Shown here piece by piece: positions 1 through 64,000 of a stretch of 64,000 nt of DNA. The position numbers were made by a program, and so were the translations under genes. The stretch lies in the IMG/VR virus record IMGVR_UViG_3300042893_001849; one strand, given 5' to 3'. The DNA is from a virus. The first letter of the stretch is position 1; each line of letters opens with the position of its first letter. The notes under the pieces were generated by a model. The model worked only from the letters and a program-made list of their open reading frames with translations, ran no database searches and was not told the origin of the DNA.

Positions 1-870
1 AACACCTGTTTCCATCAAATCACCTTCAATGTTGTTTATTCTAACATAATCTAACATTTGATGTAGATTATTCATTCTTTTAAGACCAATCATGGTAACA
101 GCGTCCTCAGGCCAATCTAACCCTTCAAGACGATGCTCATCTATTGGATTATTCATTATCTGTCTTATTACAGACTCCTCAGGAAATGTCCCATTATTAA
201 TCCAGTCGTTGACCAAGGTTGTATTCCCTACCCTACCAATTATAAGGTATTTTAGGAATTCTAATTTTAATTCATTACTCAATATCATATTCTTATTTTT
301 TAAAACTGTTAATCCGTTGTTGTTCGTATAAACTTTATGTAATTCCCAAGATTGTCCAAGTTCTGTGGTAAGAAAATCTTCAACCGCAGTCATAAGCCCT
401 TGTTTTGTTGTTGGGGTTACTTTTACAACATCACTAGCATGATTATAAATAATCTCATCAATTCTACCAAAATGTTCTGTATCGTGTAGAACAATGTATT
501 TTGAAACTTTATTTGAATGTATTTCTAATTCTTTTATTAATTGACTATAAGTGTGAAGCGTATCAATAAAAAGAAGTTCGGTTGGTTCAATTTCTAATTG
601 AAGAACATCTCTTTCTTGGAAAGAATAATTAATCGAATATTCGTTACAAAGATTTATTACTTCGGTAATGTTTGGGTTAGTTACAATATCATAACTAATC
701 ATTTTCTTTGGATTAGAATAAACTAAAGGCCATGTTGATGACACCCATCTAACTCCCATCTCTGTGATGTGAGAACATTCTTTACCTAAATTGTATAGAG
801 TTTCTAAATGTTCGTTAATATCGGAAGTATTATTTTTGTGTAGATTGTATTTTTCTAAAATTTTTTCCAT
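1..870 (-). CDS. SAM-dependent methyltransferase, partial; the C-terminus runs off the window start. It has tandem Methyltransf_24/TylF-like domains.
   Basis: The minus-strand ORF starts with the ATG at 868-870 (MEKILEKYNLHKNNTSDINEHLETLYNLGKECSHITEMGVRWVSSTW, a class I MTase motif I). Near the window start, a second TylF-type motif is read on the minus strand (TMIGLKRMNNLHQMLDYVRINNIEGDLMETGV). Confidence 0.5.
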   Translation of the reverse strand, partial: MEKILEKYNLHKNNTSDINEHLETLYNLGKECSHITEMGVRWVSSTWPLVYSNPKKMISYDIVTNPNITEVINLCNEYSINYSFQERDVLQLEIEPTELLFIDTLHTYSQLIKELEIHSNKVSKYIVLHDTEHFGRIDEIIYNHASDVVKVTPTTKQGLMTAVEDFLTTELGQSWELHKVYTNNNGLTVLKNKNMILSNELKLEFLKYLIIGRVGNTTLVNDWINNGTFPEESVIRQIMNNPIDEHRLEGLDWPEDAVTMIGLKRMNNLHQMLDYVRINNIEGDLMETGV

Positions 871-876
871 AATTAT

Positions 877-1656
877 TTATTTTTTATTTATTTTTGTAAA
901 TTGAGGTTTCCACTTACTTAATTCTTGATTAAATGTTAGATTTTTATGTTCTAATTCTAATAAATGAAATACCTTTCCATCAGGAGTACAATCTCGTGAA
1001 CCACCTTTTTCAACTGTAGTACTACGTTCAAAATGGATTATTGGTGAGTTAAAAATATATGCTCCTTTATAATTTGAACTATATAATTTTGAATAAATAT
1101 AATCATCACCATAGAAAAAAGTTAAATCTTTTGGGATTTGACTATAAAAAGATTTCCTAAAGGTTATATCCCATCCTTGTCTATAAGGTTGTTCCATAAT
1201 TTGATATTCCAATAAATCAGACCAACATGAATAATTTAAATTATTGGTTACATGATTTACAAAACCAACTAAAGGCTCTTTTTCTAATACTGAAATTGAT
1301 GTTGATAGAAAATTAGGAGGTAACCTAACATCATTATTTAATAAACATAAAAAATCTGTTGATGAGGTATTAACAAATTCATTCCATAGGTGATTTAGAG
1401 GACGATTATACCCTGTGTGTATTATTTCCAAAAAATTTATTTTACCATTAAATTCACCATTATTGTATTGTAAAAAAAAATTATTGAAAAAGTCATTAGT
1501 ACCTTCTTCCAAACTATTTTGGTCAACTAACCTTAAATTAAATTCTACATCTTGATTTAATAAATCTTCAATACACTGTTTTGTGTATAATAGATTATTA
1601 AGGTTAACTACGAGTACTGAAATTTTAACAGACATATTTTTTTTTAATAAAATCAT
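877..1656 (-). CDS. Family-2 glycosyltransferase (GT-A fold).
   Basis: N-terminal ISVLVVNLNN...CIEDLLNQ followed by LNNDV and GDDYIY acidic motifs, typical of GT2. Contains an A9 homopolymer at 1472-1480. Confidence 0.5.
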   Translation of the reverse strand: MILLKKNMSVKISVLVVNLNNLLYTKQCIEDLLNQDVEFNLRLVDQNSLEEGTNDFFNNFFLQYNNGEFNGKINFLEIIHTGYNRPLNHLWNEFVNTSSTDFLCLLNNDVRLPPNFLSTSISVLEKEPLVGFVNHVTNNLNYSCWSDLLEYQIMEQPYRQGWDITFRKSFYSQIPKDLTFFYGDDYIYSKLYSSNYKGAYIFNSPIIHFERSTTVEKGGSRDCTPDGKVFHLLELEHKNLTFNQELSKWKPQFTKINKK

Positions 1657-1728
1657 GATTTATTTGGTTTTTGGGCATAACTCATACTTTGTTAAAAAAC
1701 ATAAGTGATTTATTCAATAAAATCTATA

Positions 1729-1911
1729 TTATTTGCGAATGGTGATTTTTTTATCCTCGTTACTTTTATACATTTTTAAAAGTTTTAAAGAATCGTTGTA
1801 ATGTTTTTCTAACCTATCAAGCTCTTCTACAGGTACACAACTCTCACAGGCATTGTTGTATTGCTCTTCAGCTTCTTTAATAATTTTCTCTATCGTTTTG
1901 AGAAGTTTCAT
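1729..1911 (-). CDS. Hypothetical small protein.
   Basis: 60 aa ORF lying in the operon with the GT2 and MTase genes. Confidence 0.35.
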   Translation of the reverse strand: MKLLKTIEKIIKEAEEQYNNACESCVPVEELDRLEKHYNDSLKLLKMYKSNEDKKITIRK

Positions 1912-2009
1912 ATCTCATAAATATACATTATTGGTGTCTTTATTTGTTTTTTAATAAAACTATCTTTTAAAATGTATAAAAAGCCAGAATCTGGTTATTT
2001 ATTATAGAC

Positions 2010-4247
2010 ATGAGCGAACCATACGACATTTATTTATTTGAGGACTGTAACGATTCCACAAACTTATTCAGATTTGAGAATATCCCAGGGACACTAACTG
2101 AAGGATATGTGTATAGTATTGTAGGAGGTACTGGATTTACAGGATTTGCCAAAGTGGTTACATATAATGAAGAAGGTCCTATATACTCAACTAATGGAGT
2201 AATTTTTACGGGAGGAGAAACTCAATGTCCTACACCAACTCCAACACCAACTCCGACAACAACTCCTGAATCTAGCCCAACACCAACTCCGACACCAACC
2301 GAGGAATTAATGCCTATGTTATTTAGTGTACCATCAGGGTGTGGTTATTCAGTATTTTGTTTCTATACTTATTTGCCGTCATTATCGGGTTATAGCGGTA
2401 ACTATACTGAAGGAGCAACATATGCTGGAGCTCCAACTTATTCTGGAGACGGAACAACTGCAGGCGTAATTTATTATAATAGTGGAGTAACGGAAAGTTA
2501 TTGGTGTTTATCTAATACTCTTGGAGGAACTTGTGTTTTACAAGGAGCGACACCATGTTATTCAGATTGTCCTGATATTGCGGCAAATGATTTTTATAGT
2601 GGTGTTTGCCCTACACCTACACCAACTCAAGTTAATTGTTCAACATTTGACTTTAATGCCTATTTTGACTGCGATTGGGAGCCACTTCCAACACCAACAC
2701 CAAGTGTCGCGTGTGATGATATTAACTTTATAGTTGATACTATTGGAGTTACTCCAACACCAACACCTACTGGTGACATTTGTAATGGAGTGGGTATCTC
2801 ATTTGTTATGAGTGGATACACACCAGCAGTTACACCTACAATAACATTAACACCTTCAGTTACATTAACAAATACTGTTCCTGTAGGAGGTCAAGTAACA
2901 TTCCCAATGATAGACGAAACATTTAGTTGTGTATCTGTTAAGGTATTAACAGATTGTCAATCAGGTGATGAATTTTATGTTACAGACGGTCTTTCATTTA
3001 TGGGAGTTCCTGTTGTAATTGGAATGACTATTTTAGTTGAACTTAACGGAGGATACCATTGTGTTAGTTATACTAGAGATGATTCAAACTTCTCATCAAA
3101 TACTGTGGTTGGAGATATCGTACAACTTTATTCGGTTTGTGAATACTGTAGTATTATTCCAACACCAACACCAACTATTACAACAACGCCAACTATTACA
3201 CCAACAAGTTCTCAAACACCAACACCAAGTATTACTGCAACCGCAACATTAACGCCATCGCCAACGTCAACTTTTGGAAGTACTCCACCACCAACACCTA
3301 ATCCAACAAGTACGCCAACACCAACTAATACACCAACACATACAATGACACCAACACCTTCAACAACACCTAATTATGTTTATGTGTATGAAAGTTGTTC
3401 ACCAATATATCCTAACTTGTTACCAACACAAATGATTCAAACACAAAAAGTGACATTTGTGTCTCAACCTGGAGTAATTTTTAAAGACTTACTTAATACT
3501 TGTTGGAACTACATTGGTAGATTTGATTCAACATACATTGCACCACCAACTGTATTACCTGTAACGTATTCAGGAAACTATTTTGATGGCTCACCTTCAA
3601 TAACTTATGCCACTTGCGTATCTTGTGAGGAAACACCAGCTAGATTGGGGGGATGTCAACAATATCAATATTGGAGTGGAACAAGATGTGATAATGACCA
3701 AACAATAATTGTTAAGAGTTGTTATTCTGAGCCTACCCAAATTACAATTAACATATTTGAATTTGGGGTTGCTGGTACGACAACAAGTTATTTAGACTTC
3801 AACGTTAAAGTTGGAGAAATTGCGGTAGGTAATGATGGAACTAATGATTTCTGTATCACAATCAATAGTGAAGTAGGCGTACAAAATGCAAGTTATACTG
3901 TATCAAAACCTTTTGTAAGTACGATTACATCATGTTCTTCTTGTCCGACATATAGAAAATATACTGCAAGGGCTTGTGACGATAGTGAACAAAACGTAAC
4001 AATATATACACCAACAAGTGTTGCACCGTTTGCATTTGCAGGTAGTGATGGAGGAAATATTGTTAGTGTTAGTACAAGTAGTCTTTGTTATACTATTCTA
4101 AATTATGATGGTATTGTAACAGATTATTACATTACACCAAGTACTGCAAAATTTGTAGTTCAAGGATTTGCTGACTGTCAAGTATGTGCTGACGCATATA
4201 CTGCATCAATAAGTGGTGGAGGCGGAGGAGGAGGCGGAGGTTCATAA
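2010..4247 (+). CDS. Cys-rich virion-associated protein with PT repeats (probable tail or fibre component).
   Basis: 745 aa with multiple (TP)n linkers separating Cys-rich globular segments and a Gly9 C-terminus. The nested short ORFs are repeat artefacts. Confidence 0.55.
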   Translation: MSEPYDIYLFEDCNDSTNLFRFENIPGTLTEGYVYSIVGGTGFTGFAKVVTYNEEGPIYSTNGVIFTGGETQCPTPTPTPTPTTTPESSPTPTPTPTEELMPMLFSVPSGCGYSVFCFYTYLPSLSGYSGNYTEGATYAGAPTYSGDGTTAGVIYYNSGVTESYWCLSNTLGGTCVLQGATPCYSDCPDIAANDFYSGVCPTPTPTQVNCSTFDFNAYFDCDWEPLPTPTPSVACDDINFIVDTIGVTPTPTPTGDICNGVGISFVMSGYTPAVTPTITLTPSVTLTNTVPVGGQVTFPMIDETFSCVSVKVLTDCQSGDEFYVTDGLSFMGVPVVIGMTILVELNGGYHCVSYTRDDSNFSSNTVVGDIVQLYSVCEYCSIIPTPTPTITTTPTITPTSSQTPTPSITATATLTPSPTSTFGSTPPPTPNPTSTPTPTNTPTHTMTPTPSTTPNYVYVYESCSPIYPNLLPTQMIQTQKVTFVSQPGVIFKDLLNTCWNYIGRFDSTYIAPPTVLPVTYSGNYFDGSPSITYATCVSCEETPARLGGCQQYQYWSGTRCDNDQTIIVKSCYSEPTQITINIFEFGVAGTTTSYLDFNVKVGEIAVGNDGTNDFCITINSEVGVQNASYTVSKPFVSTITSCSSCPTYRKYTARACDDSEQNVTIYTPTSVAPFAFAGSDGGNIVSVSTSSLCYTILNYDGIVTDYYITPSTAKFVVQGFADCQVCADAYTASISGGGGGGGGGS

Positions 4248-4250
4248 TAT

Positions 4251-4898
4251 ATGAATACTTTTGAAAAAATTGCAGAAAATAATCAATATTTTTTTTATCA
4301 AAGAGGACAGGTAAAAACAAGTAATATTTGGAATCGACCATCTTACAATGTTCTTAAAGAATTTTTAATTGAAATTAAAAACACAACAAACATTCTTGAA
4401 GAATATGAGTTGTATTTGATGGGAGGAGTTTTATATGATTTTAATAAAACATGGGACGTTGATTTTTGTATAACAGGTCCATTGAAAGACCAAAATGTTT
4501 TGGAATCATATATGAATACCATGTATGATTTATCATTAAATAAGTATAAATTTTTAATTGATATACAGTGGCTCGAACAACCACTACCACAAGTTTCCTA
4601 CCAAGAAATCACTTCACCTGAGTTTAACCATTATAGATTAAAATACATTAAAACGTCTTATATCGTAAAACAAATAGGGGAAGAAAAATCAATTAGTGAT
4701 TTAAGAGAAAAAGAAGGTATAACCAAATTAACAGAATTTTTGGTTGAAGGTACACATGAAGAATATCCTGGTAGAAAAGAAAAAATAGTTAATAGAATAT
4801 TGAATAATCCTGATAAAGTATTAAAATCAGTATTTAACGTAAAAACTTTTTTAGAAACAGACGAGGAGTATTTCCTCACTAATACAAATAGATTTTAA
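4251..4898 (+). CDS. Hypothetical protein.
   Basis: 215 aa ORF, tightly packed after the previous gene. Confidence 0.45.
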   Translation: MNTFEKIAENNQYFFYQRGQVKTSNIWNRPSYNVLKEFLIEIKNTTNILEEYELYLMGGVLYDFNKTWDVDFCITGPLKDQNVLESYMNTMYDLSLNKYKFLIDIQWLEQPLPQVSYQEITSPEFNHYRLKYIKTSYIVKQIGEEKSISDLREKEGITKLTEFLVEGTHEEYPGRKEKIVNRILNNPDKVLKSVFNVKTFLETDEEYFLTNTNRF

Positions 4899-4911
4899 AG
4901 TATTTATTAAT

Positions 4912-5130
4912 ATGGCGGTACAAGTAACAATTAATGGTATAACAGGTCAGTCTCCTTATGATGTTTATATATGTCAGTCAAACGGAACAGGGTGTTTTTA
5001 CATTTCAACAACATCTGTGATACCATATGTGTTTGATATACCTGCGCCATATAATAATTCAGTTTCTTATATGTTAAAAGTTATTGATTCAAATAATTGT
5101 ATCATATCGGGAACAACACTCGTACAATAA
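4912..5130 (+). CDS. Small protein with an SprB-like repeat domain.
   Basis: VTINGITGQSPYDVYICQ...YMLKVIDSNNC resembles a degenerate SprB repeat (GGxxPYxY...VxDxNGC). Paralogous to the N-terminus of the next gene. Confidence 0.5.
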   Translation: MAVQVTINGITGQSPYDVYICQSNGTGCFYISTTSVIPYVFDIPAPYNNSVSYMLKVIDSNNCIISGTTLVQ

Positions 5131-5837
5131 TGGGACAACAAGTAACAATAACATCAGTAACCGCAAATACACCTGTAGAAATATACTATTGTGATTCTAT
5201 GAGCGCAAGTTGTGTCTACGTCGCAACAGTTTCAACTTTCCCATTTAGTTTCGATGTTTCAAGTCCTTACGACTTAACAGATTATATAATTCAAATAGTA
5301 GATGTTAATGGATGTATCGATACTGATACAATTCTTATTACACCAACACCGACACCCAGTGTTACACCAACTAATACCATAACTCCAACTAATACTCCAA
5401 CTAATACACAAACACCTACACGAACGCCAACTAATACCATAACTCCAACTACAACAATTACAACAACGCCAACACAAACACAAACACCTACCGCAACACC
5501 TGTTGTTTCAGTTCACGCAATTGGACAAAATTCTTATACATCTTCAGCAAGTACTTGTAATGATGTAATGAGTGTTAACAATCTATATTGTTATATTAAT
5601 CAAGCCAATACAATCCCTGTTATTGGAGTTAAAGTTTATTCTAATTTGTATAACGGAGTTTTATATTCAATATACAATGGAATGAACAAATGGATTCTGA
5701 TGGCTTGGGGAGGGTTCTTTTATTCAGTTCAGATAGACACATCAGGAACGATTATTAACTATGCCATTTGTACTAATTTAATTACACCAACACCAACATT
5801 AACCTCGTCACCAACACCAACACCTACGACCACATAA
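5130..5837 (+). CDS. SprB-like repeat protein with a PT linker (paralog of 4912..5130).
   Basis: Start reassigned to the ATG overlapping the upstream stop (TAATG). MGQQVTITSV...YYCDS...CVYV...IVDVNGC is followed by a long TP repeat. Confidence 0.5.
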   Translation: MGQQVTITSVTANTPVEIYYCDSMSASCVYVATVSTFPFSFDVSSPYDLTDYIIQIVDVNGCIDTDTILITPTPTPSVTPTNTITPTNTPTNTQTPTRTPTNTITPTTTITTTPTQTQTPTATPVVSVHAIGQNSYTSSASTCNDVMSVNNLYCYINQANTIPVIGVKVYSNLYNGVLYSIYNGMNKWILMAWGGFFYSVQIDTSGTIINYAICTNLITPTPTLTSSPTPTPTTT

Positions 5838-5910
5838 CAAATAAACCTATACAAAAAACACTTAAAACCTATAATTATAGGTAATACTAAAAACTAACCA
5901 ACCAAAACAA

Positions 5911-8520
5911 ATGGCGTTATCAACAACTTGTGGAAATTGTTACTCTTATACCTACATAGCAATGGGTTCTGGTACCATTTATTGGACAAACTTTAACGGG
6001 TTTTCCGATTCTGCGTTTGTTAATGCTGGAGGTAGTTATTATATTGCTTGTGCCATTGAAGATACATTAACAGGCGATGGAACATTTAGTCAAGGAGATT
6101 TTTGTGGTAATGTACCATGTCCTCAAGAAACATCCACACCTGCACCAACTACTACACTAACAGCAAGTAATCCAATTACACCAACGCCAACAACAACGTT
6201 AACCACAACTCCAACACAAACAAGAACACCAAATCCAACTCCATCAACAACACCTATTAGGTGTGGAGAAGCTGTTACAACAGGAAGTTATTATTACATT
6301 GACTGTTGTGGTAATTTTATTCAAGGAACTGAAGTAGGTCTATTGGTGACAATGGATTATACTAAAAGAGGTCTATCAAATGGTGTTACATTATTAAATA
6401 ATGTTGCAACAGTTAGTTGTCCTACACCTACTCCAACACAAACTCCAACATACACACCAACAAATACAACAACTCCTACAATAACACCGACAAATACAAC
6501 AACACCAACACTTACAAGAACACCTAATGTAACTCCAACTAACAGCCAAGTTCTTAAATTAAAGAATGAATGTGACGTGTTTACATTATTTGAAATGGGA
6601 GTTCAATGTAAACCAATCTTACAACCAAAAACATCAACATCTTTGGATGGTATTTTGTCGTTAACAATAACGGGAGGTACAAGTCCTTATTCATATTATT
6701 GGAAAGGTGGACAAAGAAATCAAACTTTAGTTGGAGTACGTCAAGGTACTTATGAAGTTGTCGTGGTTGACTATTATGGTGATTATACTGCAAGTACAGT
6801 ATGTTCATTAGTTGCTCCAACACCAACCGCAACACCAACTCAAACAGTTACTCCAACAGTAACACCTTCAGGTATTTGTCCTAAATTATGTTTAATTGCA
6901 ATTTCTTCAACAGAAGCAATCGGACCTTATCAATTTGTTGGTAGTGGTAATAAGAATGGTAAGACAACTTGGACATACAACGGACAACTTAATATTGTTT
7001 GGTCTATTACTAGAAATCGTTGGGAGATTCTTCAATCAGATATGTCTACGCCATACACCCCTAATGGAGGAGGTATATTCGCTAGTACAACAACATCTTA
7101 CTACCCTGATAATGGATGGGCAATTATTGGAGGTACAGTTGCATATTCAGTAACAATGAATCAAGGAGATTGTCCAGCGTCAGTACCATTACAGGCGGTT
7201 GCAACTGTCCAAAATAGTAGTTGTAATTCAACAGTTAATGCTAACGGGTCAATTACTATTTCTGCAAAGTATGGTGTAATTCCTTATTCATATTCTATTG
7301 ATGGTGGAATTACATATCAAAGTAGTAATAGTTTTAATGGATTAAGTCCAAAAACATATAATGTAATAACTCAAGATTACGCGGAAAATGTGATAACTCA
7401 GACAGTTACTGTTGGGTATGACGAATCGCCTGTGACATATCAATTAACAATAAGCGCTAATACGGATAACGTTATAAGTTCTGTACAACCTAATAGCAGT
7501 TCAAGACAAACAACAGTACAGGTAGTGACAACACCTGAATTACCTAATGGAGTTACTATAGAATTTGAATTAGTGTTATCGTCTACAAAAACATATAACG
7601 GACCTGGTACGGGATATATAGGCGAAAATTTCACAGTCAGTCAAGGAGGAGTTGAGATAACACAAACAGCTGCAGAATCGTCAAGCGAAACAGGAACGAG
7701 ACCTAACTGCAGTCCTTCAGAACAAACAATTGTGAGTAGTGCCACCACTTATACATTAGAGATTAGTAATTCATCACCTGTGATAATTGTTGACAACTCA
7801 ACTTTATCAATAACTGACGGACAATATAGTGACAACTGTTTAACAAATTTAAGTCAAGAAATATTTGCGCAATTAGTAACACCACAGATTAAAGGATGTA
7901 GTTGTTGTTTAGTTGTTGCAGATGCACAACGTAATTCAATCAATAGTAATAGTTTGGATTATACACCAAACGCAGAGACACCACCAGAGACAACTCAAGT
8001 ATACTATAGTATCTATGATTGTGTAAACAACGAAGGTTATTACACTCAGGCATATACAAATGGAAAATTTGTAGAACCATTTGAGGCTCCATTCCAAAGA
8101 GTGTACGGGTATATACCTGGTAATCCTGCTAGTACATCGTTTACTGTTCAAGGTAAAACATATACATCTCAATCAACTGCCATATCGGTATATACTAGTG
8201 GATATCAAACGGGATGTCCTTCACCGTACGTACCAGACCCTCCACCACCAGGTCAATCTTATCTTACAGATTTAACAGGATTCGCTAGTGCGTCATCATG
8301 TTGTACAAACGGAAATCCATTTAATACTCCAGTTACTAGTAAGTACATGGCAGCTGAAGATTCAGTGCCTGTTGAAGGGAACTATGTCTATAACGAACCA
8401 GCTTTAGAAACTTTTTATAATGGAGGATTTAACTATCATAAAATGCGTAAAGGAAGTGCTAATTATGCCGTACAAATTGGAGCTATAGGTCAAATTTTAG
8501 ACGTACAAGTATGTTCATAA
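5911..8520 (+). CDS. Large PT-linker structural protein carrying SprB-type repeats (candidate adhesin or receptor-binding protein).
   Basis: GGTSPYSYYWKGG...GTYEVVVVDYYGDYTASTVC and CNSTVNANGSITISAKYGVIPYSYSIDGG...GLSPKTYNVITQDYAENV match the SprB repeat consensus. Several TP/TPT linkers. Confidence 0.6.
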   Translation: MALSTTCGNCYSYTYIAMGSGTIYWTNFNGFSDSAFVNAGGSYYIACAIEDTLTGDGTFSQGDFCGNVPCPQETSTPAPTTTLTASNPITPTPTTTLTTTPTQTRTPNPTPSTTPIRCGEAVTTGSYYYIDCCGNFIQGTEVGLLVTMDYTKRGLSNGVTLLNNVATVSCPTPTPTQTPTYTPTNTTTPTITPTNTTTPTLTRTPNVTPTNSQVLKLKNECDVFTLFEMGVQCKPILQPKTSTSLDGILSLTITGGTSPYSYYWKGGQRNQTLVGVRQGTYEVVVVDYYGDYTASTVCSLVAPTPTATPTQTVTPTVTPSGICPKLCLIAISSTEAIGPYQFVGSGNKNGKTTWTYNGQLNIVWSITRNRWEILQSDMSTPYTPNGGGIFASTTTSYYPDNGWAIIGGTVAYSVTMNQGDCPASVPLQAVATVQNSSCNSTVNANGSITISAKYGVIPYSYSIDGGITYQSSNSFNGLSPKTYNVITQDYAENVITQTVTVGYDESPVTYQLTISANTDNVISSVQPNSSSRQTTVQVVTTPELPNGVTIEFELVLSSTKTYNGPGTGYIGENFTVSQGGVEITQTAAESSSETGTRPNCSPSEQTIVSSATTYTLEISNSSPVIIVDNSTLSITDGQYSDNCLTNLSQEIFAQLVTPQIKGCSCCLVVADAQRNSINSNSLDYTPNAETPPETTQVYYSIYDCVNNEGYYTQAYTNGKFVEPFEAPFQRVYGYIPGNPASTSFTVQGKTYTSQSTAISVYTSGYQTGCPSPYVPDPPPPGQSYLTDLTGFASASSCCTNGNPFNTPVTSKYMAAEDSVPVEGNYVYNEPALETFYNGGFNYHKMRKGSANYAVQIGAIGQILDVQVCS

Positions 8521-8541
8521 CAATTAAAATATTTATAAAAG

Positions 8542-10737
8542 ATGTCATATATTATTAAAAATACTGCAGCGTTAATTAACACAAGGTTAACAGACGTTGG
8601 AAGAAGAAATATCTCTCAAGGAAATTTCAACATATCGTATTTCCAAATTGGAGATAGCGAGGTTAGTTATAGTGCTGTAACAAACTATAATCAAACCAAT
8701 AATAATATTTTGATGCCAGCGTTCAATGCTCAGAATGACACTGGTTCACCTCAATCAAACAAACAAAATATTAAGTACCCTTATTATGTTGAAGGAAGTG
8801 CGGGTAACACATATGGTATTCCATTTATGGATAACCAAATTCAATCAGTATATAATTCAGCAGGACCAAAAGGATTTTTTACAACAGGTAATACATTAAT
8901 TGAAACTTCTTCGGCCTATACAATCACTTCTAGTTATTGGATGGATATGTCAACAATTACAGGACAAAATCAAATTGAAATTGAGTTTGATAATAGTCCT
9001 ACTTCATGTTCTTCAACAGGAACCCCCGCAATTAATGATTTTGTTACAATAGTTTTTGATGGTGATGGAGGTTGTGGTAATTTTGGTACTAATCAAATTT
9101 TGACTTATAAAATTAAAAACATGACTCCTGTGACAGGAACAACAGGAAGTACGTTCACCATTACATTAGATAGGGTATTACCAAATTATGTCGGTTTACC
9201 TAGCCCAAGTAATGCGAGACTTTATGTTTATCCATCAGGGATGACTCAATTATATGACTTTATAACACCAGCACCATTTTGGCAGACCGACACTCTTAAC
9301 TTTGAATCACCTTGTGATGTTACAAATCGAGAGAATACTTTAATTTGGAATATGAATATTCCTTGGAGTGAAAATCCTGCGGGTCTTTACCCAAGTAATT
9401 ATGAAAGTTATGCAAACTATGGTTCTGTTTCTTACATTGGAACTAAAGAATATTTAGGTTATCAAGAGCCAAGTGGACAAACAGATACAAGTAAAGTTTA
9501 TTTTTATAACTCATTTGATGAGCAAATAATAGTTACACCAAAAGAACAAAAGGCGATTGCTATTATACACTACACCAATCAAGACATTGATAATGTTTAT
9601 GGCGAAAAATTTGCAACACAACCATACGACCCACAGAATCCAACTGATGATATCGGATTAGCAAGACATTTTAAGTTAACTATGCCAACATTGATGTGGC
9701 ATAAATCAACAGGGACAACTATCGGACAAACGTTTTGGATAGACCCTCCAGGTTATGATTTATGTATACCATATTATATCAAATCAACTGAGAACCTTGA
9801 TATGAATGACCCTGGTATTAGATACTATCATCTATGGGATACAAACCCTGATAGTAATGGTAACTTGAATAGAATTGGTAAAGTATTCCCTGACCAAGAA
9901 ATTGTTGTTGTCGATGATGAGGAAGTTATTGCTGCAATGTCTTATAAGTCAAATAGAAATTGGACATTACCAGCTCCTAAACTTTCATTATTAACACCTA
10001 ACGCTTGTTCGTCTGAAAGTGTGACACAATCTGGATTAATGACAAGCCCGACTGAAAGAATGTGGGTAACGTATAGATTTGATACAAATACAGGTGCTAC
10101 AAGTTCACTTCATTGTAATTACTATACTTCTATTCAACCTATCAATGCAGTTACCGCTAACACACAAAACGTTGCAGTTAGATTCGGGCCTGAATTTACA
10201 TTTATGTCTCAACAACAATTCGATGGATATTCAGCGACATCTATGAAATTATTATGCCAAATAGTTACAGGTGATACAAGACCATCATCAACTGCTTGGA
10301 GAGTAATCGATGTTACAACTGCAATGACTCTATCAAATGGTTATATCACTATGGATGGTATTACTCAAACAACGTTTCAAATTACCACCGATAATTACAA
10401 TCCAACAACAGGAGCAACCTATTATAATTTAGGTCCAATTTTAGAATTACCTGAAAATGGACAAACAAACCAATTGAATTTTGGAGATGAGTTCTACTTC
10501 TATGGTAATTTGGAAACTGATATTACCGCAACAATTTATGAGATGAAATATCTTGTCAATCTTGGGCGTAATCAATTTACCAACACGTCAAATCCAACTT
10601 GGAGTAAGGGTACAAAATCATATGTTACTGAAATTGGTCTTTACGATTCTAATAAAGACCTTATTGTTATATCTAAGTTACAGTCTCCTGAATTACGTCA
10701 AGGTATTCAGCAGTATGTAGTTAAATTAGATTTCTAA
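8542..10737 (+). CDS. Hypothetical large protein (probable structural or tail protein).
   Basis: 731 aa, Ser/Thr/Asn/Gly-rich, directly downstream of the SprB-repeat genes. Confidence 0.45.
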   Translation: MSYIIKNTAALINTRLTDVGRRNISQGNFNISYFQIGDSEVSYSAVTNYNQTNNNILMPAFNAQNDTGSPQSNKQNIKYPYYVEGSAGNTYGIPFMDNQIQSVYNSAGPKGFFTTGNTLIETSSAYTITSSYWMDMSTITGQNQIEIEFDNSPTSCSSTGTPAINDFVTIVFDGDGGCGNFGTNQILTYKIKNMTPVTGTTGSTFTITLDRVLPNYVGLPSPSNARLYVYPSGMTQLYDFITPAPFWQTDTLNFESPCDVTNRENTLIWNMNIPWSENPAGLYPSNYESYANYGSVSYIGTKEYLGYQEPSGQTDTSKVYFYNSFDEQIIVTPKEQKAIAIIHYTNQDIDNVYGEKFATQPYDPQNPTDDIGLARHFKLTMPTLMWHKSTGTTIGQTFWIDPPGYDLCIPYYIKSTENLDMNDPGIRYYHLWDTNPDSNGNLNRIGKVFPDQEIVVVDDEEVIAAMSYKSNRNWTLPAPKLSLLTPNACSSESVTQSGLMTSPTERMWVTYRFDTNTGATSSLHCNYYTSIQPINAVTANTQNVAVRFGPEFTFMSQQQFDGYSATSMKLLCQIVTGDTRPSSTAWRVIDVTTAMTLSNGYITMDGITQTTFQITTDNYNPTTGATYYNLGPILELPENGQTNQLNFGDEFYFYGNLETDITATIYEMKYLVNLGRNQFTNTSNPTWSKGTKSYVTEIGLYDSNKDLIVISKLQSPELRQGIQQYVVKLDF

Positions 10738-10739
10738 CT

Positions 10740-11342
10740 ATGGTCGAAAATAAATTAAAAGAAAGCCCTAAAGTTTTAGGATTAGATGTTTCTACTCGAA
10801 CAATCGGAGTAGCTTTGTTTGATATTCAAGATAAAATATTATTAGAATTAACCCATATATCACCAGTTCCAAAACCAAAAGTTGAGAATAAGATTGAAGA
10901 ACTAATTTTAAAAAGTAATATTTTTAGAGAAAAACTTAGAGGATATGTTGGTATGGGAATTACCAGTGTAGTTATCGAAGAGCCACTTCTAAACTCAAAC
11001 AACGTATATACAGTTGGAACCTTAATGAGGTTTAATACTTTAGTATGTAAAGAAGTTTATGAAATATTAGGAGTTGTGCCTGAATTCATTTCAACATATA
11101 ACTCAAGAAAATTTGCATTCCCACACCTAGTTCAATCAAATGACAAAGGAAAACACGTTTTATTTGGAGGTCTACCAAAAGATATAGATAAAAAAGTTAT
11201 TATATGGGAATTGGTTGCAAAAAAAGAACCACAAATTATTTGGCAATACACCAAAAACAACACACTCAAGAAAGAAAACTTTGACCAATCTGATGCCTAT
11301 TGTGCAGCCCTTGGTTATATGAAGATGAAAGAAATTTGGTAA
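10740..11342 (+). CDS. RuvC-like Holliday junction resolvase.
   Basis: VLGLDVSTRTIGVALFD (catalytic Asp motif I), VIEEPLL (Glu) and a C-terminal DQSDAYCAALGY (DxxDAxxxAL motif). Confidence 0.55.
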   Translation: MVENKLKESPKVLGLDVSTRTIGVALFDIQDKILLELTHISPVPKPKVENKIEELILKSNIFREKLRGYVGMGITSVVIEEPLLNSNNVYTVGTLMRFNTLVCKEVYEILGVVPEFISTYNSRKFAFPHLVQSNDKGKHVLFGGLPKDIDKKVIIWELVAKKEPQIIWQYTKNNTLKKENFDQSDAYCAALGYMKMKEIW

Positions 11343-11370
11343 ATCCAAACCTTTTCACTATCTTTGTGGT

Positions 11371-11736
11371 ATGCCACGATATACCATAGACGACACCGAA
11401 TCCAAAGCTATTAAGAAATCACTTGTTAAATGGGGAGAAATTCCTGTTAGAAATCAAGGCCTTAAAGGTACTATCATAATTAAAAATTATCGTAAGTATC
11501 AATATAGAAGTGAGGTTGATATTGAATTCAAGGGAGAAATTTTTGTTAGACTCTATAACGAAAATAGAAAGTGGTATAGTTCCGACATCATTACTAATGG
11601 AAGAGTTAGTGTTTCCAAAGTCAAATTAAATCGATACATCAGAAAAAACTCTTTGAAAGATATTCAAATGAGAATGAGATATTTTGGTGTTAATATAGAT
11701 GAGTATCAGAATGTCAACAAAATAAAATGGTCTTAA
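11371..11736 (+). CDS. Hypothetical protein.
   Basis: TATCTTTG promoter box 4 nt upstream of the ATG. Confidence 0.45.
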   Translation: MPRYTIDDTESKAIKKSLVKWGEIPVRNQGLKGTIIIKNYRKYQYRSEVDIEFKGEIFVRLYNENRKWYSSDIITNGRVSVSKVKLNRYIRKNSLKDIQMRMRYFGVNIDEYQNVNKIKWS

Positions 11737-11919
11737 TATGATAATAATTGCCTATATATGGATTTTTTTCCTTATGTTCACCTCAATATTTTTTGTTATG
11801 ATGATAACGGTTGAAAAAAATATTGATGAAAATTCACGATTTGGTAAATGGTGGAGAAACAACATAATTGGGATAGAACCAAAAGATGACATTACCGAAT
11901 AATTTACTATCTTTATAAT

Positions 11920-12834
11920 ATGTCAGATGAGATAGAAGTATTAGTAGAGTTACTTACAGATGTGTTGGGGAAACCCAAACAACACTACGAGTCCAAAGGT
12001 CAAATATCATTTGATTGTCCTGTCTGTGCTGAAGATAAGGGGTTAGACCATGGTGATGGTAAAGGTAACCTTGAGATTAACTACGGTAAACACGTTTATA
12101 AGTGCTGGTCTTGTGGTGAAACATACGGAACTCAAGGACCTCTTGGTAAGTTATTTGACAAACACGGAACCAAAGCTCAAAAAAAACTATACAATTTAAT
12201 CAAACCTGAGGAGTTAAAGAAAGAAGACCTTAAACGACCAACATTAAGACTTCCTGAAGGTTATACAACCTTTAAAGATTCAAACGCAAGGTTTATACCA
12301 CACATTGAAGCCATGAGGTATCTTACCTCAAGAGGTATTACCGAAGAAATTATTGAGAAGTATAAGATAGGGTATACCGTATCAGGAGACTTCGCCTATA
12401 GAATTATTGTCCCATCCTTCAACACTGAAGGTACTTTAAACTATTTTGTTGCAAGGGCGTGGATATCAAACAAAATGAAATACAAGAACCCGACGGTTCC
12501 TAAAGATGAGATTATATTTAACGAGGGATTAATTGATTGGGAGAAAGATGTCTATTTGGTTGAAGGAGCATTTGACGGATTCTTTTTAGAAAACTCTATT
12601 GTAATGTTAGGGAAGAAGATGAGTAAGTTATTGTTTGAAAACTTATACAACAGAGCCAATGGGAATATAATCATCTGTACTGACGGTGATGCATGGAAAG
12701 ATGGACTAAAACTATACCACGAGTTAAACGGTGGTAGATTATATAACAAAATAAAAATTGTTAAATTACCTGGTGATAAAGACATCTGTGATTTACGAGG
12801 ACAAATAGATGAGTATTACTATGAAATTAAATAA
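11920..12834 (+). CDS. DNA primase (zinc ribbon plus Toprim).
   Basis: CPVCAEDKG...YKCWSCGE zinc-binding pairs and a VEGAFDGFF Toprim motif. Confidence 0.6.
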   Translation: MSDEIEVLVELLTDVLGKPKQHYESKGQISFDCPVCAEDKGLDHGDGKGNLEINYGKHVYKCWSCGETYGTQGPLGKLFDKHGTKAQKKLYNLIKPEELKKEDLKRPTLRLPEGYTTFKDSNARFIPHIEAMRYLTSRGITEEIIEKYKIGYTVSGDFAYRIIVPSFNTEGTLNYFVARAWISNKMKYKNPTVPKDEIIFNEGLIDWEKDVYLVEGAFDGFFLENSIVMLGKKMSKLLFENLYNRANGNIIICTDGDAWKDGLKLYHELNGGRLYNKIKIVKLPGDKDICDLRGQIDEYYYEIK

Positions 12835-13657
12835 AGTAGCTGAAGAAATCAGGGAGTTAATCGCTCAAAGACAACAAGAACTTGGACTAACCTTTGAAGA
12901 GGAAGACCACATATACACAATGAACGGAAAGAAGGATTACCCTTCAGTTTCCAAAGTATTAAAGAAGTTCTATACTGAGTTCCCAACTGAGGAGGCGGCT
13001 TATAATAAAGCAGGTGGAGACCCACAAAGACAACAAGAATTAATTGAAGAGTGGGCTGCGGCTGGTGAGTATTCAACTAACATGGGAAGTCGTGTTCACT
13101 TTGTATTAGAGAGCGAACTCATTAAAAGAAATGGGAATTATAAAGAGGTGAGACAACCTGACTTCAACTGTGATTTAACACAGATGATGAAGGGTGATAA
13201 TATGATTGTTGCGGGTAACAAGTATCTCAAGTTAATGGAGGAAAGAGGAGCGGTTCTATTAGACACGGAGATGGTTCTTGGAGACCCTGAATTAGGATAC
13301 ACAGGACAACCCGATAAGATTTGGTTAATGATGAACAGACTTAATACTGAGTTTGGATTAGTTATCACGGATTGGAAAACTAATAAACCAAAGAACTTTC
13401 TCGTAACAAATTATACTAAGAAAATGTTACAACCATTCACCAAATATGATGACACGGCACTTGGCCACTACTACCTTCAACTACCCTTATATGGTAAGTT
13501 ATTAAAGAAGATGTTAAAAGGTACCAAATATGAAGACATTAAATTATTTGGATGTGTTATATCACATCTTAAAGATGACACTCAATATGATGAATATAAA
13601 GTACCTCAAGATGTTATTGATATCATAATGGACATGGATATGAAAAAATATTTGTAA
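12809..13657 (+). CDS. PD-(D/E)xK family exonuclease (RecB/Cas4/lambda-exo-like).
   Basis: GQPDKIWLM ... LVITDWKTNK (D...D/ExK motif). Confidence 0.5.
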   Translation: MSITMKLNKVAEEIRELIAQRQQELGLTFEEEDHIYTMNGKKDYPSVSKVLKKFYTEFPTEEAAYNKAGGDPQRQQELIEEWAAAGEYSTNMGSRVHFVLESELIKRNGNYKEVRQPDFNCDLTQMMKGDNMIVAGNKYLKLMEERGAVLLDTEMVLGDPELGYTGQPDKIWLMMNRLNTEFGLVITDWKTNKPKNFLVTNYTKKMLQPFTKYDDTALGHYYLQLPLYGKLLKKMLKGTKYEDIKLFGCVISHLKDDTQYDEYKVPQDVIDIIMDMDMKKYL

Positions 13658-13713
13658 AAACGAATATTATTTATTATATTTTTTAAGACTTATAAAAGAA
13701 AATAAAACACAAT

Positions 13714-13950
13714 ATGCAATTAGAAAAACCAAAAATTAATTTAAGAGATTGTCCTACCATCAAATGTGAAAGTTGTGAGGGAATCTACTTCAAAGAAGTT
13801 ATTTATCTTAAACGTGTTTCTGCTCTTATGACTGGTTCATCTGAAGACACTACAGTACCGTTCCCGATTTACAAATGTGAATCTTGTGGGCACATAAACA
13901 AAGGGTTTAATCCTTTTGAAGAAAATGAAAAAACATTAATTAATGATTAA
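13714..13950 (+). CDS. Zinc-ribbon protein.
   Basis: CPTIKCESCEG ... YKCESCGH four-Cys arrangement. Confidence 0.4.
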   Translation: MQLEKPKINLRDCPTIKCESCEGIYFKEVIYLKRVSALMTGSSEDTTVPFPIYKCESCGHINKGFNPFEENEKTLIND

Positions 13951-14722
13951 TAGACTTGTTCATTTCTCTGATTTACACGTAAGACTATTCAAGGACCATG
14001 ATTTGTATCGTGGAATCCTTGAATCTGCGTTAAAAGAATGGGAAACACTTCAGCCAGATAGAATTGTCTTTACAGGAGACTTGGTTCATTCAAAGAATCA
14101 AATGACACCTGAACTTATAGAATTCGTCGCGTGGATTCTAACGGAATGCTCCAAGATTACTAAAACAATAGTAATCATTGGTAATCACGACTTCCTTGAA
14201 AACAATAACACCAGACTTGATGCTCTTACTCCAATCATTGATTCACTTAACAATGAGAACATTGTCTATTTGAAGAATAGAGGGGTATATGAGGACGATA
14301 ATGTTAATTGGTGTGTATATTCATTAATGGAACATAACATCCCACCAGACATCAACAAATCAAAGAATAAGAACATTGGTTTATTTCACGGACCTATCCA
14401 AGGACTTTATACCGACATCGGTTATAAATTCGAAGATGGATTTGATGTGAGTAAGTTCAAAGGTTGTGACCTTGTATTGTGTGGAGATATTCACAAGAGA
14501 CAAGTGTTTGACATCCCTGGCGGAAAGAAAGCATACATGATTGGTTCAACTATCCAACAAAACTTTGGTGAGAAAGTAACCAAACATGGTTATGGTGTTT
14601 ATGATATTGCCAAAGACGAGTATGACTTTATTGACTTACCAAACCCTAAACCATTCTTATCATTTTATATTAACTCGATTGACAATTTAGTTGAAGGAAC
14701 TGAAAAGCTAGTTAATTATTAG
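13943..14722 (+). CDS. sbcD: SbcD/Mre11-like metallophosphoesterase nuclease.
   Basis: VHFSDLHV, TGDLVH and IIGNHD calcineurin-like motifs. Lies upstream of an SbcC-like ATPase. Confidence 0.75.
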   Translation: MINRLVHFSDLHVRLFKDHDLYRGILESALKEWETLQPDRIVFTGDLVHSKNQMTPELIEFVAWILTECSKITKTIVIIGNHDFLENNNTRLDALTPIIDSLNNENIVYLKNRGVYEDDNVNWCVYSLMEHNIPPDINKSKNKNIGLFHGPIQGLYTDIGYKFEDGFDVSKFKGCDLVLCGDIHKRQVFDIPGGKKAYMIGSTIQQNFGEKVTKHGYGVYDIAKDEYDFIDLPNPKPFLSFYINSIDNLVEGTEKLVNY

Positions 14723-14723
14723 T

Positions 14724-15452
14724 ATGGAATTAAAGATTAACTTTTCAAATACAGAACATAAAGATTTGTTGTCTTACTGTAACCTTAATGACTTGCTCAT
14801 TAGTGAAGTTGTCAAGAAATCCTTTACAACCGGTTTTAATATTGAGAGGTATGGTCTTTTAAATAGCGGAGGAGAGACTATTGAGAAGGAAGTAATCAAA
14901 GAGGTCATCAAGTATGTTGAAGTCCCTGTAGTCGAAGAAAAAGAGGTTGTGAGGATTGAATATGTTGAAGTTGAAAAACCTGTTGAAGTAATTAAGGAAG
15001 TTATAGTTGAAAAGATTGTTGAGGTCATTAAAGAGATACCTATCGACAAGGTAGTTATTAAAGAGGTGATTAAGGAGATTCCTATTGAGACAGTTGTCAC
15101 AAAAATAGAATACATTAGTGACAACACTCAGACAAATGAACTGTTGTTAAAAATACAACAGTTGGAAGACAGACTACCTGAAACTGTTGAAGTAATCAAG
15201 GAAGTTGAGGTCGAGAAAATCGTGGAGGTAATAAAAGAAGTTGTTGTAGAAAAAGAATCGACTGATAACAATTGGAAACCAAAACTTGAAGCACTTCAGA
15301 ACACAGTTCAGAAGTTGAAACAAGATAATATCGATAAAGATAAAAAGATTAAAGAATACGAAAAAACAATTGAAGACATTCAAAAGTTTAATAATGATAA
15401 GAAAGCTTTATTTTTAAAAGGGTCCAACTTGGACGACAAATTATATAGATAA
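14724..15452 (+). CDS. Repeat protein with tandem (V/I)(I/V)KE(V/I) units.
   Basis: About 15 imperfect repeats (EVIKEV, EKIVEVIKE) with underlying nucleotide repeats and a coiled-coil C-terminus. Confidence 0.45.
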   Translation: MELKINFSNTEHKDLLSYCNLNDLLISEVVKKSFTTGFNIERYGLLNSGGETIEKEVIKEVIKYVEVPVVEEKEVVRIEYVEVEKPVEVIKEVIVEKIVEVIKEIPIDKVVIKEVIKEIPIETVVTKIEYISDNTQTNELLLKIQQLEDRLPETVEVIKEVEVEKIVEVIKEVVVEKESTDNNWKPKLEALQNTVQKLKQDNIDKDKKIKEYEKTIEDIQKFNNDKKALFLKGSNLDDKLYR

Positions 15453-15652
15453 TGGGAGAAATCGAATGGGGTAAATGTGAGATTTGTGATAACGAAGGTC
15501 AGCTACATCGTAAGTATTATAGGTACGGGATTAAATGTGAATGTTGTAGTAATGAACACTTTGAAATTGTGTGGCATTGTGGGAACTGTGAACCCAAAGA
15601 CCCAGGAGTAAGAAAAATAAAATTAAGTAACGAATTAAAACACAAAATATGA
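15452..15652 (+). CDS. Cys-rich zinc-finger protein.
   Basis: CEICDNEG...CECCSNEH...HCGNCEP. Confidence 0.4.
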   Translation: MGEIEWGKCEICDNEGQLHRKYYRYGIKCECCSNEHFEIVWHCGNCEPKDPGVRKIKLSNELKHKI

Positions 15653-16002
15653 TAACACAACTATTACTATGGATGGTCATGGCCTACGGGATGACCAACA
15701 TAATTGTTTACGGAAGTATCTTCAACGGACCAAGAAACTTCATTAATAAAGCGTCAAGCACACCAAAATATCCTTTACGCGGATTCTTTATCTTTGTAAG
15801 TGATATGATTAAATGTATGATGTGTGCATCAACATGGATTGGATTCTTCTTTGGAATTTTCTTATATTCACCTGTACACCAAATACTTGGAGTTACTCCA
15901 TGGGCATCATGGTTCTTTGATGGTATGTTAGCGTCAGGTTCGGTATGGGCAATCAATTCAATCATTGAATGGTATGAGTTGAACAGACCAAAACAAGACT
16001 AA
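15649..16002 (+). CDS. Membrane protein.
   Basis: Three predicted hydrophobic helices. Confidence 0.4.
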   Translation: MITQLLLWMVMAYGMTNIIVYGSIFNGPRNFINKASSTPKYPLRGFFIFVSDMIKCMMCASTWIGFFFGIFLYSPVHQILGVTPWASWFFDGMLASGSVWAINSIIEWYELNRPKQD

Positions 16003-16003
16003 T

Positions 16004-16207
16004 ATGCAAAGAATTAACGCAGAGTATACGATTACTGTAAAGGTGGTAGATGTTATGAATACTTCTATTGAAACAGAACCTGATATCGATTCAATGATTA
16101 AGGAAGAAGGTCGTAAACTTATTAGAAAATATTTGAATGGGGAATTGTTCGACCCTGAGAATAACGTAATAACAGAACAAATTAAAATAACTGAAAAAGG
16201 ATTATAA
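16004..16207 (+). CDS. Hypothetical protein.
   Basis: 67 aa ORF in the operon. Confidence 0.35.
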   Translation: MQRINAEYTITVKVVDVMNTSIETEPDIDSMIKEEGRKLIRKYLNGELFDPENNVITEQIKITEKGL

Positions 16208-16208
16208 A

Positions 16209-16382
16209 ATGGGCAAAAAAGAAAAAGAGCACAGAAAAAAAGTTGAGGCAAGAAATCAAAAAATCAATGCGCAAAAAAATGCAATGCAAAAAATATTTGA
16301 TGAATCCATGAAGAAACAACTTGAAGACTTGAAGAAAGAATATGACGCAGCTAAAACAGGTGGACAACAACCAACAGCATAA
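16209..16382 (+). CDS. Small Lys-rich protein (57 aa), not in the supplied ORF track.
   Basis: ATG at 16209 to TAA at 16380-16382 (MGKKEKEHRKKVEARNQKINAQ...), exactly filling the gap before the SbcC start at 16385. Confidence 0.3.
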   Translation: MGKKEKEHRKKVEARNQKINAQKNAMQKIFDESMKKQLEDLKKEYDAAKTGGQQPTA

Positions 16383-16384
16383 AC

Positions 16385-18763
16385 ATGAAATGGGATTTAT
16401 TCAATCCACCACCAACGTTTAATTACAAACATATGGCGACAAAGCTAGATACAACTACTTTGGATAATCCGTACATCCAAGTCATTTGGGAGGATACACC
16501 AGAGAATTTTACTCAAGAGAGGATTAAGTCGGTAAAACAGTACTTCATGAAGAAGTACGCCTCTTCTAACATCAACGTAATCACAAAGGTGAAGACGACT
16601 GATGATACACAACAAACCGTTGATGTTTCTGTGAACATCATGGACAAAAACTACCAAATAGAGTTAATCAAGTCATTACTTGAAGCTAAGGGACAAGACC
16701 AATACTTGGACCAAGTTATGAATATTGACCTTGCGGTAGAAAACAGAATGGCGGCCAACGAAGTTGAGGTTACTCCATTCAAAAGATGGTACATCAAAAA
16801 GATTGAGTTTAGTAACTTCTTATCTTATGGTGAGAACCAAGTAATCGACTTCGAGAAGTGTAATGGTATTACCGTGGTTGAATCAGACCCACCTAACTTT
16901 GGTGGTAAGACTGTATTGACTGTGGACTTACTATTGTTCTTGTTCTTTAACACCACTACGAAGACACAGAAAGCAGAAGAAATCTTTAATAGATTTACAG
17001 ACATTAACAAGGTTAGTGTTAAGGGTGACATTGTGATTGACGGAGAGGAATATGTTATTGCTCGTCAGATTGAACGAAAGAAATCCAAAGCTGGAGAATG
17101 GAATGTTAAGACAGAACTTGAGTTCTTTAAAAAACTTGCTGATGGTCAACTTCAGAACTTCACAGGTGAACAACGTAGAGAGACTGAAGAATTCATGAAA
17201 AAATCTATTGGAACGATGGATGACTTCTTGATGACAATTGTCACAACTGCGTCAAACCTTGAGGATTTATTGGATGCAAAACCAACAGCTCGTGGTCAGG
17301 TACTAAGCCGTTTCTTAGGTCTTGAATTCTTGAAGAAGAAGGAAGAGACAGGTAAGGAAATTTACTCTGAGTTCTCAAAAGGAATGATGTCTAATGTGTA
17401 TAACACAGAGTCTTTGAAACAAGACAACGAGACATCATCTGAAGAGATTACTCGAATGAAGAATGAAATTAAAGACATGACCAATAAAATTGGTGACGTT
17501 GATAATAGACTTCAGAAGGGACAAGAGTATAAGGACAATCTACTCGGGTCTAAATTCACAGACTTGGACAAAGAGTTGATTGTTCTTAATCCTATCAAAT
17601 TACAATCTGATATTTCAGACCTTGAAGGTTCAAGTGAAAGAATCAAAGGACAAATCAAAGATGTTAAAATCGTTGAACCTAAAGAGTTCTATCATGAAGA
17701 CAAACATGATGAGATTAAAGATGAACTAAGAAAAACGGGAGATGACCTACTCATTGCCAACAAGGAGGTTATGGATATTAAAACCCTAATCGAAAAGTAT
17801 GGTGATGGTATTCAATGTGAGCACTGCGGAATCAAATTGATGGAAGCGGCTCTCACAAAGAAAAAAATTGATGAGTTAAAGGATTGGGAAAAGAAAGTTA
17901 AGGCTCTTGATAAAGAGTATGAAAAACTTGACAAGAAAGAAAAATCCTATACTCAACTTAAGAAAGACTTTGACGAATACGAGAGAAACAAACTTATCAA
18001 GGAGAAACACGAGTTATCGTTGGAATCCAATGATTTGAAGTTAGCTAGTGTCAAAGACAAACTTAAGAGATACGAAGAAGTTCAGGACAAGATTAAAAAG
18101 AACAATGAGATTGATGCCCAACTGGTGAAAGCTGGTTTACGTATTGACGAATTGATTGGAGAGAAGAGGGGGTATGAGAAAATTCAAAATACCAATGGAA
18201 CTCAAATTGAAAACCTTGAAGCTCGTATCGAAAAGAATAACGGATTCATTCTTAGAATTGCCGAGGAGTTTGAACGTGAGAAGATTTATAAAATCTACGT
18301 TGACATCTATGGTAAGAACGGAATATCCAAAATTATTATGAAGACAATGATGCCATTGATTAACTCTGAACTTCAGAGATTACTTCAGGACTCTTGTTTA
18401 TTCAACTTGGAAATTCGTATCAATGATAAGAATGAGGTTGACTTTATAATGATTGATAACGGAACAGGGATTGAGAAACCATTGACTGCAGGTTCAGGAT
18501 ATGAAAAAACAATAGGGGCACTCGCTATCAGAGCAGTACTTGCTAAGGTATGTTCACTTCCAAAACCAAACATATCGGTATATGACGAGACGTGGGGTAA
18601 AATTTCTAACGACAATATGGAGATGATTGGAGATTTTTTTAAAAAATTAAAAGATTACTTTGAAAAAATATTTTTAATTTCCCATAATGGACTTATATCC
18701 AATTTCGCGGATAATGTAATTCATATTACAAAAACCGATAACATTTCAAAAGTCTCACAATAG
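16385..18763 (+). CDS. sbcC: SbcC/Rad50-like SMC ATPase.
   Basis: N-terminal P-loop (PPNFGGKTV), long coiled coil with a CxxC zinc hook (GIQCEHCG) and a C-terminal signature/Walker B region (VYDETWG, LISHN). Confidence 0.75.
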   Translation: MKWDLFNPPPTFNYKHMATKLDTTTLDNPYIQVIWEDTPENFTQERIKSVKQYFMKKYASSNINVITKVKTTDDTQQTVDVSVNIMDKNYQIELIKSLLEAKGQDQYLDQVMNIDLAVENRMAANEVEVTPFKRWYIKKIEFSNFLSYGENQVIDFEKCNGITVVESDPPNFGGKTVLTVDLLLFLFFNTTTKTQKAEEIFNRFTDINKVSVKGDIVIDGEEYVIARQIERKKSKAGEWNVKTELEFFKKLADGQLQNFTGEQRRETEEFMKKSIGTMDDFLMTIVTTASNLEDLLDAKPTARGQVLSRFLGLEFLKKKEETGKEIYSEFSKGMMSNVYNTESLKQDNETSSEEITRMKNEIKDMTNKIGDVDNRLQKGQEYKDNLLGSKFTDLDKELIVLNPIKLQSDISDLEGSSERIKGQIKDVKIVEPKEFYHEDKHDEIKDELRKTGDDLLIANKEVMDIKTLIEKYGDGIQCEHCGIKLMEAALTKKKIDELKDWEKKVKALDKEYEKLDKKEKSYTQLKKDFDEYERNKLIKEKHELSLESNDLKLASVKDKLKRYEEVQDKIKKNNEIDAQLVKAGLRIDELIGEKRGYEKIQNTNGTQIENLEARIEKNNGFILRIAEEFEREKIYKIYVDIYGKNGISKIIMKTMMPLINSELQRLLQDSCLFNLEIRINDKNEVDFIMIDNGTGIEKPLTAGSGYEKTIGALAIRAVLAKVCSLPKPNISVYDETWGKISNDNMEMIGDFFKKLKDYFEKIFLISHNGLISNFADNVIHITKTDNISKVSQ

Positions 18764-18810
18764 TGAAGAGATAGAACCATACATACTAAAAGAATTAGGA
18801 ATTAAATAGA

Positions 18811-18836
18811 CCCCACCCATAAAGTGGGGTTTTTTA
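18811..18836 (+). terminator. Rho-independent terminator.
   Basis: CCCCACCCATAAAGTGGGG hairpin followed by T6. Confidence 0.6.
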
Positions 18837-18865
18837 TTTCAAATATTTTTTGTTATATTTGTTCT

Positions 18866-19507
18866 ATGAAAAAATCAAAACATGGTATGACAAGTGAGCA
18901 AGCCCGTCAAAAAAAATTAATGGGTCATAATAATGAGAACATTGTTGCTAATGAAGTTGGTGGTATTGTATTGACAGGAAATAAAAAAGGAGATATTAGA
19001 ACTTTTGAGGATAAGACAATTTCAGTGAAGACAGGAACTAAAACGCAGTGGTCTCTTTATTGTGAGAACACTATGATTAGTGGGGATTGGAACAAAATTC
19101 AAAAAAAATCATTAATAGATTATATTAATTTCTTACCTGATTCAAAGGAGGATTATGAAAATAATAGAGCTAAATATAGAATAAACCCTTACGCCTCTGA
19201 TTTATATAGTGCATTCAAGCATGATTATATGAAGTTAATAAAGTTTTTTTGTGGATATGGTAAAGTAGATTTATTTCATTTAACTGACATAAGAGATAGT
19301 GAAAGTTATCAAGTATCTTCAAATGATTTTTTTGAGAGTATTAAAAACTCTATAACAAGAATATATACAACACCTGGTGGTAAATTTGTTATTGCGGGAG
19401 GCAGAAAGGACACCATTTTATTTGAGTTAGAATTAAGGAAAGGTACCAACCATAAAAAAATTTTATTTCACTCTCATTTGTCTCGTATCATTGATGTTGT
19501 GAAGTAA
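18866..19507 (+). CDS. Hypothetical protein.
   Basis: Start moved to MKKSKHGM, because the earlier ATG lies inside the terminator hairpin. TATATTTG box 4 nt upstream. The N-terminal approximately 45 nt are homologous to 21844-21888. Confidence 0.45.
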   Translation: MKKSKHGMTSEQARQKKLMGHNNENIVANEVGGIVLTGNKKGDIRTFEDKTISVKTGTKTQWSLYCENTMISGDWNKIQKKSLIDYINFLPDSKEDYENNRAKYRINPYASDLYSAFKHDYMKLIKFFCGYGKVDLFHLTDIRDSESYQVSSNDFFESIKNSITRIYTTPGGKFVIAGGRKDTILFELELRKGTNHKKILFHSHLSRIIDVVK

Positions 19508-19525
19508 TTTTTTATATTTATAAAT

Positions 19526-20413
19526 ATGAAAACACCAATTAGATACGCAGGAGGGAAGAGTAAAGCGATTAAAATAATTACACCATTTGTTAGTGGCGTA
19601 GACAAAATAGTTTCACCATTTTTAGGTGGGGGTTCTTTAGAGGTTCATTGGGCTTCAATGGGTAAACAAGTTATTGGATATGATTTATTTGATGTTCTTG
19701 TTAATTTTTGGAATGTATTGTTGAATAACAAAACAGAGTTTGTTGAGAAACTAAAAGAAATCGCCCCAACATCAGAAGAGTATTCTCGAATTAAGGAAAT
19801 TTTGATGAAATGGGATAATACCCAAGATATGTTGAAAGATTGGAAAACAGAACATTACAAAAGAGAGGATATAATTAGATTAGACAATATTACAGCAGCC
19901 GCGTATTATTATTTTAATCATAACACATCTTATGGACCAGGTTACTTAGGTTGGGGTTCATCAGTGTATCTACAACCAAAGAAGTGGAGTGATATGATTA
20001 ATAAGATATCTAAATTTGATTTACCAACGTTATCGGTAAATCAAGGTAGTTTTGAAACCGTCTTACCAAAACATACTAAAGATTTTTTATATCTTGACCC
20101 ACCATATTACCTTGAAAAAGATTCTGATAATAAAATGTTTACAGGGATTTATCCCATGAGAAATATTCCTGTACATCACAATGGTTTTAATCACGAATTA
20201 TTGAGAGATTTACTTAAGGCTCACAAAGGAGGATTTGTATTGTCGTATAATAATTGTGAGACTATTCGTGAATACTATAGTGAATTTGAATTACACTACC
20301 CAAGTTGGAGTTATTCGATGGGTAATGGGGAAAAACGAATCGGTAAGAATAGAATTGAGGCTGGTATTACCAACTCTAAAGACTCACACGAGATATTAAT
20401 AGTAAAAAGATAA
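19526..20413 (+). CDS. dam: DNA N6-adenine methyltransferase (Dam/D12 class).
   Basis: IRYAGGKSK N-terminal motif and a DPPY catalytic motif. Confidence 0.8.
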   Translation: MKTPIRYAGGKSKAIKIITPFVSGVDKIVSPFLGGGSLEVHWASMGKQVIGYDLFDVLVNFWNVLLNNKTEFVEKLKEIAPTSEEYSRIKEILMKWDNTQDMLKDWKTEHYKREDIIRLDNITAAAYYYFNHNTSYGPGYLGWGSSVYLQPKKWSDMINKISKFDLPTLSVNQGSFETVLPKHTKDFLYLDPPYYLEKDSDNKMFTGIYPMRNIPVHHNGFNHELLRDLLKAHKGGFVLSYNNCETIREYYSEFELHYPSWSYSMGNGEKRIGKNRIEAGITNSKDSHEILIVKR

Positions 20414-20423
20414 ATAATACTAA

Positions 20424-20446
20424 CCCCACCCACAATTGGGGTTTTA
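20424..20446 (+). terminator. Rho-independent terminator.
   Basis: CCCCACCCACAATTGGGG hairpin followed by a T-run. Confidence 0.55.
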
Positions 20447-20482
20447 TTTTGCCATTTAATTAATTATGTATATCTTTGTTGC

Positions 20483-21088
20483 ATGACAAACGCCTACCTA
20501 TACCTTGCAACAGATGGAGTAAACGATTTCAAAAAATTTGGAATTGCCGCGAATGCTAACATCCGTTTAATCAACTACAACACTACAGAACACTTAAGAC
20601 CAATTTATTTTGAAAAGGTATTTGTGTTTGATAGTTACAATGAAGCCCGAGACGCGGAGACTAACCTCAGACAAAATCTAAAGAAATTTATCATACAGAC
20701 TCAACACATTGAAACTTTTGTATGGAATAATGAAACTAAAGAGATGTTTAATGAGTTAACCAAAGACTATACTTTAATTGAATTCTCTAATGATTATGTA
20801 GGCAATTTACAGAACAAAAAATTTCCATACCATGAAGAGTTAGTTAAATTAATAAACTATGCGGTTGAGAGTGGAATTCCAAAGAAGACAGTGGAGAAGT
20901 TGGTTATTAAAAGTCGTGTAGGATATTATCGTGAAGATGCTCCTCCTAGAATTGTAATGGAAGACCGAATCAAACATCTGGTTAGACTAACTAACAAGGA
21001 ACTATGTTGGGATAACAAACCAAGAATTTTGGATAGAATGCAAAGATTATATACCTTTGAAGAACAAATTAAAACAATATTGGCATAA
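20483..21088 (+). CDS. T5orf172/MUG113 domain protein (GIY-YIG superfamily).
   Basis: AYLYLATDGVNDFKKFGIAANANIRLINY resembles the T5orf172 core (YVYIL..G.YKIGIT.N...R). Confidence 0.45.
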   Translation: MTNAYLYLATDGVNDFKKFGIAANANIRLINYNTTEHLRPIYFEKVFVFDSYNEARDAETNLRQNLKKFIIQTQHIETFVWNNETKEMFNELTKDYTLIEFSNDYVGNLQNKKFPYHEELVKLINYAVESGIPKKTVEKLVIKSRVGYYREDAPPRIVMEDRIKHLVRLTNKELCWDNKPRILDRMQRLYTFEEQIKTILA

Positions 21089-21171
21089 TGCAAACATTCT
21101 TACCATACTCTGATATTACAGAATCATTAAGGGTTCTTGACAACAAACGTTTAGGTAAACAACGTGGTTAA
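21088..21171 (+). pseudogene. Truncated duplicate of the first 26 codons of gene 22005..22478, ending in a stop after the junction.
   Basis: 21088-21166 match 22005-22083 in 78 of 79 nt. Then a novel junction is followed by a copy of the sbcC 3' end. Confidence 0.6.
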
Positions 21172-21200
21172 AATTACAAAAACCGATAATATTTCAAAAG

Positions 21201-21230
21201 TCTCACAATAAAATGTGAGATTTTTTTTTA
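21201..21230 (+). terminator. Rho-independent terminator.
   Basis: TCTCACAATAAAATGTGAGA hairpin followed by T9. Confidence 0.6.
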
Positions 21231-21300
21231 AAATATTTTACAGAAAAACTTTACGTAATTAAATAATTATACTATATTTATAAAAAATAAAAATATAATT

Positions 21301-21936
21301 ATGGAAAAAAATTTAGTAGATTTAATTAACAAAATTCAGAGCAAGCGTGGGGAAGATGCTTTTGAAGTGTCAAACAATCCCATCTCAGAAGCATTAAACC
21401 AAGAAAAAGACCTTAAAGTTGTCTATGATGAAGGTGATTTAACAAAGAACTTTGTTAAATTCGCAACAGACTTGTTGTCTGGTAAATTTGGTGACTATTT
21501 TATAGAAGAGGTTATTAAAGGGTTTGGTGAAACCCTTAAGACGGACAAGGGAGATTTTAAAGAGTCCTATCGAAACAAACCATCTTCAATTAAAGAAATA
21601 TTACCAAGTGTGTTCATTCATACATCTATGAGTAAAATTTTGATGGAAAGTTTAATTATTGACTTAATAACTAAAGCAAGATTAACGGTTAAGTTTTACT
21701 CTCTTGAAAAAAGAAATGATTGGACATTAGAGTTAATTATGAGGGAAGCCAAAAAATATGATACAATGACTGGTTTCAGTAGAGGCAATTCAAATGCTTA
21801 TAGTGCGGCTATTAAACTTGGCATTAAAGAAGCGGTTCAAGTTCACATGAAAAAATCAAAACACGGAATGGGTAATGAGCAAGCTCGTAGAGAGACTCCT
21901 GAACAACGTCGTAGAGAAAAAATGAAAAATGATTAA
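21301..21936 (+). CDS. Hypothetical protein.
   Basis: 211 aa. The C-terminal MKKSKHGMGNEQARR segment is homologous to the N-terminus of 18866..19507. Confidence 0.45.
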   Translation: MEKNLVDLINKIQSKRGEDAFEVSNNPISEALNQEKDLKVVYDEGDLTKNFVKFATDLLSGKFGDYFIEEVIKGFGETLKTDKGDFKESYRNKPSSIKEILPSVFIHTSMSKILMESLIIDLITKARLTVKFYSLEKRNDWTLELIMREAKKYDTMTGFSRGNSNAYSAAIKLGIKEAVQVHMKKSKHGMGNEQARRETPEQRRREKMKND

Positions 21937-21943
21937 TTTTAAA

Positions 21944-21971
21944 CCCCACCCAAAAAGGTGGGATTTTTTTT
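21944..21971 (+). terminator. Rho-independent terminator.
   Basis: CCCACCCAAAAAGGTGGG hairpin followed by T8. Confidence 0.6.
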
Positions 21972-22004
21972 TGTTTATCTTAAAATAATACATATCTTTG
22001 TGGT

Positions 22005-22478
22005 ATGCAAACATTCTTACCATACTCTGACATTACAGAATCATTAAGGGTTCTTGACAACAAACGTTTAGGTAAACAACGTGTGGAGACCTTTCAAATT
22101 ATAAATGCAATTACTGGCAGACCAAAGTTGGATGGTACCCCCTACAAAGGGTGGTTAAACCATCCATGTTCTGTTATGTGGAGACAACACGTACCCTTAC
22201 TCAAGATGTACTTAAATGCAAGTATTGACGAGTGGGTACGTCGTGGGTTTAAGAATACCATGACCAAAGAAGTGATTGATGAATCTGTAACCTACCCTGA
22301 TTGGTGGGGTAATCAAAAGTTTCATGACTCACACAAGTCTAACCTATTGAAGAAAGATTTTGATTTTTATTCTCAATATAGGTGGACTGCGGAACCAACC
22401 AATCCATATGTTTGGTTAGATAAAGATGGTAAGTGGTACGAACAACATTCAGGAGAGAAAGGAAAAATATATTTTTAA
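22005..22478 (+). CDS. Possible pyrimidine-dimer DNA glycosylase family (Pyr_excise-like) protein.
   Basis: LDNKRLGKQRVE...KGWLNHP resembles bacterial endonuclease-V-like proteins (LD.KGL...REALLA...KGYKNHP). The match is weak. TATCTTTG box 4 nt upstream of the ATG. Confidence 0.3.
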   Translation: MQTFLPYSDITESLRVLDNKRLGKQRVETFQIINAITGRPKLDGTPYKGWLNHPCSVMWRQHVPLLKMYLNASIDEWVRRGFKNTMTKEVIDESVTYPDWWGNQKFHDSHKSNLLKKDFDFYSQYRWTAEPTNPYVWLDKDGKWYEQHSGEKGKIYF

Positions 22479-22479
22479 T

Positions 22480-22962
22480 ATGGAATTATATAATAGATAC
22501 AAAGAATCAAAAACTGGTAACATAGATGTAAAAATCGAGGTGTTGACTGATATTATTCGACAATACCCAAAGATTATAGATTATATATACAATAGGGTGG
22601 ACACTTGTTTTGGTCCTCACATTGTGTATTTGGTTCACATGAGGGTTGGAGGGGTGGATATGATAAAGATAGGGTATACCAAAAATTCAGTTCAAGCAAG
22701 ATTTTCTGAGTCAAGATATGCTGGTCGGGATGAGATTGAGATTGTTGAGATTATTAGGGAGAATACCTTGCAAGCTAAAGCATCTGTTGATTTTGAGAAA
22801 GCGTTGAAGACATCCTGTGTTCCTTATGCAATCACAACTGAGTTAACATTGCCAGGTAAGGGAGAGTTTATGAATATCCAACATAGAGATGCCATCATAG
22901 AGGTGTATGATAGATTATATCCCAGTTTTTCAGAAATTGTTGGATTAAAAGCACCTAATTAA
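22480..22962 (+). CDS. T5orf172/MUG113 domain protein.
   Basis: Start reassigned to MELYNRY, immediately after the upstream stop. PHIVYLVHMRVGG.DMIKIGYTKNSVQARF is the T5orf172 core. Confidence 0.45.
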   Translation: MELYNRYKESKTGNIDVKIEVLTDIIRQYPKIIDYIYNRVDTCFGPHIVYLVHMRVGGVDMIKIGYTKNSVQARFSESRYAGRDEIEIVEIIRENTLQAKASVDFEKALKTSCVPYAITTELTLPGKGEFMNIQHRDAIIEVYDRLYPSFSEIVGLKAPN

Positions 22963-22998
22963 AATAAAAATATTACATTTGTCAAAATTAAAATATTA

Positions 22999-23517
22999 AT
23001 GGAAAACTACTTATTAACAGTACTCGGAACGTTTGATGAAACTTTACGTAAAGAAATTGCTTTGTCTGTAACGCCAATCGTTGATTCGCCTAACCTTAAA
23101 TTTCAATATGCCACTGGTGTATTAATTTTTCACTTCACCTCTGAGGTAAACAAAGAAGATATCTTTGAATATGTTAAAGGAATTCTTTATGGGATATCAG
23201 ATTCTTTCTTTTTAAATGCTATAACTGACAATGTGTCTGTATGTCTTAACAATGATATCTATGGTCATTTATTTGACTTGGATAGTCCTGGTGATGACGT
23301 GGACATGAAATTTGACATGAATCGGATTAAGAACAACTTGGATTTTATGGAGTCAGAAGATGATGATGACTTTGTGGCATTACTTTTGGACGAAGCTAAA
23401 GAAAGAAACTTATTTAAAAAACCATCTCTTGACCAACTATTGGATAAACTTTTATCTAAGGGTATGGATTCATTGAGCCAATACGAAAAAGACACATTAG
23501 AAAAATACAGCAAATAA
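22999..23517 (+). CDS. Hypothetical acidic protein.
   Basis: 172 aa with a D/E-rich C-terminus. Confidence 0.4.
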   Translation: MENYLLTVLGTFDETLRKEIALSVTPIVDSPNLKFQYATGVLIFHFTSEVNKEDIFEYVKGILYGISDSFFLNAITDNVSVCLNNDIYGHLFDLDSPGDDVDMKFDMNRIKNNLDFMESEDDDDFVALLLDEAKERNLFKKPSLDQLLDKLLSKGMDSLSQYEKDTLEKYSK

Positions 23518-23520
23518 TAT

Positions 23521-24318
23521 ATGAAAGAAAAATCATCAATTCCTATCAATCAAGAAGAGATTAGTAATTACTTGAAGGACATTCGTAAACTGAAAGTAAT
23601 GACTCCTGAAAGAGAACGAGAGTTAGCTGAAAGAATGCTATCTGGTTTTATAACAGAAGAAGAAACAAAAGAAATTCAAAAAGAACTTTTGGAAGGTAAT
23701 CTACGTTTTGTTATTACCGTGAGTAAACAATATCAAAACCAAGGGTTGGACCTACCTGATTTAATTGCGGAAGGTAACCTTGGATTGATGAAAGCAATCG
23801 AGCATTTCGATTGGTCTAAACAATTAAGATTCATATCTTATGCCGTTTGGTGGGTTCGCCAATCTATCTTGCAATCATTGAATGAAAATGCAAGAACCAT
23901 CCGTCTACCAGTAAACGTGGTTCAAGAATTGCATAAAGCAAAGAAAGAATTGGAGAAGGCAGGTGTTGACCTACCTGAAAAATTCGTAAACTTACCTTAT
24001 ACGGTGAACTTGGATAGTCCATTGAACGAGGAGGGAGATACGTTATTGGATGTGTTGAATAACCCTAATGCTGATTTGGCAGATGCCAATCTATCTACGG
24101 AACAGACATTAAAAGAGAAGTTATTATCAATGTTGGACGTTTTGGATGAGAGAGAAAAAATAATTATTCAAGATTATTTCGGGTTGTCTGGTTCAACAAG
24201 AACCTTGGAAGACATAGGTAATGACTTTGATTTAACCAAAGAAAGGGTTCGACAGATTAAGGAAAAAGCTCTTCGAAAATTAAGAAATGAAACAGCTATT
24301 CTTTTCGAATATCTATAA
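23521..24318 (+). CDS. RNA polymerase sigma factor (sigma-70 family).
   Basis: Region 2 (NLRFVITVSKQY...DLIAEGNLGLMKAIEHFD) and region 4 (TLEDIGNDFDLTKERVRQIKEKALRKLR) helix-turn-helix. Confidence 0.8.
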   Translation: MKEKSSIPINQEEISNYLKDIRKLKVMTPERERELAERMLSGFITEEETKEIQKELLEGNLRFVITVSKQYQNQGLDLPDLIAEGNLGLMKAIEHFDWSKQLRFISYAVWWVRQSILQSLNENARTIRLPVNVVQELHKAKKELEKAGVDLPEKFVNLPYTVNLDSPLNEEGDTLLDVLNNPNADLADANLSTEQTLKEKLLSMLDVLDEREKIIIQDYFGLSGSTRTLEDIGNDFDLTKERVRQIKEKALRKLRNETAILFEYL

Positions 24319-24327
24319 ATTGATGTA

Positions 24328-24358
24328 AAGGGTGTATTTATTTAGTACACCTTTTATA
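24328..24358 (+). terminator. Rho-independent terminator.
   Basis: AAAGGGTGTA...TACACCTTTT hairpin followed by a T-run. Confidence 0.5.
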
Positions 24359-24387
24359 TTTTAAGGTGTATATTAAAAACAAAAATT

Positions 24388-24672
24388 ATGAAAAAATTTA
24401 TAGAAAATAACTTTGTGGTAATCGTATTGGTGATTGCCTTATTAACTTTCTTTAAAAGTTGCGGAGACTCACGAGATTTGAGTGCAATTAAAAAAGAGAT
24501 TAAATCTATTAAAGATTCAACTTACACAAAACAAGAGTTGGATGCTCAATTAAAGATTTCAGGGCTTGAAGCTGAAAAAAGAATGATTCAAGCAACTGAT
24601 AGAAAACTTCTTGACGTTAGAAGACAAACTGAAATCGAAGATGAGATAAAAAGATTAAACACAAAAAAATAA
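24388..24672 (+). CDS. Small membrane-anchored protein.
   Basis: N-terminal TM helix followed by a charged coiled coil. Confidence 0.4.
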   Translation: MKKFIENNFVVIVLVIALLTFFKSCGDSRDLSAIKKEIKSIKDSTYTKQELDAQLKISGLEAEKRMIQATDRKLLDVRRQTEIEDEIKRLNTKK

Positions 24673-25382
24673 TGAATTGGTTTCAAAAAAACTTTAAAAC
24701 GATAATCTACATTTCGTTCTTGGTCCCAATCTTGACCGTGGCGTTTGTATCTATATCGCACGTAACTAAATGGTATGGTTTATCCAATCCATTTAGTTGG
24801 GCAATCTATTTGTCTGTAGGTATTGAGATAGCTGCGTTATCTGCATTGGCTGCGATATCTGCTCAGATGGGTAAAAAAGTATATTTCCCATTTGGTATTG
24901 TTACCCTTATTCAATTTATTGGTAACATATTTTTTGCATATCAATATATTGATATTAATAGTGAATCATTCAAAGACTGGGTTGAATTAGTTGACCCCTT
25001 GGTTAGTTTCATTGGTGTTGGAGACATATCAGGTCATAAAAGATTCTTAGCATTATTCGCTGGTGGTATGTTACCATTAATCTCTCTTTCATTCTTACAC
25101 ATGTTAGTTAAGTTTGAAGAAGAAGACAAAAAGAAACAATATGAATTACCTAAGACAGAAGAAATTGATATTGACGCATTAAGTATTGAAGCTGGTAAAC
25201 AAGAAGCTTTGATTGAGAATGAAAAGTACAATCCAACCGAAGAAGATTTACAAAGACTTGAAGAAGAGTTGGTTAAATTAAATGAACAGAAATTTGGTAC
25301 ACTTGAAGAACCAACAACTTCAGAAGAACAAATAAATGAACCTGAAAAAAAGGTCTTGAATTATTTAAGAAGAGATGCTTAA
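24672..25382 (+). CDS. Multi-pass membrane protein with an acidic tail.
   Basis: Four or five hydrophobic helices. Possible holin-like or membrane-remodelling role. Confidence 0.4.
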   Translation: MNWFQKNFKTIIYISFLVPILTVAFVSISHVTKWYGLSNPFSWAIYLSVGIEIAALSALAAISAQMGKKVYFPFGIVTLIQFIGNIFFAYQYIDINSESFKDWVELVDPLVSFIGVGDISGHKRFLALFAGGMLPLISLSFLHMLVKFEEEDKKKQYELPKTEEIDIDALSIEAGKQEALIENEKYNPTEEDLQRLEEELVKLNEQKFGTLEEPTTSEEQINEPEKKVLNYLRRDA

Positions 25383-25980
25383 TATCCAAAAATATGGAAA
25401 TTTTAAACCAACGGGTAAGCAGAAAAAAAAGAAACAAATAATCCTATGTCATACATCAAGGGAGGTCGAGGAATACTTGGCCTCCCTTAAATTTAGGTAT
25501 AACGGGAAGTTTGATAGGATACCCAATTATGTTATTACCAAAGACGGTAGGATTCTACAACTACTATCTGACATATCACACACCAATTATTTCAACAACG
25601 AAAACATAAATCGTAATTCAATTATTATATGTTTAGAAAATTTGGGATGGTTGGAAAAGAAACCATTAACCAACTCTTATATTAACTGGAAAGGAAGTAT
25701 TTATAATAAACAGGTGTACGAAAAAAAATGGAGAGACTACTTTTTTTGGGAACCTTATACGACTTCTCAGATTGAATCAACTGCGGATTTGTGTAACCAA
25801 TTAAACAAAACTCTTCGAATAGAAAATAGATGTATAGGACATAATACCAAAGTAGCTGGTGTTGAGAACTTTGAAGGAATAGTTACCAAGAGTAACTTTG
25901 ATTCAGACTTCACTGACCTAAGCCCATCGTTTAACTTCGAAACCTTTAGAAAACTATTAAAAAATGAGCAATTTGCATAA
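25375..25980 (+). CDS. N-acetylmuramoyl-L-alanine amidase-like (Amidase_2/PGRP) candidate endolysin.
   Basis: IILCHTSREV...YVITKDGRILQL...NRNSIIICLENLGW parallels the Amidase_2 pattern (IHHTA...Y.I..DG.I.Q...N..SIGIE..G). Confidence 0.45.
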   Translation: MLNIQKYGNFKPTGKQKKKKQIILCHTSREVEEYLASLKFRYNGKFDRIPNYVITKDGRILQLLSDISHTNYFNNENINRNSIIICLENLGWLEKKPLTNSYINWKGSIYNKQVYEKKWRDYFFWEPYTTSQIESTADLCNQLNKTLRIENRCIGHNTKVAGVENFEGIVTKSNFDSDFTDLSPSFNFETFRKLLKNEQFA

Positions 25981-26536
25981 CGAGAGATACGACGAAATTA
26001 AATCTCTATTGAAGAAGTCTAAGTTCTTATTTGAACAAAGCACACAAATAAACGTAGCCAGTGATGTTGAGAGTAGAATTGCTCAAGATGCTGAGTACGA
26101 AACTGCCAAGACAGAAGTTGAAGACGGTGAAAAACCAGTTCAACAAGATAAGGTACAGAAATATAGAATATCTGGTGGTATCTTAGCTTTACACGGAAAA
26201 GACAGAAGTAATTTAGATATCACAACTGATGATAAAATTGCCTTCCAAGAAACTATGGACGAATTTGTAACTGAAGTATCAGACTTAGCTGACTTCAATA
26301 CTCTGAATGTCTATGCAAACAATGTTGAGTGGTCAGGAAAACTTATTGACGGAGATTTGGACTTCATATTCACAATCGGAGAAGACAGTGGAATATATAT
26401 CAACGGTCAAATGATTAAAGTTGATGATGAGTTCCTTGACTTAATAAACAAACTAAAAAAGTACTACCAGAAGTTTAAATCTAAATGGGGTAAGGTACTT
26501 GCTAATAGAAAAAAAACTAAAGAATCACCTGAATAA
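25964..26536 (+). CDS. Hypothetical protein.
   Basis: 190 aa. Confidence 0.4.
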   Translation: MSNLHNERYDEIKSLLKKSKFLFEQSTQINVASDVESRIAQDAEYETAKTEVEDGEKPVQQDKVQKYRISGGILALHGKDRSNLDITTDDKIAFQETMDEFVTEVSDLADFNTLNVYANNVEWSGKLIDGDLDFIFTIGEDSGIYINGQMIKVDDEFLDLINKLKKYYQKFKSKWGKVLANRKKTKESPE

Positions 26537-26537
26537 T

Positions 26538-26900
26538 ATGACACAGATTATTTTAAATTTCATTAAAGGAAATTACAAAACAATTGTTAAAGGACTTGTG
26601 GCTTTATTTATCCTATATTGGGTAATATATGTATTAACACCAACAATGCAAATGTCGGTACAAGAGAAACAAAAAATCGATTCTCTTAACATTATAATTA
26701 AAGAAATCTATAAGGACCAACAAAAACTAGATAGTAGTATCGCAGGATACAATAAAAAAATTGACGAAGTTGATAATCATATCGACAAAATAAAAGGTCA
26801 AAAGACAATAATAAAAGAAATTTATCATGAAGAAATTAATCGCGTTGATAGCTATACTGACAACGACATTGACAGCTTTTTCGCAGACAGATACAAGTAG
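26538..26900 (+). CDS. Membrane-anchored coiled-coil protein (i-spanin-like candidate).
   Basis: Start set just after the upstream stop. N-terminal TM (LVALFILYWVIYVL) followed by a coiled coil. The next gene is embedded in its 3' end in another frame. Confidence 0.35.
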   Translation: MTQIILNFIKGNYKTIVKGLVALFILYWVIYVLTPTMQMSVQEKQKIDSLNIIIKEIYKDQQKLDSSIAGYNKKIDEVDNHIDKIKGQKTIIKEIYHEEINRVDSYTDNDIDSFFADRYK

Positions 26901-27243
26901 TAAGGAACCAGTTAAATCTTTTCCAATATCCACTGTAAGAAAAATAATTAAAGACTTAAAAAGTGGTGATGAGGCCAAAGCTCAACTTAAATTGAGTGAT
27001 TCTTTATTAGTTGTAACTGAAGGTAAGGTTGTATTAAAAGACAGCGTTATTAATACAATGAAGGTAAAAGAAGTTAACTATGTTAACATCATAGGAACTC
27101 AAAATGAAAAATATAACGTGTTAGAAGGTTATAGTAAAAAAATAGAGTGGGACCTAAAGAAAGAGAAAGTAAAAAGTAAGTTCAAATCAATATTAGGAAC
27201 AGGGGTAATAGCTGTATTAACATTTTTCTTAATAACTAAATAA
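26827..27243 (+). CDS. Secreted protein with a C-terminal anchor (o-spanin-like candidate).
   Basis: Signal peptide MKKLIALIAILTTTLTAFSQ and a C-terminal TM. It overlaps the previous gene. Confidence 0.35.
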   Translation: MKKLIALIAILTTTLTAFSQTDTSSKEPVKSFPISTVRKIIKDLKSGDEAKAQLKLSDSLLVVTEGKVVLKDSVINTMKVKEVNYVNIIGTQNEKYNVLEGYSKKIEWDLKKEKVKSKFKSILGTGVIAVLTFFLITK

Positions 27244-27488
27244 TGGCACTAACAAGCTCAGAAATTAAAGAGATAGAAGTAATGATGCGTAAAGAGATTA
27301 AAAACTTTATGGAGAATAGTACTATCAAACAATTTGAAGACAAACTTATTGAAAGAATCGGTAAAGAAATCAAAAGAGGTAAATTAGAAGGCGATATTAA
27401 AGATATCACATTAAGAATGTTCAGAGAATTCTATCAATTCATGTGGATGAATAGAAGTTATTGGGAACCAAGACTTAAAAACGCTTAA
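27243..27488 (+). CDS. Hypothetical protein.
   Basis: 81 aa. Confidence 0.35.
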   Translation: MALTSSEIKEIEVMMRKEIKNFMENSTIKQFEDKLIERIGKEIKRGKLEGDIKDITLRMFREFYQFMWMNRSYWEPRLKNA

Positions 27489-27490
27489 TT

Positions 27491-28240
27491 ATGCCAAAAA
27501 CATCACAAAAAGTATTTAAAGACAGTTTAGATAAAGCATTTAGTGGAATTAAACTTAATCCAAGTACCATGACAGACCATGCAGGATATTCACAAGGTAT
27601 GAAAGAAGATAAAACTGAGGACACACCAATGATTAAAAGAAGTATTAATAAATTTCTTCACGCTAAGAAAAAAGAAACTAAAGAACAAGACGAGGTTACT
27701 GAAAAATGGAGTGAAAAATATAAAAAATCTATAAACTGTTCTAACCCAAAAGGGTTCAGTCAGAAAGCTCATTGCCAAGGACGTAAGAAGAAAGAAACAA
27801 AAGAAGCGACAGGTTCAGGTTCATCAGGAGCATATTCAGGACCAGTATTTGGTGGAGACGATGCGTTTTGGGAAAGAAGTAGAAGTGAGAACCCTAAGAT
27901 AAAAGAACAAGTTGAGAAAGTTGAGACTAAAGAAGCAACAACATCTGGTTCAGTTGGTGGTTATGAATCACCTTCAATGTGGGCCAAGTCAACCAAAAAG
28001 AAAGATTGGGGACCAAGTAGAAAGACTCAAATACCTGGCGGAGGGTTTGTTAAAATTAAAAAGAAATGTACTAAGTTCCCATACTGTAATCAGGGAGATA
28101 TTAATAACATAAAGATTAGTAAAAACGAATCAGTTAAAGAGGCGATTAAGAATGTCTCAAGGAAAACAGGAGTTAGCGAAAATGTCATTAAGACTATTTT
28201 GGAACACGAATACGAAAAAATAAACAAAAGACAGAAATAA
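27491..28240 (+). CDS. Hypothetical Lys-rich protein.
   Basis: 249 aa, highly basic and low-complexity. Confidence 0.4.
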   Translation: MPKTSQKVFKDSLDKAFSGIKLNPSTMTDHAGYSQGMKEDKTEDTPMIKRSINKFLHAKKKETKEQDEVTEKWSEKYKKSINCSNPKGFSQKAHCQGRKKKETKEATGSGSSGAYSGPVFGGDDAFWERSRSENPKIKEQVEKVETKEATTSGSVGGYESPSMWAKSTKKKDWGPSRKTQIPGGGFVKIKKKCTKFPYCNQGDINNIKISKNESVKEAIKNVSRKTGVSENVIKTILEHEYEKINKRQK

Positions 28241-28263
28241 AGATATTTATAAGAAAACAATTA

Positions 28264-29799
28264 ATGATGAATAATTTTAACAAAAATATTGATAAACTTG
28301 TCTCAAGAATCTTGAACGAAGAGATTGAGGGGAAAGTTAAAGAACTATCAAAAAAAATCAATGAAGGTGAATGGACTGAAGTTGAAATGGATGAAGAACT
28401 TAAAGGGGGTCAAAAGAAGATTGACGTTGCCGAGCCAAAAGGTAAAATCACTTCAGCAGATTTTAAGAAATTAAGAGATGCTAAAAAACATAAAGAAGAA
28501 GTTGAAGAATGGTTTTTCTTTGATGACGAAGAAGGTGAATCAACTCCTGGTGATTATGAGGGTGACGAAGAAGAGGAAGAAGAGGCTGAAGAATTATCTG
28601 CTCAAGAACCAACTTACGTTGGTAAAGGTTTAGGTAAGAATAGTTGGGACGTTAGTCGTAAACCAAAAATGATGGGTTCATTTGATGATGAACACGGATG
28701 GTATGATGACATTGACAGACAAAGTCATCCTGATGCTATTTCAGATTATGATGAAGAAGAATTTCCTGATTTTGAATCATTGATGTCAAAACATGGTAAA
28801 AACCAATCATGGTTTGCACCAAAAGGTGGAGAAAGATTCTTTAAACAATATCAAGATAAATTTGGTGGTAAACCATTCAGAGTTAGAACTCCAAGGGATA
28901 TGGGTGAGCAAGAAACTGAAGAAGGAAATGCTTTCTCAGGGGCTTTAGCTGACGCTAAAAAAGATGGTAAAGATTCTTTTGAAGTTGACGGTAAAAAATA
29001 TCAAGTTAAAGAAAATAAGAATTCATTAAGATTAACAGAAGACGAATTAATCGATATGATTGAACAAATTGTACTTGAACAAAAAGTTAAAGACAAAGCA
29101 GAAACTTCAAACATTGCAAAGAAAGAGGCTGAAGGTCTTAAAAAGACTAATAAGGTTTTAGAATTAGACAAGAAAGAGAATGATGATTATGCAAAAGAAG
29201 TAGTTACAAAAATGAAAGATTACATGAAAGATATGTTCATGGGTGGTAAAGGATACGATGAAAACCCTGACGATTTCCCTCAAAGTAATTACGACATGGA
29301 AAAAGAACACAAAGAAATGAAATATCATCCATCTGACGCAGTTGAAGAATACATCGAGGCGTTTGCTTACCCTGGTATGACAAACTTAGTTTATGATGAA
29401 ATCAAACCTGACGATAAGAGAATTGAGAAACAATTAAAAGGTGACGCGACTACGGGAAATGCAGTTACGGGTAAAGATGGTAAAGCTTTAGGTAATGTAT
29501 CAAAAAGAAGTGGTGAAGTTGGAGAAAGATTTAAAAAGAATTACGATGAAAATTTATATGGTGCTGAACAAATGAAAGCGTCTTATAAGAGACAACCACA
29601 ACCTGTTGAGGTTGAAGGTCAAGGTAAATCGAAAGGTTCTTTAAAGTCTAAACAAGGAGCTGACAAATCAAGTTCAATTAATAAGGCAACTAAAATACTT
29701 AACACATTAGAATCTACGGAAGATAAGAAAGTAAAAATCGTATCTGAAGAGATGAATAAGATGAAAAATTTAATTTCTTACGACAGAAAAACTCAATAA
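28264..29799 (+). CDS. Hypothetical highly charged protein (possible internal virion or scaffold-like protein).
   Basis: 511 aa, E/D/K-rich. Confidence 0.4.
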   Translation: MMNNFNKNIDKLVSRILNEEIEGKVKELSKKINEGEWTEVEMDEELKGGQKKIDVAEPKGKITSADFKKLRDAKKHKEEVEEWFFFDDEEGESTPGDYEGDEEEEEEAEELSAQEPTYVGKGLGKNSWDVSRKPKMMGSFDDEHGWYDDIDRQSHPDAISDYDEEEFPDFESLMSKHGKNQSWFAPKGGERFFKQYQDKFGGKPFRVRTPRDMGEQETEEGNAFSGALADAKKDGKDSFEVDGKKYQVKENKNSLRLTEDELIDMIEQIVLEQKVKDKAETSNIAKKEAEGLKKTNKVLELDKKENDDYAKEVVTKMKDYMKDMFMGGKGYDENPDDFPQSNYDMEKEHKEMKYHPSDAVEEYIEAFAYPGMTNLVYDEIKPDDKRIEKQLKGDATTGNAVTGKDGKALGNVSKRSGEVGERFKKNYDENLYGAEQMKASYKRQPQPVEVEGQGKSKGSLKSKQGADKSSSINKATKILNTLESTEDKKVKIVSEEMNKMKNLISYDRKTQ

Positions 29800-29838
29800 A
29801 AATTCACATTTAATATCATTTTATTATATTCTCCATAG

Positions 29839-30312
29839 ATGAACTCTATGGAGAATTTTTTTAATTGGATATCCAAACCAATACCTGAAGACGAATTAAT
29901 AATTTGGCTTAATATTCATAATATGAATTATGAAAAAATTGAATTGTATGGTGACATATTCAAATCTTTGAACCATATTATTATTGATACGTATATGGGT
30001 AATACTGATGAAAATACCGAGACTAAAATATCTTTAACTCAAGAAGATAAAGAATTACATTTTGTGTGGTGTTGGAATAAAGTTGTAGAAGACTTCCGAA
30101 AAGAAAACATTAAGATTAAGGAATATGGAGACCATAAAGAATATTTTAAATCATTTTTTATGGATACGTTTTATAACCATCCCGATAAAAATATTAAAGA
30201 TTCTATTCCAAAATTCTTAGGTGAAGTTTTTGATTTAAATAAACCATTCAGCAAATCAGATTTAGATATATTAACCGAACTTTATAAGTTATTAGAAAAG
30301 AGTATAGTTTAA
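29839..30312 (+). CDS. Hypothetical protein.
   Basis: 157 aa. Confidence 0.4.
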   Translation: MNSMENFFNWISKPIPEDELIIWLNIHNMNYEKIELYGDIFKSLNHIIIDTYMGNTDENTETKISLTQEDKELHFVWCWNKVVEDFRKENIKIKEYGDHKEYFKSFFMDTFYNHPDKNIKDSIPKFLGEVFDLNKPFSKSDLDILTELYKLLEKSIV

Positions 30313-30393
30313 AAAAAACCCTTATTCTATTTACACCAGAGGGATAAAAGTTAATATTCTAAAATAAACAATAAACTAAATTATAATTTAACA

Positions 30394-30576
30394 ATGGAAA
30401 CATTAGAACAAATTAAAGTATTAACTGAATTACTTTCAGTGGACACAACAAAATTCTTTAACGGAAACAAAAGTGCTGGTACCAGAGCTAGAAAATCTGC
30501 ACAAGAGTTGAAAGCATTACTTCAACAATTAAGAGGCGAAGTTTTAGAGCGCAACAAGACAGAAAAGAATGCATAA
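30394..30576 (+). CDS. Hypothetical small basic protein.
   Basis: 60 aa, KSAGTRARKSAQELK. Confidence 0.3.
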   Translation: METLEQIKVLTELLSVDTTKFFNGNKSAGTRARKSAQELKALLQQLRGEVLERNKTEKNA

Positions 30577-30753
30577 TATTGATACAATATATTTTTTTAT
30601 ATTTGTTTTCACAATATTAGTGTCATTGAAAAATGTCACAAAGTTTATAGGTGCCCTGTTACAAAAAGAACCAAAACCTTTGGTCTATAGTAACAGGGAG
30701 CTTATTTTCCTCGGACTATCAATAAGTTACATAATCACATATCTATATACAAA

Positions 30754-31215
30754 ATGAGTTTTTATAAAGAATTAGCACCGTTCGTAGAATACATCCACTC
30801 AATAAGAAAACTAAAAACTTATTTGAGTTTTGATATGGTTTTTCCAACAAAATGGGCAATACCTAAGAGTTTAATTGAGGAGGGTCAAATAGTCGGATTT
30901 GAGGCCGAAGACCAAAATTTTAAAGGGATTTCATTTGTTGCTCCAATTGCTGATAAAGAGATTTCAAATACTTTAATTAAAATTGCCAAGATTATTAAAT
31001 TAAATAAAGAAAAAGAATTTAAAGAAAAATTATTTAAGCAAACAGTTGAGCAACTAAAACAAACATTTGAAAAAACTGATTTAGATAAACTTCAAAATTT
31101 ATATTTTGACTTCGATGAGGGAGACACAACTTTAGATATTGAAGAAGAACCAAATTTAGAACTACATGAGCAACACGAACCCGTTACAGAGAGCCATGAG
31201 GATGGTGGAGAGTGA
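30754..31215 (+). CDS. Hypothetical protein.
   Basis: 153 aa. Confidence 0.35.
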   Translation: MSFYKELAPFVEYIHSIRKLKTYLSFDMVFPTKWAIPKSLIEEGQIVGFEAEDQNFKGISFVAPIADKEISNTLIKIAKIIKLNKEKEFKEKLFKQTVEQLKQTFEKTDLDKLQNLYFDFDEGDTTLDIEEEPNLELHEQHEPVTESHEDGGE

Positions 31216-31528
31216 GGAGAGAAAAGACTCTCAGCAAGTTGAGAAAATTAAACAATCTTATATTAAGGAAATTAAAAAGATTAAAAAAGAAGAAATGTTT
31301 CCTGTACCAAAAAAAATAAGTTTATGGAAGAGAATAAAAATACTACTTTTGGGGAGTTAGAAAAATTAGCATTGATTGCCGAATCAGTTCAAACAATTTT
31401 TAGTGGTAAGGCAACCATTGTATTCGAATTACCTAAAGGTGAATATACCAGTGTTATTAATCACTTCAGAGAAGTGGATAGACACCACAAACAATTTTCA
31501 ATTGATATTTCAGGAACCGATTTCCATT

Positions 31529-32173
31529 TTATTTTGACTGAGGCAGAGAAGTAAATTTTCTATACAAAACTTTTTTATCAAAGCCATTTGCCTCCAAAAT
31601 TCCATATAGATATTTTCGTTGAGCTGAGGAGTAATCTTTTACAAAAAGACAATCTCCTCTTTTTGTTTTAAAGAAGTGTGAAGAAAGACAATCAACAAAC
31701 CTTGAAGATTCTTTTTCTGATTTGAGTGTGAATAGATAGAACTTTTCTTCTTGTTGAATAACAATCTTATTATTTAATACGGATATCATTTTCATACCAT
31801 CACCCTTCATATATTTTTTCATAAGTTCTTGAGTGGTTATTTTCTTACTTTCTTTAATATCGTAAATAAGTTCTTCCTTTTTGTACGGAGCAATCTGGAA
31901 TAAAGTCATTCCATCTTCATTTAACTTAACTCTAACATTCCTACCGAACTCATCAGTCATATAAACTGGAACAAGTTGTTTACCACTCATCTCAACAAGA
32001 CCAATCTCATATTTACATTCTTTAGCCGCCTCAACTTCAACATCAAAAATTACATCTTGAGATTCTGTTAATAATTTATCATAAAACAATTTGGCTTTAT
32101 TGAACGTGATGAACTTCTTTATTATTTTTTTCTTTGTCTTATTTTTGAACAAGACTACGATGTAGTTCTCCAT
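31529..32173 (-). CDS. Hypothetical protein.
   Basis: 214 aa minus-strand ORF, convergent with upstream genes. Confidence 0.4.
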   Translation of the reverse strand: MENYIVVLFKNKTKKKIIKKFITFNKAKLFYDKLLTESQDVIFDVEVEAAKECKYEIGLVEMSGKQLVPVYMTDEFGRNVRVKLNEDGMTLFQIAPYKKEELIYDIKESKKITTQELMKKYMKGDGMKMISVLNNKIVIQQEEKFYLFTLKSEKESSRFVDCLSSHFFKTKRGDCLFVKDYSSAQRKYLYGILEANGFDKKVLYRKFTSLPQSK

Positions 32174-32175
32174 AT

Positions 32176-33099
32176 ATGAAAGATTACTATAAAATTTTAG
32201 AAGTTGAAGAGAAAGCGTCCGCAGATGAGATTAAAAAATCATACAGAGCACTTTCAAAGAAATATCACCCCGATGTAAATCCTGATGGAGCAGAACAATT
32301 TAAGGGAATTGCTGAGGCATATGACGTACTAAGTAATCCAGAAAAGAAAGCCAAATACGATAGTTCAAAATCAAATCCATTCGAAGGAACAGCTTATGAA
32401 GATATGTTCTCACAGATGTTTAGGAATGGAGGTTCTCCGTTCAGACAACAAAAAAGAAAAAACGCCCCTGATAAAATAGTGAAGGTAGTTATTACTCCTA
32501 TTGAATCATACTTAGGTGTGGAAAAAGATATTCATTATATTAAGGAAAACCATTGTAACATTTGTAGTGGAACAGGTGGGGAACAACAACAATGTACGAC
32601 ATGTAAGGGACAAGGGTTTGAAGTAAAAACATATGGTACTGGATTCATGGTACAACAAATTAGAACTAATTGTAGTACCTGTGGTGGTAAAGGATACACT
32701 TTGGTACACAAGTGTTATAACTGTGGAGGGAATGGTACCAAATCTTTGGCGAATAGTGTTAAAATAAAATTACCTGTTGGTATTGATTCAGGACAGTATT
32801 TAAAACTTGAAAATGCTGGTGATTTTAAACACGGAGACTATGGGGATTTAGTTATTCAAATTGAAGTTGTGAGTAAAGACGGGTTTGAAAAATTGAATAA
32901 CGATTTAATATATAATCTTTACCTTAATTTAGAAGAGGTCCAAAAAGATAAGTTCCTAATACCACACCCAAATGGGGATTTAAGTATGGGTTCACCACGT
33001 TTATTTGACACCTCAAGACCTTTAAGACTTAAAGGTAAGGGATATAATGGAGGGGATATGTATGTTAAGTTAAATGTTAAGTTTGAACGACCTATTTAG
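32176..33099 (+). CDS. dnaJ: DnaJ-like chaperone (J domain plus CxxCxGxG zinc fingers).
   Basis: DYYKILEV...SYRALSKKYHPDVNPD J domain and four CxxCxGxG repeats. Confidence 0.8.
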   Translation: MKDYYKILEVEEKASADEIKKSYRALSKKYHPDVNPDGAEQFKGIAEAYDVLSNPEKKAKYDSSKSNPFEGTAYEDMFSQMFRNGGSPFRQQKRKNAPDKIVKVVITPIESYLGVEKDIHYIKENHCNICSGTGGEQQQCTTCKGQGFEVKTYGTGFMVQQIRTNCSTCGGKGYTLVHKCYNCGGNGTKSLANSVKIKLPVGIDSGQYLKLENAGDFKHGDYGDLVIQIEVVSKDGFEKLNNDLIYNLYLNLEEVQKDKFLIPHPNGDLSMGSPRLFDTSRPLRLKGKGYNGGDMYVKLNVKFERPI

Positions 33100-33355
33100 T
33101 AAAGGTGTCAACCAAATCATGAATTAAAGCGATTGTGCCGTAGATTGCTGCAAATAGTAAATAAGCACCAAAAAATATTGTTGCGTATTGGCCCTTAGAT
33201 GTTGGCTTTTGATTACATTTTTTACATTCTGACATAATAGTTGTGTTAAGTTAATAAATAATACAATATTAGTATTGTATAGTCAATCTTATAAAACTTA
33301 TTAGAATCATTTGCTTTTTTGAATTTTATTTGTTATACTTGTAAAAAAGAAATCT

Positions 33356-34198
33356 ATGGCATTATCATACATCGGAGGTAAATCTAAAATTGGTAAATGG
33401 ATTGTACCGTTCTACCCTAACGACATGGAGACATACGTTGAACCATTCTCAGGAATGTTTTGGTGCTTCTTCAATACGAACTTAAATCAGTTCCCAAACT
33501 TAAAGAGAGTCGTTTATAACGACTTTAATCCATTAAACTATAACTTGTTCCAATGTTTACAGAACCCGTCTCAATTGTTAGATGAGGTCAATGCAATACC
33601 TTGTCAACAACAAGGGGTTAGTGTAACACCTGCAATATATAAAGAACAATTTATCAGGTTCCAAGCTGAAATTTTTGCTCAAGACTTCAGGGTACAACCT
33701 TATGATTATGTTATTGCCGCCAAATATGCTTACGTATTGTCACAAGTATTTTCAGGGTCTAAACCTGAAACAAGTTCATTCATTGATTTAAAAGGTAAAT
33801 ACAAGTCAAAATATCTAACCTTTAGAGATAAGTTAAGTAAACCTGATTGGGTTGAACATTTCTTAAGAATCAGTCATGTTGAGAATTTAGACTTCCAAGC
33901 GGTTATTGATAAGTATGATTCACCATCGACTTATATCTATTTGGACCCTCCATATTGGAAGACGGAGAACTATTATAATAATCATGATTTTGATAGAGAA
34001 GACCACGAAAGACTTGCAAACGTATTAAATAACGTACAGGGTAAATTTAGTTTATCGTATTACGATTTTGACTTATTACACACATGGTACCCTGAAACTA
34101 CGTTCAGATGGGAGAAAAAGGAATTCGCAAAAGCTGCTGCCGCAAAAAAAGGTGTAAAACAAAATATGGGTGAAGAGCTACTTATATTGAATTATTAG
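33356..34198 (+). CDS. DNA N6-adenine methyltransferase (Dam-like), second copy.
   Basis: LSYIGGKSK N-terminus, FSG motif and DPPYW catalytic motif. Confidence 0.75.
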   Translation: MALSYIGGKSKIGKWIVPFYPNDMETYVEPFSGMFWCFFNTNLNQFPNLKRVVYNDFNPLNYNLFQCLQNPSQLLDEVNAIPCQQQGVSVTPAIYKEQFIRFQAEIFAQDFRVQPYDYVIAAKYAYVLSQVFSGSKPETSSFIDLKGKYKSKYLTFRDKLSKPDWVEHFLRISHVENLDFQAVIDKYDSPSTYIYLDPPYWKTENYYNNHDFDREDHERLANVLNNVQGKFSLSYYDFDLLHTWYPETTFRWEKKEFAKAAAAKKGVKQNMGEELLILNY

Positions 34199-34242
34199 TT
34201 ATTTTTGCATTCCCAACATATTTATTAATAAATAAAAATCAG

Positions 34243-35565
34243 ATGAAATTTACGTCGTTATTAAAAAACATCATAGCAGAACAATCAAGGTTTGAAGTTT
34301 TGTTTAATGCTTTGACAAAACCAAGTGAGGATAAGAATGGTGTTAAGGTAAAACCCAAGCTAGATAAGAAAGAATTTATTGAATTAGTTAAGGCAGACCC
34401 AACAACAAAATTGAATAATATTGAAATTGATACGGCGAATTCTGACCAATTAGCTAAGGTAAAGGCGGGAGCGTATGTTCAATGGTTAATTAAGAATTAT
34501 TTAAACCCGAAGACTGAAAGACAGTATGGTGATAATGGTTATGAAAAAGAGGTTAAGCAGGTTAAAGCGACTTTTATGGAAGACCTTTATAAAGTTACTG
34601 ATGACCTTAAAAAGTTTGAAAGATTCAAAGGTAGATTACCTAAAGAATTAAGAGATATTAATAAGATTACTCCTGACCAACTATATGACGCGGTTAAAGA
34701 TTTTGATTTAACATTGGCATCAACAACTAAAGCTGAAAGAAAATCTGCTGAGGTTCACCCTGGTGCTAAATTAATGTATGACGGTGATAATTGGAGAGTA
34801 ATTGAAATTAAAGATAAGGGAGTTGTTGGTAAAGAGGCGGCTTGTTTCTACGGTGGTAATAACCAAGAAACAAGATGGTGTACATCTGCACCTGGTGCTT
34901 CATGGTTTGATAGATATATTAAGGATGGTCCTTTATATGTGATATTCAATCCAAACGATACAGACCTTGCTCCATCAACAGGATTACCTAAAACTCGTTA
35001 TCAATTCCATTTCCCATCAAACCAATTTATGGATAAGGATGACCGTCAACAAGATTTGGTTCAATTACTTAACGGACCAATGGCAGAATTGAAATCATTC
35101 TTTAAACCTGAGTTTGCTAAAGGTCTTACTGTGGGTGGAGAGAAATTGGTTATTGATAGTTTCAGTCATGGAGCAATCGGTAAGTTCATCGCTCTTTATG
35201 GTTTAGATGATTTAATTGGAAGTTTACCTGAATCACTAAAAGAATTCCAAATTCAAAACAGAGGTAATGATAACAAAAACGTTATTATTACTATCCCTGA
35301 AGAGATTGGAAGATTTAAAGATTTGAATATGATTCTATTGGATAACTGCATTACATCTATCCCTGAATCAATCTGTACATTACCTAAATTGAGATTCTTA
35401 GCGTTAATTAATAACCCTGAATTAAGAACAATTCCTGATTGTATTGCAGATTTACCTAATTTATATTTCTTGAACTTGAAAGGTTCTACCAATGTTGAGG
35501 TACCTGAAGCGATTAAGGCTAAAGGAACTGATATGGGCGGAGGTATGTGGGACCTTCAAGACTAA
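34243..35565 (+). CDS. Protein with an N-terminal conserved domain (paralog of 43192..44793) and C-terminal leucine-rich repeats.
   Basis: ACFYGGNNQETRWCTSAPGASWFDRY matches SCYYGKGTKWCTAAETDTHF in 43192. The C-terminal region has LRR-like periodicity (LxxLxLxNxxIxxIP). Confidence 0.45.
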   Translation: MKFTSLLKNIIAEQSRFEVLFNALTKPSEDKNGVKVKPKLDKKEFIELVKADPTTKLNNIEIDTANSDQLAKVKAGAYVQWLIKNYLNPKTERQYGDNGYEKEVKQVKATFMEDLYKVTDDLKKFERFKGRLPKELRDINKITPDQLYDAVKDFDLTLASTTKAERKSAEVHPGAKLMYDGDNWRVIEIKDKGVVGKEAACFYGGNNQETRWCTSAPGASWFDRYIKDGPLYVIFNPNDTDLAPSTGLPKTRYQFHFPSNQFMDKDDRQQDLVQLLNGPMAELKSFFKPEFAKGLTVGGEKLVIDSFSHGAIGKFIALYGLDDLIGSLPESLKEFQIQNRGNDNKNVIITIPEEIGRFKDLNMILLDNCITSIPESICTLPKLRFLALINNPELRTIPDCIADLPNLYFLNLKGSTNVEVPEAIKAKGTDMGGGMWDLQD

Positions 35566-35591
35566 TTGTTTAACAACTAACTGACTATACT

Positions 35592-35942
35592 ATGAGTGTT
35601 GATGTTGAGATATACATGAATAACATCGTTAAATTCTTTAGAGAAAATCCGAACGACCTTCTTAACTTGGTTCCAAAGACCAAGGAGGAAGAGTTTTATT
35701 CTAAGCTACGTGAAGTTGCTTTTCAAAACTACGAAAATGGAGAAGAAGTTAATTTAACTCGAGAACAAATTATTGAGATTTGTGCTAATATTCATGGTAA
35801 GACTAAGAAGGTCAGAGAAGAAAAGAAAGAACCTACAAAATCTTTAACGATTGATGAAATTTTAAAACATCCCAAATATCAAGAACTTTCATTAGACCAC
35901 TTGATAATTTCAACCCAATTTGGAAAATATTCTTTAAATTAA
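35592..35942 (+). CDS. Hypothetical protein.
   Basis: 116 aa. Confidence 0.35.
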   Translation: MSVDVEIYMNNIVKFFRENPNDLLNLVPKTKEEEFYSKLREVAFQNYENGEEVNLTREQIIEICANIHGKTKKVREEKKEPTKSLTIDEILKHPKYQELSLDHLIISTQFGKYSLN

Positions 35943-35995
35943 TTAGGCTGGTAATTTTATTGGGCGTATATTTGTAATCTAAACAAATCAGATAT

Positions 35996-36745
35996 ATGTT
36001 GTCAATCGAAACCCTACATGAAGTTGCTCCATCAGTATTCGCAACTAGTCCATCTCCGAAAATGTCGGACAAGTACACATTCGTTCCTACCATCGAAGTT
36101 GTTGAAAACTTTGATAGAGAAGGTTGGAAAGTTTATTCAGCCTCGCAAGTTGGTAAAGGTCAATTTGCTCAGCACGAGTTGCGTCTTCGTAATGGTGACT
36201 TACCACAAGTTGGTGATTCATTAATCGAGGCGGTAATTAGAAACTCGCACAATGGATTAAGTTCATTCTCTGTGAGCTCAGGTCTTCACCGTTTGGTATG
36301 TTCTAACGGACTTACTGTACCTACCTCAGTTTCCGATTCAATTGCCGTGAAACACATGAAAATTGATATGGGAGCTGTAAGACAAATCACAGACCAATTC
36401 GCAGAGAGATTACCGATTGTACAGAGAGCCGTGGGTAAAATGGAATCAAGTTTTATGAGCGATGCTCAGTTGGTTGATTTCGTCAACAAGTCAGCAATGA
36501 TTCGTTGGGACAAAGGTTCAATCCCTGTTATTAAAATGGAGGACTTCTTACGTCCTGAAAGAGATGGGGATATTGGCAACAGTGTCTGGAAGGTATTCAA
36601 TGTAATTCAAGAAAAGTTTGTTCGAGGTGGATTGAAGTATCAATCTAAAAAAGGTAGAACGACTTCAATGAAAGAGTTGAAAAATTTCTACAACATTAAC
36701 AAAGTTAATACTACACTTTGGGAGTTGGCAGAAACGTATTGTTAA
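35996..36745 (+). CDS. DUF932-like protein (phage/plasmid family).
   Basis: RNSHNGLSSF...HRLVCSNGL resembles the DUF932/TIGR03299 core (NSHDGS...R.VCSNG). Confidence 0.4.
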   Translation: MLSIETLHEVAPSVFATSPSPKMSDKYTFVPTIEVVENFDREGWKVYSASQVGKGQFAQHELRLRNGDLPQVGDSLIEAVIRNSHNGLSSFSVSSGLHRLVCSNGLTVPTSVSDSIAVKHMKIDMGAVRQITDQFAERLPIVQRAVGKMESSFMSDAQLVDFVNKSAMIRWDKGSIPVIKMEDFLRPERDGDIGNSVWKVFNVIQEKFVRGGLKYQSKKGRTTSMKELKNFYNINKVNTTLWELAETYC

Positions 36746-36794
36746 TCAAGATGGGGGACTTTGTTCCCCATTTTATTTTTCCTATATTTGTATC

Positions 36795-38435
36795 ATGAAG
36801 GTGGAGTTATTCAAACAAAGTTTCGAGAAGTATAAGTGTGTCTTTAATAAGACATCTACGCCAATTCAAAACAAGGACTTTATTTACGTTAATACTGAGG
36901 ATGTGTTTGGTGATTTAGTTAACCTCAATCAACCAACAAAGAAACACCCATTATTCGTTGTGGAAAAAGTCACTACGGATGAGGAGTCTTATATAGAGAA
37001 TTATAATAACCTTATGTGTGATGTAACTAAGTCTTACGTAATGGTTATTATTGAGAAGACAGAAGATAAAGTATCCATTAAAGTATTCAGAGGTAGTAGG
37101 AATAGACGAGCGGGTAATGTATGGTTTAAAGTCTCTCGAAATGTTGATTACATCACCGTAAATAAAAAGACTGGAGATGTTTATCATGGTTATCTACACG
37201 ATTATCAGAAGAAAAGAAAATGTGCTAAAAAGATTAGACGTAATTTCTTTTTTGCTGAACCGATAAACACTATCAAAAATATTATTCAGAACGCTTTATC
37301 TGATTATGGGGTAAACACGTATGAAATTGCAATCCGTGCGGTTTCTACATTCATGCTCGAAGTTGATGAAAGAGACGGATTTGAAAATTTAGATTTCAAC
37401 AAAAGATTATTTAGATTTTATTTGAATAAAAGACAGGTGAAATATCCAAATAATTTTTATGTGTATACTCAAATTTTAGTAGGACCTGAGATAAGAAAAA
37501 TATTAAAGAAGAACAATAATAAGTTGGTGGAGTCTTATATGATTAAGGAAGGACTATCAGGTAAGAAATTAAAGAAGGCTCTACATAATTGTGATACATT
37601 AAATATTGAACTATATAAACATGCGAGAATCCTATTTGGTGATGATTGGTTAAATCAAGATGAGGATGTTATATCTAAACTCCTCAATAGTAAGTTACAA
37701 TGTATGATAGTTCCGACTGAGTTCAAAACTTTTATTAGCCCTGAAGAACTTAAAAGAGTATATTCAATATTTAAGAGAGTTTTCATTTATGATGACTTGG
37801 ACTCTTACACTTTTTATGACCACATAAGGATGTATACGGAATTAAGGTTATATGGTGAAGATGATTTAAGATGGTATTCAGAAAATAGTAAAGAAGAGTT
37901 TAGAGAAGAACATTTAGATTGGACAGAAAAGATTCAATTCTATAAACAAGGAAACTATACCAGAACATACCCTGAATATTTCAAAGAAGTTATTGAAAAA
38001 GAAATTGATGGGTATACACCAGTGTTGTTGATGGATAGCAACTCATACAATGAGGAAAGTATGACACAATCAAATTGTGTTAAGACTTATATTGGTAAAC
38101 CGTCTTCGTTTATTGTATCATTAAGGAAAGGATTATTTGGTGATAGAGCAACTCTTGAATATAAGTTGTCCAAGAATGGGGAATATATTATCCCGATAAG
38201 AGTTCAGTCTCTTGGGAAATTTAATGGTAAGTTAGACGAAGAATGGAATGACGTTCTATTTAAATTAGACAAGGTTATATTATCTTCTATTAAAGATAAA
38301 AGATTTGAGACCGTTAAGATTATCAAAGAGTGTAAGAATGGGGTAACACTTAAATCAGACACTTATTGGGAGAATGATAATTTGAAATGGACTTATAAAA
38401 ACATTGAAACACAACATAATTGGGTTCTTTATTAA
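36795..38435 (+). CDS. Hypothetical protein.
   Basis: 546 aa. TATATTTG box 4 nt upstream of the ATG. Confidence 0.4.
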   Translation: MKVELFKQSFEKYKCVFNKTSTPIQNKDFIYVNTEDVFGDLVNLNQPTKKHPLFVVEKVTTDEESYIENYNNLMCDVTKSYVMVIIEKTEDKVSIKVFRGSRNRRAGNVWFKVSRNVDYITVNKKTGDVYHGYLHDYQKKRKCAKKIRRNFFFAEPINTIKNIIQNALSDYGVNTYEIAIRAVSTFMLEVDERDGFENLDFNKRLFRFYLNKRQVKYPNNFYVYTQILVGPEIRKILKKNNNKLVESYMIKEGLSGKKLKKALHNCDTLNIELYKHARILFGDDWLNQDEDVISKLLNSKLQCMIVPTEFKTFISPEELKRVYSIFKRVFIYDDLDSYTFYDHIRMYTELRLYGEDDLRWYSENSKEEFREEHLDWTEKIQFYKQGNYTRTYPEYFKEVIEKEIDGYTPVLLMDSNSYNEESMTQSNCVKTYIGKPSSFIVSLRKGLFGDRATLEYKLSKNGEYIIPIRVQSLGKFNGKLDEEWNDVLFKLDKVILSSIKDKRFETVKIIKECKNGVTLKSDTYWENDNLKWTYKNIETQHNWVLY

Positions 38436-38800
38436 TGGACAAACCAAATTACATACAAAATTTAGAATTAAAAGATGGTATCTTTTCAGTTATGGTTTGC
38501 CATGAATTGAAAGGAGAATTCTTAAAATATTTGAGTGAAAAAAAACTATCGAGAGTTTATGAAAAGTCATCCATGAAAAACAATGGGGGTATAGTTTTTG
38601 AGGAAGTGATTTTCAAAAGCCAACAAAACTTTTATTTGTTTGTTGAAATACGAGTGATTCCACAAACAGACACAATTTCAAATTTAACTATTTATTATAA
38701 AACGGAACAATACAACGAATTGTATTTGTTCATATCACAATTATTAAAACAATATAAAAATGCAACAACTGACATCAGAGGAAATCAAACAAAAAATTAA
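38420..38800 (+). CDS. Hypothetical protein.
   Basis: 126 aa. Confidence 0.35.
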   Translation: MGSLLMDKPNYIQNLELKDGIFSVMVCHELKGEFLKYLSEKKLSRVYEKSSMKNNGGIVFEEVIFKSQQNFYLFVEIRVIPQTDTISNLTIYYKTEQYNELYLFISQLLKQYKNATTDIRGNQTKN

Positions 38801-39080
38801 TGAAGGGGAAAACTTCATACTGGATTTATTTGCGGTATGGTGTGGCCCGTGTAAGGTTATGTTAACTAATCTTGAAAGAGTAAATGAATCTTTAATTAAG
38901 GAATCTACAGGTTCACCAAAATATGGTGTATACAAATATGATGTTGAGTCTGACATGGAATTCTCAAGAGAGTTGGGTATCAGAAGTGTACCAACAATAA
39001 AAATATTCAAGGAAGGAAATGAAGTTTTCTCTCAAACGGGAGTAATGCAACCAGCTCAGGTTCTTTCTTTATTAAATTAA
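38760..39080 (+). CDS. trx: Thioredoxin.
   Basis: WCGPCK active site. Confidence 0.8.
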   Translation: MQQLTSEEIKQKINEGENFILDLFAVWCGPCKVMLTNLERVNESLIKESTGSPKYGVYKYDVESDMEFSRELGIRSVPTIKIFKEGNEVFSQTGVMQPAQVLSLLN

Positions 39081-39085
39081 ATAAA

Positions 39086-39385
39086 ATGAACGAGTTAAAT
39101 GTTATAGTTTATACAATGAAAGGATGTCCGTTTTGTACGGATTTTAAAGATATGTTGACCAAAGAAGGTATTGAATTTTTTGACAGAGATATCGACGAAT
39201 ATAAAAAAGAATATGATATGTTCAGTGAAATAACTAATAATGATATGATACCTGCGTTATTAGTTATTGAAGGTAATGGCAAAAAACATAAATCATTTTT
39301 ATATGCACCTGACAGAAACTATAATGAACTTACTGAGGCGGTTGATATTATAAAAAAACACAGAAAAAACGTAGGACTACTTTAA
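39086..39385 (+). CDS. Glutaredoxin/NrdH-like redoxin.
   Basis: CPFC active site in a thioredoxin-fold-length protein. Confidence 0.7.
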   Translation: MNELNVIVYTMKGCPFCTDFKDMLTKEGIEFFDRDIDEYKKEYDMFSEITNNDMIPALLVIEGNGKKHKSFLYAPDRNYNELTEAVDIIKKHRKNVGLL

Positions 39386-40137
39386 AATAGTATTAAATCT
39401 TTATTTTTCTTTTTAATAAAAGAATACTCTTCAAGTGGATTTGTGAGTTCAATACTCCAATCCACTTTTTTTATTTCAGTACTTAGCCAAGTCATATCAA
39501 AATCAAATACATCTAAAATCGCTGACCTAAGTCTGTCGTCATAACTGTTTGATGAATAATTAAAAACTGTAAAAATATTATCACCATCCTCATCTTTCAA
39601 TGCACTTAATTTAAATGTTAATGAATGGTATAGATATGATGATGGGACACTATAGAACAAGTGCTTACCGTAATAATATAAAAGTCTACCTTGAGCCAAT
39701 GAATATCCATGAGGGAATTCAGAAACAAATACTAATTCTTCATCAGTAATTTCATTAGGGGTGTGATTAAAACCATAAGAAGATTCATTCGAATTAAATA
39801 AATCAATTTGTGATTGAGTGTAAGAACAGTTGTCACTAAAATGATATGTGTGTTCCAATTCAAGTTGAACTCCCATTTTAGAACCATATTCAATGATATC
39901 AATTGTGTGACTTATTTTAACGTCACTAATAATATTTGAATATTTTTTTTCAAATTCTGAGGTTAAAGTGACTAAATCTAATATTTCGTTAGAAGTTGTT
40001 TTTCCTTTAATTACGTAAAAATTATTACAGTCTATAACTTTTATTATTGATTGTTCGGTTTGAGGTATTTTAGATAATATAAAATCTGCAAATAAATTTG
40101 TTGTGAAGATTCTACTGCCTGGTTTCTTTAAGTTCAT
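39382..40137 (-). CDS. Hypothetical protein.
   Basis: First gene of a five-gene minus-strand island. Confidence 0.4.
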   Translation of the reverse strand: MNLKKPGSRIFTTNLFADFILSKIPQTEQSIIKVIDCNNFYVIKGKTTSNEILDLVTLTSEFEKKYSNIISDVKISHTIDIIEYGSKMGVQLELEHTYHFSDNCSYTQSQIDLFNSNESSYGFNHTPNEITDEELVFVSEFPHGYSLAQGRLLYYYGKHLFYSVPSSYLYHSLTFKLSALKDEDGDNIFTVFNYSSNSYDDRLRSAILDVFDFDMTWLSTEIKKVDWSIELTNPLEEYSFIKKKNKDLILF

Positions 40138-40229
40138 TAATAAGCGTGATAATTATTTATTGTTGGATAAATAATAGTTATTTTTAGAAATAAAAAGAAT
40201 ATTTTATCAAAATAAAAAAAGAGTTAATT

Positions 40230-41081
40230 TTAGTTAACCCCTTTTTTATTTATAACATTTTCAATTTCTTCTTTTGTATTGTATAACATTGTTAGGAATC
40301 TCGGCCAAATTTCAGGGTTATATTTTTTGATTTGCTCAATGTAATGGATGTAATATGGTTCTTCTTTATTAGTTTTCATTAAATCAGTTGCTCCAGGATA
40401 ATCTAAAGTAATATTTCCAAGTAAGTTGGAAATCCTATTATCATTAACATTTTCATCATTTAATCTACTTAGAATATCTAAAGATAAATTAGATAGTTTT
40501 TCACCTTTGCCAAAATAATTTAATATGTTACTTAAAGATTTTAATAAGTGTTTTTTATTATCAAGATTTCTTAATCTATTCGACCTTTTTGTGAATTCAT
40601 TAACCAATCCTTCTAAGAATTCATTTGTAATTGCTCTGAACTCAATTTTGTGACCCCAATAATCTTTATCAGATTTTTCATTATATGTTGATTGGTATTT
40701 GTTGTTAAATTTTGTGGACTGAGCAGGGTCAGTGGCGTGTAACATTTCGTGATATATGGTTAAAAATAAATTTTTCTTTGAGCCATACATTTTTGGATTC
40801 AATTGCATTACTAAATCCATTGGGTCTCTTGAACCTTTTGGTCTTGAATCCAATTCACCAAAATGACGATATCTTGGGTTGATAAATATTTTAACTAAAG
40901 CATCGGTTCCATCAGAAGTTTTAAATTGAAAATAGTCTACTTGAGTTTTCTTATCATATTCTTTATTTCTATTCGCCCATAACTTATCAGTTAACACCAA
41001 TAACTTAGTATAAGTTTCTGGGTCAAACTTGAATCGTTTCTGTTCAGAAATAACTGAAGATAATATATTAATAAATTTCAT
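40230..41081 (-). CDS. Putative zinc metallopeptidase (HExxH).
   Basis: TIYHEMLHATDP. Confidence 0.4.
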   Translation of the reverse strand: MKFINILSSVISEQKRFKFDPETYTKLLVLTDKLWANRNKEYDKKTQVDYFQFKTSDGTDALVKIFINPRYRHFGELDSRPKGSRDPMDLVMQLNPKMYGSKKNLFLTIYHEMLHATDPAQSTKFNNKYQSTYNEKSDKDYWGHKIEFRAITNEFLEGLVNEFTKRSNRLRNLDNKKHLLKSLSNILNYFGKGEKLSNLSLDILSRLNDENVNDNRISNLLGNITLDYPGATDLMKTNKEEPYYIHYIEQIKKYNPEIWPRFLTMLYNTKEEIENVINKKGVN

Positions 41082-41872
41082 TAGTTATCTAAATCGGTAC
41101 TCCAATCGATGTTAATCTTTTTTGGTTTAATCTTCCCAGCATAAGAGTCAAAAACTGCTTTGAAAGGAAGTTGGGCTTGTTTAATATCTTTTATTCTTGT
41201 CATGTTGTCGCCAACACCTGTAGATAAATAGGCCTGAATCTCATCATCGACAACATTTTCACCATAACCCATTCCAGTTATTTTCTTTGCAACTGTATTT
41301 CTTAAAGATGGATTCATTCTTTCAATGTTGTTGAATTGTTTTCTTTTGTATATTGAAGATGAAAACCATAATCCGTGGGCAACCTCATGGAAAATAAGTG
41401 ATGGGTCTTCACCGTCACTTTGGTCAATACCAATTAGGTAATAGTCATCACCACCTATAATGTTTTTGATTGTATCCACAACACTAAACATTATTAAGTC
41501 ATAAAAGTTAAGGTCAGGAATTTTGGCGATACAAGATTCAATTGATGTACAAGGCATGTTATAACCTGCCCAATCTTCATGATAAGAGAAGTAATCCTTT
41601 TTGGTCTTTTCTTTATAGAATTTGGTGTAATCTTGCCACTTGAAACCTTTACCTCTGAATGAATCTGAATCTGATTCATAGAATTCTTGGTATCTCATGA
41701 ATACTCTGGCTCTTAACTTATCATCTTTAATAACAAGAGCAAATATCTTTGGATACATCTCAAATAATTCAATCTGACCTAAGATACTTTTAATGTTCTT
41801 TGGCGGAGTTTTGCGTGGGGTAAACCCTCTTTGCTCTTGAAGAACTTTTAATATGTTGTTAACTATGTTCAT
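41081..41872 (-). CDS. Putative zinc metallopeptidase (HExxH).
   Basis: LIFHEVAHGLW. Confidence 0.4.
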   Translation of the reverse strand: MNIVNNILKVLQEQRGFTPRKTPPKNIKSILGQIELFEMYPKIFALVIKDDKLRARVFMRYQEFYESDSDSFRGKGFKWQDYTKFYKEKTKKDYFSYHEDWAGYNMPCTSIESCIAKIPDLNFYDLIMFSVVDTIKNIIGGDDYYLIGIDQSDGEDPSLIFHEVAHGLWFSSSIYKRKQFNNIERMNPSLRNTVAKKITGMGYGENVVDDEIQAYLSTGVGDNMTRIKDIKQAQLPFKAVFDSYAGKIKPKKINIDWSTDLDN

Positions 41873-42906
41873 TAAAGATACTCTTGGAAATATGTATTTA
41901 TGTTTTTATCTACTTCACGATGGTCTGGATAATCAGGAGCTTGAACACTTAGACAATCCCTGTCTTCTTTCATTATTCCTATAAAGCTTCCATGATATTC
42001 TAAAGTACCTGAATTACCATAACCCTTATTATTAATTAGATATTCATTAATGTCTGACTCAAAGTTTATTATTGGGATTTTAAAGTATTGAATTTGAGTG
42101 TTCTTCTTGTATGGGTGGGATTTACTAACCCATTCACCATTACCTTCAAAATAAGTTCCTAATTCACTCCATATTGTATTGTAAACAGAACTTTCATATG
42201 CAGAATTATATGCAGAACTATGGATTGAATATAATTCACCTTTCAAATCACTCAGTTGGTCACTAAGTAATTCTTTCATAGTTTCCTCATCTTCAATAAT
42301 TCTTTTAACATTTTCAATATCCACTTCAACATATTCTGGATGACCTTGCTCCGATGCAATAAGTTGAAGTTCATCAGTATCCGCAGATATTTGTTGACCT
42401 TTTAACATATCAACAATATATTCACCAAGTTTTTTGTCGTTCTCAGGTGTTAATTCTTCAATAACATCTCTATAAACATCATCAGTCGTGTTATGGTAAG
42501 GTTCGTAAAAATCACCATCACCTGATAAAATATTTTCAATAGTATCTCTTGATAAGTCATATCTGTTTCCATCACAGAATAAGTTTGATAAATCACCTCT
42601 ATCAGAAATTTCTAAATAGGCTTTACCATTTTCAATAATAACATCAGTTAATAAACTTGGAACCCATTTGTAGTAGTTTTCTCTGTCGTTTTCATATAAC
42701 CAAAGAAGATATTCGTTTTGCCAAATTGAACCATCACTGGCGTTCTTAGGGTCAACTTCACCCATAAGACCTCTTTTCTTCAATACATTAAAAAATGTTT
42801 CATAGTCGTTAAAATACTTTTGAACGTCTAAGTCATTATTATTGAATTTTTCTACAATGTCATCCCAAGAATATTCCATAACATATAAATACAAAAAAAG
42901 GGGCAA
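41872..42906 (-). CDS. Hypothetical protein.
   Basis: 344 aa. Confidence 0.4.
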   Translation of the reverse strand: MPLFLYLYVMEYSWDDIVEKFNNNDLDVQKYFNDYETFFNVLKKRGLMGEVDPKNASDGSIWQNEYLLWLYENDRENYYKWVPSLLTDVIIENGKAYLEISDRGDLSNLFCDGNRYDLSRDTIENILSGDGDFYEPYHNTTDDVYRDVIEELTPENDKKLGEYIVDMLKGQQISADTDELQLIASEQGHPEYVEVDIENVKRIIEDEETMKELLSDQLSDLKGELYSIHSSAYNSAYESSVYNTIWSELGTYFEGNGEWVSKSHPYKKNTQIQYFKIPIINFESDINEYLINNKGYGNSGTLEYHGSFIGIMKEDRDCLSVQAPDYPDHREVDKNINTYFQEYL

Positions 42907-42943
42907 TTTTCATTGTCCCTTTAGTAATTTCATCAAGAATGGA

Positions 42944-43153
42944 TTACTTGGTTGTTTTATTAACGTTATAATACTTCTCAACTGTTTTTTTGATAGCTTG
43001 CTTAATGCTCTCAGCCTGTTGTTGTTTAACTACTTGTGCAGCTTGAACTTGTTGTTCATTCTGTGGCTGTGCTTGTGATTGGTTTTTACATCCGCATCCC
43101 ATATGATTATGTTTTTTTAATTGTTTATTATTATAAATAGTTCCTTGGAACAA
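42944..43153 (-). CDS. Small Gln-rich protein.
   Basis: Q-rich low-complexity, CGC motif. Confidence 0.3.
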   Translation of the reverse strand: MFQGTIYNNKQLKKHNHMGCGCKNQSQAQPQNEQQVQAAQVVKQQQAESIKQAIKKTVEKYYNVNKTTK

Positions 43154-43191
43154 TAATAGTATACGAAAGATATTTATTAAATAAAAGATTA

Positions 43192-44793
43192 ATGGATTTT
43201 TTAAAATTAATACAAGAAGGGAGAGTTGATGACTTTAAATCAAAGTATGGGCAGAAGTTTGTACCTAATATATTAAATGATATCACCTCAAAGATAAAAC
43301 CAAAATATCTTTTGTGGGTGGGTAAAGTTTTTGATACTATTAATTTTGAAGAGAATTTTCCGAATTTAGTTGATGCCATTAATAAATTTGATAAAATTTC
43401 TAATAATTTACCAAAAACAGATATAAATCAATATCAGAATTTAAGTGAACTTTTAGATGTTATTAACATATACGAAAATAGAAATAGAAGAGATGTTAAA
43501 CAAGTTGAAGGAGGGAATGTTGTTTTTGATGACGGAAGATTTTTTGTTGTTAATCCATTAGACCATAAGGCATCTTGTTATTATGGTAAAGGTACCAAGT
43601 GGTGTACCGCGGCAGAGACCGACACACATTTCAAAAAATATAATGAGGATGGTAAGTTATTTTATATAATAGATAGAAGTAAACCAACCACTGACCCGCA
43701 ATATAAAATTGCTTTACTTAGAAAGTTTGATGGTGATAAAATATATTATGATGCTAAAGATGAATATGTTAAAGTAGGATGGATTCATAATACAGAAAAA
43801 CTAAATGAAATATTATCTAAAATAGATTCATATCTTAGTACTGAATTTACAGAACAACTTAAAATTTATACGGATAAAGAGTTGGCTAAAAAAGAAAAAG
43901 ATAGACTTCAAAGACTAAGAGAACAACAAAGAGTTCAGGCGATGAGAAATGAAGCTCAAGAAAGAAGGGAAGAAGGAGAATGGACATTAGATGGAGATTG
44001 CCCTGACGAAGGATTAAAGGCTCATGCGTTATTAAATTATTTAGTAAGCAATCGAGAAGTATCTGCAATAACCAATGAAGATAAGATTAACATTCAAAGA
44101 ATTAAGGATGAGATTGAAAGATTAAATACAGAATATGATGAGAGTGAAGACCCAAGAGTAGATATTCTTGACAGAATTGAAGAACTTGAGGATGAATTGG
44201 ATGATTATTCAACAAGTTATATTGATGTTTATAATATTGTACCAAGTGGTAGTTTTTATCGTACAACTGAATTTGAGGTTATTGATAATCCCGATGTCGA
44301 AGGTAATAGATATGCTGTTGGTGATGATGATGAAATGAAAGAAAGTTGTGAAGAAGCAATTGAAAGTTTAATTGATGATATTGGGTATGAAGGTTTTAAT
44401 GCTGGTTTTGCAAGAGATTATTTAGATGAGGAGGCGATTGCAGATTACGCTGAAGATGTTTATGATACTGACGTAAGAGATAATCCCGAATCTTATTTTG
44501 ATGAAAGTGATAGAACGCTATCCAATGAACAAGAAGAAAAAATAGAAATTTTAAATAGAAGAATTGAATATAATACAGAAACTATTAAAAATTTAGAAGA
44601 ACAAATGGATGGGGAAAATGATGATTTAATTCAAGAGAAGATTGATGAGTTAAATGAACTTTCAGAAGAATATAGTAGTGATATTGAAGATATTGAGGGA
44701 GACCCTGAAGGAGATTTTCCTGAAGATATGATAGATGAAAAAGTTCAAGATTTAGTGAGTGATGTTAAGAATGACCCAGAGTCGTGTATTTAA
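43192..44793 (+). CDS. Protein with an N-terminal conserved domain (paralog of 34243..35565) and a long acidic C-terminal tail.
   Basis: SCYYGKGTKWCTAAETDTHF...LFYIIDRS aligns with 34243. The C-terminal approximately 250 aa are D/E-rich. Confidence 0.45.
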   Translation: MDFLKLIQEGRVDDFKSKYGQKFVPNILNDITSKIKPKYLLWVGKVFDTINFEENFPNLVDAINKFDKISNNLPKTDINQYQNLSELLDVINIYENRNRRDVKQVEGGNVVFDDGRFFVVNPLDHKASCYYGKGTKWCTAAETDTHFKKYNEDGKLFYIIDRSKPTTDPQYKIALLRKFDGDKIYYDAKDEYVKVGWIHNTEKLNEILSKIDSYLSTEFTEQLKIYTDKELAKKEKDRLQRLREQQRVQAMRNEAQERREEGEWTLDGDCPDEGLKAHALLNYLVSNREVSAITNEDKINIQRIKDEIERLNTEYDESEDPRVDILDRIEELEDELDDYSTSYIDVYNIVPSGSFYRTTEFEVIDNPDVEGNRYAVGDDDEMKESCEEAIESLIDDIGYEGFNAGFARDYLDEEAIADYAEDVYDTDVRDNPESYFDESDRTLSNEQEEKIEILNRRIEYNTETIKNLEEQMDGENDDLIQEKIDELNELSEEYSSDIEDIEGDPEGDFPEDMIDEKVQDLVSDVKNDPESCI

Positions 44794-44978
44794 GTCTTTG
44801 GATTAATCTTGTCTGACTATGTGGATAAAGATGCGTTTATTCAAGGAGTTATAGACGCTGATGGATATGGACATACCATCAATAGTTACGATGGGAACGC
44901 TGACGAAATATATATTAATGATACTTTATTTTATGTAATGAGAATTGATTAATAATTCATTAACTTTATAATTGATTT

Positions 44979-45761
44979 ATGGCTAGAAAGAAAAAAATAG
45001 AGTTTAAGCTTAATCCTGAATGGATGTTTAAAGAACCATTGGATTTTGAATATAACAAATATACACTGTTGGATTACTTACAAAAATGTGAGAAAGGTTT
45101 CGACAAGATGGAGGTATATCCTGATTTTGTTGAGATATCACTTCATTTGGCAAATCTACAATCAATAGTTAAAGAGAATACATTATTACTTACCAATAAA
45201 AAATTTGAATCGTGTGACGATGAAATATTGGTTAAAGAACTTATACCTAAAAAACCAAGGTTGTTATCTAAAGAAGAAGAAGATGAATTAGATAAAACAA
45301 TCAAGTTTTCTGGTAATAAATTATTTGACGCTTTTAATATGGCGAAAGCTATTTGGAATATAGCTTATGATAACACAGAGATTACTCTTAAGAAAAATAA
45401 AAGAGGTTTAGTTTCTGGTTCAGGTTATGTTTTTTATTATGAAAGAGGAACCGAAACATTATACGTTTGGGAATATCAAATTAAAAAAGGTAAAACAGAT
45501 AGAAGTAATAATAAAACTTATATTAATTTAATATATAACGGTCCCGTTGACGAACTTACGTTAACAAATATTCTTGATACTTTTTCAACATGGAATCAAA
45601 CTGATTTCTATAAAGAACTACCAGTCTTTGAGATGAAATGTTCTCAGAAATTACCAATGAATGAAACTATAGTACCTATAATGAAAAGAAAAATTATGGC
45701 GTATGTGTTTCAAATAGTTAATTTTGAAAAAATTAATAATAACTTTGACTCTGAAGACTAA
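44979..45761 (+). CDS. Hypothetical protein.
   Basis: 260 aa. Confidence 0.4.
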   Translation: MARKKKIEFKLNPEWMFKEPLDFEYNKYTLLDYLQKCEKGFDKMEVYPDFVEISLHLANLQSIVKENTLLLTNKKFESCDDEILVKELIPKKPRLLSKEEEDELDKTIKFSGNKLFDAFNMAKAIWNIAYDNTEITLKKNKRGLVSGSGYVFYYERGTETLYVWEYQIKKGKTDRSNNKTYINLIYNGPVDELTLTNILDTFSTWNQTDFYKELPVFEMKCSQKLPMNETIVPIMKRKIMAYVFQIVNFEKINNNFDSED

Positions 45762-46412
45762 GTTTATTATATTTGACTCATGGGTTTTAACAAACGATGG
45801 GTCGTACTCAATAGCTGTATCGACGCCCTTAAAGAGGGAAAACTAAAACAATACTACGGCAAGAGTGACATGCTTCATTTTGAAGATGACACAAGTGTGC
45901 TCATTCATGATTTGTATTGTCAAGGTAAATCGGATGAAGAAATCCTTATAATCATTAACCAATTAAACACGGAGGAAACAACCAATGAAGTGCATTAAAT
46001 TAATTAGACAATCTAAAGGTAGAGAGTTAGGAGAAATCATGCGTACTAGCGATTCAGACGCAGAATTAAGAGTAAAAGGCGGTAACTGGGGTTACGTACC
46101 AAAATCAGAGTGGAAAGACTATAACGGTAAAGTTAAAAAGACCGAACAAGTAACCGAACAAGTAACTGACCAAGAAGGTGGCCAAGTAAGGGCAAGAAGG
46201 GGGAAGAGAGCTAATGCGAATTAATTCATTTTTTATGTTGGCAGGTGTGTTATTTATGATATTAATTTCAATTATAATCACATCAAGAATTGATTCATAT
46301 AATAAACAAATGACTCATGATAAATTAGAATTTATTAAAGATAGTCTTGAGACAGAGTACTATAAAAAACAATTAAAGTCGTACCCATACGACCACAGTA
46401 AAATACCGACAG

Positions 46413-46643
46413 ATGACACAATCAAATGAGATGGTAAACCATCCAAATCACTATGGAGGTGAGGATAACACATACGAAGTAATAAAAGTATGTGAGGCTT
46501 GGGAATTAGATAAAGACGCTTACTTATTCAACGTAGTTAAGTATGTTGCAAGAGCAGGTAAGAAAGACCAAGCAAAAGAATTAGAAGACCTTAAGAAGGC
46601 ATCTTTCTATTTAAATCGTAAAATTAAAAACTTAGAGAAATGA
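46413..46643 (+). CDS. DUF3310-family phage protein.
   Basis: VNHPNHYGG...EVIKVCEAWELD...FNVVKYVARAGKK...EDLKKASFYL matches the DUF3310 pattern (HPSHY, W.L, IKYI.RAG.K, EDL.KA.WYL). Confidence 0.55.
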   Translation: MTQSNEMVNHPNHYGGEDNTYEVIKVCEAWELDKDAYLFNVVKYVARAGKKDQAKELEDLKKASFYLNRKIKNLEK

Positions 46644-47077
46644 TTTATTGGTTAACAGGACAACCTGGTGCGGGTAAAACAACTTTGGGAAATTGGCTCA
46701 TCGCAGCATTACAAGGAGAAGCAGTATTGGTTGACGGTGATGACATTAGAGAAATCTTTGAGAATAAAGATTACAGCGAACAAGGACGTAGAAAGAATAT
46801 TGAGTTAGCTCAAAATATTGCACACTTTCTAAATAATAAAAAAATGAACTCTGTTGTTTGTTTAGTGTCACCATACAGAGACCAAAGAGAAAACTTTAAA
46901 CAAAAAATGGGAAAAGATATTGTTGAGATTTATATTCACACCAGTGAAATTAGAGGGAGAGAATCATTTCACGTTGAGGGATACGAAAAACCGTTAGAAA
47001 ACTTTATTGATGTTGATACAACCAATAAAAAAGTTTATGATTCTCTTCAAGAAATCAGAGTCAAATTAAAAATATGA
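46640..47077 (+). CDS. P-loop kinase of the adenylylsulfate (APS) kinase family.
   Basis: IYWLTGQPGAGKTTLGNWL (Walker A), VDGDDIRE (the DGDNxR motif of APS kinases) and LVSPYRDQRE (SPYxxxR). Confidence 0.55.
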   Translation: MIYWLTGQPGAGKTTLGNWLIAALQGEAVLVDGDDIREIFENKDYSEQGRRKNIELAQNIAHFLNNKKMNSVVCLVSPYRDQRENFKQKMGKDIVEIYIHTSEIRGRESFHVEGYEKPLENFIDVDTTNKKVYDSLQEIRVKLKI

Positions 47078-47299
47078 TGAAGGTAAGCATCAGATATAAC
47101 ACTAAAGCAATATCTAACGAAGATTTACATTGGAGAGTAATCATTGATGGAGTTGAACATTTGGCGTCTAATGTTATTATTAATTGTATGAGTTATACGA
47201 CTAAAGATATAATAGAAGGAGTTGGGGAAAAATGGCACATAACCTGTCAACCTAAACAAGTTCAATGGATGGAAAAAGAATGTATATTAATTTAATATT

Positions 47300-47701
47300 A
47301 TGGAAAAGATACACATAGAGGGAGACCCTAAATTAAAAAATAATCCTGGTAAACAATTCTCAATGTTTATCGGAAGATGGCAACCGTGGCACGATGGACA
47401 CAGATGGTTAATAGACCAAAGACTTGAACAAGGTAAGAATGTTTTAATCTGTATTAGAGACATTGAACCTAATGAACAGAATCCATTCACAGCACAAGAG
47501 GTTCAAGAGAATATTACGGTTAAGTTATTAGATTTAATTCGTGAGGAAAGAGTTATTGTGATGGTAATACCTGATGTTGAGTCGGTAAACTTTGGAAGAG
47601 GAGTTGGTTATGATATCATAGAACATTTACCACCACAAGAAGTTAGTGAAATATCGGCAACTAAAATTAGGGAACAATTAAAACAAGAAGGTAAATTATA
47701 A
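47300..47701 (+). CDS. Cytidylyltransferase-superfamily nucleotidyltransferase (HxGH; NMNAT/TagD-like).
   Basis: FIGRWQPWHDGH (GxFxPxHxGH) and a C-terminal ISATKIRE (the ISxTxIR motif of TagD/NMNAT). Confidence 0.55.
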   Translation: MEKIHIEGDPKLKNNPGKQFSMFIGRWQPWHDGHRWLIDQRLEQGKNVLICIRDIEPNEQNPFTAQEVQENITVKLLDLIREERVIVMVIPDVESVNFGRGVGYDIIEHLPPQEVSEISATKIREQLKQEGKL

Positions 47702-48549
47702 TGTTAGAAACAAATAAAATAATCCAAGGAAATTGTGTTAACGTAATGGCGAATCTTCCTGAGTCATGTGTCGACTTGATAGTAACGTCACCACCATACA
47801 ATGTAGGAATTGATTATGATAGTTATGATGACAAACAATCAATGGAGGACTATTGGCAGTTTACAAAAGATTGGTTGTCTGAGTCTTACAGACTTCTTAA
47901 AGATGACGGAAGAATTGCGGTAAACATTCCATACGAAGTAAACGTACAAGATAGAGGTGGGAGAATATTGTTTATGTCTGAGTTTTATCAAATCATGAAA
48001 AATCTTGGATTTAAATTCTATGGACTTGTGGACCTTGACGAGAACTCACCACATAGAAGTAAGACTACCGCATGGGGTTCATGGATGAGCCCATCAAGTC
48101 CTTATATCTATAATCCAAAAGAATGTGTAATCTTGGCTTATAAGAAAGACCGTATTAAAAAAGTTAAGGGTGAACCACAATGGAAAGGAGAGTTGGTTGA
48201 TTTAGAACAAGAAGATGGTACAATCAAACAGAAGATGGTATACCAAGAAGAAGATAAGAAAGAGTTTATGAGTTTGGTATATGGTCAATGGGAATACTTT
48301 GCGGACACCAAACAACAAACTAAAGCCACTTTTTCAATGGATATTCCAATGAATGCAATTAAGATTCTTACATATAAAAATGATATTGTTCTTGACCCTT
48401 TTACAGGTAGTGGAACTAGTTTAGTCGCAGCCGAAGTTAGTGGAAGACGATGGTTAGGGATAGAGTTAAGTGAGAATTATACTAAAGTGGCTAAAGAAAG
48501 AGTTCAACACTTTATAGATAAGAATCGACAAATGGGATTAGGTTTATAA
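47701..48549 (+). CDS. DNA methyltransferase (N6-adenine or N4-cytosine; DPPY type).
   Basis: DLIVTSPPYN catalytic motif near the N-terminus and DPFTGSGTS SAM-binding motif near the C-terminus. Confidence 0.8.
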   Translation: MLETNKIIQGNCVNVMANLPESCVDLIVTSPPYNVGIDYDSYDDKQSMEDYWQFTKDWLSESYRLLKDDGRIAVNIPYEVNVQDRGGRILFMSEFYQIMKNLGFKFYGLVDLDENSPHRSKTTAWGSWMSPSSPYIYNPKECVILAYKKDRIKKVKGEPQWKGELVDLEQEDGTIKQKMVYQEEDKKEFMSLVYGQWEYFADTKQQTKATFSMDIPMNAIKILTYKNDIVLDPFTGSGTSLVAAEVSGRRWLGIELSENYTKVAKERVQHFIDKNRQMGLGL

Positions 48550-48551
48550 TA

Positions 48552-48577
48552 AAAGGGTCATACGACCCTTTTTTTAG
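48552..48577 (+). terminator. Rho-independent terminator.
   Basis: AAAGGGTCATACGACCCTTT hairpin followed by T6. Confidence 0.6.
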
Positions 48578-48607
48578 TTATATGGATATTTATAAATAAA
48601 AGTATAC

Positions 48608-49675
48608 ATGGCTCAATTCGTATTTACAGAAGACCAACTATTAGTAATCAAAAAAAGTATCATTGTTGAAAAAAAATATGAGAAAAAAGATTTGATTAAT
48701 GAGGCGTGGTATAATACCGTAATGGACGTGTTAGGTATTATTGACCCAACACCAATAATCGACATCATTAATGCAACATCATACTTTATTCAAGGGGACA
48801 CTCTTTTTGGAGTTTTAACAATTGTTTCAGCAATACCATATGCTGGAGATATTGTTGCAAAACCTGTTTTGGGGGCACTAAAAATTGGAGGACCATCTGT
48901 CAAAGCTTTGGAGTCTGCAATAAAACTTTCTAAAGGAGCCGCTGTAGGTAGTAAAGAATATAAAGCCGCGGCAGCAACCATAGAAAAATTAGCAAAAGAA
49001 CCAGGTGTTATAGGAGGTTTTCTAAAGAAAATGGGTGGTTCTTTTGGAGATAAAGTTATTAAAACAATAGACGAAATTCCTGCAGGACCATTCAAAGGAA
49101 TGAAAAATACTATCAAAAGTTATTTCGAATTATTAAGTAACGCTGGTAAGAAAAGTGCTATGTTCCAAAAAAGAGCTGGAGTTCTTGCAAAGAACTTCCA
49201 AAAAGGAACTGCAGCTGTCAAAGATGTTGAGCTTTTAAAAAATTATCTTAAAACTCAAAAAGTATTTAATCCCGCCACTCTTAGTAAGCCAGGGTTCTTT
49301 ACAAATGTATTTTTTGGCGGAATTCCAAGACTATTTAGAAGTCCAGCTCAAAGAAGATTAAGAATTTTAATGCAATCTACAAAATGGTGGTTAGGATTTC
49401 TTGATTACGTTGGTTTAGGTAATTGGGTAGGTGCTGAAGAATTGGCTAAAAAAATGGGAGATGAAAATTTCACGAAAAAAGTTGATGAATATAATCAAAC
49501 ACCTGAGGCCAAACAAAACTTTGAAGACCAATTTGGTTCAGAAAGAACGGAAGGTCAAACAGATAATCAACAAAGTACGTCTTCATCCACAAATTCGGAA
49601 CCAAATCTTGACCCATTAGCTAAATTCTTAAGAAATATGTTTATGGGACAAGCGAATCCAATCCCTGGAATTTAA
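48608..49675 (+). CDS. Hypothetical protein.
   Basis: 355 aa, Gly/Ala/Lys-rich. Confidence 0.4.
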   Translation: MAQFVFTEDQLLVIKKSIIVEKKYEKKDLINEAWYNTVMDVLGIIDPTPIIDIINATSYFIQGDTLFGVLTIVSAIPYAGDIVAKPVLGALKIGGPSVKALESAIKLSKGAAVGSKEYKAAAATIEKLAKEPGVIGGFLKKMGGSFGDKVIKTIDEIPAGPFKGMKNTIKSYFELLSNAGKKSAMFQKRAGVLAKNFQKGTAAVKDVELLKNYLKTQKVFNPATLSKPGFFTNVFFGGIPRLFRSPAQRRLRILMQSTKWWLGFLDYVGLGNWVGAEELAKKMGDENFTKKVDEYNQTPEAKQNFEDQFGSERTEGQTDNQQSTSSSTNSEPNLDPLAKFLRNMFMGQANPIPGI

Positions 49676-49695
49676 ATTAAATTAAATAATATAAA

Positions 49696-50055
49696 ATGGC
49701 AAAGAAAATTATAAGACTAACTGAAGCTGATTTAACAAGATTGGTTAAAAGAGTTATTAAAGAACAAAATCAAATGAGTGGAGAAGAGGTATTTGAACTT
49801 CAAAACGCGCTAAATGATTATTTTGAATTAAAGAACATTAATAAAAAAATTGCAACTGATGCAAAATGGGGACCAACAACTATAGATGCCCTTAAGATGT
49901 TTCAAAAGGCTGAAGGTATTAATCCTGATGGTATTGCAGGACCTGACACTTATAGTAAATTACGTAGTTTAGGGTTAAACCAAGATGCTATTGATTCTAT
50001 TTTTTCAGGATTAAAAAAAGCTGCCTCTTGGATTGCTAAAAAAATAGTAGGATAA
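49696..50055 (+). CDS. Protein with a peptidoglycan-binding domain (PG_binding_1).
   Basis: WGPTTIDALKMFQKAEGINPDGIAGPDTYSKL. Confidence 0.6.
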   Translation: MAKKIIRLTEADLTRLVKRVIKEQNQMSGEEVFELQNALNDYFELKNINKKIATDAKWGPTTIDALKMFQKAEGINPDGIAGPDTYSKLRSLGLNQDAIDSIFSGLKKAASWIAKKIVG

Positions 50056-50057
50056 TA

Positions 50058-51470
50058 ATGAAAAGAATTATAACAGAAACAGGATTAAGAAATATCAATG
50101 CTTTAAAAGATAGATATCAAAAAGCTGAGATATATTTTCACCAAGACCTTGATGGAGTAACAACAGCAATTGCAATGAAAAAATACCTTGAAGATAATGG
50201 TATTGATGTTGTAGGGGCTCATATCATTCAATATGGTGACAAAGAGTTTGCTGTTAAAAAGAACGACGCTCAAGGTGATATAATGCCAGTGTTGGTGGAT
50301 TTTGCTCATGGTAAGCCTATGTTTGTTATTCATACGGACCACCATGATAGACAAGTAGGTGTTGAAAAAGGTACCTCCAAACAATTTAGAGGTGCTCGTT
50401 CTAATGTTGAGACGATATCTCAAGTGGTATCACCAAAAGACTTATTTCCCTCAGCTGATATATTATTAATTAATACTGTGGATTCGGCAGATTATGCAAA
50501 ATACAATATTACACCAACAGAAGTTGTTAATTATATCTATAAAGTAGATAAAGATAGTTCACTTCAAAAGAACAAAATGTTATTAGGTTTAGTTATTAAT
50601 AAACTACTTTTAGCATTTAAAAATAAGCCAGGGTTTTTAGAAAGTTTAGTTATGGACTGTGAGCCATCATTACTTTCAATTTTAAATAAAATTAAGGATT
50701 GGATGAAAAGAACCAATTCAGCAAACCCCGAAGAACTACAACAAAATGCACAAGATTATGCCGAAAAAATGAAGGGATACCCCAAGGTATCTGATAACAT
50801 TATCTTCCAATATGGTGGGGGTAGTATGTTTAAACCTGGGTCTTACGACAGATATACACCATTCAGAAATAATCCTGACGCAGACTTTCTCATCATGGCG
50901 TGGCCGATGGGACTTGTTCAAGCTTCTTGTAATCCATTTAAGAAAGAAAGAGAACTTAAAGGAGTTAATCTCGGTGAGATTGCCCAAGAAGTTATAGGTA
51001 AATGGGAGGGTCAGTTAAAACAAAGAAGTATTCCATTATCTACAATGAAATGGGTGAGTGAAACAAGTGCAGGTCCTGAAAGTGTTGGATTTACATTCAA
51101 AGACTTTGATGCTCTTTACGGTGGTAAATTTATGTTTATGGATGGAGGAGAAAAGATGTTAGGTAGAATTGAGGAAATGATGGAGAAGCCATTCAGTGAA
51201 TTATCTGAAGAAGAAATCTCATTGATGGACAAAATCGGAATCAATGCTTGGGACCTTATCCAATCCAACTCGGGTGGGCACAAATGTATTACTAATATCT
51301 CAGGGCTTAATTATTTAGGTAGGGGTAAAAGACCACCACAAGGCAAATATAAATATGATTCCGAGAAAGATGATTCACCTTCAGTTAAGTTCACTAAGAT
51401 GATTGCAGCTGAATTCCAAAATGTACTTAAACAAAAGATTGCGGAGTCTAAATCATCTTCAGAGGATTAG
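50058..51470 (+). CDS. DHH-family phosphoesterase (NrnA/RecJ-like).
   Basis: HQDLDGVTTAIAM (motif I), VLVDFAHG (II), VIHTDHHD (III, DHH) and SNSGGHK (IV, GGGH-like) in the canonical order. Confidence 0.5.
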   Translation: MKRIITETGLRNINALKDRYQKAEIYFHQDLDGVTTAIAMKKYLEDNGIDVVGAHIIQYGDKEFAVKKNDAQGDIMPVLVDFAHGKPMFVIHTDHHDRQVGVEKGTSKQFRGARSNVETISQVVSPKDLFPSADILLINTVDSADYAKYNITPTEVVNYIYKVDKDSSLQKNKMLLGLVINKLLLAFKNKPGFLESLVMDCEPSLLSILNKIKDWMKRTNSANPEELQQNAQDYAEKMKGYPKVSDNIIFQYGGGSMFKPGSYDRYTPFRNNPDADFLIMAWPMGLVQASCNPFKKERELKGVNLGEIAQEVIGKWEGQLKQRSIPLSTMKWVSETSAGPESVGFTFKDFDALYGGKFMFMDGGEKMLGRIEEMMEKPFSELSEEEISLMDKIGINAWDLIQSNSGGHKCITNISGLNYLGRGKRPPQGKYKYDSEKDDSPSVKFTKMIAAEFQNVLKQKIAESKSSSED

Positions 51471-51820
51471 TACAGGTCGTACTCTACAGAATCGCCAGGT
51501 AAAATATTAAGGTCTTCACAAGAACCACCTTCAATTTCCAAAACTATATTACCATTTCCACAATAGGATGGGCAATCAAATTCATCATGACATGGAGGAC
51601 AATTACTATGTATATTAACGATTACATTATTTTTAATGATTAGAATATCCAATGGTATAATACAATTTTTCATCCAAAAACATTGTTTCTTTCCATCCAT
51701 AAGAAATAACAATCCATTAAATGAGTCGTCAAAAGTTTTTCCCATCATACCAATAGATTGAGATTTTTTATCTATTAAAGTTTTGACATTAAAAATATTT
51801 TCATTAATTTTGACCTTCAT
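51467..51820 (-). CDS. Cys-rich hypothetical protein.
   Basis: CPPCHDEFDCPSYCGNGN. Confidence 0.35.
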   Translation of the reverse strand: MKVKINENIFNVKTLIDKKSQSIGMMGKTFDDSFNGLLFLMDGKKQCFWMKNCIIPLDILIIKNNVIVNIHSNCPPCHDEFDCPSYCGNGNIVLEIEGGSCEDLNILPGDSVEYDLY

Positions 51821-51834
51821 ACTTAATAAATACT

Positions 51835-52257
51835 ATGGAAAACAAAAGACACGTCGGTGTGATGGTAAAATGTGGGGACAAAATTCTTCTATGTAAGAGA
51901 AACAGCCAAGGTTCAAACCCTGGTATGTGGTCAATCCCTGGTGGTAAAATGGAAGATAATGGGGAAACACCTCAAGAAGGAGCAAAGAGAGAGTTTTTAG
52001 AAGAGACTGATGTAAATATTAATGACAAAGAACTTCAGTTCATTGGGCTTATTCCAAGACATACCAGAGATGGTAAGAAAGTTAAAGGAATAATGTATGT
52101 GTATTTATTAGAAGTAGAGGAACCAATCATTCCTGATTTGGTTAATGCTATTGACGGTGAAGAACACACTGACTCTGGATACTTTACTTTAGATGAAATT
52201 AAACCTGAGACTTCGGGAGATTACTTCCACAGACTCGCAGAAATTATATTAAAATGA
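51835..52257 (+). CDS. NUDIX hydrolase.
   Basis: GGKMEDNGETPQEGAKREFLEETDV Nudix box. Confidence 0.8.
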   Translation: MENKRHVGVMVKCGDKILLCKRNSQGSNPGMWSIPGGKMEDNGETPQEGAKREFLEETDVNINDKELQFIGLIPRHTRDGKKVKGIMYVYLLEVEEPIIPDLVNAIDGEEHTDSGYFTLDEIKPETSGDYFHRLAEIILK

Positions 52258-52450
52258 TTACATTAATTGGATTAGCGATATTAGTATTTGTCGGGATAGT
52301 TGGTACTATCAGTATGAATCGTCAAATCAAAAAAATTGTTGACAAACTTGACTAACTAATAAAAGTTTATTATACTTTGTAAACAATGGATATATTTATA
52401 TATTCCTGTCCGAAAGGACGAACACCCCAAAACGTTTCACGTTAAAAAGA

Positions 52451-52482
52451 TTTGATTGAATGAGAATTTATTCTTATCTTTG
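52451..52482 (+). promoter_or_regulatory. Bacteroidota-type sigma-A promoter (TTTG, 20 nt spacer, TATCTTTG) driving a short hairpin RNA.
   Basis: TTTG at 52451-52454 and TATCTTTG at 52475-52482. Confidence 0.5.
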
Positions 52483-52487
52483 TGAGA

Positions 52488-52555
52488 CAACACATCCCAC
52501 GAGAATATTGTTTGAGAAAACTTTTGAATCGTGGGATTTTTTAACTAAGTTCTTT
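52488..52555 (+). ncRNA. Candidate small RNA (about 65 nt) ending in an intrinsic terminator.
   Basis: Perfect 9-bp stem ATCCCACGA/TCGTGGGAT (52494-52502 / 52539-52547) followed by T6, immediately downstream of the promoter and with no ORF. Confidence 0.4.
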
Positions 52556-52650
52556 AACATTAAAATATTGATTACACCCGCTGGTACAACCAGCGCATGA
52601 CGTGGATAGGTGACCGTGGGGAAGTGGGAAGTAATCTTTTGAAATTATAT

Positions 52651-52722
52651 CGCGAGGTAGAGCAGTGGTAGCTCGGAAGGCTCATAACCTTTAGGTCGGT
52701 GGTTCGAATCCATCCTTCGCAA
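52651..52722 (+). tRNA. tRNA-Met (anticodon CAT), initiator-like.
   Basis: Hand-folded cloverleaf: acceptor CGCGAGG/CTTCGCA with a C1:A72 mismatch, D arm GAGC-AGTGGTA-GCTC, anticodon arm GAAGG-CTCATAA-CCTTT, and T arm GGTGG-TTCGAAT-CCATC. No CCA is encoded. Confidence 0.7.
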
Positions 52723-52754
52723 CAAAAAATAGTTTAACTATTTTTCATAAAGAA

Positions 52755-52786
52755 TTTGATTAATTGAAAAGTTATTCATATCTTTG
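52755..52786 (+). promoter_or_regulatory. Bacteroidota-type promoter (TTTG, 20 nt spacer, TATCTTTG).
   Basis: TTTG at 52755-52758 and TATCTTTG at 52779-52786. No ORF downstream. Confidence 0.5.
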
Positions 52787-52792
52787 TAAAAC

Positions 52793-52985
52793 AATTGGGA
52801 GAGGTTGACCGTAGGTTCGTAAAATCGAGGTTCCCTACCCAAAACAAACTTTCAGGTAAAACTGATTGTTTCTTTGACAAACAGACGAATTAGCCCGTCC
52901 TATTGAGAGTAGGGGGTCAACAAGATAGTTAGATGATACTATCAAGGAAGAATGAATTCGTTAAAATCATCAGTCAAAAAAAAGT
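52793..52985 (+). ncRNA. Candidate structured non-coding RNA (about 190 nt).
   Basis: GC-enriched relative to the flanks, with mutually complementary segments (GGGAGAGGTTGACC...GGGGGTCAAC; CCCTACCC...GAGTAGGGGG). No ORF. Lies between two promoters. Confidence 0.35.
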
Positions 52986-52995
52986 TTTATAAAAA

Positions 52996-53027
52996 TTTGA
53001 TTGTTTCCCAAAACATTCTTATCTTTG
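52996..53027 (+). promoter_or_regulatory. Bacteroidota-type promoter (TTTG, 20 nt spacer, TATCTTTG).
   Basis: TTTG at 52996-52999 and TATCTTTG at 53020-53027. Confidence 0.5.
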
Positions 53028-53032
53028 TAAAA

Positions 53033-54036
53033 CAAATGAAGGAGAGGGGTTGTAAATGTTCCTACTTCGGTGGGTCGTAAAGATTCCTTTCTCCTTCATT
53101 AATTTTGAATACGTTCTTTGAATATAAAATATTTTCTTGAAACATGTTGATGATGAGACCTTCGGGTTGATTCTGAGATAGAAATAAAGAAATTGGGCGG
53201 TCTATAGTCCATAAAATAAACCATGAAAGTGGTATAAAGTGACTTGTTCTTGATTGGAACGGTTGCGGCTTTGGTAACGGAGCTCGAGTAGACAAACGAG
53301 ATATTATTTGACCTTGAGTATTGAGGGTAACACTTTAGGGAAAGTGGTCGAATAATCAAGCGATGTGGGTCGTTTGGTTGAGGAGGGAACTCCGATAAGA
53401 ATAACTCGTAGAACTGTTGTGAGAAGTATGGTTATCCGACTATATAATTGCGGGGTTCAATATTAGAGTAGACTTAAAACCGAAAGGTAAGAGTTCGTAC
53501 AGGTGGTGCTGTTGTTCTCCTTACTCTTCACCTACCAAGGTAGGAGTTATGAAGTAGACTTGAAATATGGAGGTCGGGAGACTTCAAGGTGTAGTTCAGT
53601 ATTGTCTCGTTCAAAAGATGGGACAGCTGGTTTGACGGACCGCTACATCTATCATCCACAAATCAAACTTTTACTTTCAATGGTGAAAACTAAAAACTAA
53701 AAGGAAAAGTGTTCGTCAGTCGTGGTAGACAGGTCACTACTTAGTCATGAGTTGTTCATGGCCGTAAAGGGTCCCAAACCCGATACGATTGTTTTGAAAG
53801 TTCTCTAATCCCGCAAGGATGAGTTTGGGTGGCAACCTAGAAGAGTGATGAGTAAGAATAGAGTATATTACGACTTAAGGATTGGTTAATCTAATTGACC
53901 GTGACTGAGAGGTACTTCTCAAAAGGAAGTGGAAATCGGAGGAATCAAAATAATCTCCTGTAAAGTCTCTCATTGAAAGGTGTATTCTCAACCTGAATGC
54001 CAAACTAACCCTGACGTTTCTACGTCGGGGTTTTTT
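53033..54036 (+). ncRNA. Candidate large structured non-coding RNA (about 1 kb), class unknown.
   Basis: About 1 kb without a credible ORF in an otherwise gene-dense genome, and GC-enriched. Begins with an 11-bp stem (AATGAAGGAGA/TCTCCTTCATT) that encloses a UUCG-type tetraloop hairpin. More C(UUCG)G and GAAA-loop hairpins follow. The GAGTAGAC motif recurs at 53285, 53465 and 53552. The region ends at a strong terminator. Confidence 0.4.
54008..54036 (+). terminator. Rho-independent terminator.
   Basis: CCCTGACG-TTTCTA-CGTCGGGG hairpin followed by T6. Confidence 0.65.
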
Positions 54037-54091
54037 ATTTGGTAAATTCCCCAAATAGTCCTATCTTTGATATTCAACAAAACCAAAATAT

Positions 54092-54631
54092 ATGTTTGAC
54101 AAACTAATTGACCTCGTAGTAACCTTTATTCATGACATTCTTCCATTTAAAATTGTGGACCAATGGGAAATGGGGGTTCATCTTAAGACGGGTAGATTTC
54201 ATCGTGTCGTTTCTCCTGGATTAAATTGGAAGGTTCCATTTTTTGATAAGATTTGGGTTACACCTGTCATAACGCAAACCGTTAATTTGAGTCCTCAAAC
54301 TCTTACTACATTAGACGAACGTTCAGTGGTTCTAACTTCAATAGTTAGGTACCATGTTGTTAATGTTCATAGTTTCTTATTGAATGTAATGCATGCTAAT
54401 GACGTATTAGTAGATATGACTCAAGGTATTATTCGTGATATTGTTGAGACTACTAATTGGGATGATTTAGTTGACCTAACAAACATTGTTACTCCTGCGG
54501 TGAATGATGAAGTTGCTAAATGGGGGATTTTAGTTGAAGCTGTTAAGTTCCCTGATTTAGGTGAAATAAAAACATATCGTTTAATTACAGACTCTGGAAA
54601 TAAAAATCCAGGACAATTAATATTAGAATAA
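54092..54631 (+). CDS. SPFH/band-7 (prohibitin-like) domain protein.
   Basis: WEMGVHLKTGRF...GLNWKVPFFDKI...VRYHVVNVHSF follows the SPFH pattern (GLHF.IPF.D...VD.R...VVYRV.D). TATCTTTG box at 54062-54069. Confidence 0.5.
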   Translation: MFDKLIDLVVTFIHDILPFKIVDQWEMGVHLKTGRFHRVVSPGLNWKVPFFDKIWVTPVITQTVNLSPQTLTTLDERSVVLTSIVRYHVVNVHSFLLNVMHANDVLVDMTQGIIRDIVETTNWDDLVDLTNIVTPAVNDEVAKWGILVEAVKFPDLGEIKTYRLITDSGNKNPGQLILE

Positions 54632-54706
54632 TAAAGGGGGTAATATCCCTTTATTATTTGTCGTTTCAAATAAATTTACTATCTTTGTATTCTAAATCAA
54701 GACAAT

Positions 54707-54988
54707 ATGAACCTACCTCAACACAACATTAAGATTCAACATGAGACTTTCGGAGTACTTTTAAACGAAACATTCGTTAATGGCACTCAATTCAAACTAT
54801 TCTTGAAAATGGTACAGGGATGTATTGAACTTAAGAATGACTTGACTTTTTTTAATGGTACAGATTTTTTAGTTCATGTACCACACAAACATTTGGTTAA
54901 TTCAATCATCACAACAAGTGTTGATAGTTATACCTTAGCTGAGCATTTAATTAATAAATCTAAAATGGAGGCGTTAGAAACAAAATGA
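54707..54988 (+). CDS. Hypothetical protein.
   Basis: 93 aa. TATCTTTG box at 54680-54687. Confidence 0.35.
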   Translation: MNLPQHNIKIQHETFGVLLNETFVNGTQFKLFLKMVQGCIELKNDLTFFNGTDFLVHVPHKHLVNSIITTSVDSYTLAEHLINKSKMEALETK

Positions 54989-55260
54989 GAAACGAAGGAC
55001 TATTAGGGAATCTTTTAAAAATAGCAGGAGCTGGAGCTCTTTTATACGGAGCTTATAAACTTGGAGAGTATCATGCAAATCAACAATTACAGGATAATGT
55101 AATACCTGTGATAAATGATGAGACTAAAGTTGAGAGTGAAGAAGAAAAAGTCCTTGGACTAATTCAAGAATTGAAAGATAAACCAAATAAAACAAAGACT
55201 GATAAATTCAATATCGAATTGCTTGAGGTTAAATTAAATCAAATAAGAAATAAAAAATGA
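54985..55260 (+). CDS. Small membrane-anchored protein.
   Basis: N-terminal TM (LGNLLKIAGAGALLYGAY). Confidence 0.35.
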   Translation: MRNEGLLGNLLKIAGAGALLYGAYKLGEYHANQQLQDNVIPVINDETKVESEEEKVLGLIQELKDKPNKTKTDKFNIELLEVKLNQIRNKK

Positions 55261-55553
55261 TAACGGTAAAAGATATTATTGAATGGTCCAAACCACATCC
55301 ATTAGAGGGAGGTAAGATAACACGTCTTTGTAATAAAGAAATTGAATTCTCTATTGTTGGAGGAAGAAGTGGGTTGTATGGCGATTTTATTAATGACTTT
55401 GAGGTTGCAATTTTAGATAATAAAAATGGAGAGTTTATTACAAAGTTTTTTTATCCTGAAGCGAATGACGAAGTTATTGGATATATGAAAGGAAACGATT
55501 TAGAAGAACTAGTTAACAAAGTTTTTAGAAAAGATGATTTCCAAGTTAGATAA
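55257..55553 (+). CDS. Hypothetical protein.
   Basis: 98 aa. Confidence 0.35.
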   Translation: MITVKDIIEWSKPHPLEGGKITRLCNKEIEFSIVGGRSGLYGDFINDFEVAILDNKNGEFITKFFYPEANDEVIGYMKGNDLEELVNKVFRKDDFQVR

Positions 55554-55593
55554 AACTTGGTGGTGGAATCTGTACTAAAACCGTACGGCCCTA

Positions 55594-55630
55594 AAGGGGA
55601 GACTTTGGTCTCTCCTTTTTTTTAACTTTT
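55594..55630. terminator. Bidirectional intrinsic terminator between convergent genes.
   Basis: GGAGAC-TTTG-GTCTCTCC hairpin with a T9 run on the + strand and A-rich on the other side. Confidence 0.5.
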
Positions 55631-56131
55631 TAAACCTGGATGACGGTCATCCCACCAAATACCAAAGCCACAGTTGTTAAAAACTAATTGGTTGCAATCT
55701 TCTCTGATTCCATCAACCAAGTCGTCATAATCTGACCAATCCCCCATACCAAGGTCTTCTCCTATTTCTTCAATTGTTTTGTAAGTTTCATTTCCATCAT
55801 CATCTTGAGATAATATATTGGTGTCACCCCACTCCCAATCACATAATACAGTTGTTTCATCATTTTCTAAGTCAAGACGTGGATTGTGTATTATAATGTA
55901 GGCGTATTCTTGTGAGTCATCCTTACCTTGAATTTTTATACCCTTTGGAGTTGACATTTTATTAAGGGATTTCTCTGTGAACTCGTCGGCTTTTTCTTCT
56001 CCAATTTCTGCAACTAAATCAGGAAGAAATTCTTCCAAGTTATAGTCAATCATTTTGGCAATAGAATGTATGGATGGGTTTGGATATCCAACTTTATTCA
56101 ACACTTTTAAAAATCTATTTAACTCACTCAT
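55622..56131 (-). CDS. Hypothetical acidic protein.
   Basis: 169 aa. Confidence 0.4.
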   Translation of the reverse strand: MSELNRFLKVLNKVGYPNPSIHSIAKMIDYNLEEFLPDLVAEIGEEKADEFTEKSLNKMSTPKGIKIQGKDDSQEYAYIIIHNPRLDLENDETTVLCDWEWGDTNILSQDDDGNETYKTIEEIGEDLGMGDWSDYDDLVDGIREDCNQLVFNNCGFGIWWDDRHPGLKS

Positions 56132-56979
56132 TTTTTTGTGTAGGGTGTCATATCATCTAACTTGAATGTGTCCAATTCCATATCGTTAGTCAGATACATT
56201 TTTGGGTTATCATTATAGTAACTACAATATATTTCATTAATATTGACCCAATTGACAAATTTAACCCATTTTTCATCAATTTTTAATTTTATGTATTCAT
56301 CTCTCAATCTGTCAAAATCATATTCACTAAATGCTATGTCGGTATCTCTTTCTGTGTATTCACATCTTTCTTTGATTTGTCTGTTCCAAGTTACGATAAA
56401 ATATCTTTCGTATATGTAATCGCTGGTTTCCACTTCACCTTCGCCATCACAATATTCGCAACTTTCTTTACCACTGGTACAATCGTCACAACTTACTTCA
56501 CCATTTCCATGACATTCTTGACACCTAACTTTTTCTTTACCATCACATTCTGGACATGTAACGATTTCACCATCTTCTTCCACTTCACCTTCGCCATCAC
56601 AATAGTCACAGGTTATTTCGCCTTCACCAGAACATTCATAACATTCAACGTTCTGAGTGCCATCACAATTTTGACAGTCTGTGTCGCCATTACCACTACA
56701 ATTATCACATTCCTCTCTGTGATAATCACCAGAGTTGTTAAAAAGAACTGCAAATCCAATATTATTCAACATCTTATCTGATTCCTCAAATGAATTTGTT
56801 TGTGCGTAGGAATAACAATAAAATGATAATTTAACTATATTCTCAGGGGACATATGTTCAAAATAGTCCTTTTGTTTTCTCATAACCTGAATCAAGCTAT
56901 AATAGGTTTCCTGTGGAGTTTCTGTATTTGCAAGTAACTCCGTAATATTCTTGGCTAATCTTTTTATTTTATCGCTCAT
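56128..56979 (-). CDS. Cys-rich protein with about 8 tandem CxxC(x)G zinc-finger-like repeats (DnaJ-CR-like).
   Basis: CDNCSGNG, CQNCDGT, CYECSGEG, CDYCDGEG, CPECDGKE, CQECHGNG, CDDCTSGK and CEYCDGEG. Confidence 0.45.
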   Translation of the reverse strand: MSDKIKRLAKNITELLANTETPQETYYSLIQVMRKQKDYFEHMSPENIVKLSFYCYSYAQTNSFEESDKMLNNIGFAVLFNNSGDYHREECDNCSGNGDTDCQNCDGTQNVECYECSGEGEITCDYCDGEGEVEEDGEIVTCPECDGKEKVRCQECHGNGEVSCDDCTSGKESCEYCDGEGEVETSDYIYERYFIVTWNRQIKERCEYTERDTDIAFSEYDFDRLRDEYIKLKIDEKWVKFVNWVNINEIYCSYYNDNPKMYLTNDMELDTFKLDDMTPYTKK

Positions 56980-56980
56980 A

Positions 56981-57373
56981 TTATTCTCTTGTGTAATTAA
57001 ACTTATAACCTAAGTCAAAAATATGTTTTGTATCGGCTTCATATTCTATGTTAAAAATCATAGGTTCTGTGGCAAAACAATTTGAGTTTTGTCCTTCAAT
57101 TATTTTACCTTCTTCAGTTATAACATATTCGTTTAAGACATCTCTTAGTTTTTCAGACATTCTTTGAATATCGTGTGCAAAACTATACATATCAATATCT
57201 ATCCCGCCTTGATAATCAAATTTAACGTCTATATCGTAATTTGCTAATTTAGTATGATTTTGGTCAATGTAATCAAATTCAATGTGGATACTCATGATGT
57301 CAAATTGTGTAGATTTTGCGTTCATGGTAATCAAATACTTTAATTTTTCCGACAAAAGTTCTTCGTTAATCAT
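56981..57373 (-). CDS. Hypothetical protein.
   Basis: 130 aa. Confidence 0.4.
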   Translation of the reverse strand: MINEELLSEKLKYLITMNAKSTQFDIMSIHIEFDYIDQNHTKLANYDIDVKFDYQGGIDIDMYSFAHDIQRMSEKLRDVLNEYVITEEGKIIEGQNSNCFATEPMIFNIEYEADTKHIFDLGYKFNYTRE

Positions 57374-57432
57374 ATTAATAAATACCTTTATTTTGTATTA
57401 GTGTGTGAATATGTTTATAAAAAACAAATACT

Positions 57433-57855
57433 ATGTCAATTAATGTAATTTTAACTGAAAAAGAAGTCCTCGATACACCAAATGATGCCATATTGGGTAG
57501 ATTGGTTAGAAATAAATTCTGGCAAGCCAGGAGGGACCAAGAAGGACCTCAATACGATGATGAACACTTCGGACTCACCATAGGTGAAGACGGTCTTGTT
57601 AAGTCTATAAATCGTCCGTTTACCTGTTCTATCTGTGGAGGAGATACCTCAGAGATAGATTACGACTATTTGGTTGGTTACGACCATTTGGGATGTCTAC
57701 TTAAAGAAGAAGAAGTGAGACCTGACGCATTTGATAAATGTGTAATATGTGGTAAAGAAACTCCTTATTTACGTTCTACTCATATCGATTTAAGAGAAGG
57801 ATATGTTGAGGGTGGAGGACAAGGATGTTATCAACCGAATATTTGTGAAAAATAA
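57433..57855 (+). CDS. Cys-rich hypothetical protein.
   Basis: CSICGG...CVICGKE zinc-ribbon-like pairs. Confidence 0.4.
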   Translation: MSINVILTEKEVLDTPNDAILGRLVRNKFWQARRDQEGPQYDDEHFGLTIGEDGLVKSINRPFTCSICGGDTSEIDYDYLVGYDHLGCLLKEEEVRPDAFDKCVICGKETPYLRSTHIDLREGYVEGGGQGCYQPNICEK

Positions 57856-57910
57856 TTTTGGCTGGTAAATTTAGAATCACTATATTTGTATTCACAAAAA
57901 CGATAAAGAT

Positions 57911-58369
57911 ATGACCAACACCACTACCCCTTCAGTAATCAAAGTAACAACAGGAACATTAGCAGGAGACGTATTCTACGGTTCTTTTGACACCACAGTA
58001 AAGAACAAGAGAGTCTCTGTAATGGTTTCAAACCACATCAAAGACGTGAATAAAGAGTACGAATTCCGTATCGCAAACAAATGTCAAGCGGGGTTCGTTA
58101 ACATCCACGACAGTAAAGGTACCGCATCTGATATGATGAGAGGTTGGACTAAAAACTGTCTTGTTAATATCCAAGTAAAGAACGAGTTCGGTCAATGGAT
58201 GAACGTATACACGACTAAAGGTGGTAAATGGTACTCAATCGACAAAGGGTTCTTGGAAGTGATGACTGTGGGAGATATGAGACAATCATTCCCTGACATG
58301 TGTGACATGAACATTTGGGGTCGATTCGGAGCTAAGACTTGGGCGGACAAAGCATTCTCTCAAAACTAA
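57911..58369 (+). CDS. Hypothetical protein.
   Basis: 152 aa. TATATTTG box at 57881-57888. Shares a 23-nt 5' leader with the next gene. Confidence 0.45.
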   Translation: MTNTTTPSVIKVTTGTLAGDVFYGSFDTTVKNKRVSVMVSNHIKDVNKEYEFRIANKCQAGFVNIHDSKGTASDMMRGWTKNCLVNIQVKNEFGQWMNVYTTKGGKWYSIDKGFLEVMTVGDMRQSFPDMCDMNIWGRFGAKTWADKAFSQN

Positions 58370-58378
58370 TAAAAAATA

Positions 58379-58406
58379 AATCCCCGAAAGGGGATTTTTA
58401 TTTTGT
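58379..58406 (+). terminator. Rho-independent terminator.
   Basis: ATCCCCGAAAGGGGAT hairpin followed by a T-run. Confidence 0.6.
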
Positions 58407-58454
58407 AATATCGAATGGATTCTTTATCTTTGTATTCACAAAAACGATAAAACT

Positions 58455-59192
58455 ATGACATCTACCTCTACCATCGAAAAAGTTCGTAACTACCAAGGTC
58501 AAAATTCTTTCGTCATCAAGATGAAAGACGCGGTATCAAAATACGGCAGTTTGACTCCAAACCAATTAGCAGCAGTTGAGAAATGTCTTAACGCAGTTGC
58601 AATCGTTAAAACCGAAGAAATGACTGAAGACTTGAAACGCATCGTTGACTACACAGGTGAGAACACGTTCGTTAAGGACATTGCATCTAAGTTCCAAAAG
58701 TATGGTACTTTGACTGAGAAACAAAAATCTGTTGCTTTAGCTCAGATTCAAAAAGAGGAAGATAAAGAGAAGACCATCCGTATGAATTGGCCTACTACAG
58801 GTGAGACTATCATCATAGGTCGTAAAGTTGGTCAACTATTGAAAGAGACATACGAGTTGGAGTTCAACCCAATGTTGATTGATATCACTCGTTTGTTAGC
58901 TGTTAGTCCAAAAGCGGTTAAGTTCGCAGGTAAGATGACCATCAAAAGAGGTAAAATCTGTACTTCTTGTATGAGAGATTTGACAGATGAGTTTTCAATG
59001 TTAACAGGGATGGGTAAGATATGTGCAGCTCACATGAAGGTTCCTTATATCAAAGATGCTTCTGAAGCGACTCGTTTCCGTGAAGATTATTTGAAAAGAG
59101 TTGAGGAGATTGGGGAGATGGAGTTTTGGATTCCAAGAAAACAAATTAAGAAGTGGGAAGGGATGACAGAGAGTATCTTGAGAACCATGTAA
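58455..59192 (+). CDS. Hypothetical protein.
   Basis: 245 aa. TATCTTTG box at 58425-58432. Confidence 0.45.
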   Translation: MTSTSTIEKVRNYQGQNSFVIKMKDAVSKYGSLTPNQLAAVEKCLNAVAIVKTEEMTEDLKRIVDYTGENTFVKDIASKFQKYGTLTEKQKSVALAQIQKEEDKEKTIRMNWPTTGETIIIGRKVGQLLKETYELEFNPMLIDITRLLAVSPKAVKFAGKMTIKRGKICTSCMRDLTDEFSMLTGMGKICAAHMKVPYIKDASEATRFREDYLKRVEEIGEMEFWIPRKQIKKWEGMTESILRTM

Positions 59193-59201
59193 AAATAATC
59201 C

Positions 59202-59232
59202 AACCCACACCCTAAAAAGTGTGGGTTTTTTC
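59202..59232 (+). terminator. Rho-independent terminator.
   Basis: AACCCACAC-CCTAAAAA-GTGTGGGTT hairpin followed by T6. Confidence 0.6.
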
Positions 59233-59276
59233 TTAATATAGTGATATATATCTATTAAAAAAAGTACATATTTTTA

Positions 59277-59669
59277 ATGGAAAAATTTACACCTTATCAT
59301 CAACACTTGCTAGTTAAGTGTTGGGTAACAAACCCTCCTAAGAAAGAGGAATTATTGAATAAATGGTTTAAGTATTTAGTCGAGACGGTAGGAATGAAAG
59401 TGGTAGCAGGACCCACAAGTGTTTATGTTTCAGACCCTGGTAATGAAGGGTTGACAGGAACAGTAACATTGGCAACGTCACACGCGTCAATACACATTTG
59501 GGATAACATGGAACCAGCTATGGTTCAGTTTGATATCTACAGTTGCAAAGAGTTTACTCTTGAACAAGTAATGAAATGTTTTGAACCATGGGGTTTTATT
59601 AAAGGAGAATGGGTTATGATTGACAGGAATGACAAACCAACAATAACATCTGAAGGAATCTGGAACTAA
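59277..59669 (+). CDS. S-adenosylmethionine decarboxylase-like protein (pyruvoyl-dependent AdoMetDC, SpeH class).
   Basis: HLLVKCW near the N-terminus. TLATSHASIHIWDN resembles the ESHxSIHTWPE processing motif. VQFDIYSCK resembles AIDLFTCG. Length is about 130 aa, as in class 1b enzymes. Confidence 0.5.
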   Translation: MEKFTPYHQHLLVKCWVTNPPKKEELLNKWFKYLVETVGMKVVAGPTSVYVSDPGNEGLTGTVTLATSHASIHIWDNMEPAMVQFDIYSCKEFTLEQVMKCFEPWGFIKGEWVMIDRNDKPTITSEGIWN

Positions 59670-59685
59670 AGTATATTTATTAGGT

Positions 59686-60681
59686 ATGGAGAAATTAATA
59701 TCTCAAATTGTACTTAAGGTTTTATTGGAACAAAGGGAACCATCGATGCCCGTTATTGTTAAGTTGTTTAAAATGTTGAATGAAGAGAAGAAGAAGAATA
59801 AAACCAGAGCCTCTCTTATTCAAGTTATTGAGAATTATGCTCCATATATGAATATTCCATCTGAATATGCATTATATCTATTAGAATTATACGTATTGAA
59901 TTACAGAAAAGATGGGGACTATTCAGGGTTAACAAAAGGTAATTTTATTGACCCAAGAAAACAACAAGGTAAAACAACTTCAAACCCAAAAGCAAAATTA
60001 TATACCATTGCGCAACTACCATTTAAAGGTTCTAATCTAATTGGACGATGGAGTAAAGATTACAACGGTAAACCATTCTATGAAGTAGTTTCTTATAATT
60101 GGTACCCTGTTTACATATTCAAAGACGATAAGTGGTACGAAGTTACGGGTAGATATTCATCTTCAACATCAAAACAAATGAGTAATGCAAATCCTGTTAA
60201 ATGGGAGAATGAGTTACAAGAGGTAGTTTATTTATTATCACAAGAAGAGATGAAGATGTTAAAACAAGGAGCAACTCATGAGGAAGTAATGAAACATAAG
60301 TTAAAGAAACTTAAAGAACTTGAGCCTGAATTAACCAAAAGAAAGAAAACTGCAAAAACTTTTAGTTGGATGGGAGACGAGGAGACAGCCAACGCAAATA
60401 TTAAATTCAAAATTAAATCAATTGAAGAAGAAGGTGATAAGGCGATTGTTACAGTTGATATTCTTGATGTGATTCGTAGAGGCGATAATGGAGAAGAACC
60501 TACTTCACAAAATTATTTGAAAGGGGAAATGCAAGGTATGACCAAAGAAAAGGCAGAAGAGAGAGCCAAAGTTAAAATCATGGAACTTCTTAGAGACTAC
60601 ATGGCGACAAGATTTAGATACAATGGAGAAGACCCACCGATACAAAACATATTCTTTAAATTTAATCACTTAAAAAAATAG
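59686..60681 (+). CDS. Hypothetical protein.
   Basis: 331 aa. Confidence 0.4.
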   Translation: MEKLISQIVLKVLLEQREPSMPVIVKLFKMLNEEKKKNKTRASLIQVIENYAPYMNIPSEYALYLLELYVLNYRKDGDYSGLTKGNFIDPRKQQGKTTSNPKAKLYTIAQLPFKGSNLIGRWSKDYNGKPFYEVVSYNWYPVYIFKDDKWYEVTGRYSSSTSKQMSNANPVKWENELQEVVYLLSQEEMKMLKQGATHEEVMKHKLKKLKELEPELTKRKKTAKTFSWMGDEETANANIKFKIKSIEEEGDKAIVTVDILDVIRRGDNGEEPTSQNYLKGEMQGMTKEKAEERAKVKIMELLRDYMATRFRYNGEDPPIQNIFFKFNHLKK

Positions 60682-60758
60682 TAGAACCCTCAATTTGATT
60701 GGGGGTTTTTTATTTCTTATCTTTGTAGAAAATAAACTTAAGATTTAAAAATATTATT

Positions 60759-61103
60759 ATGGAAAGATTGTCACAACATATGATGGAAGAAAAAATGATT
60801 AATAATATCTTAAAGAATTTTGATTTCAAAAAATGTCACAATGCAATGAAGGCTCTTGATTGGCAATGGGCCATGAGAGAAGGAGTGCCGACTGTTGATA
60901 TGTTAAAAGAATCGTCAATTGAAAGACTTAGGTCGGCAATGAAAGGAGTTAAAGACAAAGAGAATAAACTTTCCTCAGATGAGACTTATTTTTCTTCAAG
61001 TGGAGGACTTAAAGGTACTGCATGGAAAAACCGTTACGGTCATGTGTCGGGGATAAGATTAGAGTTTGTCCTAACTGAATGGGACTCCGATGGAGATTAT
61101 TAA
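60759..61103 (+). CDS. Hypothetical protein.
   Basis: 114 aa. TATCTTTG box at 60718-60725. Confidence 0.4.
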   Translation: MERLSQHMMEEKMINNILKNFDFKKCHNAMKALDWQWAMREGVPTVDMLKESSIERLRSAMKGVKDKENKLSSDETYFSSSGGLKGTAWKNRYGHVSGIRLEFVLTEWDSDGDY

Positions 61104-61147
61104 GTAAAATAAGTTAAGAAACATTTTTAAACTGATATTTATTCATA

Positions 61148-62140
61148 ATGAAAGTATGTTTAAAAAAATCGGGGGAGTTCCCAAAGAAGGAAGAGGTTTT
61201 AGTTGTTAAGAAATTTCTCCAATTTTTACAATCCCAAGTCCCATTAAATAAAAAAATTCAAATCACGTTTACTGACGAGAGAGAGGTCCCTATGACCACA
61301 GGAGTTAGAATGCCTGGTAATGAAATATTTGTATTAGCCAAAGGAAGATTATTAATTGATATTTTAAGAACTGTATCACATGAGTGGGTTCACGAATTTC
61401 AAAATCAAAAGATGGGAGTCAAAGATAATGTTAAGATTCAAGACATTGGAGGTCCTGAAGAAAATATGTGTAATATATTATCAGGGGTGTTCATTAAAAA
61501 ATTTGAAAATAAATACCCTGAATTTAATAAAGTTACTTATGGAGAATCTGTTAATGAAGAGATTTTGTATGAAATATCTCCAAAATCTAATGGTGTAAAT
61601 GACTTTTTAGAGTTTATGAAAAGTAACTCTGAATACATGATTCAAATTGGTTTTAAAACTTATACATGGCTTAAAGATTATATTGCGAGCGCAAGTTATG
61701 ATGAATTTGTTGAATTACTGGATGAATTAGAAACTATTTTAAAACAAAAAGATGAGTACATCAGTGATGAGATGGATGAGATTGAAAGGACTGTACAGGA
61801 TTTAAGTAGAGATGGGTCATTAGAAATAACAGTTCAAGATGTTGTAAGAGCCTTTACCAAAGCCAAAGAGATTGTAATACCAAAAGAGGTTTGGCTCAAA
61901 CTTGAAAACACAGAATCGAATCAAGTTAAGAAAGGAGAAATGAAAAAAGTCATTGCGATTGCAAAAAAATACAATAAGACATCACCATTAGAGCTTAAAA
62001 AGGCGTTAATTTCAGGAGAGTATAAACCCCCATTAATATTAAAGTTTGGAGATAGATATCATTTAGTTGCGGGTAATACAAGATTGTGTACTGCTGCAGC
62101 GTTAGGAATGAATCCAAGAGTTATAATTGCTGAAGTTTAA
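61148..62140 (+). CDS. Protein with a C-terminal ParB-like nuclease domain.
   Basis: C-terminal DRYHLVAGNTRLCTAAALGMNPRVIIAEV matches the ParB/Srx core (Y.L..G.RR..AA...G...IP..V). Confidence 0.45.
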   Translation: MKVCLKKSGEFPKKEEVLVVKKFLQFLQSQVPLNKKIQITFTDEREVPMTTGVRMPGNEIFVLAKGRLLIDILRTVSHEWVHEFQNQKMGVKDNVKIQDIGGPEENMCNILSGVFIKKFENKYPEFNKVTYGESVNEEILYEISPKSNGVNDFLEFMKSNSEYMIQIGFKTYTWLKDYIASASYDEFVELLDELETILKQKDEYISDEMDEIERTVQDLSRDGSLEITVQDVVRAFTKAKEIVIPKEVWLKLENTESNQVKKGEMKKVIAIAKKYNKTSPLELKKALISGEYKPPLILKFGDRYHLVAGNTRLCTAAALGMNPRVIIAEV

Positions 62141-62148
62141 TATGGTGA

Positions 62149-62427
62149 TTAAACAAACTTAACGTTACACTCTTCATCTTCTAATATAATCCTTTTAATC
62201 TCTTCATCTCTCATTATAATTTTGGATAATATACTTCCGTTATCGCTTAAAATATTAACAATCCAAAGACCAAGACGATGACCTTCAATTTCAATCATTT
62301 CACCTGAATACATTCCTAACTCCATGATTCTTAATCGTAAACAAACGTCACAATTTTGACACGGTTCACTTTCAGGAACATCTTTTATTTTAAAAGTTTT
62401 ACCAATTAAAGAATCGTCAATTAACAT
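62149..62427 (-). CDS. Hypothetical protein.
   Basis: 92 aa. Confidence 0.3.
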   Translation of the reverse strand: MLIDDSLIGKTFKIKDVPESEPCQNCDVCLRLRIMELGMYSGEMIEIEGHRLGLWIVNILSDNGSILSKIIMRDEEIKRIILEDEECNVKFV

Positions 62428-62643
62428 GTATTATTGTTTTTTATAAATATTTATAAAAATATGAGTAAAGAAAATAGAATAGACGGAATATATATTCCAT
62501 TAAAGATTGGAGACACTATCTACACAGGAAGATTTAAAAATAAGAAAACAACTGTAAAGACAATAGGCAAAGATGAATATGGTATGCCAACCATCAATGG
62601 TAAACGAGTGGCGACATTTAGAATTATTTCAAAAGAAAAATAA

Positions 62644-63627
62644 TTACCACTCCCAAGATGTGTTTGTATTAGTTGATTCATAATTCAAAATAAATGGCAT
62701 CCCTGTGGATTTACGTATCATTTTTTCCAAATCGTAAGTTAAGTCATCTGCGTCAAAATCACCTCGTCTTATTGAAGAATAATATACCATGATTTTTACA
62801 CTCATATATTTCTCTTCTGTTTCTCTATTACTGTGTTTTATAGTGACCCAATCTGCTTCTGTAACCTTAACTTTCTCAAGTTCTTCGATTTGTCTACAAG
62901 ATTCGTCTCCAACATCTCCTTCATAATCATCAGCGCCTTTATCACAAACTCTACGAATATAATCCATCCTATTATCAATAAGGTCTTGAAAAAATTGGAT
63001 ATGTTTTTGTGACTCTAATATAATATTATATTGAGATTCTGTAACAACATATTTCTTTTTTGATTCATCTACACTACGTTCGTCTTGATATTTTTTAGTG
63101 ATATACTTCTCATACTTTCTAATGAAATAAAAATACAATTCATCCTTCTCTTTAAGACTAACCTTTAAATTTGTTGTTTCCCAAATGTCATTAAGAATAT
63201 ATTCTGTTAAAGTGTTACAAACTTCTTCGAGATATTCTAAAGGACTGTTAAATGATGAGGCGTTAAATTCATAATCCATAATTGTGTTTAACTGGTTGAA
63301 TACTTCACCATTAGTCAATCTTCGTTTAACATGAGTAGACATTGATTCCGACAAGGGTTCAACTTCATTACACTTTTTTGCTGTTGAACCAACATATACA
63401 TCAACACCAATCCATTTTTTAATTTCTTGTTTAACACCTTCTCTAATCATTTTTGCAACAAATCCTGGCTTTGTATTGGCTTCTTTTATATAGTCAATAT
63501 CTAAGACTACTATAACTTGGATTGGGCCTTCACCATCTGGGTCAACTATATATCCGCAGACACCGTCAACCTCTTTATCAGATAAAAAGGATTCAAGTAA
63601 CTTAACTGTTTTTTCGCGGCTCTCCAT
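62644..63627 (-). CDS. Hypothetical protein.
   Basis: 327 aa. Confidence 0.4.
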   Translation of the reverse strand: MESREKTVKLLESFLSDKEVDGVCGYIVDPDGEGPIQVIVVLDIDYIKEANTKPGFVAKMIREGVKQEIKKWIGVDVYVGSTAKKCNEVEPLSESMSTHVKRRLTNGEVFNQLNTIMDYEFNASSFNSPLEYLEEVCNTLTEYILNDIWETTNLKVSLKEKDELYFYFIRKYEKYITKKYQDERSVDESKKKYVVTESQYNIILESQKHIQFFQDLIDNRMDYIRRVCDKGADDYEGDVGDESCRQIEELEKVKVTEADWVTIKHSNRETEEKYMSVKIMVYYSSIRRGDFDADDLTYDLEKMIRKSTGMPFILNYESTNTNTSWEW

Positions 63628-63639
63628 GTATAATAAATA

Positions 63640-63996
63640 CTACTCAATGGAAATAACTTTCAACTTATATCCTTTCATGAACCAGTAGTTAATAACGGTT
63701 ACGAATACTTGGTCCATATAACCTTTACCATACTTCTTATTTAGGGTTTGTTTCACCTCATCACTAACGTACATCACACCTGTCTTAATATCAAATAGGA
63801 AGAATTCATTTGCCCATGTCTGTTCAGATTTATCGTAGTAAAGGTATGGAAAACTAAACTTATCATCAATGAACTTAACTATTACTTTTTCTATCTGTGT
63901 CATACTAATCAAATATAAGATATTTATAAACGTGAGACAACTTATCAAAAGAATACTTAAGGAAGAAAAAGAGAAGGATTTAAGTTCAGCAATCAA
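63640..63996 (-). CDS. Hypothetical protein.
   Basis: 118 aa. Confidence 0.35.
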   Translation of the reverse strand: MIAELKSFSFSSLSILLISCLTFINILYLISMTQIEKVIVKFIDDKFSFPYLYYDKSEQTWANEFFLFDIKTGVMYVSDEVKQTLNKKYGKGYMDQVFVTVINYWFMKGYKLKVISIE

Positions 63997-64000
63997 AGAA

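Follow-up and report, generated by a model that had tools for sequence, protein, structure and literature searches.

Two SprB-type repeats in a modular Thr-Pro-linker protein of a freshwater jumbo-phage lineage

An 869-aa protein encoded by a phage contains two non-adjacent domains that, judged by their sequences, are genuine SprB-type (PF13573) Ig-like repeats. The protein as a whole is probably (at a probability of roughly 0.55) a modular Ig-like fiber or decoration protein of a jumbo phage, presumably located outside the cell or on the virion and adhesive in function. Its gene lies within a block of genes for proteins with Thr-Pro linkers (Table 1) in the window, the term used here for the whole stretch of 64,000 nucleotides that was analyzed (IMG/VR record IMGVR_UViG_3300042893_001849). 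The reading frames of the 72-, 235-, 869- and 745-aa proteins lie where the original prediction had placed them, and amino acid composition bears out the Thr-Pro linkers that it described in the three longer proteins.

At least two SprB segments had been proposed for the 869-aa protein; exactly two repeats were confirmed, at residues ~227–300 and ~428–505, and the two peptides quoted in support of the proposal were located at residues 255–298 and 438–466. The profile suggested for checking the claim, Pfam PF13573, matches the protein in two stretches at 31.4 bits (E 1.5e-7), so that the protein taken whole passes the gathering score of 28 bits. A chance likeness of low-complexity or Cys/Gly/Tyr-rich sequence might be suspected because the Pfam model is short, at only 37 residues, and because each repeat tested singly falls under the gathering score (25.1 bits, E 1.4e-5, and 19.2 bits, E 9e-4; a family-typical version of repeat 2 reaches 26.1 bits). 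Such an explanation is effectively refuted by the whole-protein score and by comparisons that reach past the Pfam model. Against 100 repeats cut from giant proteins of Bacteroidota, hhalign gives 98.9% probability for repeat 1 (E 3e-17, 47 columns) and 98.2% for repeat 2 (E 3e-14, 66 columns), and a custom HMM built from cellular SprB repeats found, in the six-frame translation of the whole window (128 kb), two domains only, both in the 869-aa protein (i-E 1.6e-13 and 1.9e-8). Likewise, tblastn against 74 cellular SprB loci of Bacteroidota type returned 1388 significant HSPs for repeat 1, present in 73 of the loci, and 178 for repeat 2, with the best cellular repeats 45–55% identical to the phage repeats over 45–66 residues. 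Many homologues of the protein, moreover, already carry a precomputed PF13573 label.

Structure prediction, also proposed at the outset, gives six strands for each SprB repeat (AF2, pLDDT 72–91), as expected of a predicted Ig-like sandwich. In a Foldseek comparison with the PDB, the AF2 model retrieved tandem Ig-like arrays, among them fragments of Aureispira GhpA and integrin legs; these matches are generic Ig-like ones, and their TM-scores are low owing to the floppiness of the modeled multidomain chain. By hhalign, the two repeats are only remote relatives of each other. In repeat 2 of this phage, Ala and Ser stand in place of the C444/C479 Cys pair; across 121 sequences, both Cys are present in 117, neither in 4, and one alone in none.

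Table 1. Features in and around the gene block
Feature	Residues	Position	Strand	Basis or remark
GT2 glycosyltransferase		877..1656	-	Pfam E 4e-7
745-aa Cys-rich protein, Thr-Pro linkers; first gene of block		2010..4247	+	ORF, composition
72-aa protein, stand-alone ~70-aa β domain		4912..5130	+	motif ITGxSPYDIYIC...YxLKVIDxNGC
235-aa protein: N-domain, Thr-Pro linker (69–124), C-domain, PT tail		5130..5837	+	
869-aa modular "beads-on-a-string" protein		5911..8520	+	ORF, Pfam SprB, AF2, homologues, hydropathy
Variable N-terminal β domain	5–70	5923..6120	+	pLDDT about 90
Thr-Pro linker 1	71–115	6121..6255	+	composition, pLDDT below 50
Small Cys-rich β domain	116–169	6256..6417	+	AF2
Thr-Pro linker 2	170–212	6418..6546	+	composition; unusually conserved (86%)
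SprB-type repeat 1, predicted Ig-like	227–300	6589..6810	+	Pfam, hhalign, tblastn, custom HMM
Thr-Pro linker 3	301–320	6811..6870	+	composition, AF2
β domain between the SprB repeats	321–424	6871..7182	+	AF2
SprB-type repeat 2, predicted Ig-like	428–505	7192..7425	+	Pfam, hhalign, custom HMM
Large conserved β-rich domain	507–690	7429..7980	+	AF2
Variable C-terminal region	691–869	7981..8517	+	blastp, PHROG
731-aa protein, always following the SprB-module gene		8542..10737	+	synteny

The SprB repeats are two among at least six β domains that AF2 predicts with confidence between the Thr-Pro linkers of the 869-aa protein (residues 5–70, 116–168, 227–300, 322–420, 428–505 and 508–690), each with 6–7 strands. 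Most of its 26 Cys are 97–100% conserved, among them C118, C132, C133 and C170 at the small Cys-rich domain. Neither the domain between the repeats nor the large β-rich domain that follows the second has a Pfam match or an assigned family, and the DNA of linker 1 contains imperfect ACA-CCA tandem repeats. Across 120 homologues, the most conserved globular module is repeat 1, with a median identity of 82%, as against about 21–22% for the N- and C-termini. The protein has a conserved core that includes the SprB modules, with both ends variable between relatives. The N-terminal domain (median identity 22%) gives way to other modules in some homologues, and the C-terminal region can be aligned in only 52 of the 120; in one homologue, a PT-HINT domain stands in its place. 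The last ~60 residues match PHROG 21885 (function unknown; E 1e-7) and are homologous to the C-domain of the 235-aa protein (blastp E 1.6e-4), and modules are shuffled among the neighboring PT-linker proteins.

The two small upstream proteins had been read as carrying degenerate versions of the SprB repeat, a claim that no test bore out: they match neither Pfam SprB, even at E<=10, nor the custom SprB HMM at E<=1, nor any of the 74 cellular loci by tblastn. Their ~70-aa N-domain gives only marginal values in hhalign, 58% over 26 columns with SprB repeats and no better than the 66% over 61 columns with FN3 repeats, and is a separate domain, not demonstrably SprB. The 72- and 235-aa proteins have it in common (37% identity, E 1e-15) and are paralogues of each other; the start ATG of the longer gene overlaps the stop TAA of the shorter (TAATG). 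Among 251 cluster representatives the domain stands nearly always at residues 1–70, and in 45 of 60 longer family members a PT/S-rich stretch comes directly after it. In this it behaves like a docking module common to the family, after which come a linker and variable distal domains.

That the replicon is a phage is clear from its genes for a primase, SbcCD, a RuvC-like protein, a sigma factor and DNA methyltransferases, and from the presence of the 869-aa protein family on IMG/VR viral contigs. The window is part of an abundant, uncultured freshwater jumbo-phage lineage of ~300 kb (contigs of 294–326 kb). The 869-aa protein has more than 895 homologues (clusters), in a family very abundant in lake metagenomes, and the 731-aa neighbor has more than 4000 matches, the best 120 of which are all at least 80% identical; this very strongly conserved neighbor has no match in Pfam, PHROG or the PDB. 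In common traits, rather than by sequence placement, the lineage resembles the moraphages, aquatic jumbo phages that are likewise mainly freshwater and likewise encode a primase, an exonuclease subunit (SbcC here), a sigma factor, several glycosyltransferases and DnaJ (PMC12619734). Moraphage genomes span 200–307 kb, as against contigs of up to 326 kb here, and their description contains no mention of the SprB-module and Thr-Pro-linker proteins described here. As the lineage is barely described, describing its largest modular proteins correctly helps annotation.

The surroundings of the block bear on its function. The GT2 gene is the window-proximal member of a glycan-enzyme cluster transcribed divergently from the block, an adjacency that is conserved; past the window start (in L001–L003) this cluster also encodes both a 1296-aa pyruvyl-transferase/GT1/GT9 protein and a methyltransferase of TylF type. 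Downstream, the neighbors of the block are genes of replication and recombination (RuvC-like, primase, exonuclease, SbcCD). No capsid, tail or baseplate gene is recognizable within the window, nor beside the block in relatives, in a lineage too divergent for PHROGs. The 745-aa protein has no SprB repeat by Pfam and matches PHROG 15511 (function unknown).

In a fiber or decoration protein, small disulfide-stabilized β-sandwich domains would be strung on flexible Thr-Pro linkers, with the SprB repeats and other core domains most likely serving as a rigid, conserved scaffold or as modules of generic weak adhesion, while binding specificity would reside in the variable domains at the two termini. 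The many conserved Cys, one pair of which is lost only jointly, speak for the extracellular character of the 869-aa protein. The top Foldseek matches in BFVD bear the label "SprB repeat [uncultured Caudovirales phage]" (best E 5e-20), with tail proteins, cyanophage virion structural proteins and a Polaribacter phage protein among the others, and in a related phage (L127) a SprB-motif paralogue matches PHROG 26672, "virion structural protein" (E 2e-5). Counting against a fiber are the replication and recombination genes downstream and the lack of a recognizable structural gene nearby. Further, tail fibers usually keep a conserved virion-attachment end, so that the variable N-terminus is atypical.

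The position of the block between glycan enzymes and replication genes, rather than in a recognizable structural module, and neighbors without a structural PHROG match would also suit non-virion proteins that are made in the cell, glycosylated by the adjoining enzymes, and then either set free when the cell lyses or fixed to the host envelope, and that could act as decoys, as matrix-binding or aggregation factors, or in superinfection exclusion; from Cys-rich Ig-like domains one can argue for a place outside the cell, but not for the virion in particular. This alternative is rather unlikely, since the lack of a signal peptide, a lipobox and a T9SS signal leaves no route of export until lysis, and the 869-aa protein would reach the outside only on the virion or at lysis. 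Moreover, the viral structure library has proteins of similar architecture whose annotation is tail or virion structural protein, and a docking-type N-domain conserved in more than 250 protein clusters suits attachment to a fixed partner such as the capsid or tail. More improbable still is the proposal, made in the original prediction, that the phage took its SprB modules from a gliding Bacteroidota host and displays them for binding the gliding surface layer, for example SprB filaments or their partners during adsorption, or for mimicry of SprB. The cellular relatives of the repeats do occur almost exclusively in Bacteroidota MAGs, in T9SS substrates, and the accompanying claim that SprB is a phage receptor in F. 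johnsoniae is found in the literature, in a statement that SprB and RemA are thought to serve as phage receptors (PMC9804748, citing Nelson 2008). Bacteroidota are also the predicted hosts of the moraphages that the lineage resembles (PMC12619734), and a MAG with the title "uncultured Bacteroides sp." includes two family contigs (L007, L008); another family contig is binned with an actinobacterial Aquiluna MAG, so that the binning hints conflict, and for Bacteroidota as host the repeats themselves add mainly an indirect hint. Neither capture nor mimicry finds specific support, however. SprB-type modules make up only 2 of the ~7 globular ones, regions specific to SprB are absent, and the repeat is a generic building block common to hundreds of T9SS substrates rather than to SprB alone (PMC7073777). 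Because these modules lie in the conserved core and the termini vary, they look like scaffold modules rather than specificity determinants, and their modest identity to cellular repeats, together with their remoteness from each other, implies that any acquisition was old.

The glycan enzymes may prove to be the more telling part of the locus, at which Thr/Ser/Pro-rich linkers and nearby glycosyltransferase genes are found together. Members of PF11397, GT34, HtrL, Hexapep and FkbM are encoded beside Thr-Pro-linker genes in distant relatives, and a homologue of one of these glycan enzymes lies within 10 kb in 40 of 80 IMG/VR loci. That enzymes of changing families adjoin such genes across distant relatives suggests phage-made, mucin-like glycoprotein fibers. 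A possible, still tentative, elaboration is that the linkers are O-glycosylated in the cytoplasm by an adjoining hypervariable phage "glycosylation island" in freshwater Bacteroidota jumbo phages, with sugar coat and fiber tips co-diversifying as enzyme sets swap between GT2/TylF/pyruvyl-transferase-GT1-GT9 here and the sets of the relatives. We infer the glycosylation of the linkers by this cluster from that arrangement; the PF11397 enzymes we take to be Skp1-type GlcNAc-transferases, which transfer GlcNAc to Skp1 in the cytoplasm. That Thr-Pro-linker proteins recur together with changing glycan enzymes could matter more than the SprB repeats.

Compared with SprB and other SprB-repeat T9SS substrates, the phage protein has in common the PF13573 family with its motifs GGxxPYxY(x)W and GxYxVxVxD, as well as the predicted Ig-like sandwich fold. 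Those substrates run to 1,500–6,500 aa with 13–58 tandem copies (the cellular SprB proteins compared here have 13–17 Pfam stretches or 7–58 motifs in 1,648–5,721 aa), whereas the phage-encoded protein has two isolated repeats separated by unrelated domains and Thr-Pro linkers. A simple hydropathy test, in place of a dedicated predictor, found no N-terminal Sec signal peptide or TM segment in it (N-terminus MALSTTCGNCYSY, maximum 12-residue hydropathy 0.53), and Pfam found no T9SS C-terminal domain of type B (CHU_C/TIGR04131) or type A (Por_Secre_tail), a sorting domain that the cellular relatives L010, L032 and L077 do have. Lacking signal peptide, T9SS domain and long array, the protein was rejected as an SprB-type gliding adhesin. 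The Aureispira grappling hook GhpA, a solved structural proxy for SprB-repeat proteins, has intramolecular disulfides with which the conserved Cys of the 869-aa protein are consistent, and GhpA Ig-like domains bear O-glycans on Thr/Ser (bioRxiv 10.1101/2024.01.29.577165).

Display of accessory β-sandwich domains links the 869-aa protein to phage Ig-like virion proteins such as T4/RB49 Hoc and the Ig-like insertions in major tail and fiber proteins, a likeness to which the BFVD matches to tail and cyanophage virion structural proteins add. The expected role of such domains is weak adhesion to carbohydrates or surfaces. Here, however, the domain type is SprB rather than I-set, FN3 or Big_2, the linkers are long, both termini are variable, and the gene lies outside a recognizable structural module. 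Phage surface proteins often borrow Ig-like modules, so that the SprB finding is in itself modest. Phage proteins labeled "SprB repeat [uncultured Caudovirales phage]" already exist (A0A6J5LDA4, A0A6J5LD72, A0A6J5MUM3), but their annotation is automatic only and their identity to the 869-aa protein only 12–19%; the literature searched contains no discussion of SprB repeats in phages. For the putative linker modification, the closest parallel is mycobacteriophage virion glycosylation (Freeman et al. 2023, as cited in PMC12619734), in which phage glycosyltransferase genes likewise lie beside genes for surface proteins with Ser/Thr/Pro-rich stretches. The targets there are capsid or tail-tube C-termini, whereas here they would be fibers with internal linkers, and the enzyme families here differ and change between relatives. 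If the linkers are indeed glycosylated, they would represent a second, independent case, after the mycobacteriophages, of phages directing the glycosylation of their own surface proteins, and would offer a workable system for studying mucin-like proteins that are produced in the bacterial cytoplasm.

Judged by sequence comparison, the SprB repeats of p869, the 869-residue protein at the centre of this analysis, are genuine, and chance resemblance is excluded. Both peptides on which the original prediction relied were located in the protein (residues 255–298 and 438–466), and the Pfam SprB profile PF13573, with a gathering score of 28 bits, matches it in two stretches with 31.4 bits (E 1.5e-7). 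Run singly against this profile, repeat 1 reaches 25.1 bits (E 1.4e-5) and repeat 2 reaches 19.2 bits (E 9e-4), or 26.1 bits in the form typical of the family. When 185,579 species genomes were scanned for the motif [VI]TGGTSPYS, 279 relatives were obtained, nearly all of them in Bacteroidota MAGs. The ORFs at the matching loci encode giant proteins of 1,500–5,700 aa with 7–58 GGxxPYxY motifs each; by Pfam, these proteins have 13–17 SprB stretches together with a T9SS sorting domain of the CHU_C or Por_Secre_tail type. In hhalign comparisons with 100 repeats excised from the giant cellular proteins, the probability of a match is 98.9% for repeat 1 (E 3e-17) and 98.2% for repeat 2 (E 3e-14); none of the four other p869 domains matches these repeats. 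Among 74 cellular loci, tblastn finds repeat 1 in 73 (1388 HSPs) and repeat 2 in 54 (178 HSPs), with top identities of 45–55% over 45–66 residues. A search of the whole window, translated in six frames, with an HMM built from the cellular repeats detects two domains, both in p869 (i-E 1.6e-13 and 1.9e-8), so that the "at least two" repeats first proposed become exactly two.

Degenerate SprB repeats had also been proposed for two small proteins encoded upstream, p72 and p235 (neighbours of p869 are named by length in residues). This proposal is not supported, as neither protein has a Pfam match at E ≤ 10, a match to the custom HMM or a tblastn match. The whole of p72 is paralogous to residues 1–70 of p235, with 37% identity (E 1e-15). 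By hhalign, their common domain reaches 58% with SprB repeats (26 columns) and 66% with FN3 repeats of unrelated proteins (61 columns); the SprB match is no better than the FN3 match, and the domain is not demonstrably SprB. An exhaustive HMMER search found the domain in 251 cluster representatives, almost without exception at residues 1–70. Of the 137 matches listed with one copy at the N-terminus, 77 consist of the domain alone and 60 are longer proteins headed by it; in 45 of these 60 a PT/S-rich stretch follows directly. This distribution suggests a shared N-terminal docking module for variable cargo. The C-terminal domain of p235 is related to the final ~60 residues of p869 (E 1.6e-4), which in turn match PHROG 21885, a family of unknown function.

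The genes for these proteins belong to a block of six called as ORFs and packed tightly on the plus strand of the window (2010..10737), where the stop of p72 overlaps the start of p235 in the sequence TAATG. Thr-Pro linkers occur in p745, p235 and p869, and are encoded by imperfect ACA-CCA tandem repeats. Close relatives keep the order of a minus-strand glycan-enzyme cluster followed by p745-like, (215-aa), 72-aa, 235-like, 869-like, 731-like, RuvC-like and primase genes. The p215 gene, for which the only nucleotidyltransferase match is sub-threshold, is found in close relatives and is missing from the related contigs L084 and L008. In eight distant relatives (L122, L124, L127, L129, L135, L138, L146 and L160), the genes ahead of the SprB-module gene encode a second protein of 711–1082 aa with 1–3 SprB motifs and a conserved ~1000-aa protein. 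In every relative, a p731-like gene comes after the SprB-module gene. Conservation of p731 is extreme, with the best 120 of more than 4000 matches all at least 80% identical. Nothing in Pfam, PHROG or the PDB matches the protein, PDB sequence searches with profiles A1 and A2 were likewise empty, and AF2 gave no usable model (pLDDT 32.5 from a 25-sequence alignment at ≥80% identity). Promoter and terminator counts across 1600–11400 are no higher than in shuffled controls, and no signal peptide or transmembrane segment was found in any block protein.

Coordinates of features in the window and, where a contig is named, in related contigs
Feature	Position	Strand	Length	Remark
GT2	877..1656	-		Window member of glycan-enzyme cluster
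p745	2010..4247	+	745 aa	ORF
p215	4251..4898	+	215 aa	ORF, between p745 and p72 genes
p72	4912..5130	+	72 aa	ORF
p235	5130..5837	+	235 aa	ORF
p869	5911..8520	+	869 aa	ORF
Thr-Pro linker 2 of p869	6418..6546
p731	8542..10737	+	731 aa	ORF
DNA methyltransferase genes (three)	19526..20413, 33356..34198, 47701..48549
Sigma-70-type factor	23521..24318
DnaJ homologue	32176..33099	+		Strong PHROG 14336 match; about 32% identity to annotated dnaJ of phage records
Leucine-rich-repeat protein	34243..35565
tRNA-Met	52651..52723			Single
L006 giant PT/Q-linker protein	L006 1..2067		1121 aa	Upstream of GT cluster
Glycan-enzyme clusters in relatives	L001 1..5746; L005 2070..5848; L134 3665..5052; L145 3758..7511; L148 1658..3361

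The AF2 model of p869, based on a 30-sequence alignment, predicts confident beta domains at residues 5–70, 116–168, 227–300 (SprB repeat 1), 322–420, 428–505 (SprB repeat 2) and 508–690, separated by disordered linkers and followed by a low-confidence C-terminus (691–869). Among the globular modules, repeat 1 is the best conserved, with a median identity of 82% over 120 homologues, and the ends are variable, with 22% for the N-terminal domain and 21% for the C-terminal region, which is alignable in 52 of the 120. Most of the cysteines are conserved at 97–100%. In repeat 2, C444 and C479 are both Cys in 117 of 121 sequences and both replaced in the remaining 4, single replacements being absent. 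The window protein is among these 4, with Ala and Ser encoded at 7240..7242 and 7345..7347. Such joint loss suggests a dispensable disulfide.

Conservation also extends to Thr-Pro linker 2, where a median identity of 86% with many invariant Thr and Pro residues exceeds that of most globular domains and is unexpected for a mere spacer. In one homologue, P0011, a Pretoxin-HINT domain (PF07591, 30.5 bits; residues 843–914) replaces the usual variable C-terminus. The polymorphic-toxin reading of p869 that this domain prompted was rejected, as the HINT domain has nothing after it and is absent from the window protein; in P0011 the domain may act as an autoprocessing module. A Cys-containing module of ~90 aa (C.APTLNS.TL.SGSLF.Y...TPTNC...) occurs in the giant PT/Q-linker protein of L006 and, inserted in members of the p869 family, in the N-terminal regions of P0014, P0047 and P0072, a distribution that shows module shuffling among linker proteins. 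The C-terminal domain of the L006 protein matches PHROGs 28536 and 17490, both of unknown function, and has no relatives in IMG/VR.

Fold searches place p869 among Ig-like proteins in general terms. Foldseek matches in the PDB are generic tandem Ig-like arrays, namely integrin legs and fragments of Aureispira GhpA, which is described as an SprB-like T9SS substrate with Ig-like repeats, intramolecular disulfides and O-glycans (bioRxiv 10.1101/2024.01.29.577165). In BFVD, p869 matches an entry titled "SprB repeat [uncultured Caudovirales phage]" at E 5e-20; further matches are to tail proteins, to virion structural proteins of cyanophages and to a protein of a Polaribacter phage. Because the p869 model is a floppy chain, full-length searches return only generic tandem Ig-like matches with TM of about 0.1, and they assign none of the non-SprB domains.

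On the best-supported reading, p869 acts outside the cell, probably on the virion, as a modular fibre or decoration protein with Ig-like domains; its conserved core, to which the SprB modules belong, would form a scaffold and the variable ends would bind the target. This reading is an inference, and no structural gene was recognised among the neighbours. PHROG and Pfam scans of about 45 other ORFs in the window, and of 10 at the related locus L127, found no structural module, returning replication, transcription, methyltransferase and chaperone genes and one weak "virion structural protein" match. The weak match of a 713-aa paralogous SprB-motif protein of L127 to PHROG 26672, "virion structural protein", is the only direct hint of a virion location. 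The literature supports SprB as a presumed phage receptor (PMC9804748). The original prediction proposed that the modules were captured from the host or mimic SprB. Capture and mimicry are both disfavoured by the conservation pattern of p869, by identity to the cellular repeats that is only moderate and by the wide occurrence of the repeat among T9SS substrates (PMC7073777).

The Thr-Pro-linker block is always adjoined by the glycan-enzyme cluster, whose families change by lineage. The cluster continues past the window start with a TylF-type methyltransferase and a 1296-aa pyruvyl-transferase/GT1/GT9 protein. Distant relatives, with SprB-module proteins that are 25–40% identical, encode at the same position a PF11397 GlcNAc-transferase (E 6e-69), GT34, HtrL, a hexapeptide acyltransferase and an FkbM methyltransferase. 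A homologue of these enzymes lies within the fetched 10 kb in 40 of 80 IMG/VR loci, a raw count among interrelated loci, so that the association is suggestive only. The pattern is consistent with a model of Thr-Pro linker glycosylation by the phage, for which the virion glycosylation of mycobacteriophages, cited in PMC12619734, would be an analogue. The pairing of glycan enzymes with Thr-Pro linkers is a lead worth pursuing.

The window derives from a freshwater lineage of jumbo phages of about 300 kb. Assemblies from Lake Mendota and other freshwater sites contain identical copies of p869, and members of the family lie on viral contigs in IMG/VR that reach 326 kb (L088, L096, L104, L107 and L120, 317–326 kb) and on the 294-kb JGI contig L084. 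Among INPHARED phages there is no match to 4000–12000 by megablast or to p869 and p731 by tblastn. The window also encodes a RuvC-like resolvase, a DnaG-type primase, an exonuclease, SbcD and SbcC. Indications of the host conflict, with the short family contigs L007 and L008 binned in an "uncultured Bacteroides sp." MAG and L009 in an Aquiluna MAG; relatives of the sigma factor and primase are taxonomically scattered. The lineage resembles the recently described moraphages, with predicted Bacteroidota hosts (PMC12619734), by traits alone: freshwater origin, a size of about 300 kb, DnaJ, a sigma factor, primase, SbcCD and several GTs.

Labels of "SprB repeat" are already attached to uncultured phage proteins in UniProt and BFVD, and no discussion of SprB repeats in phage proteins was found in the literature searched. 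Compared with an SprB-type adhesin, p869 has the repeat but lacks the T9SS C-terminal domain, the Sec signal and the long repeat array; every defining feature except the repeat fails, and p869 is not an adhesin of this type. Ig-like modules on phage surface proteins are already known, and p869 would be a further case.

What the first reader, a model, noticed from the sequence alone, without database searches (positions are those of the whole stretch)
11333..36797. Recurrent TAnnTTTG-N4-ATG arrangement implies leaderless mRNAs; Bacteroidota-type promoter used throughout
Six genes start at 11371, 11920, 18866, 20483, 22005 and 36795. Each has a -7-type box exactly 4 nt upstream of the ATG: TATCTTTG, TATCTTTA or TATATTTG. 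Each box is preceded by TTTG about 20 nt further upstream, so transcription should start at or within 1-2 nt of the start codon. Three of the six share the extended TATCTTTG(T/G)GGTATG or TATCTTTGTTGCATG context. The same promoter module, with longer leaders, precedes genes or RNAs at 52475, 52779, 53020, 54062, 54680, 57881, 58425 and 60718. The motif matches the established Bacteroidota sigma-A consensus (-33 TTTG, -7 TAnnTTTG). That both identifies the host phylum and suggests a regulatory class of leaderless transcripts.
Basis: partly seen in the sequence, partly recalled or inferred. Interest (0 to 1): 0.6.

Follow-up and report, generated by a model that had tools for sequence, protein, structure and literature searches.

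The report
Phage promoters that abut start codons
In this piece of a giant freshwater phage genome, seven genes have a Bacteroidota-type promoter box exactly four bases before their ATG, so their mRNAs should begin at the start codon; related phages keep this spacing strictly, but no transcript ends have been mapped.

Summary
The core observation is real. All six TA(T)nTTT[G/A]-N4-ATG sites exist as written, and there is a seventh (ATG 45780). The pattern occurs 7 times against 0.64 expected by chance. One sub-claim fails: a -33 TTTG at 19-20 nt is present at 4 of the 6 claimed sites, not at 11920 or 18866.

Published start-site maps for Flavobacterium place the -7 box at -12 to -5. N4 therefore puts +1 on the A of ATG.

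Comparative data support a constraint on spacing:
- In 82 related phage loci (1.5 Mb) the box-to-ATG distance peaks sharply at 4, is near-empty from 7 to 13, and is broad from 14 to 36.
- 16 gene families show the arrangement, and the base at -1 is a pyrimidine in 44 of 50 unique sites.
- The same endoV-like start codon is leaderless only behind Bacteroidota-type boxes. Elsewhere it often carries an SD-like motif, and some contexts have a sigma-70-type promoter.

"Used throughout" is overstated. A second motif, TATTTATW, heads about as many genes and shows the same two spacing modes. The window also encodes its own RpoD-like sigma factor.

The host phylum is inferred (no SD sequences, promoter grammar), not independently confirmed. 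A "regulatory class" is not shown. No transcription start site data exist. Verdict: a well-supported new example of known elements, of moderate interest.

The parts
11335..11373 (+). Leaderless unit 1: -33 TTTG (11335-11338), 20-nt spacer, -7 box TATCTTTG (11359-11366), N4 TGGT, ATG 11371 (121-aa ORF, function unknown).
   Evidence: Most orthologues keep a box at d=4, three have d=6. No terminator upstream; the -33 lies in the last codons of the preceding RuvC-like gene.
11908..11922 (+). Leaderless unit 2 (weaker): box TATCTTTA (A instead of G at -5), N4 TAAT, ATG 11920 (DnaG-type primase, 304 aa). No -33 TTTG.
   Evidence: Several orthologues have TATATTTG at d=4, one has d=19, some have no box.
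18808..18868 (+). Leaderless unit 3: intrinsic terminator 18808-18832, box TATATTTG 18854-18861, N4 TTCT, ATG 18866 (213 aa, unknown). No -33 TTTG. An in-frame ATG at codon 8 leaves the start codon ambiguous.
   Evidence: The N-terminal 42 nt resemble 21847-21888.
20422..20485 (+). Leaderless unit 4: terminator 20422-20443, -33 TTTG 20448-20451, box TATCTTTG 20471-20478, N4 TTGC, ATG 20483 (201 aa, N-terminal endonuclease-like).
   Evidence: Two orthologues also have d=4.
21945..22007 (+). Leaderless unit 5: terminator 21945-21962, -33 TTTG 21970-21973, box TATCTTTG 21993-22000, N4 TGGT, ATG 22005 (157 aa, T4 endonuclease V-like pyrimidine dimer glycosylase).
   Evidence: (Pfam position 1 = residue 1).
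36748..36797 (+). Leaderless unit 6: terminator hairpin ~36752-36772 (-15.8 kcal/mol) with the -33 TTTG (36760-36763) in its loop, box TATATTTG 36783-36790, N4 TATC, ATG 36795 (546 aa, unknown).
   Evidence: Two orthologues have d=4 (TTTA variant) and d=5.
45744..45782 (+).
52451..53027 (+). Three two-block promoters (boxes at 52475, 52779, 53020, each with AATTTGATT-type -33 at 20 nt) that precede RNAs: a short hairpin RNA plus tRNA-Met, an unidentified ~200-nt stretch, and the GOLLD RNA.
54038..60761 (+). Leadered sigma-A-type promoters: boxes at 54062 (ATG 54092, d=22), 54680 (54707, d=19), 57881 (57911, d=22), 58425 (58455, d=22), 60718 (60759, d=33). All have a -33 TTTG, and most directly follow a terminator-like hairpin.
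22974..22981 (+). Further leadered box, TACATTTG (ATG 22999, d=17). Others of the same kind are TATATTTG at 35967 (ATG 35996, d=21) and TAATTTTG at 51805 (ATG 51835, d=22, with -33).
23521..24318 (+). Phage-encoded sigma-70-family factor (265 aa; regions 1.2, 2 and 4; RpoD/SigA-like). It lies downstream of class-A promoters and is a candidate reader of the second promoter class.
8530..8544 (+). Example of the second promoter-like motif (class B): TATTTATA-N4-ATG 8542. Other close-spaced sites head ATGs 2010 (d=6), 4912 (3), 19526 (3), 59686 (4), 61148 (4) on +, and 42879 (4), 51820 (4), 57373 (3), 63627 (4) on -. Leadered sites head 21301 (18), 28264 (12), 34243 (16), 43192 (13), 48608 (13) and 62427- (14).
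   Evidence: (6 observed against 0.51 expected for N4).

Best explanation
The window is part of a roughly 300-330 kb phage genome from freshwater. Part of its gene set, and its small RNAs, are transcribed from promoters of the Bacteroidota primary-sigma type (TTTG, 19-20 nt, TAHHTTTG).

At seven genes the -7 box ends exactly four bases before the ATG. In Bacteroidota the box occupies -12 to -5. RNA polymerase should therefore start on the A of the ATG (a pyrimidine at -1, then A, then T), giving an mRNA with no 5' untranslated region. Such an mRNA would be translated by the leaderless route, in which the ribosome and initiator tRNA recognise a 5'-terminal AUG. The host ribosomes do not use Shine-Dalgarno pairing in any case.

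Four of the seven units sit directly after an intrinsic terminator. Each of these is a self-contained terminator-promoter-AUG cassette needing only about 35 bp of upstream DNA. This compactness probably lets such genes keep their expression signal when they are moved next to different neighbours.

Shown: the motif, its enrichment, its strand bias, the invariant spacing across relatives, the correct start codons, and the absence of SD sequences.

Inferred: the exact start site, recognition by host sigma-A, translation of the 5'-AUG transcripts, and the portability rationale.
For: 1. Sequence and statistics. Seven N4 sites against 0.64 expected. The two-block promoter occurs 18 times on +, once on -, against about 1.1 expected.

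2. Geometry from experiments in the literature. In F. johnsoniae there are 4-5 nt between box and start site, with T-12 A-11 T-8 T-7 T-6 G-5 nearly invariant (PMC6847099). In F. psychrophilum the box lies at -12 to -5 (PMC9723704).

3. Spacing constraint.
- In 82 related loci (1.54 Mb), TAT[ACT]TTTG-to-ATG distances give 60 at d=4 against 19 or fewer at any other distance, few from 7 to 13, then a broad hump from 14 to 36.
- Among unique two-block sites, 28 are at d=4, 34 at d=3-6, none at d=7-9 and 57 at d=10-60.
- Orthologues of the endoV-like gene keep d=4 while N4 varies (TGGT, TTGT, CACC, TGTC, CTCC, CATT and others) and the upstream neighbours differ.

4. Sixteen protein families carry the arrangement. 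The base at -1 is a pyrimidine in 44 of 50 unique sites. Start codons at d=4 are 81 ATG, 0 GTG and 2 TTG.

5. Natural experiment. The exact 20-nt start of the endoV-like gene occurs in at least 120 metagenome contigs.
- 32 upstream contexts are box-N4-ATG. None of these has an SD-like motif, and 23 have a -33 TTTG.
- Of 81 other contexts, 42 have an SD-like 4-mer and 11 have a TTGACA-type promoter upstream of the ATG.

6. True start codon. Pfam Pyr_excise position 1 aligns with residue 1, and M1 Q2 F4 L5 P6 are invariant in 15 orthologues.

7. Independent transcription units. Terminators lie directly upstream of 18866, 20483, 22005 and 36795.

8. The same boxes precede untranslated RNAs (tRNA-Met, GOLLD). 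The box is therefore a transcription signal, not a translation signal.

9. Controls. There is no d=4 peak in 100 kb of Flavobacterium phage immuto, nor in 462 kb of contigs assigned to phyla other than Bacteroidota.

10. The share is far above host values. Seven of 15 class-A protein-gene promoters are leaderless, against 3.7-13% short or absent leaders in hosts. The binomial p is 1.6e-3 or lower.
Against: - No 5'-end data exist for this phage. If the polymerase used the 5-nt option, it would start on the U and destroy the AUG.
- Two of the seven sites are weak: 11920 (TTTA, no -33) and 18866 (no -33, and an in-frame ATG at codon 8).
- Three sites (11371, 11920, 45780) have no terminator upstream. 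Read-through transcripts with leaders probably also exist there.
- Some orthologues have d=5 or d=6, so leaders of 1-2 nt occur.
- The loci used for the histograms are homologous, so the counts are not independent events.
- The low 5' structure of these ORFs is shared by all gene starts and does not discriminate.
- The host phylum was not confirmed by homology.
Confidence: 0.75

Rival explanations
1. The boxes are promoters, but the transcripts are not functionally leaderless. Either initiation falls 5 nt after the box (on the U) or elsewhere, or the proteins are made mainly from longer read-through mRNAs or from downstream start codons.
For: - F. johnsoniae promoters use both 4 and 5 nt.
- 11371, 11920 and 45780 lack an upstream terminator.
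- 18866 has an in-frame ATG at codon 8.
- Some orthologues have d=5 or 6, and a few have a leadered or promoterless version of the same gene.
Against: - The strict d=4 mode with few sites at d=7-13 is hard to explain if the ATG position relative to the start site did not matter.
- Pyrimidine at -1 followed by A and T favours starting on the A.
- N-termini are conserved from residue 1.
- Four units follow terminators.
Confidence: 0.15
2. The boxes are read by the phage-encoded RpoD-like sigma factor (23521-24318) rather than by host sigma-A, so they do not report the host's promoter grammar directly.
For: The window encodes a 265-aa sigma with regions 1.2, 2 and 4. Its region 2 keeps the aromatic residues used for -10-type recognition (alignment).
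Against: - The sigma gene itself lies in a unit headed by class-A boxes (22005 and 22999) with no other motif upstream. It would need to be present before its own expression.
- The boxes match the host consensus in both blocks and in spacing.
- A second motif (TATTTATW), with no host counterpart known to me, is a more natural target for a phage sigma.
- This rival does not change the leaderless geometry.
Confidence: 0.1
3. The U-rich box plus N4 acts at the RNA level, as a ribosome-recruiting or S1-binding element in a longer mRNA, and is not a promoter at these seven sites.
For: Bacteroidota lack SD sequences and use other upstream signals. Three sites have no terminator upstream.
Against: - The known Bacteroidota translation signal is A-rich, not U/G-rich.
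- Identical boxes with a -33 TTTG precede tRNA and GOLLD RNA genes, and precede other genes at 17-33 nt.
- Five of the seven sites have the -33 block at the promoter spacing.
- Four sit just after terminators, which would remove the upstream transcript.
Confidence: 0.03
4. The arrangement is a chance product of an AT-rich genome.
For: The genome is 32.8% G+C, and TA/TTT-rich words are common. TATMTTTG alone is only about 2-fold enriched (24 against 12.5).
Against: - Seven against 0.64 for the N4-ATG pattern, with 0 of 100 shuffles reaching 7.
- Eighteen against 1.1 for the two-block pattern.
- Strand bias, conservation across relatives and flat controls.
Confidence: 0.01

Closest known systems
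Bacteroidota primary sigma (sigma-ABfr) promoters: -33 TTTG / -7 TAnnTTTG (Bayley 2000; Vingadassalom 2005; genome-wide maps in F. johnsoniae, B. thetaiotaomicron, F. psychrophilum)
   Same: Same two blocks, same 19-20 nt spacer, same preference against G at the two n positions (TAHHTTTG). They lie upstream of and co-directional with genes and RNAs, and sit in a genome without SD sequences.
   Different: They are carried by a phage, not a cell. The share of promoters that abut the start codon is about 37-47%, against 3.7-13% short or absent leaders in the mapped hosts.
Leaderless mRNAs (lambda cI from PRM; abundant in Actinobacteria, Deinococcus-Thermus and Archaea)
   Same: The promoter's opening element sits at a fixed short distance from an AUG that is both +1 and the start codon. 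The start codon is ATG almost exclusively, and there is no SD sequence.
   Different: The upstream element is the Bacteroidota -7 box, not a Pribnow or TATA box. Earlier computational surveys that searched for TA-like boxes found almost none in Bacteroidetes (1 of 37 genomes, PMC3160421). No experimental 5' ends exist here.
Phage morons and free-standing homing-endonuclease cassettes (own promoter and terminator)
   Same: These are terminator-promoter-gene units placed between conserved genes. Neighbours vary among relatives. A 79-nt duplicated gene start marks an insertion.
   Different: The promoter is fused to the start codon, so the whole expression signal is about 35 bp. Mobility is inferred from the repeats and the variable neighbours, not shown.
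T4-type late promoters (single AT-rich -10-like 8-mer TATAAATA, no -35)
   Same: The second motif here, TATTTATW, is a single AT-rich 8-mer with no upstream block. It heads many units on both strands, and a phage sigma-like factor is encoded nearby. This comparison rests on my own knowledge of T4.
   Different: The sequence differs. Many copies sit only 3-5 nt from the ATG. No gp55, gp33 or clamp homologues were looked for, and the temporal class is unknown.

Membership tests
Bacteroidota sigma-A (sigma-ABfr) promoter | -7 element TAnnTTTG (refined to TAHHTTTG, G at -5 nearly invariant) | tested here: met
11920 has TTTA.
Bacteroidota sigma-A (sigma-ABfr) promoter | -33 element TTTG about 19-20 nt upstream of the -7 element | tested here: met
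   Present at 5 of 7 leaderless sites and at 8 of 8 leadered or RNA sites. 18 on + against 1.1 expected. Absent at 11920 and 18866. The element is weak in mapped F. johnsoniae promoters too.
Bacteroidota sigma-A (sigma-ABfr) promoter | Transcription starts 4-5 nt downstream of the box (box at -12 to -5) | not testable with these tools
   No transcript data are available. The geometry is taken from PMC6847099 and PMC9723704.
Bacteroidota sigma-A (sigma-ABfr) promoter | Recognised by host RNA polymerase with sigma-ABfr | not testable with these tools
   The host was not identified. The window also encodes an RpoD-like sigma.
Bacteroidota sigma-A (sigma-ABfr) promoter | Genomic setting: SD-poor, A-rich upstream regions, no sigma-70-type promoters | tested here: met
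   Six of 90 genes have an SD-like 4-mer. G is depleted and A enriched upstream. Sigma-70-type matches number 44 against 52.8 expected.
Leaderless mRNA | The mRNA 5' end coincides with (or lies within a few nt of) the start codon | not testable with these tools
   Inferred from box geometry and the invariant d=4 spacing. Contig ends in the metagenome scan gave no usable 5'-end signal.
Leaderless mRNA | The start codon is AUG | tested here: met
   At d=4 there are 81 ATG, 0 GTG and 2 TTG. The baseline use of ATG is also high in this genome.
Leaderless mRNA | The ATG next to the promoter is the real N-terminus | tested here: met
   For 22005, Pfam position 1 aligns with residue 1 and the N-terminus is invariant. 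The same ATG is used in promoterless and sigma-70/SD contexts. For 11371, 11920, 20483 and 36795, orthologues start at the same codon. 18866 is ambiguous.
Leaderless mRNA | Translated without a leader by the host ribosome | not testable with these tools
   This needs reporter assays, toeprinting or ribosome profiling.
Freshwater bS21-encoding jumbo phages of Bacteroidetes (Chen et al. 2022, PMC9723584) | 293-331 kb genomes, 31.0-33.7% G+C, freshwater lakes | tested here: met
   The window is 32.75% G+C. Relatives in IMG/VR reach 304-326 kb.
Freshwater bS21-encoding jumbo phages of Bacteroidetes (Chen et al. 2022, PMC9723584) | Encodes bS21 next to terminase, capsid and portal genes | tested here: inconclusive
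   No bS21 was found among the small window ORFs that were read by eye or among the 25 of 48 Pfam families listed for the window. bS21 scans of IMG/VR returned many large contigs, but none with the same name as the contigs related to this window. The lists were truncated. No identifier match was found in the paper's tables.

The most novel reading that the evidence does not exclude
Leaderless expression may be a family-wide strategy of these giant phages rather than a handful of sites. Two promoter classes show the same two spacing modes: the ATG lies either about 4 nt after the box or at least 10 nt after it. One class is the host sigma-A type. The other is a phage-specific TATTTATW type, possibly read by the phage's own sigma.

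If both classes fire 4-5 nt downstream, about 17 of 90 genes in the window (about 20%) would be translated from 5'-terminal AUGs. That is several-fold above the 3.7-13% of mRNAs with short or absent leaders in mapped Bacteroidota. The terminator-promoter-AUG unit would be a portable expression cassette that lets mobile genes work in any context in an SD-less host. It might also give phage mRNAs a distinct route to the ribosome during takeover.
Probability: 0.3. Interest if true: 0.6.

Novelty: new member of a known kind. Interest (0 to 1): 0.4.

Why it matters
Bacteroidota translate without Shine-Dalgarno pairing, and how their ribosomes choose start codons is still being worked out. Leaderless mRNAs are a small minority in the hosts mapped so far.

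A phage family in which a third to a half of recognisable host-type promoters are fused to the start codon, with spacing conserved to the base, supplies a ready set of natural test substrates. These could be used to study leaderless initiation by Bacteroidota ribosomes and start-site selection by sigma-ABfr polymerase.

Practically, it gives gene callers and promoter predictors a simple rule for such phages: box, N4, ATG. It also suggests a very compact expression module, about 35 bp of upstream DNA, for engineering Bacteroidota. None of this is a new principle, since each component is already known.

Tried and rejected
1. Nucleotide search of 20 kb against cultured or deposited phages gave no match. 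Protein searches found only distant relatives (22-32% identity) in an uncultured huge phage, a Microcystis phage and Flavobacterium phage immuto. These do not decide the host.

2. Host assignment through cellular homologues of the endoV-like gene failed. The best hits are scattered over archaeal and many bacterial MAGs, none Bacteroidota. This used the only genome-contig scan.

3. I tried to tie the window to the published bS21 jumbo phages of Bacteroidetes. There were no shared identifiers or lengths in the paper's tables. I recovered F. johnsoniae bS21 from PDB alignments and scanned IMG/VR twice. Many bS21 contigs came from the same lakes, but none shared a name with the window's relatives, and the lists were truncated. 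Inconclusive.

4. I hoped that some contigs in the metagenome collection would be transcript assemblies starting at the ATG. There was no such signal. The scan was nevertheless useful as a survey of upstream contexts.

5. The 5' ends of leaderless ORFs are less structured than internal segments, but so are those of leadered ORFs. The test does not discriminate.

6. PHROG and Pfam annotation of genes behind the TATTTATW motif returned only unknowns, so its temporal class could not be assigned.

7. A regular-expression hunt for the sigma gene failed. It was found through Pfam.

8. I considered and rejected that TATTTATW is merely a shifted sigma-A box. It lacks TTTG, has no -33 block, and the bases before it are A/G rather than TA.

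Full report
**What is in the sequence**

The window is 32.75% G+C, and nearly all long ORFs lie on the + strand.

| ATG | Box, N4, start |
|---|---|
| 11371 | TATCTTTG-TGGT-ATG |
| 11920 | TATCTTTA-TAAT-ATG |
| 18866 | TATATTTG-TTCT-ATG |
| 20483 | TATCTTTG-TTGC-ATG |
| 22005 | TATCTTTG-TGGT-ATG |
| 36795 | TATATTTG-TATC-ATG |

A pattern search found a seventh site, TATATTTG-ACTC-ATG at 45780. It opens a 72-aa ORF that heads a run of small ORFs.

The pattern TATMTTTR-N4-ATG occurs 7 times against 0.64 expected, and none of 100 dinucleotide shuffles reached 7.

The statement that every box has a TTTG about 20 nt upstream is only partly true. It holds for 11371, 20483, 22005, 36795 and 45780 (spacers of 19-20 nt). 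It fails for 11920 and 18866.

The two-block pattern TTTG-N19/20-TAHHTTT[GA] is found 18 times on the + strand and once on the - strand, against about 1.1 in Markov simulations.

**What kind of genome this is**

- There is no nucleotide match among deposited phages.
- A scan of IMG/VR with the SbcC-like protein (16385-18763) returned 224 relatives. The best 80 are at 60-86% amino-acid identity, on contigs of up to 304-326 kb. The window is therefore a piece of a jumbo phage from a large family.
- Recognisable genes in the region are a DnaG-type primase, SbcCD-like nuclease subunits, a RuvC-like resolvase, Dam-type methylases, a T4 endonuclease V-like glycosylase, T5orf172/endonuclease-like proteins, an amidase, DnaJ, thioredoxin and others.
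- Shine-Dalgarno motifs are essentially absent: 6 of 90 genes have a 4-nt core. The 30 nt before start codons are A-rich and G-poor.
- Sigma-70-type promoter matches are not enriched, 44 against 52.8 expected.

**Why N4 means leaderless**

- In F. psychrophilum the box is placed at -12 to -5 (PMC9723704).
- With four bases after the G, position +1 is the A of the ATG.
- At the seven window sites the base before the ATG is always a pyrimidine. Across 50 unique related sites it is a pyrimidine in 44. This gives pyrimidine-A-T at -1, +1, +2, a YRY triplet. A 2025 cross-phylum promoter study tracks YRY as one of its start-element triplet classes (PMC12641261). That polymerase generally prefers a pyrimidine at -1 and a purine at +1 is from my own knowledge.
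- Leaderless or very short leaders are a minority in mapped hosts: 3.7% under 10 nt in B. thetaiotaomicron, 5.5% in F. psychrophilum, and 13% at 10 nt or less in F. johnsoniae.

**Comparative test of the spacing**

I projected the start codons of the seven genes onto the 82 related loci.

- The endoV-like gene has 19 distinct upstream contexts. In 16 the box sits at exactly d=4. The N4 letters differ (TGGT, TTGT, CACC, TGTC, TGTT, CTCC, CTTC, CATT, CAGC, CACA), and the DNA further upstream is unrelated because the neighbouring genes differ. One context has the box at d=27 and two have none.
- The primase and the 11371 gene behave similarly, with a few d=6 and one d=19 variant.
- Over all 1.54 Mb of loci, the distance from TAT[ACT]TTTG to an ATG opening an ORF of at least 50 aa is 60 at d=4, at most 19 at any other distance, few from 7 to 13, and a broad hump from 14 to 36.
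- Restricting to unique two-block promoters gives 28 at d=4, 34 at d=3-6, none at d=7-9, 57 at d=10-60, and 31 with no ORF start within 60 nt.
- The d=4 sites fall into 16 protein families. Start codons there are 81 ATG, 0 GTG and 2 TTG.
- These loci are homologous, so the counts are not independent events. The divergence of N4 and of the flanks still shows that the spacing itself is maintained.

**A natural experiment**

The first 20 nt of the endoV-like gene (ATGCAAACATTCYTACCATA) occur exactly in at least 120 metagenome contigs, from lakes and also from marine samples. There are 113 distinct full-length upstream contexts.

- 32 are TAHHTTT[GA]-N4-ATG. None of these has an SD-like 4-mer, 23 have the -33 TTTG at 19-20 nt, and 13 show a terminator-like hairpin.
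- Of the 81 others, 42 have an SD-like 4-mer and 11 have a TTGACA-N15-19-TATAAT-type promoter upstream of the ATG. Individual sequences show both a leader and an SD-like motif, for example TTGACA...TATATT...AAGGTTATAAATT-ATG.

The same start codon is therefore fused to the promoter only when the promoter is of the Bacteroidota type. This shows that the ATG is the real start. Pfam Pyr_excise position 1 also aligns with residue 1, and M1 Q2 F4 L5 P6 are invariant in 15 orthologues. It also ties the arrangement to that promoter grammar.

**Controls**

| Dataset | Box type | Result at close spacing |
|---|---|---|
| 100 kb of Flavobacterium phage immuto | 85 TAHHTTTG boxes | none at d=4 |
| 462 kb of cellular contigs assigned to other phyla | TAHHTTTG | 1 at d=4, flat distribution |

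The method and the AT-richness therefore do not create the peak.

**Anatomy of the units**

- Intrinsic terminators lie directly upstream of the promoters of 18866, 20483 and 22005. This is a family of ACCCCACCC...GGTGGGG-T-run hairpins.
- Another terminator precedes 36795 (-15.8 kcal/mol), and there the -33 TTTG sits in the hairpin loop. The same loop arrangement occurs before 60718.
- These four units are self-contained terminator-promoter-AUG cassettes.
- 11371, 11920 and 45780 follow the preceding stop codon without a terminator, so leadered read-through transcripts are likely there too.
- In the window, 7 of about 15 sigma-A-type promoters that precede protein genes are at N4. One further - strand site (ATG 63903) is at d=6.
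- The leadered sites have d=17-33, that is leaders of about 13-29 nt. Against host fractions of 3.7-13%, this excess has a binomial p of 1.6e-3 or lower.

**What 'used throughout' misses**

A second 8-mer, TATTTATW, is just as prominent.

- It precedes 10 window genes at d=3-6 (ATGs 2010, 4912, 8542, 19526, 59686, 61148, and 42879, 51820, 57373, 63627 on the - strand).
- It precedes 6 genes at d=12-18.
- It heads five of the - strand units.
- TATTTATW-N4-ATG occurs 6 times against 0.51 expected.
- In the related loci its spacing is again bimodal, with 49 at d=4 and a second mode around 14.
- It has no upstream block and is preceded by A or G rather than TA.
- It also precedes genes in the structural (bS21) regions of other Bacteroidetes-type jumbo phages, mostly at d=18-20.
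- The genes behind it here have no annotation.

The window also encodes a 265-aa sigma-70-family protein with regions 1.2, 2 and 4. It is closest to primary sigma factors. It lies in a unit headed by class-A boxes (22005, 22999).

A simple cascade fits the layout: host sigma-A reads the TTTG/TAHHTTTG promoters, including those of the phage sigma gene, and the phage sigma then reads TATTTATW. This cascade is untested.

**Host**

The promoter grammar, the lack of SD sequences and an Hc1-type histone-like hit point to Bacteroidota. That Hc1-type proteins are common in that phylum is from my own knowledge.

A published set of freshwater phages of 293-331 kb and 31.0-33.7% G+C is predicted to infect Bacteroidetes from a CRISPR spacer and gene taxonomy (PMC9723584). 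It looks like the same kind of phage. I could not establish identity with it. Homology searches were neutral. I put the host assignment at roughly 85-90%, as an inference.

**Is it a regulatory class?**

The leaderless genes are a primase, a DNA-repair glycosylase, an endonuclease-like protein and several unknowns. What they share is architecture: each is the first gene of a short unit, often in a variable neighbourhood.

A 79-nt exact duplicate of the endoV gene start (21088-21166) lies directly after the stop of the 20483 gene. Two other repeats also link 18.7-18.9 kb with 21.2-21.9 kb.

Together these indicate that the segment of about 21167-22004 was inserted by recombination. That segment holds the 21301 gene, a terminator, the promoter and a fresh gene start. 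I read the arrangement as a compact, portable expression signal rather than a regulon. This is an inference.

**Verdict**

The leaderless reading is the best explanation, at about 0.75, but it rests on geometry and conservation, not on mapped transcripts.

All the components are known: the Bacteroidota promoter, leaderless mRNAs, and low-frequency leaderless genes in Bacteroidota. This is therefore a new member of a known kind. The unusually high frequency, and a second promoter class showing the same habit, are what make it worth an experiment.

Noticed in passing
window 53587-53994 (+), with promoter box at 53020 and terminator-like hairpin near 54027-54050: Full-length Rfam GOLLD RNA match (328.9 bits, E 1.8e-93). 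The two-block promoter at 53020 lies about 560 nt upstream, so the transcript may be about 1 kb including a 5' half that the Rfam model does not cover. This is a GOLLD RNA in a phage with Bacteroidota-type promoters.
   Followed up: partly
window 52487-52545 (+): The promoter at 52475 is followed at once by a strong hairpin (-17.2 kcal/mol) and a U-run, suggesting a small RNA of about 55-60 nt. tRNA-Met (CAT) follows at 52651-52723 after a G+C-rich stretch.
   Followed up: partly
window 52791-52990 (+): The promoter at 52779 precedes about 200 nt with no ORF and no Rfam match. Its first bases resemble the start of the transcript from the 53020 promoter (TAAAACAA...GGAGAGG). It is possibly an unclassified RNA.
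   Followed up: no
window 23521-24318 (+): Phage-encoded sigma-70-family factor of 265 aa with regions 1.2, 2 and 4. The best PDB matches are primary SigA/RpoD proteins (E about 1e-46). Region 2.4 reads WWVRQSILQSL, which I compare with WWIRQAITRSI of E. coli sigma-70 as I recall it. Region 4.2 is close to the SigA sequences shown in the PDB alignments.
   Followed up: partly
window, e.g. 8530, 4901, 19515, 59674, 61136 (+); 42891, 51832, 57384, 63639 (-): Second promoter-like motif TATTTATW, with no -33 block. It heads about 16 genes, including five minus-strand units. Its distance to the ATG is bimodal (3-6 nt or 12-18 nt) in the window and in the relatives.
   Followed up: partly
window 21088-21166 = 22005-22083; 18713-18762 ~ 21161-21210; 18866-18907 ~ 21847-21888: A 79-nt, 99% identical duplicate of the start of the endoV-like gene sits right after the stop of the 20483 gene. 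Two further repeats link the end of the SbcC-like gene and the start of the 18866 gene to the flanks of the 21301 gene. This looks like the scar of a cassette insertion that brought its own terminator, promoter and gene start.
   Followed up: partly
window 36752-36772 and 60686-60708 (+): The -33 TTTG of the downstream promoter lies in the loop of the upstream terminator hairpin, so terminator and promoter overlap.
   Followed up: partly
loci L165-L284 (metagenome contigs): The first 20 nt of the endoV-like gene are identical in at least 120 contigs from lakes and oceans, with very different promoters and ribosome-binding contexts. That is unusually strong nucleotide conservation at a gene start across phages that seem to have different hosts.
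   Followed up: partly
window 30394-30576 (+) (probable), and other ORFs: Pfam hits in the window include an Hc1 histone-like protein, DnaJ with its central and C-terminal domains, an SPFH/Band 7 protein, NUDIX, APS kinase, S-adenosylmethionine decarboxylase, thioredoxin or glutaredoxin, and three DNA methylases. Except where scanned singly, the hits were not assigned to individual ORFs.
   Followed up: no
window 4200-4250 (+): The 745-aa ORF 2010-4247 ends in a glycine run encoded by GGTGGAGGCGGAGGAGGAGGCGGAGGT. This is the source of one of the few SD-like matches upstream of the next gene.
   Followed up: no

Follow-up and report, generated by a model that had tools for sequence, protein, structure and literature searches.

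Back-to-back dead gene ends in a large freshwater phage genome as the probable scar of an unequal crossover

How did two dead gene ends come to lie back to back in the genome of a large freshwater phage? In a stretch of 64,000 nt from IMG/VR virus record IMGVR_UViG_3300042893_001849 (the window), the start of a DNA glycosylase gene (B') runs directly into the end of an sbcC-like gene (A'), and both genes are also present in full (Table 1). A first-pass annotation of the same DNA had given the order as sbcC end (A), X, B', A', Y, B. This order is correct, as is its duplication-junction topology, in which the 5' end of B is fused to the 3' end of sbcC. The annotation had further taken X and Y for the diverged copies of one tandemly duplicated segment, which does not hold: X and Y are unrelated cassettes, each of which occurs alone at the matching position in relatives. 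From comparison with related contigs (L numbers), which reach 326 kb, we conclude that the joint probably records a single unequal crossover, mediated by microhomology, in which two phage genomes of one clade took part.

Table 1 Features around the joint (positions in the window)
Feature	Position	Strand	Remarks
SbcC-like gene (792 aa)	16385-18763	+	left anchor of the variable island; phrog_77 E 7e-39
A, resident sbcC 3' end	18713-18763	+	L021-like allele; D3 repeat; native terminator gone
Dead 3' end of homing-endonuclease-like gene	18765-18809	+	last 14 codons and stop (EEIEPYILKELGIK, stop); deletion scar
Predicted hairpin terminator and promoter-like box	18810-18865	+	ACCCCACCC..GTGGGGT and T run, then TATATTTG 4 nt before the X1 ATG
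X1, uncharacterised protein (213 aa)	18866-19507	+	predicted Type IIP restriction-endonuclease fold (AlphaFold2 model)
Dam-like D12-class N6-adenine DNA methyltransferase	19526-20413	+	PF02086 E 2.8e-29
Predicted hairpin terminator and promoter-like module	20412-20482	+	TATCTTTG 4 nt before ATG; left edge of the T5a cassette
T5a (201 aa)	20483-21088	+	distantly related to T5orf172/MUG113 (GIY-YIG-like) families
B', dead 5' end of the glycosylase gene	21088-21171	+	first 79 nt, followed by GT TAA; frame open over 27 codons
Candidate crossover point	21158-21166	+	9-nt microhomology AACAACGTG; B' and A' overlap
A' and native sbcC terminator	21158-21229	+	dead last 17 codons of a different sbcC allele (NVVKITKTDNISKVSQ, stop); hairpin TCTCACA/TGTGAGA, T9
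Y cassette	21229-21972	+	AT-rich upstream region, gene Y, hairpin terminator
Gene Y (211 aa, unknown function)	21301-21936	+	sole family match phrog_20046, C-terminal part
Promoter-like module and intact gene B	21973-22478	+	B at 22005-22478; Pyr_excise / MSMEG_6728-family DNA glycosylase
T5b, T5orf172-domain gene (160 aa)	22480-22962	+	starts 1 nt after the B stop

Structure of the joint

The copy of the start of gene B lies where it had been annotated (repeat D1, 21088-21166 against 22005-22083, 78/79 identical). The copy of the sbcC end is equally real (D3 core, 37/38 identical to 18725-18762), although it had been placed one base off and runs from 21173 to 21210; extended, the pair covers 50 nt at 88% identity (18713-18762 against 21161-21210). 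Neither match was equalled in shuffled sequence (0/100 for each). Seven bases previously regarded as filler between the two copies are part of A', which matches the sbcC end of the family back to 21158, and the T9 terminator that had been assigned to the copy as its own is the native sbcC terminator, the 5' arm of which is made by the last sbcC codons. The coding part of A' extends from 21158 to 21211, followed by this terminator, with a predicted hairpin of -13 kcal/mol (z -4.5). Over AACAACGTG...CAATAA, A' matches the L099 sbcC end at 100% identity, and with its terminator it is 91% identical to the sbcC end and terminator of L014. The displaced sbcC end still gives the X1-Dam-T5a unit a working-looking terminator.

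Homology with a block in L110 consisting of T5a and B stops exactly at 21166, where L110 continues as B. Exactly at the joint, AACAACGTG is common to B (codons 24-26) and the L099 sbcC allele. With a slash marking the joint, B reads GGTAAACAACGTG/TGGAG, L099 sbcC reads GGTCTAACAACGTG/GTTAAAATTAC and the window reads GGTAAACAACGTG/GTTAAAATTAC. An sbcC allele naturally reading ...GGTAAACAACGTGGTTAAAATTAC, if one exists, would mean that B' is not derived from B.

A chimeric or collapsed assembly join at short repeats could produce such a structure, and some short contigs do stop at the repeat edges (L091 breaks off at 22083, and 18709 is where L085 and L094 begin). However, the 9 nt common at the joint are far below the k-mer size of any assembler, and contigs from at least 12 independent JGI and ENA samples span the joint identically, at 99.9-100% identity and from two kinds of assembler, including MEGAHIT k141 and contigs of 21-49 kb. 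No SNPs separate these assemblies between 18709 and 24224. The arrangement, for which a check of population heterogeneity had been suggested, is fixed in the population, and the artefact reading, to which we give a negligible probability, is refuted for practical purposes.

Cassettes in a hypervariable island

The interval between sbcC and the DUF6576/sigma-factor genes is a hypervariable accessory island, measuring 512 to 7,076 nt from sbcC to the sigma gene among relatives. Its content differs widely between relatives and includes simpler arrangements, such as B only 72 nt after sbcC (L004) or the order sbcC-X1-Dam-DUF6576 (L107), which confirms the module exchange proposed on first pass. 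Cassettes bounded by hairpin-plus-promoter modules of one family are swapped routinely in this island. The single hairpin family that had been seen to bracket the modules is approximately 100-fold enriched in the island across 44 distinct loci; its sole members in the 64-kb window, each followed by a T run, are at 18810, 20422 and 21945. A TAnnTTTG box, 4 nt upstream of the ATG, makes up the promoter-like part of the modules, and sigma-70-type sites are not enriched. The module at 18810-18865 (hairpin -13.8 kcal/mol, z -3.2) is also found 3' of the endonuclease gene in L001, L014, L016, L021 and L027, and the module at 20412-20482 is identical in L124 and matches the L004 module that precedes B and the L012 module that follows sbcC.

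X1 has no match in Pfam, NCBIfam or PDB sequences. Its AlphaFold2 model (pLDDT 92.4) has HinP1I (2fkc_A, E 1e-5, TM 0.65) and MspI (E 1.7e-3) as top Foldseek matches, and X1 may be a HinP1I-like nuclease paired with Dam. It always directly precedes a D12 methyltransferase gene (18 nt apart in the window), and X1 and Dam are a two-gene cassette whose members travel together in L032, L106 and L107-L109; in L044 and L047 Dam occurs alone. L044 also has an analogous scar, in which 33 nt of its own sbcC end are repeated after the Dam stop, with the microhomology CGATAA.

The T5orf172 label that the first-pass annotation gave to 20483-21088 is supported only indirectly: T5a itself matches phrog_681 (E 8e-5) and, below the cut-off, Pfam MUG113 (E 0.014), and its homologs at approximately 50% identity carry PF10544 (T5orf172) and PF13455 (MUG113). 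In L110-L113, L117-L119 and L121-L124, T5a lies immediately before an intact B, its stop and the B start overlapping by one base as in the window; L120 ends before B is called. Left-edge homology to L119-L124 begins exactly at 20412, behind several different upstream genes, and T5a behaves like a site-specific selfish gene.

Y comprises one gene, as annotated earlier. Its cassette is 95% identical to L114-L118, with Y directly after sbcC (in L116 after another gene), and 79% identical to L081 4889-5616, where the context is different. The short homology noted between X1 and Y is real (D4, 18866-18907 against 21847-21888, 35/42 identical; ungapped score 49 against 25.5 +/- 2.1 in 200 dinucleotide shuffles, 0/200 as high), but it is an older shared motif and no part of the joint event: the 42 nt encode the peptide motif KSKHGMTSEQA, which hardly varies within the X1 family as a whole and is also conserved in the L081 homolog of Y. 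Gene B matches PF03013 (E 9e-22) and NF038085 (E 3e-35), and a protein identical to B is found behind at least three other upstream arrangements (L099/L101, L103, L104 and L105). It is T5b, and not T5a, that passes the Pfam T5orf172 cut-off (PF10544, 22.9 bits, cut-off 20), with a start called identically in other assemblies.

Origin of the joint

The parental adjacencies are found separately in relatives, at approximately 95% identity. On the left, 20471-21166 is colinear with L110 at 95.6% (T5a, then intact B); on the right, 21173-21969 is colinear with L114 at 95.2% (intact sbcC end, terminator and Y). Differing at 6/50 aligned positions, A and A' are two different natural alleles of the sbcC end, one L021-like and one L099-like. 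B' agrees at 79/79 positions with the intact B that is linked to T5a in L111 and L117, and the intact B of the window agrees at 79/79 with T5a-free B in L103 and L105; this haplotype argument turns on one SNP, at position 27 of B, where the T allele occurs only in T5a-linked copies and the C allele also in four T5a-linked contigs (L113, L119, L121 and L124). Given that both parental adjacencies and alleles are recovered from relatives, the crossover maps to a 9-nt window.

In the crossover that we propose, a left partner would have carried sbcC with the L021-like 3' end, the endonuclease remnant, X1-Dam, the hairpin/promoter/T5a cassette and B, and a right partner sbcC with the L099-like 3' end and the native sbcC terminator, followed by the Y cassette and then by a hairpin/promoter module and B. 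Pairing out of register through the chance microhomology AACAACGTG (B codons 24-26 with sbcC codons -17 to -15) would have joined B position 79 of the left partner to sbcC position -51 of the right, placing both cassette arrays in series, with a net gain of 2,448 nt and two dead gene ends left back to back. The joint, its microhomology, the identities of the two alleles, the intact adjacencies in relatives and the fixation of the arrangement are observed; we infer that two distinct genomes in a co-infection, as opposed to sister copies, were the partners and that all of this happened in one step. Among the sampled genomes, none is the exact left parent (X1-Dam-T5a, then intact B) or the exact right parent (Y-hairpin-promoter-B).

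Two relatives, L117 and L118, hold both adjacencies in one genome (sbcC-Y-five genes-T5a-B), in the order that a same-genome tandem duplication, the model of the first-pass annotation, would need. In an L117-like genome (sbcC-terminator-Y-Z-T5a-B), unequal sister exchange at the same microhomology would duplicate the whole segment from sbcC end to B start; module recombination would later put the L021-like sbcC end, the endonuclease remnant and X1-Dam into copy 1, and Z-T5a would be lost from copy 2. Module-bounded replacement is common in the island, B' and B differ at only 1/79 positions, and with both adjacencies in one genome a tandem duplication plus two cassette replacements comes to about the same event total as the crossover. 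Even so, at least three events are required, A and A' are each near-identical to a separate natural allele, B' and B each match a different haplotype in full, and identical duplicated interiors occur in 0 of approximately 120 related loci. We consider this route unlikely.

The SbcC-like gene is itself a mosaic. Up to approximately 18290 it is 97-98% identical to the close relatives L114, L110 and L099, and beyond this point 60-88%; over 18536-18763 it agrees with L021 at 226/228 positions (99%). L021 has TAGTGGGACTTTTTTTTT directly after the sbcC stop, whereas in the window the 3' terminator arm is absent past TAGTG and the fold of the region is only -4.1 kcal/mol (z -0.75). The remnant that follows is 94% identical to the end of a 396-aa ORF of L021 (2868-4058) with DUF723 and DUF4379 zinc fingers and a DUF2726 nuclease-like domain; relative to L021, 2251-4013 is missing, with a 1-nt microhomology at the join. 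An endonuclease-like gene or remnant lies beside sbcC in the window and in L001, L005, L014, L016, L021 and L027, and the sbcC allele switches 230-470 nt left of the duplicated end. Both points would fit a nuclease-triggered capture, a phage version of homology-facilitated illegitimate recombination, in which a homing-type endonuclease of the donor, encoded beside sbcC, broke the recipient DNA close to the 3' end of sbcC; the left end of the recipient then invaded donor sbcC by homology at approximately 18290-18535, and the donor was copied through X1-Dam-T5a into B until the strand was caught on the resected end at the 9-nt microhomology. Such one-sided homology is documented in bacteria (PMC3240628) and has been put forward to explain the orphan 3' ends of Rhs and T6SS arrays (PMC5361080), and L044 is a second, independent sbcC-end duplication. 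However, the endonuclease gene is deleted in the window and its cleavage site is not known, the allele switch may predate the joint event, and sbcC-end duplications occur in only 2 of approximately 45 distinct lineages; we regard capture, too, as improbable.

The same product topology would arise if a mini-circle (sbcC end, X, B') were excised in the donor by illegitimate recombination and integrated by homologous recombination within the 51-nt sbcC end, as proposed for the promoter-early stem-loop (PeSL) cassettes of T4-type phages, to which the hairpin-promoter modules that abound in the island are analogous (PMC2839356). This is very unlikely: the joint is not at such a module, two events are needed, one being a crossover confined to 51 nt, and the L021-like allele reaches 230-470 nt beyond the repeat on its upstream side, more than a circle would carry. 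A single unequal crossover stays our preferred reading.

Relation to known systems

T4-like phages carry free-standing homing endonuclease genes (seg and mob). T5a resembles these in its presence/absence polymorphism at one fixed site immediately upstream of B, behind varied neighbours, and in the short stretch of B that travels along; it differs in its weak family assignment and putative nuclease role. The window also keeps a T5a-free presumed target 900 nt away, unchanged across samples, which an active homing enzyme should not spare.

The PeSLs of T4-type phages are likewise compact modules of approximately 65-75 nt (stop, hairpin, promoter-like box, start), concentrated in a hyperplastic region and placed at the borders of blocks that vary among relatives (PMC2839356, PMC4122927). 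Unlike PeSLs, the hairpin in the window precedes the promoter and bears a T run, and the TAnnTTTG box is not sigma-70-like; the phage lineage is different, the promoters and terminators are putative, and the B'/A' joint lies elsewhere than at such a module. In homology-facilitated illegitimate recombination and in the 'C-terminal displacement' arrays of Rhs/T6SS effectors (PMC3240628, PMC5361080), as here, incoming DNA is anchored in a conserved upstream gene, the resident 3' end is displaced downstream and not replaced, leaving an orphan gene end, and the non-homologous joint shows microhomology of a few bases. Those systems belong to bacteria and proceed via transformation or conjugation, whereas the partners in the window would be replicating phage genomes, and the putative homologous sbcC anchor may or may not belong to the same event.

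In the Hendrix/Hatfull model, 'novel joints' made by illegitimate recombination underlie phage genome mosaicism. This model has been tested against homeologous recombination (PMC2327257). The locus shares with novel joints the non-homologous or microhomologous out-of-register joining of two phage genomes, the new gene order, the tolerated junk at the joint and a joint inside coding sequence instead of at a gene boundary. It differs in that the window is from an uncultured large phage and that the parental adjacencies and alleles are recoverable at 95-100%. Read as an unequal crossover, the locus would be a clean but ordinary case of how phage genomes become mosaics.

The joint and its standing in the population

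The region 18500-22600 was read directly and then scanned for repeats. Its genes are listed in the table below; they follow the order A-X-B'-A'-Y-B, in which A is the resident sbcC 3' end, X comprises the X1, Dam and T5a cassettes, B' is a dead 5' copy of the glycosylase gene B, A' is a dead copy of an sbcC end and Y is a single-gene cassette. The homologies described in the first-pass annotation are real: B' and B agree at 78 of 79 positions (21088-21166 versus 22005-22083) and the sbcC ends at 37 of 38 (21173-21210 versus 18725-18762), each with 0 matches in 100 shuffles of the window, and X1 and Y agree at 35 of 42 (18866-18907 versus 21847-21888; score 49 versus 25.5 +/- 2.1 in 200 shuffles). 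A repeat tool extended the sbcC pair to 50 nt at 88% (18713-18762 versus 21161-21210). The T5orf172-domain gene T5b was also considered as a recent paralog of T5a, which was ruled out because BLASTP gave no significant similarity between them.

Features of the accessory island and its flanks in the window
Feature	Position	Strand	Remark
SbcC-like gene	16385-18763	+	
X1	18866-19507	+	
Dam-like D12 methyltransferase	19526-20413	+	
T5a	20483-21088	+	followed by two gene fragments (B', A')
Y	21301-21936	+	
B, Pyr_excise/MSMEG_6728-family glycosylase	22005-22478	+	
T5b, T5orf172-domain gene	22480-22962	+	followed by a DUF6576 gene and a sigma factor

Exact-protein look-ups with T5a and Y found the same arrangement in at least 12 independent samples, from JGI (3300042484, 3300044846, 3300042523, 3300043438, 3300042519, 3300042287, 3300002835, 3300044609, 3300042486 and 3300042401) and ENA (ERZ27271790 and ERZ27272064). 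Population contigs spanning the joint agree with the window at 99.9-100%, down to the one mismatch between B' and B, and no SNP falls within 18709-24224. The suspicion that the repeats are assembly artefacts is not borne out, given that at least 12 independent assemblies agree across the joint and that the partners share only 9 nt there, a stretch too short for an assembler to be misled by. The population itself carries the joint. The look-ups returned window-type contigs only, and there is therefore no exact parent at 100% protein identity.

Two side observations concern these contigs. All variation among otherwise identical population contigs clusters at 24420-24676, in a small gene (24388-24672), with up to 50 SNPs in one contig (L089; L001-L124 denote related loci or contigs from viral and metagenome assemblies), and the island itself is free of them. 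Four short metagenome contigs (L091, L085, L094 and L097) have an end at or close to a border of the 79-nt or 51-nt repeats (window 22083, 18709 and 22063), as expected if assemblers break there, which calls for caution in the binning of this phage.

Parental adjacencies and a probable nine-base crossover

Both parental adjacencies exist in relatives. On the left, T5a (87-98% amino acid identity) lies directly upstream of an intact B, with the one-base stop/start overlap seen in the window, in L110-L113, L117-L119 and L121-L124; the L120 contig stops before B is called. The stretch 20471-21166 is colinear with L110 at 95.6%, and the match stops exactly at 21166, where L110 runs on as B; in the left parent, B would run past position 79 as ...AACGTGTGGAG. 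On the right, L114, L115, L117 and L118 have the terminator and then Y (98% amino acid identity) after an intact sbcC, and 21173-21969 is colinear with this L114-type order at 95.2%. Leftwards, A' continues as intact sbcC in L099 and L114-L118. The intact sbcC of the right parent would end NVVKITKTDNISKVSQ; an exact-pattern scan of IMG/VR gave no intact sbcC with the A' allele, which was found in intact sbcC by protein look-up in ENA assemblies.

The crossover can be placed closely. In L099, a close relative that encodes a B protein identical to that of the window, the sbcC end reads TCTAACAACGTGGTTAAAATTACAAAAACCGATAATATTTCAAAAGTCTCACAATAA and matches window 21158-21211 at 100%; A' still fits the family consensus leftwards of the 38-nt core described earlier (GTGGTTAAAATTAC). 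B reads GGTAAACAACGTG up to the crossover and TGGAG beyond it. The 9 nt AACAACGTG (21158-21166) are common to B and the L099 sbcC allele, and their flanks are unrelated. Because A' equals the L099 sbcC end from 21158 onwards and B shares these 9 nt, the crossover lies within them, and the 7-nt junction that the first-pass annotation had set between the two copies is not filler and belongs to A'. The locus has the properties of a phage novel joint made by microhomology-mediated illegitimate recombination: each side is contiguous with other sequence in relatives, few bases are shared, and it is real in the population.

The two sbcC ends also differ in what they carry. Alignment of the sbcC ends of all relatives shows that the last codons (..AAAGTCTCACAA) form the 5' arm of the family's intrinsic sbcC terminator. 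The complete hairpin with its T9 run stands after A' (-13 kcal/mol, z -4.5), and the resident end is without the 3' arm (-4.1 kcal/mol, z -0.75). The identity of sbcC in the window to L114, L110 and L099 is 97-98% as far as about 18290 and then drops to 60-88%; 18536-18763 matches L021 at 226 of 228 positions, a relative that is only about 86-88% identical elsewhere. The allele thus switches between about 18290 and 18535 from the core-clade to an L021-like form, a change that may be separate from the joint event. Of 50 aligned positions, 6 distinguish A from A' (88% identity), A being the L021 allele (226/228) and A' the L099 allele (100%).

Directly after the bases TAGTG, 18765-18809 holds the last 14 codons and the stop of a 396-aa gene that is intact in L021 (2868-4058), where it encodes zinc-finger repeats and a DUF2726 nuclease-like domain and is endonuclease-like. 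The hairpin and promoter-like module of that gene comes next in the window (94% identity to L021 4014-4132). Compared with L021, the window is missing 1.76 kb, namely the 3' arm of the sbcC terminator, a gene for a putative lipoprotein (judged from an N-terminal signal-like sequence) and most of the endonuclease-like gene. There are therefore three dead gene ends in the region, not two.

These observations support a single unequal crossover at the 9-nt microhomology, which would have fused an ...X1-Dam-T5a-B genome to an sbcC-terminator-Y-...-B genome, with a gain of 2,448 nt. The first-pass annotation had proposed a tandem duplication with X and Y as diverged copies of one segment, but they share no homology beyond one 42-nt motif and each stands alone at its position in relatives; nor do the duplicated ends come from the same allele, as a simple tandem duplication would have them. 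A same-genome history is the less likely alternative and would require about as many events in all: an L117-like order duplicated in tandem, and then the replacement of two modules. Two different co-infecting relatives are the favoured partners from the sequence comparisons, because the two sbcC ends are separate natural alleles and the two B copies fit different haplotypes: B' is identical over 79 of 79 nt to the T5a-linked B of L111 and L117, and the intact B over 79 of 79 nt to the T5a-free B of L103 and L105. T at B position 27 occurs only in T5a-linked copies, yet C is found in T5a-linked L113, L119, L121 and L124, and T is only a suggestive marker.

A more specific version of the crossover would be repair triggered by a nuclease, with homology on the sbcC side only. 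It would resemble homology-facilitated illegitimate recombination and the orphan 3' ends of Rhs/T6SS arrays (PMC3240628, PMC5361080); a right-hand joint at a microhomology of few bases (9 nt) is present here. In its favour are the sbcC allele switch just to the left, which may be the homologous anchor, the endonuclease remnant, and an independent case of the same kind in L044, where a 33-nt copy (97%) of the contig's own sbcC end lies directly 3' of the Dam stop (12355-12387 and 13321-13353), joined through the 6-nt microhomology CGATAA.

Modules and cassettes of the island

An SbcC search fetched 80 related loci, on viral contigs as long as 326 kb. Among them, sbcC and the sigma-factor gene lie 512 to 7,076 nt apart, with very different content in the interval, from B directly after sbcC (L004) through X1-Dam only (L032, L107-L109) to Dam with an HNH gene and T5a (L044). 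The joint thus sits in a hypervariable accessory island, and simpler configurations than that of the window do exist in related genomes (L004; L032, L107-L109), which answers the objection, foreseen in the first-pass annotation, that relatives might offer no simpler arrangement. In L027, a 58-nt direct repeat (88%; 4530-4587 and 6152-6209) of terminator tail and promoter-like region just after sbcC encloses about 1.6 kb of island content. Against a phage collection, megablast of 16400-23600 gave no match and a distant search of deposited phages returned Dam only, with 70% nucleotide identity to an uncultured phage record (642 kb) over 912 nt and 74% to dam of marine cyanophage S-PM2 over 229 nt; cultured relatives are therefore unusable for comparison.

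Homology blocks between relatives stop at a recurrent hairpin-promoter module of about 65-75 nt, of which 20 distinct instances stand between a stop and a start codon in the window and its relatives. Each consists of ACCCCACC-loop-GTGGGG with a T run (-10 to -14 kcal/mol), an AT-rich spacer and, 4 nt ahead of the following ATG, a TAnnTTTG box. Across 44 distinct loci there are 17 hairpins in 119 kb of island versus 1 in 739 kb of flanks, an approximately 100-fold enrichment, and all 3 hairpins of the 64-kb window fall within 18.8-22.0 kb. The B'/A' joint itself lies away from any such module. The hairpin and promoter repeats of the window (D2 and D8) were considered as part of the B duplication and ruled out, as they belong to this generic family found after many different genes. 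At X1, T5a and B the box precedes the ATG by exactly 4 nt (18852-18868, 20470-20485 and 21992-22007), as it does at many island genes in relatives. A ribosome-binding site would not fit in between, which points to leaderless or near-leaderless transcripts. Sigma-70-type sites are not enriched (18 found versus 21.4 expected). TAnnTTTG would be the -7 promoter element of Bacteroidota and, as such, a hint of the phylum of the host.

Promoter-early stem-loop cassettes (PeSLs) of T4-type phages (PMC2839356, PMC4122927) are similar in being repeated composites of a stem-loop and a promoter-like part between stop and start codon, concentrated in a hyperplastic region as the modules here are in the island. 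They differ in that the promoter part of the predicted modules here misses the sigma-70 consensus.

X1 and Y gave no usable match in Pfam, NCBIfam, PHROGs or PDB sequence searches, and for X1 a fold search alone was informative: its confident model (pLDDT 92.4) matches HinP1I (E 1e-5, TM 0.65) and also MspI, both Type IIP restriction enzymes. Dam matches PF02086 (E 3e-29), and X1 is always directly 5' of a D12 methyltransferase gene, in the window, L032, L107-L109 and L106, the last in an unrelated genomic context. X1 and Dam are thus candidates, on the modelled fold, for a Type II restriction-modification cassette, and X1 for a new restriction-enzyme family carried by large phages as a mobile two-gene cassette.

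The X1/Y homology, real in itself, is not part of this event. It encodes the X1 N-terminal motif KSKHGMTSEQA. In 31 X1-family proteins, with identities as low as 42%, six of its residues are invariant and most others reach at least 90% conservation, and a similar tail closes the Y homolog of L081. This conservation marks the 42-nt match as an older shared peptide motif, so that it does not count as another junction of the event. The C-terminal part of Y (21700-21936) has a further motif, ..EAKKY..F..G...AY.AA.K.G......HM, that recurs in island endonuclease-like proteins (L021 2868-4058, L081 1676-4462) and is followed by K-S/T-K-H/T-G, resembling the start of X1.

For T5a, support for the T5orf172 label is indirect. 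Homologs at about 50% identity carry PF10544 and PF13455, which makes a distant relationship to the T5orf172/MUG113 families likely, but T5a itself has no PF10544 match and scores below the cut-off against MUG113 (E 0.014; 16.4 bits, cut-off 22.3). The hairpin-promoter-T5a cassette (20412-21088) is directly 5' of intact B in at least 11 contigs (among L110-L113 and L117-L124) behind several upstream genes, and its left edge is constant at 20412, just before the hairpin, whatever the upstream gene. By this distribution T5a behaves like a site-specific, homing-element-like selfish gene upstream of B. A T5a-free copy of its site (21973-22004) is kept 900 nt away in the window, unchanged in at least 12 samples, which argues against active homing.

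Implications for phage mosaicism

The repeats first noticed at this locus are confirmed, their earlier interpretation holds in part, and the mechanism belongs to a known kind: the locus is a well-documented, ordinary recombination scar. A broader reading, which we consider unlikely, is that the sbcC 3' end and terminator form a recurrent capture site with stacked cassettes, a phage counterpart of the 'C-terminal displacement' of Rhs/T6SS arrays (PMC3240628, PMC5361080), with which the locus shares orphan 3' ends, working beside hairpin-promoter modules of a PeSL-like type in large phages outside the T4 lineage. Island-encoded selfish nucleases would then break the sbcC end and terminator, a co-infecting relative would serve for the repair, its homology confined to the sbcC side and its other side joined by microhomology, and incoming cassettes would be stacked before resident ones instead of replacing them, leaving orphan gene ends.

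The recombination scar is an unusually well-resolved natural example of how phage mosaicism arises, in which the crossover is confined to 9 bases, environmental relatives preserve each of the two parental configurations, and the product is fixed, with no change from sample to sample in many of them. It indicates that two alternative accessory cassettes, here a candidate restriction-modification pair with a selfish T5orf172-like gene and, as the other, gene Y, can be added together and not only exchanged, and that a displaced sbcC end can be reused as a predicted terminator. The island-specific modules suggest that phages other than the T4 type also shuffle modules in the PeSL manner. Current understanding is unchanged by these results, and is now documented in a new lineage.
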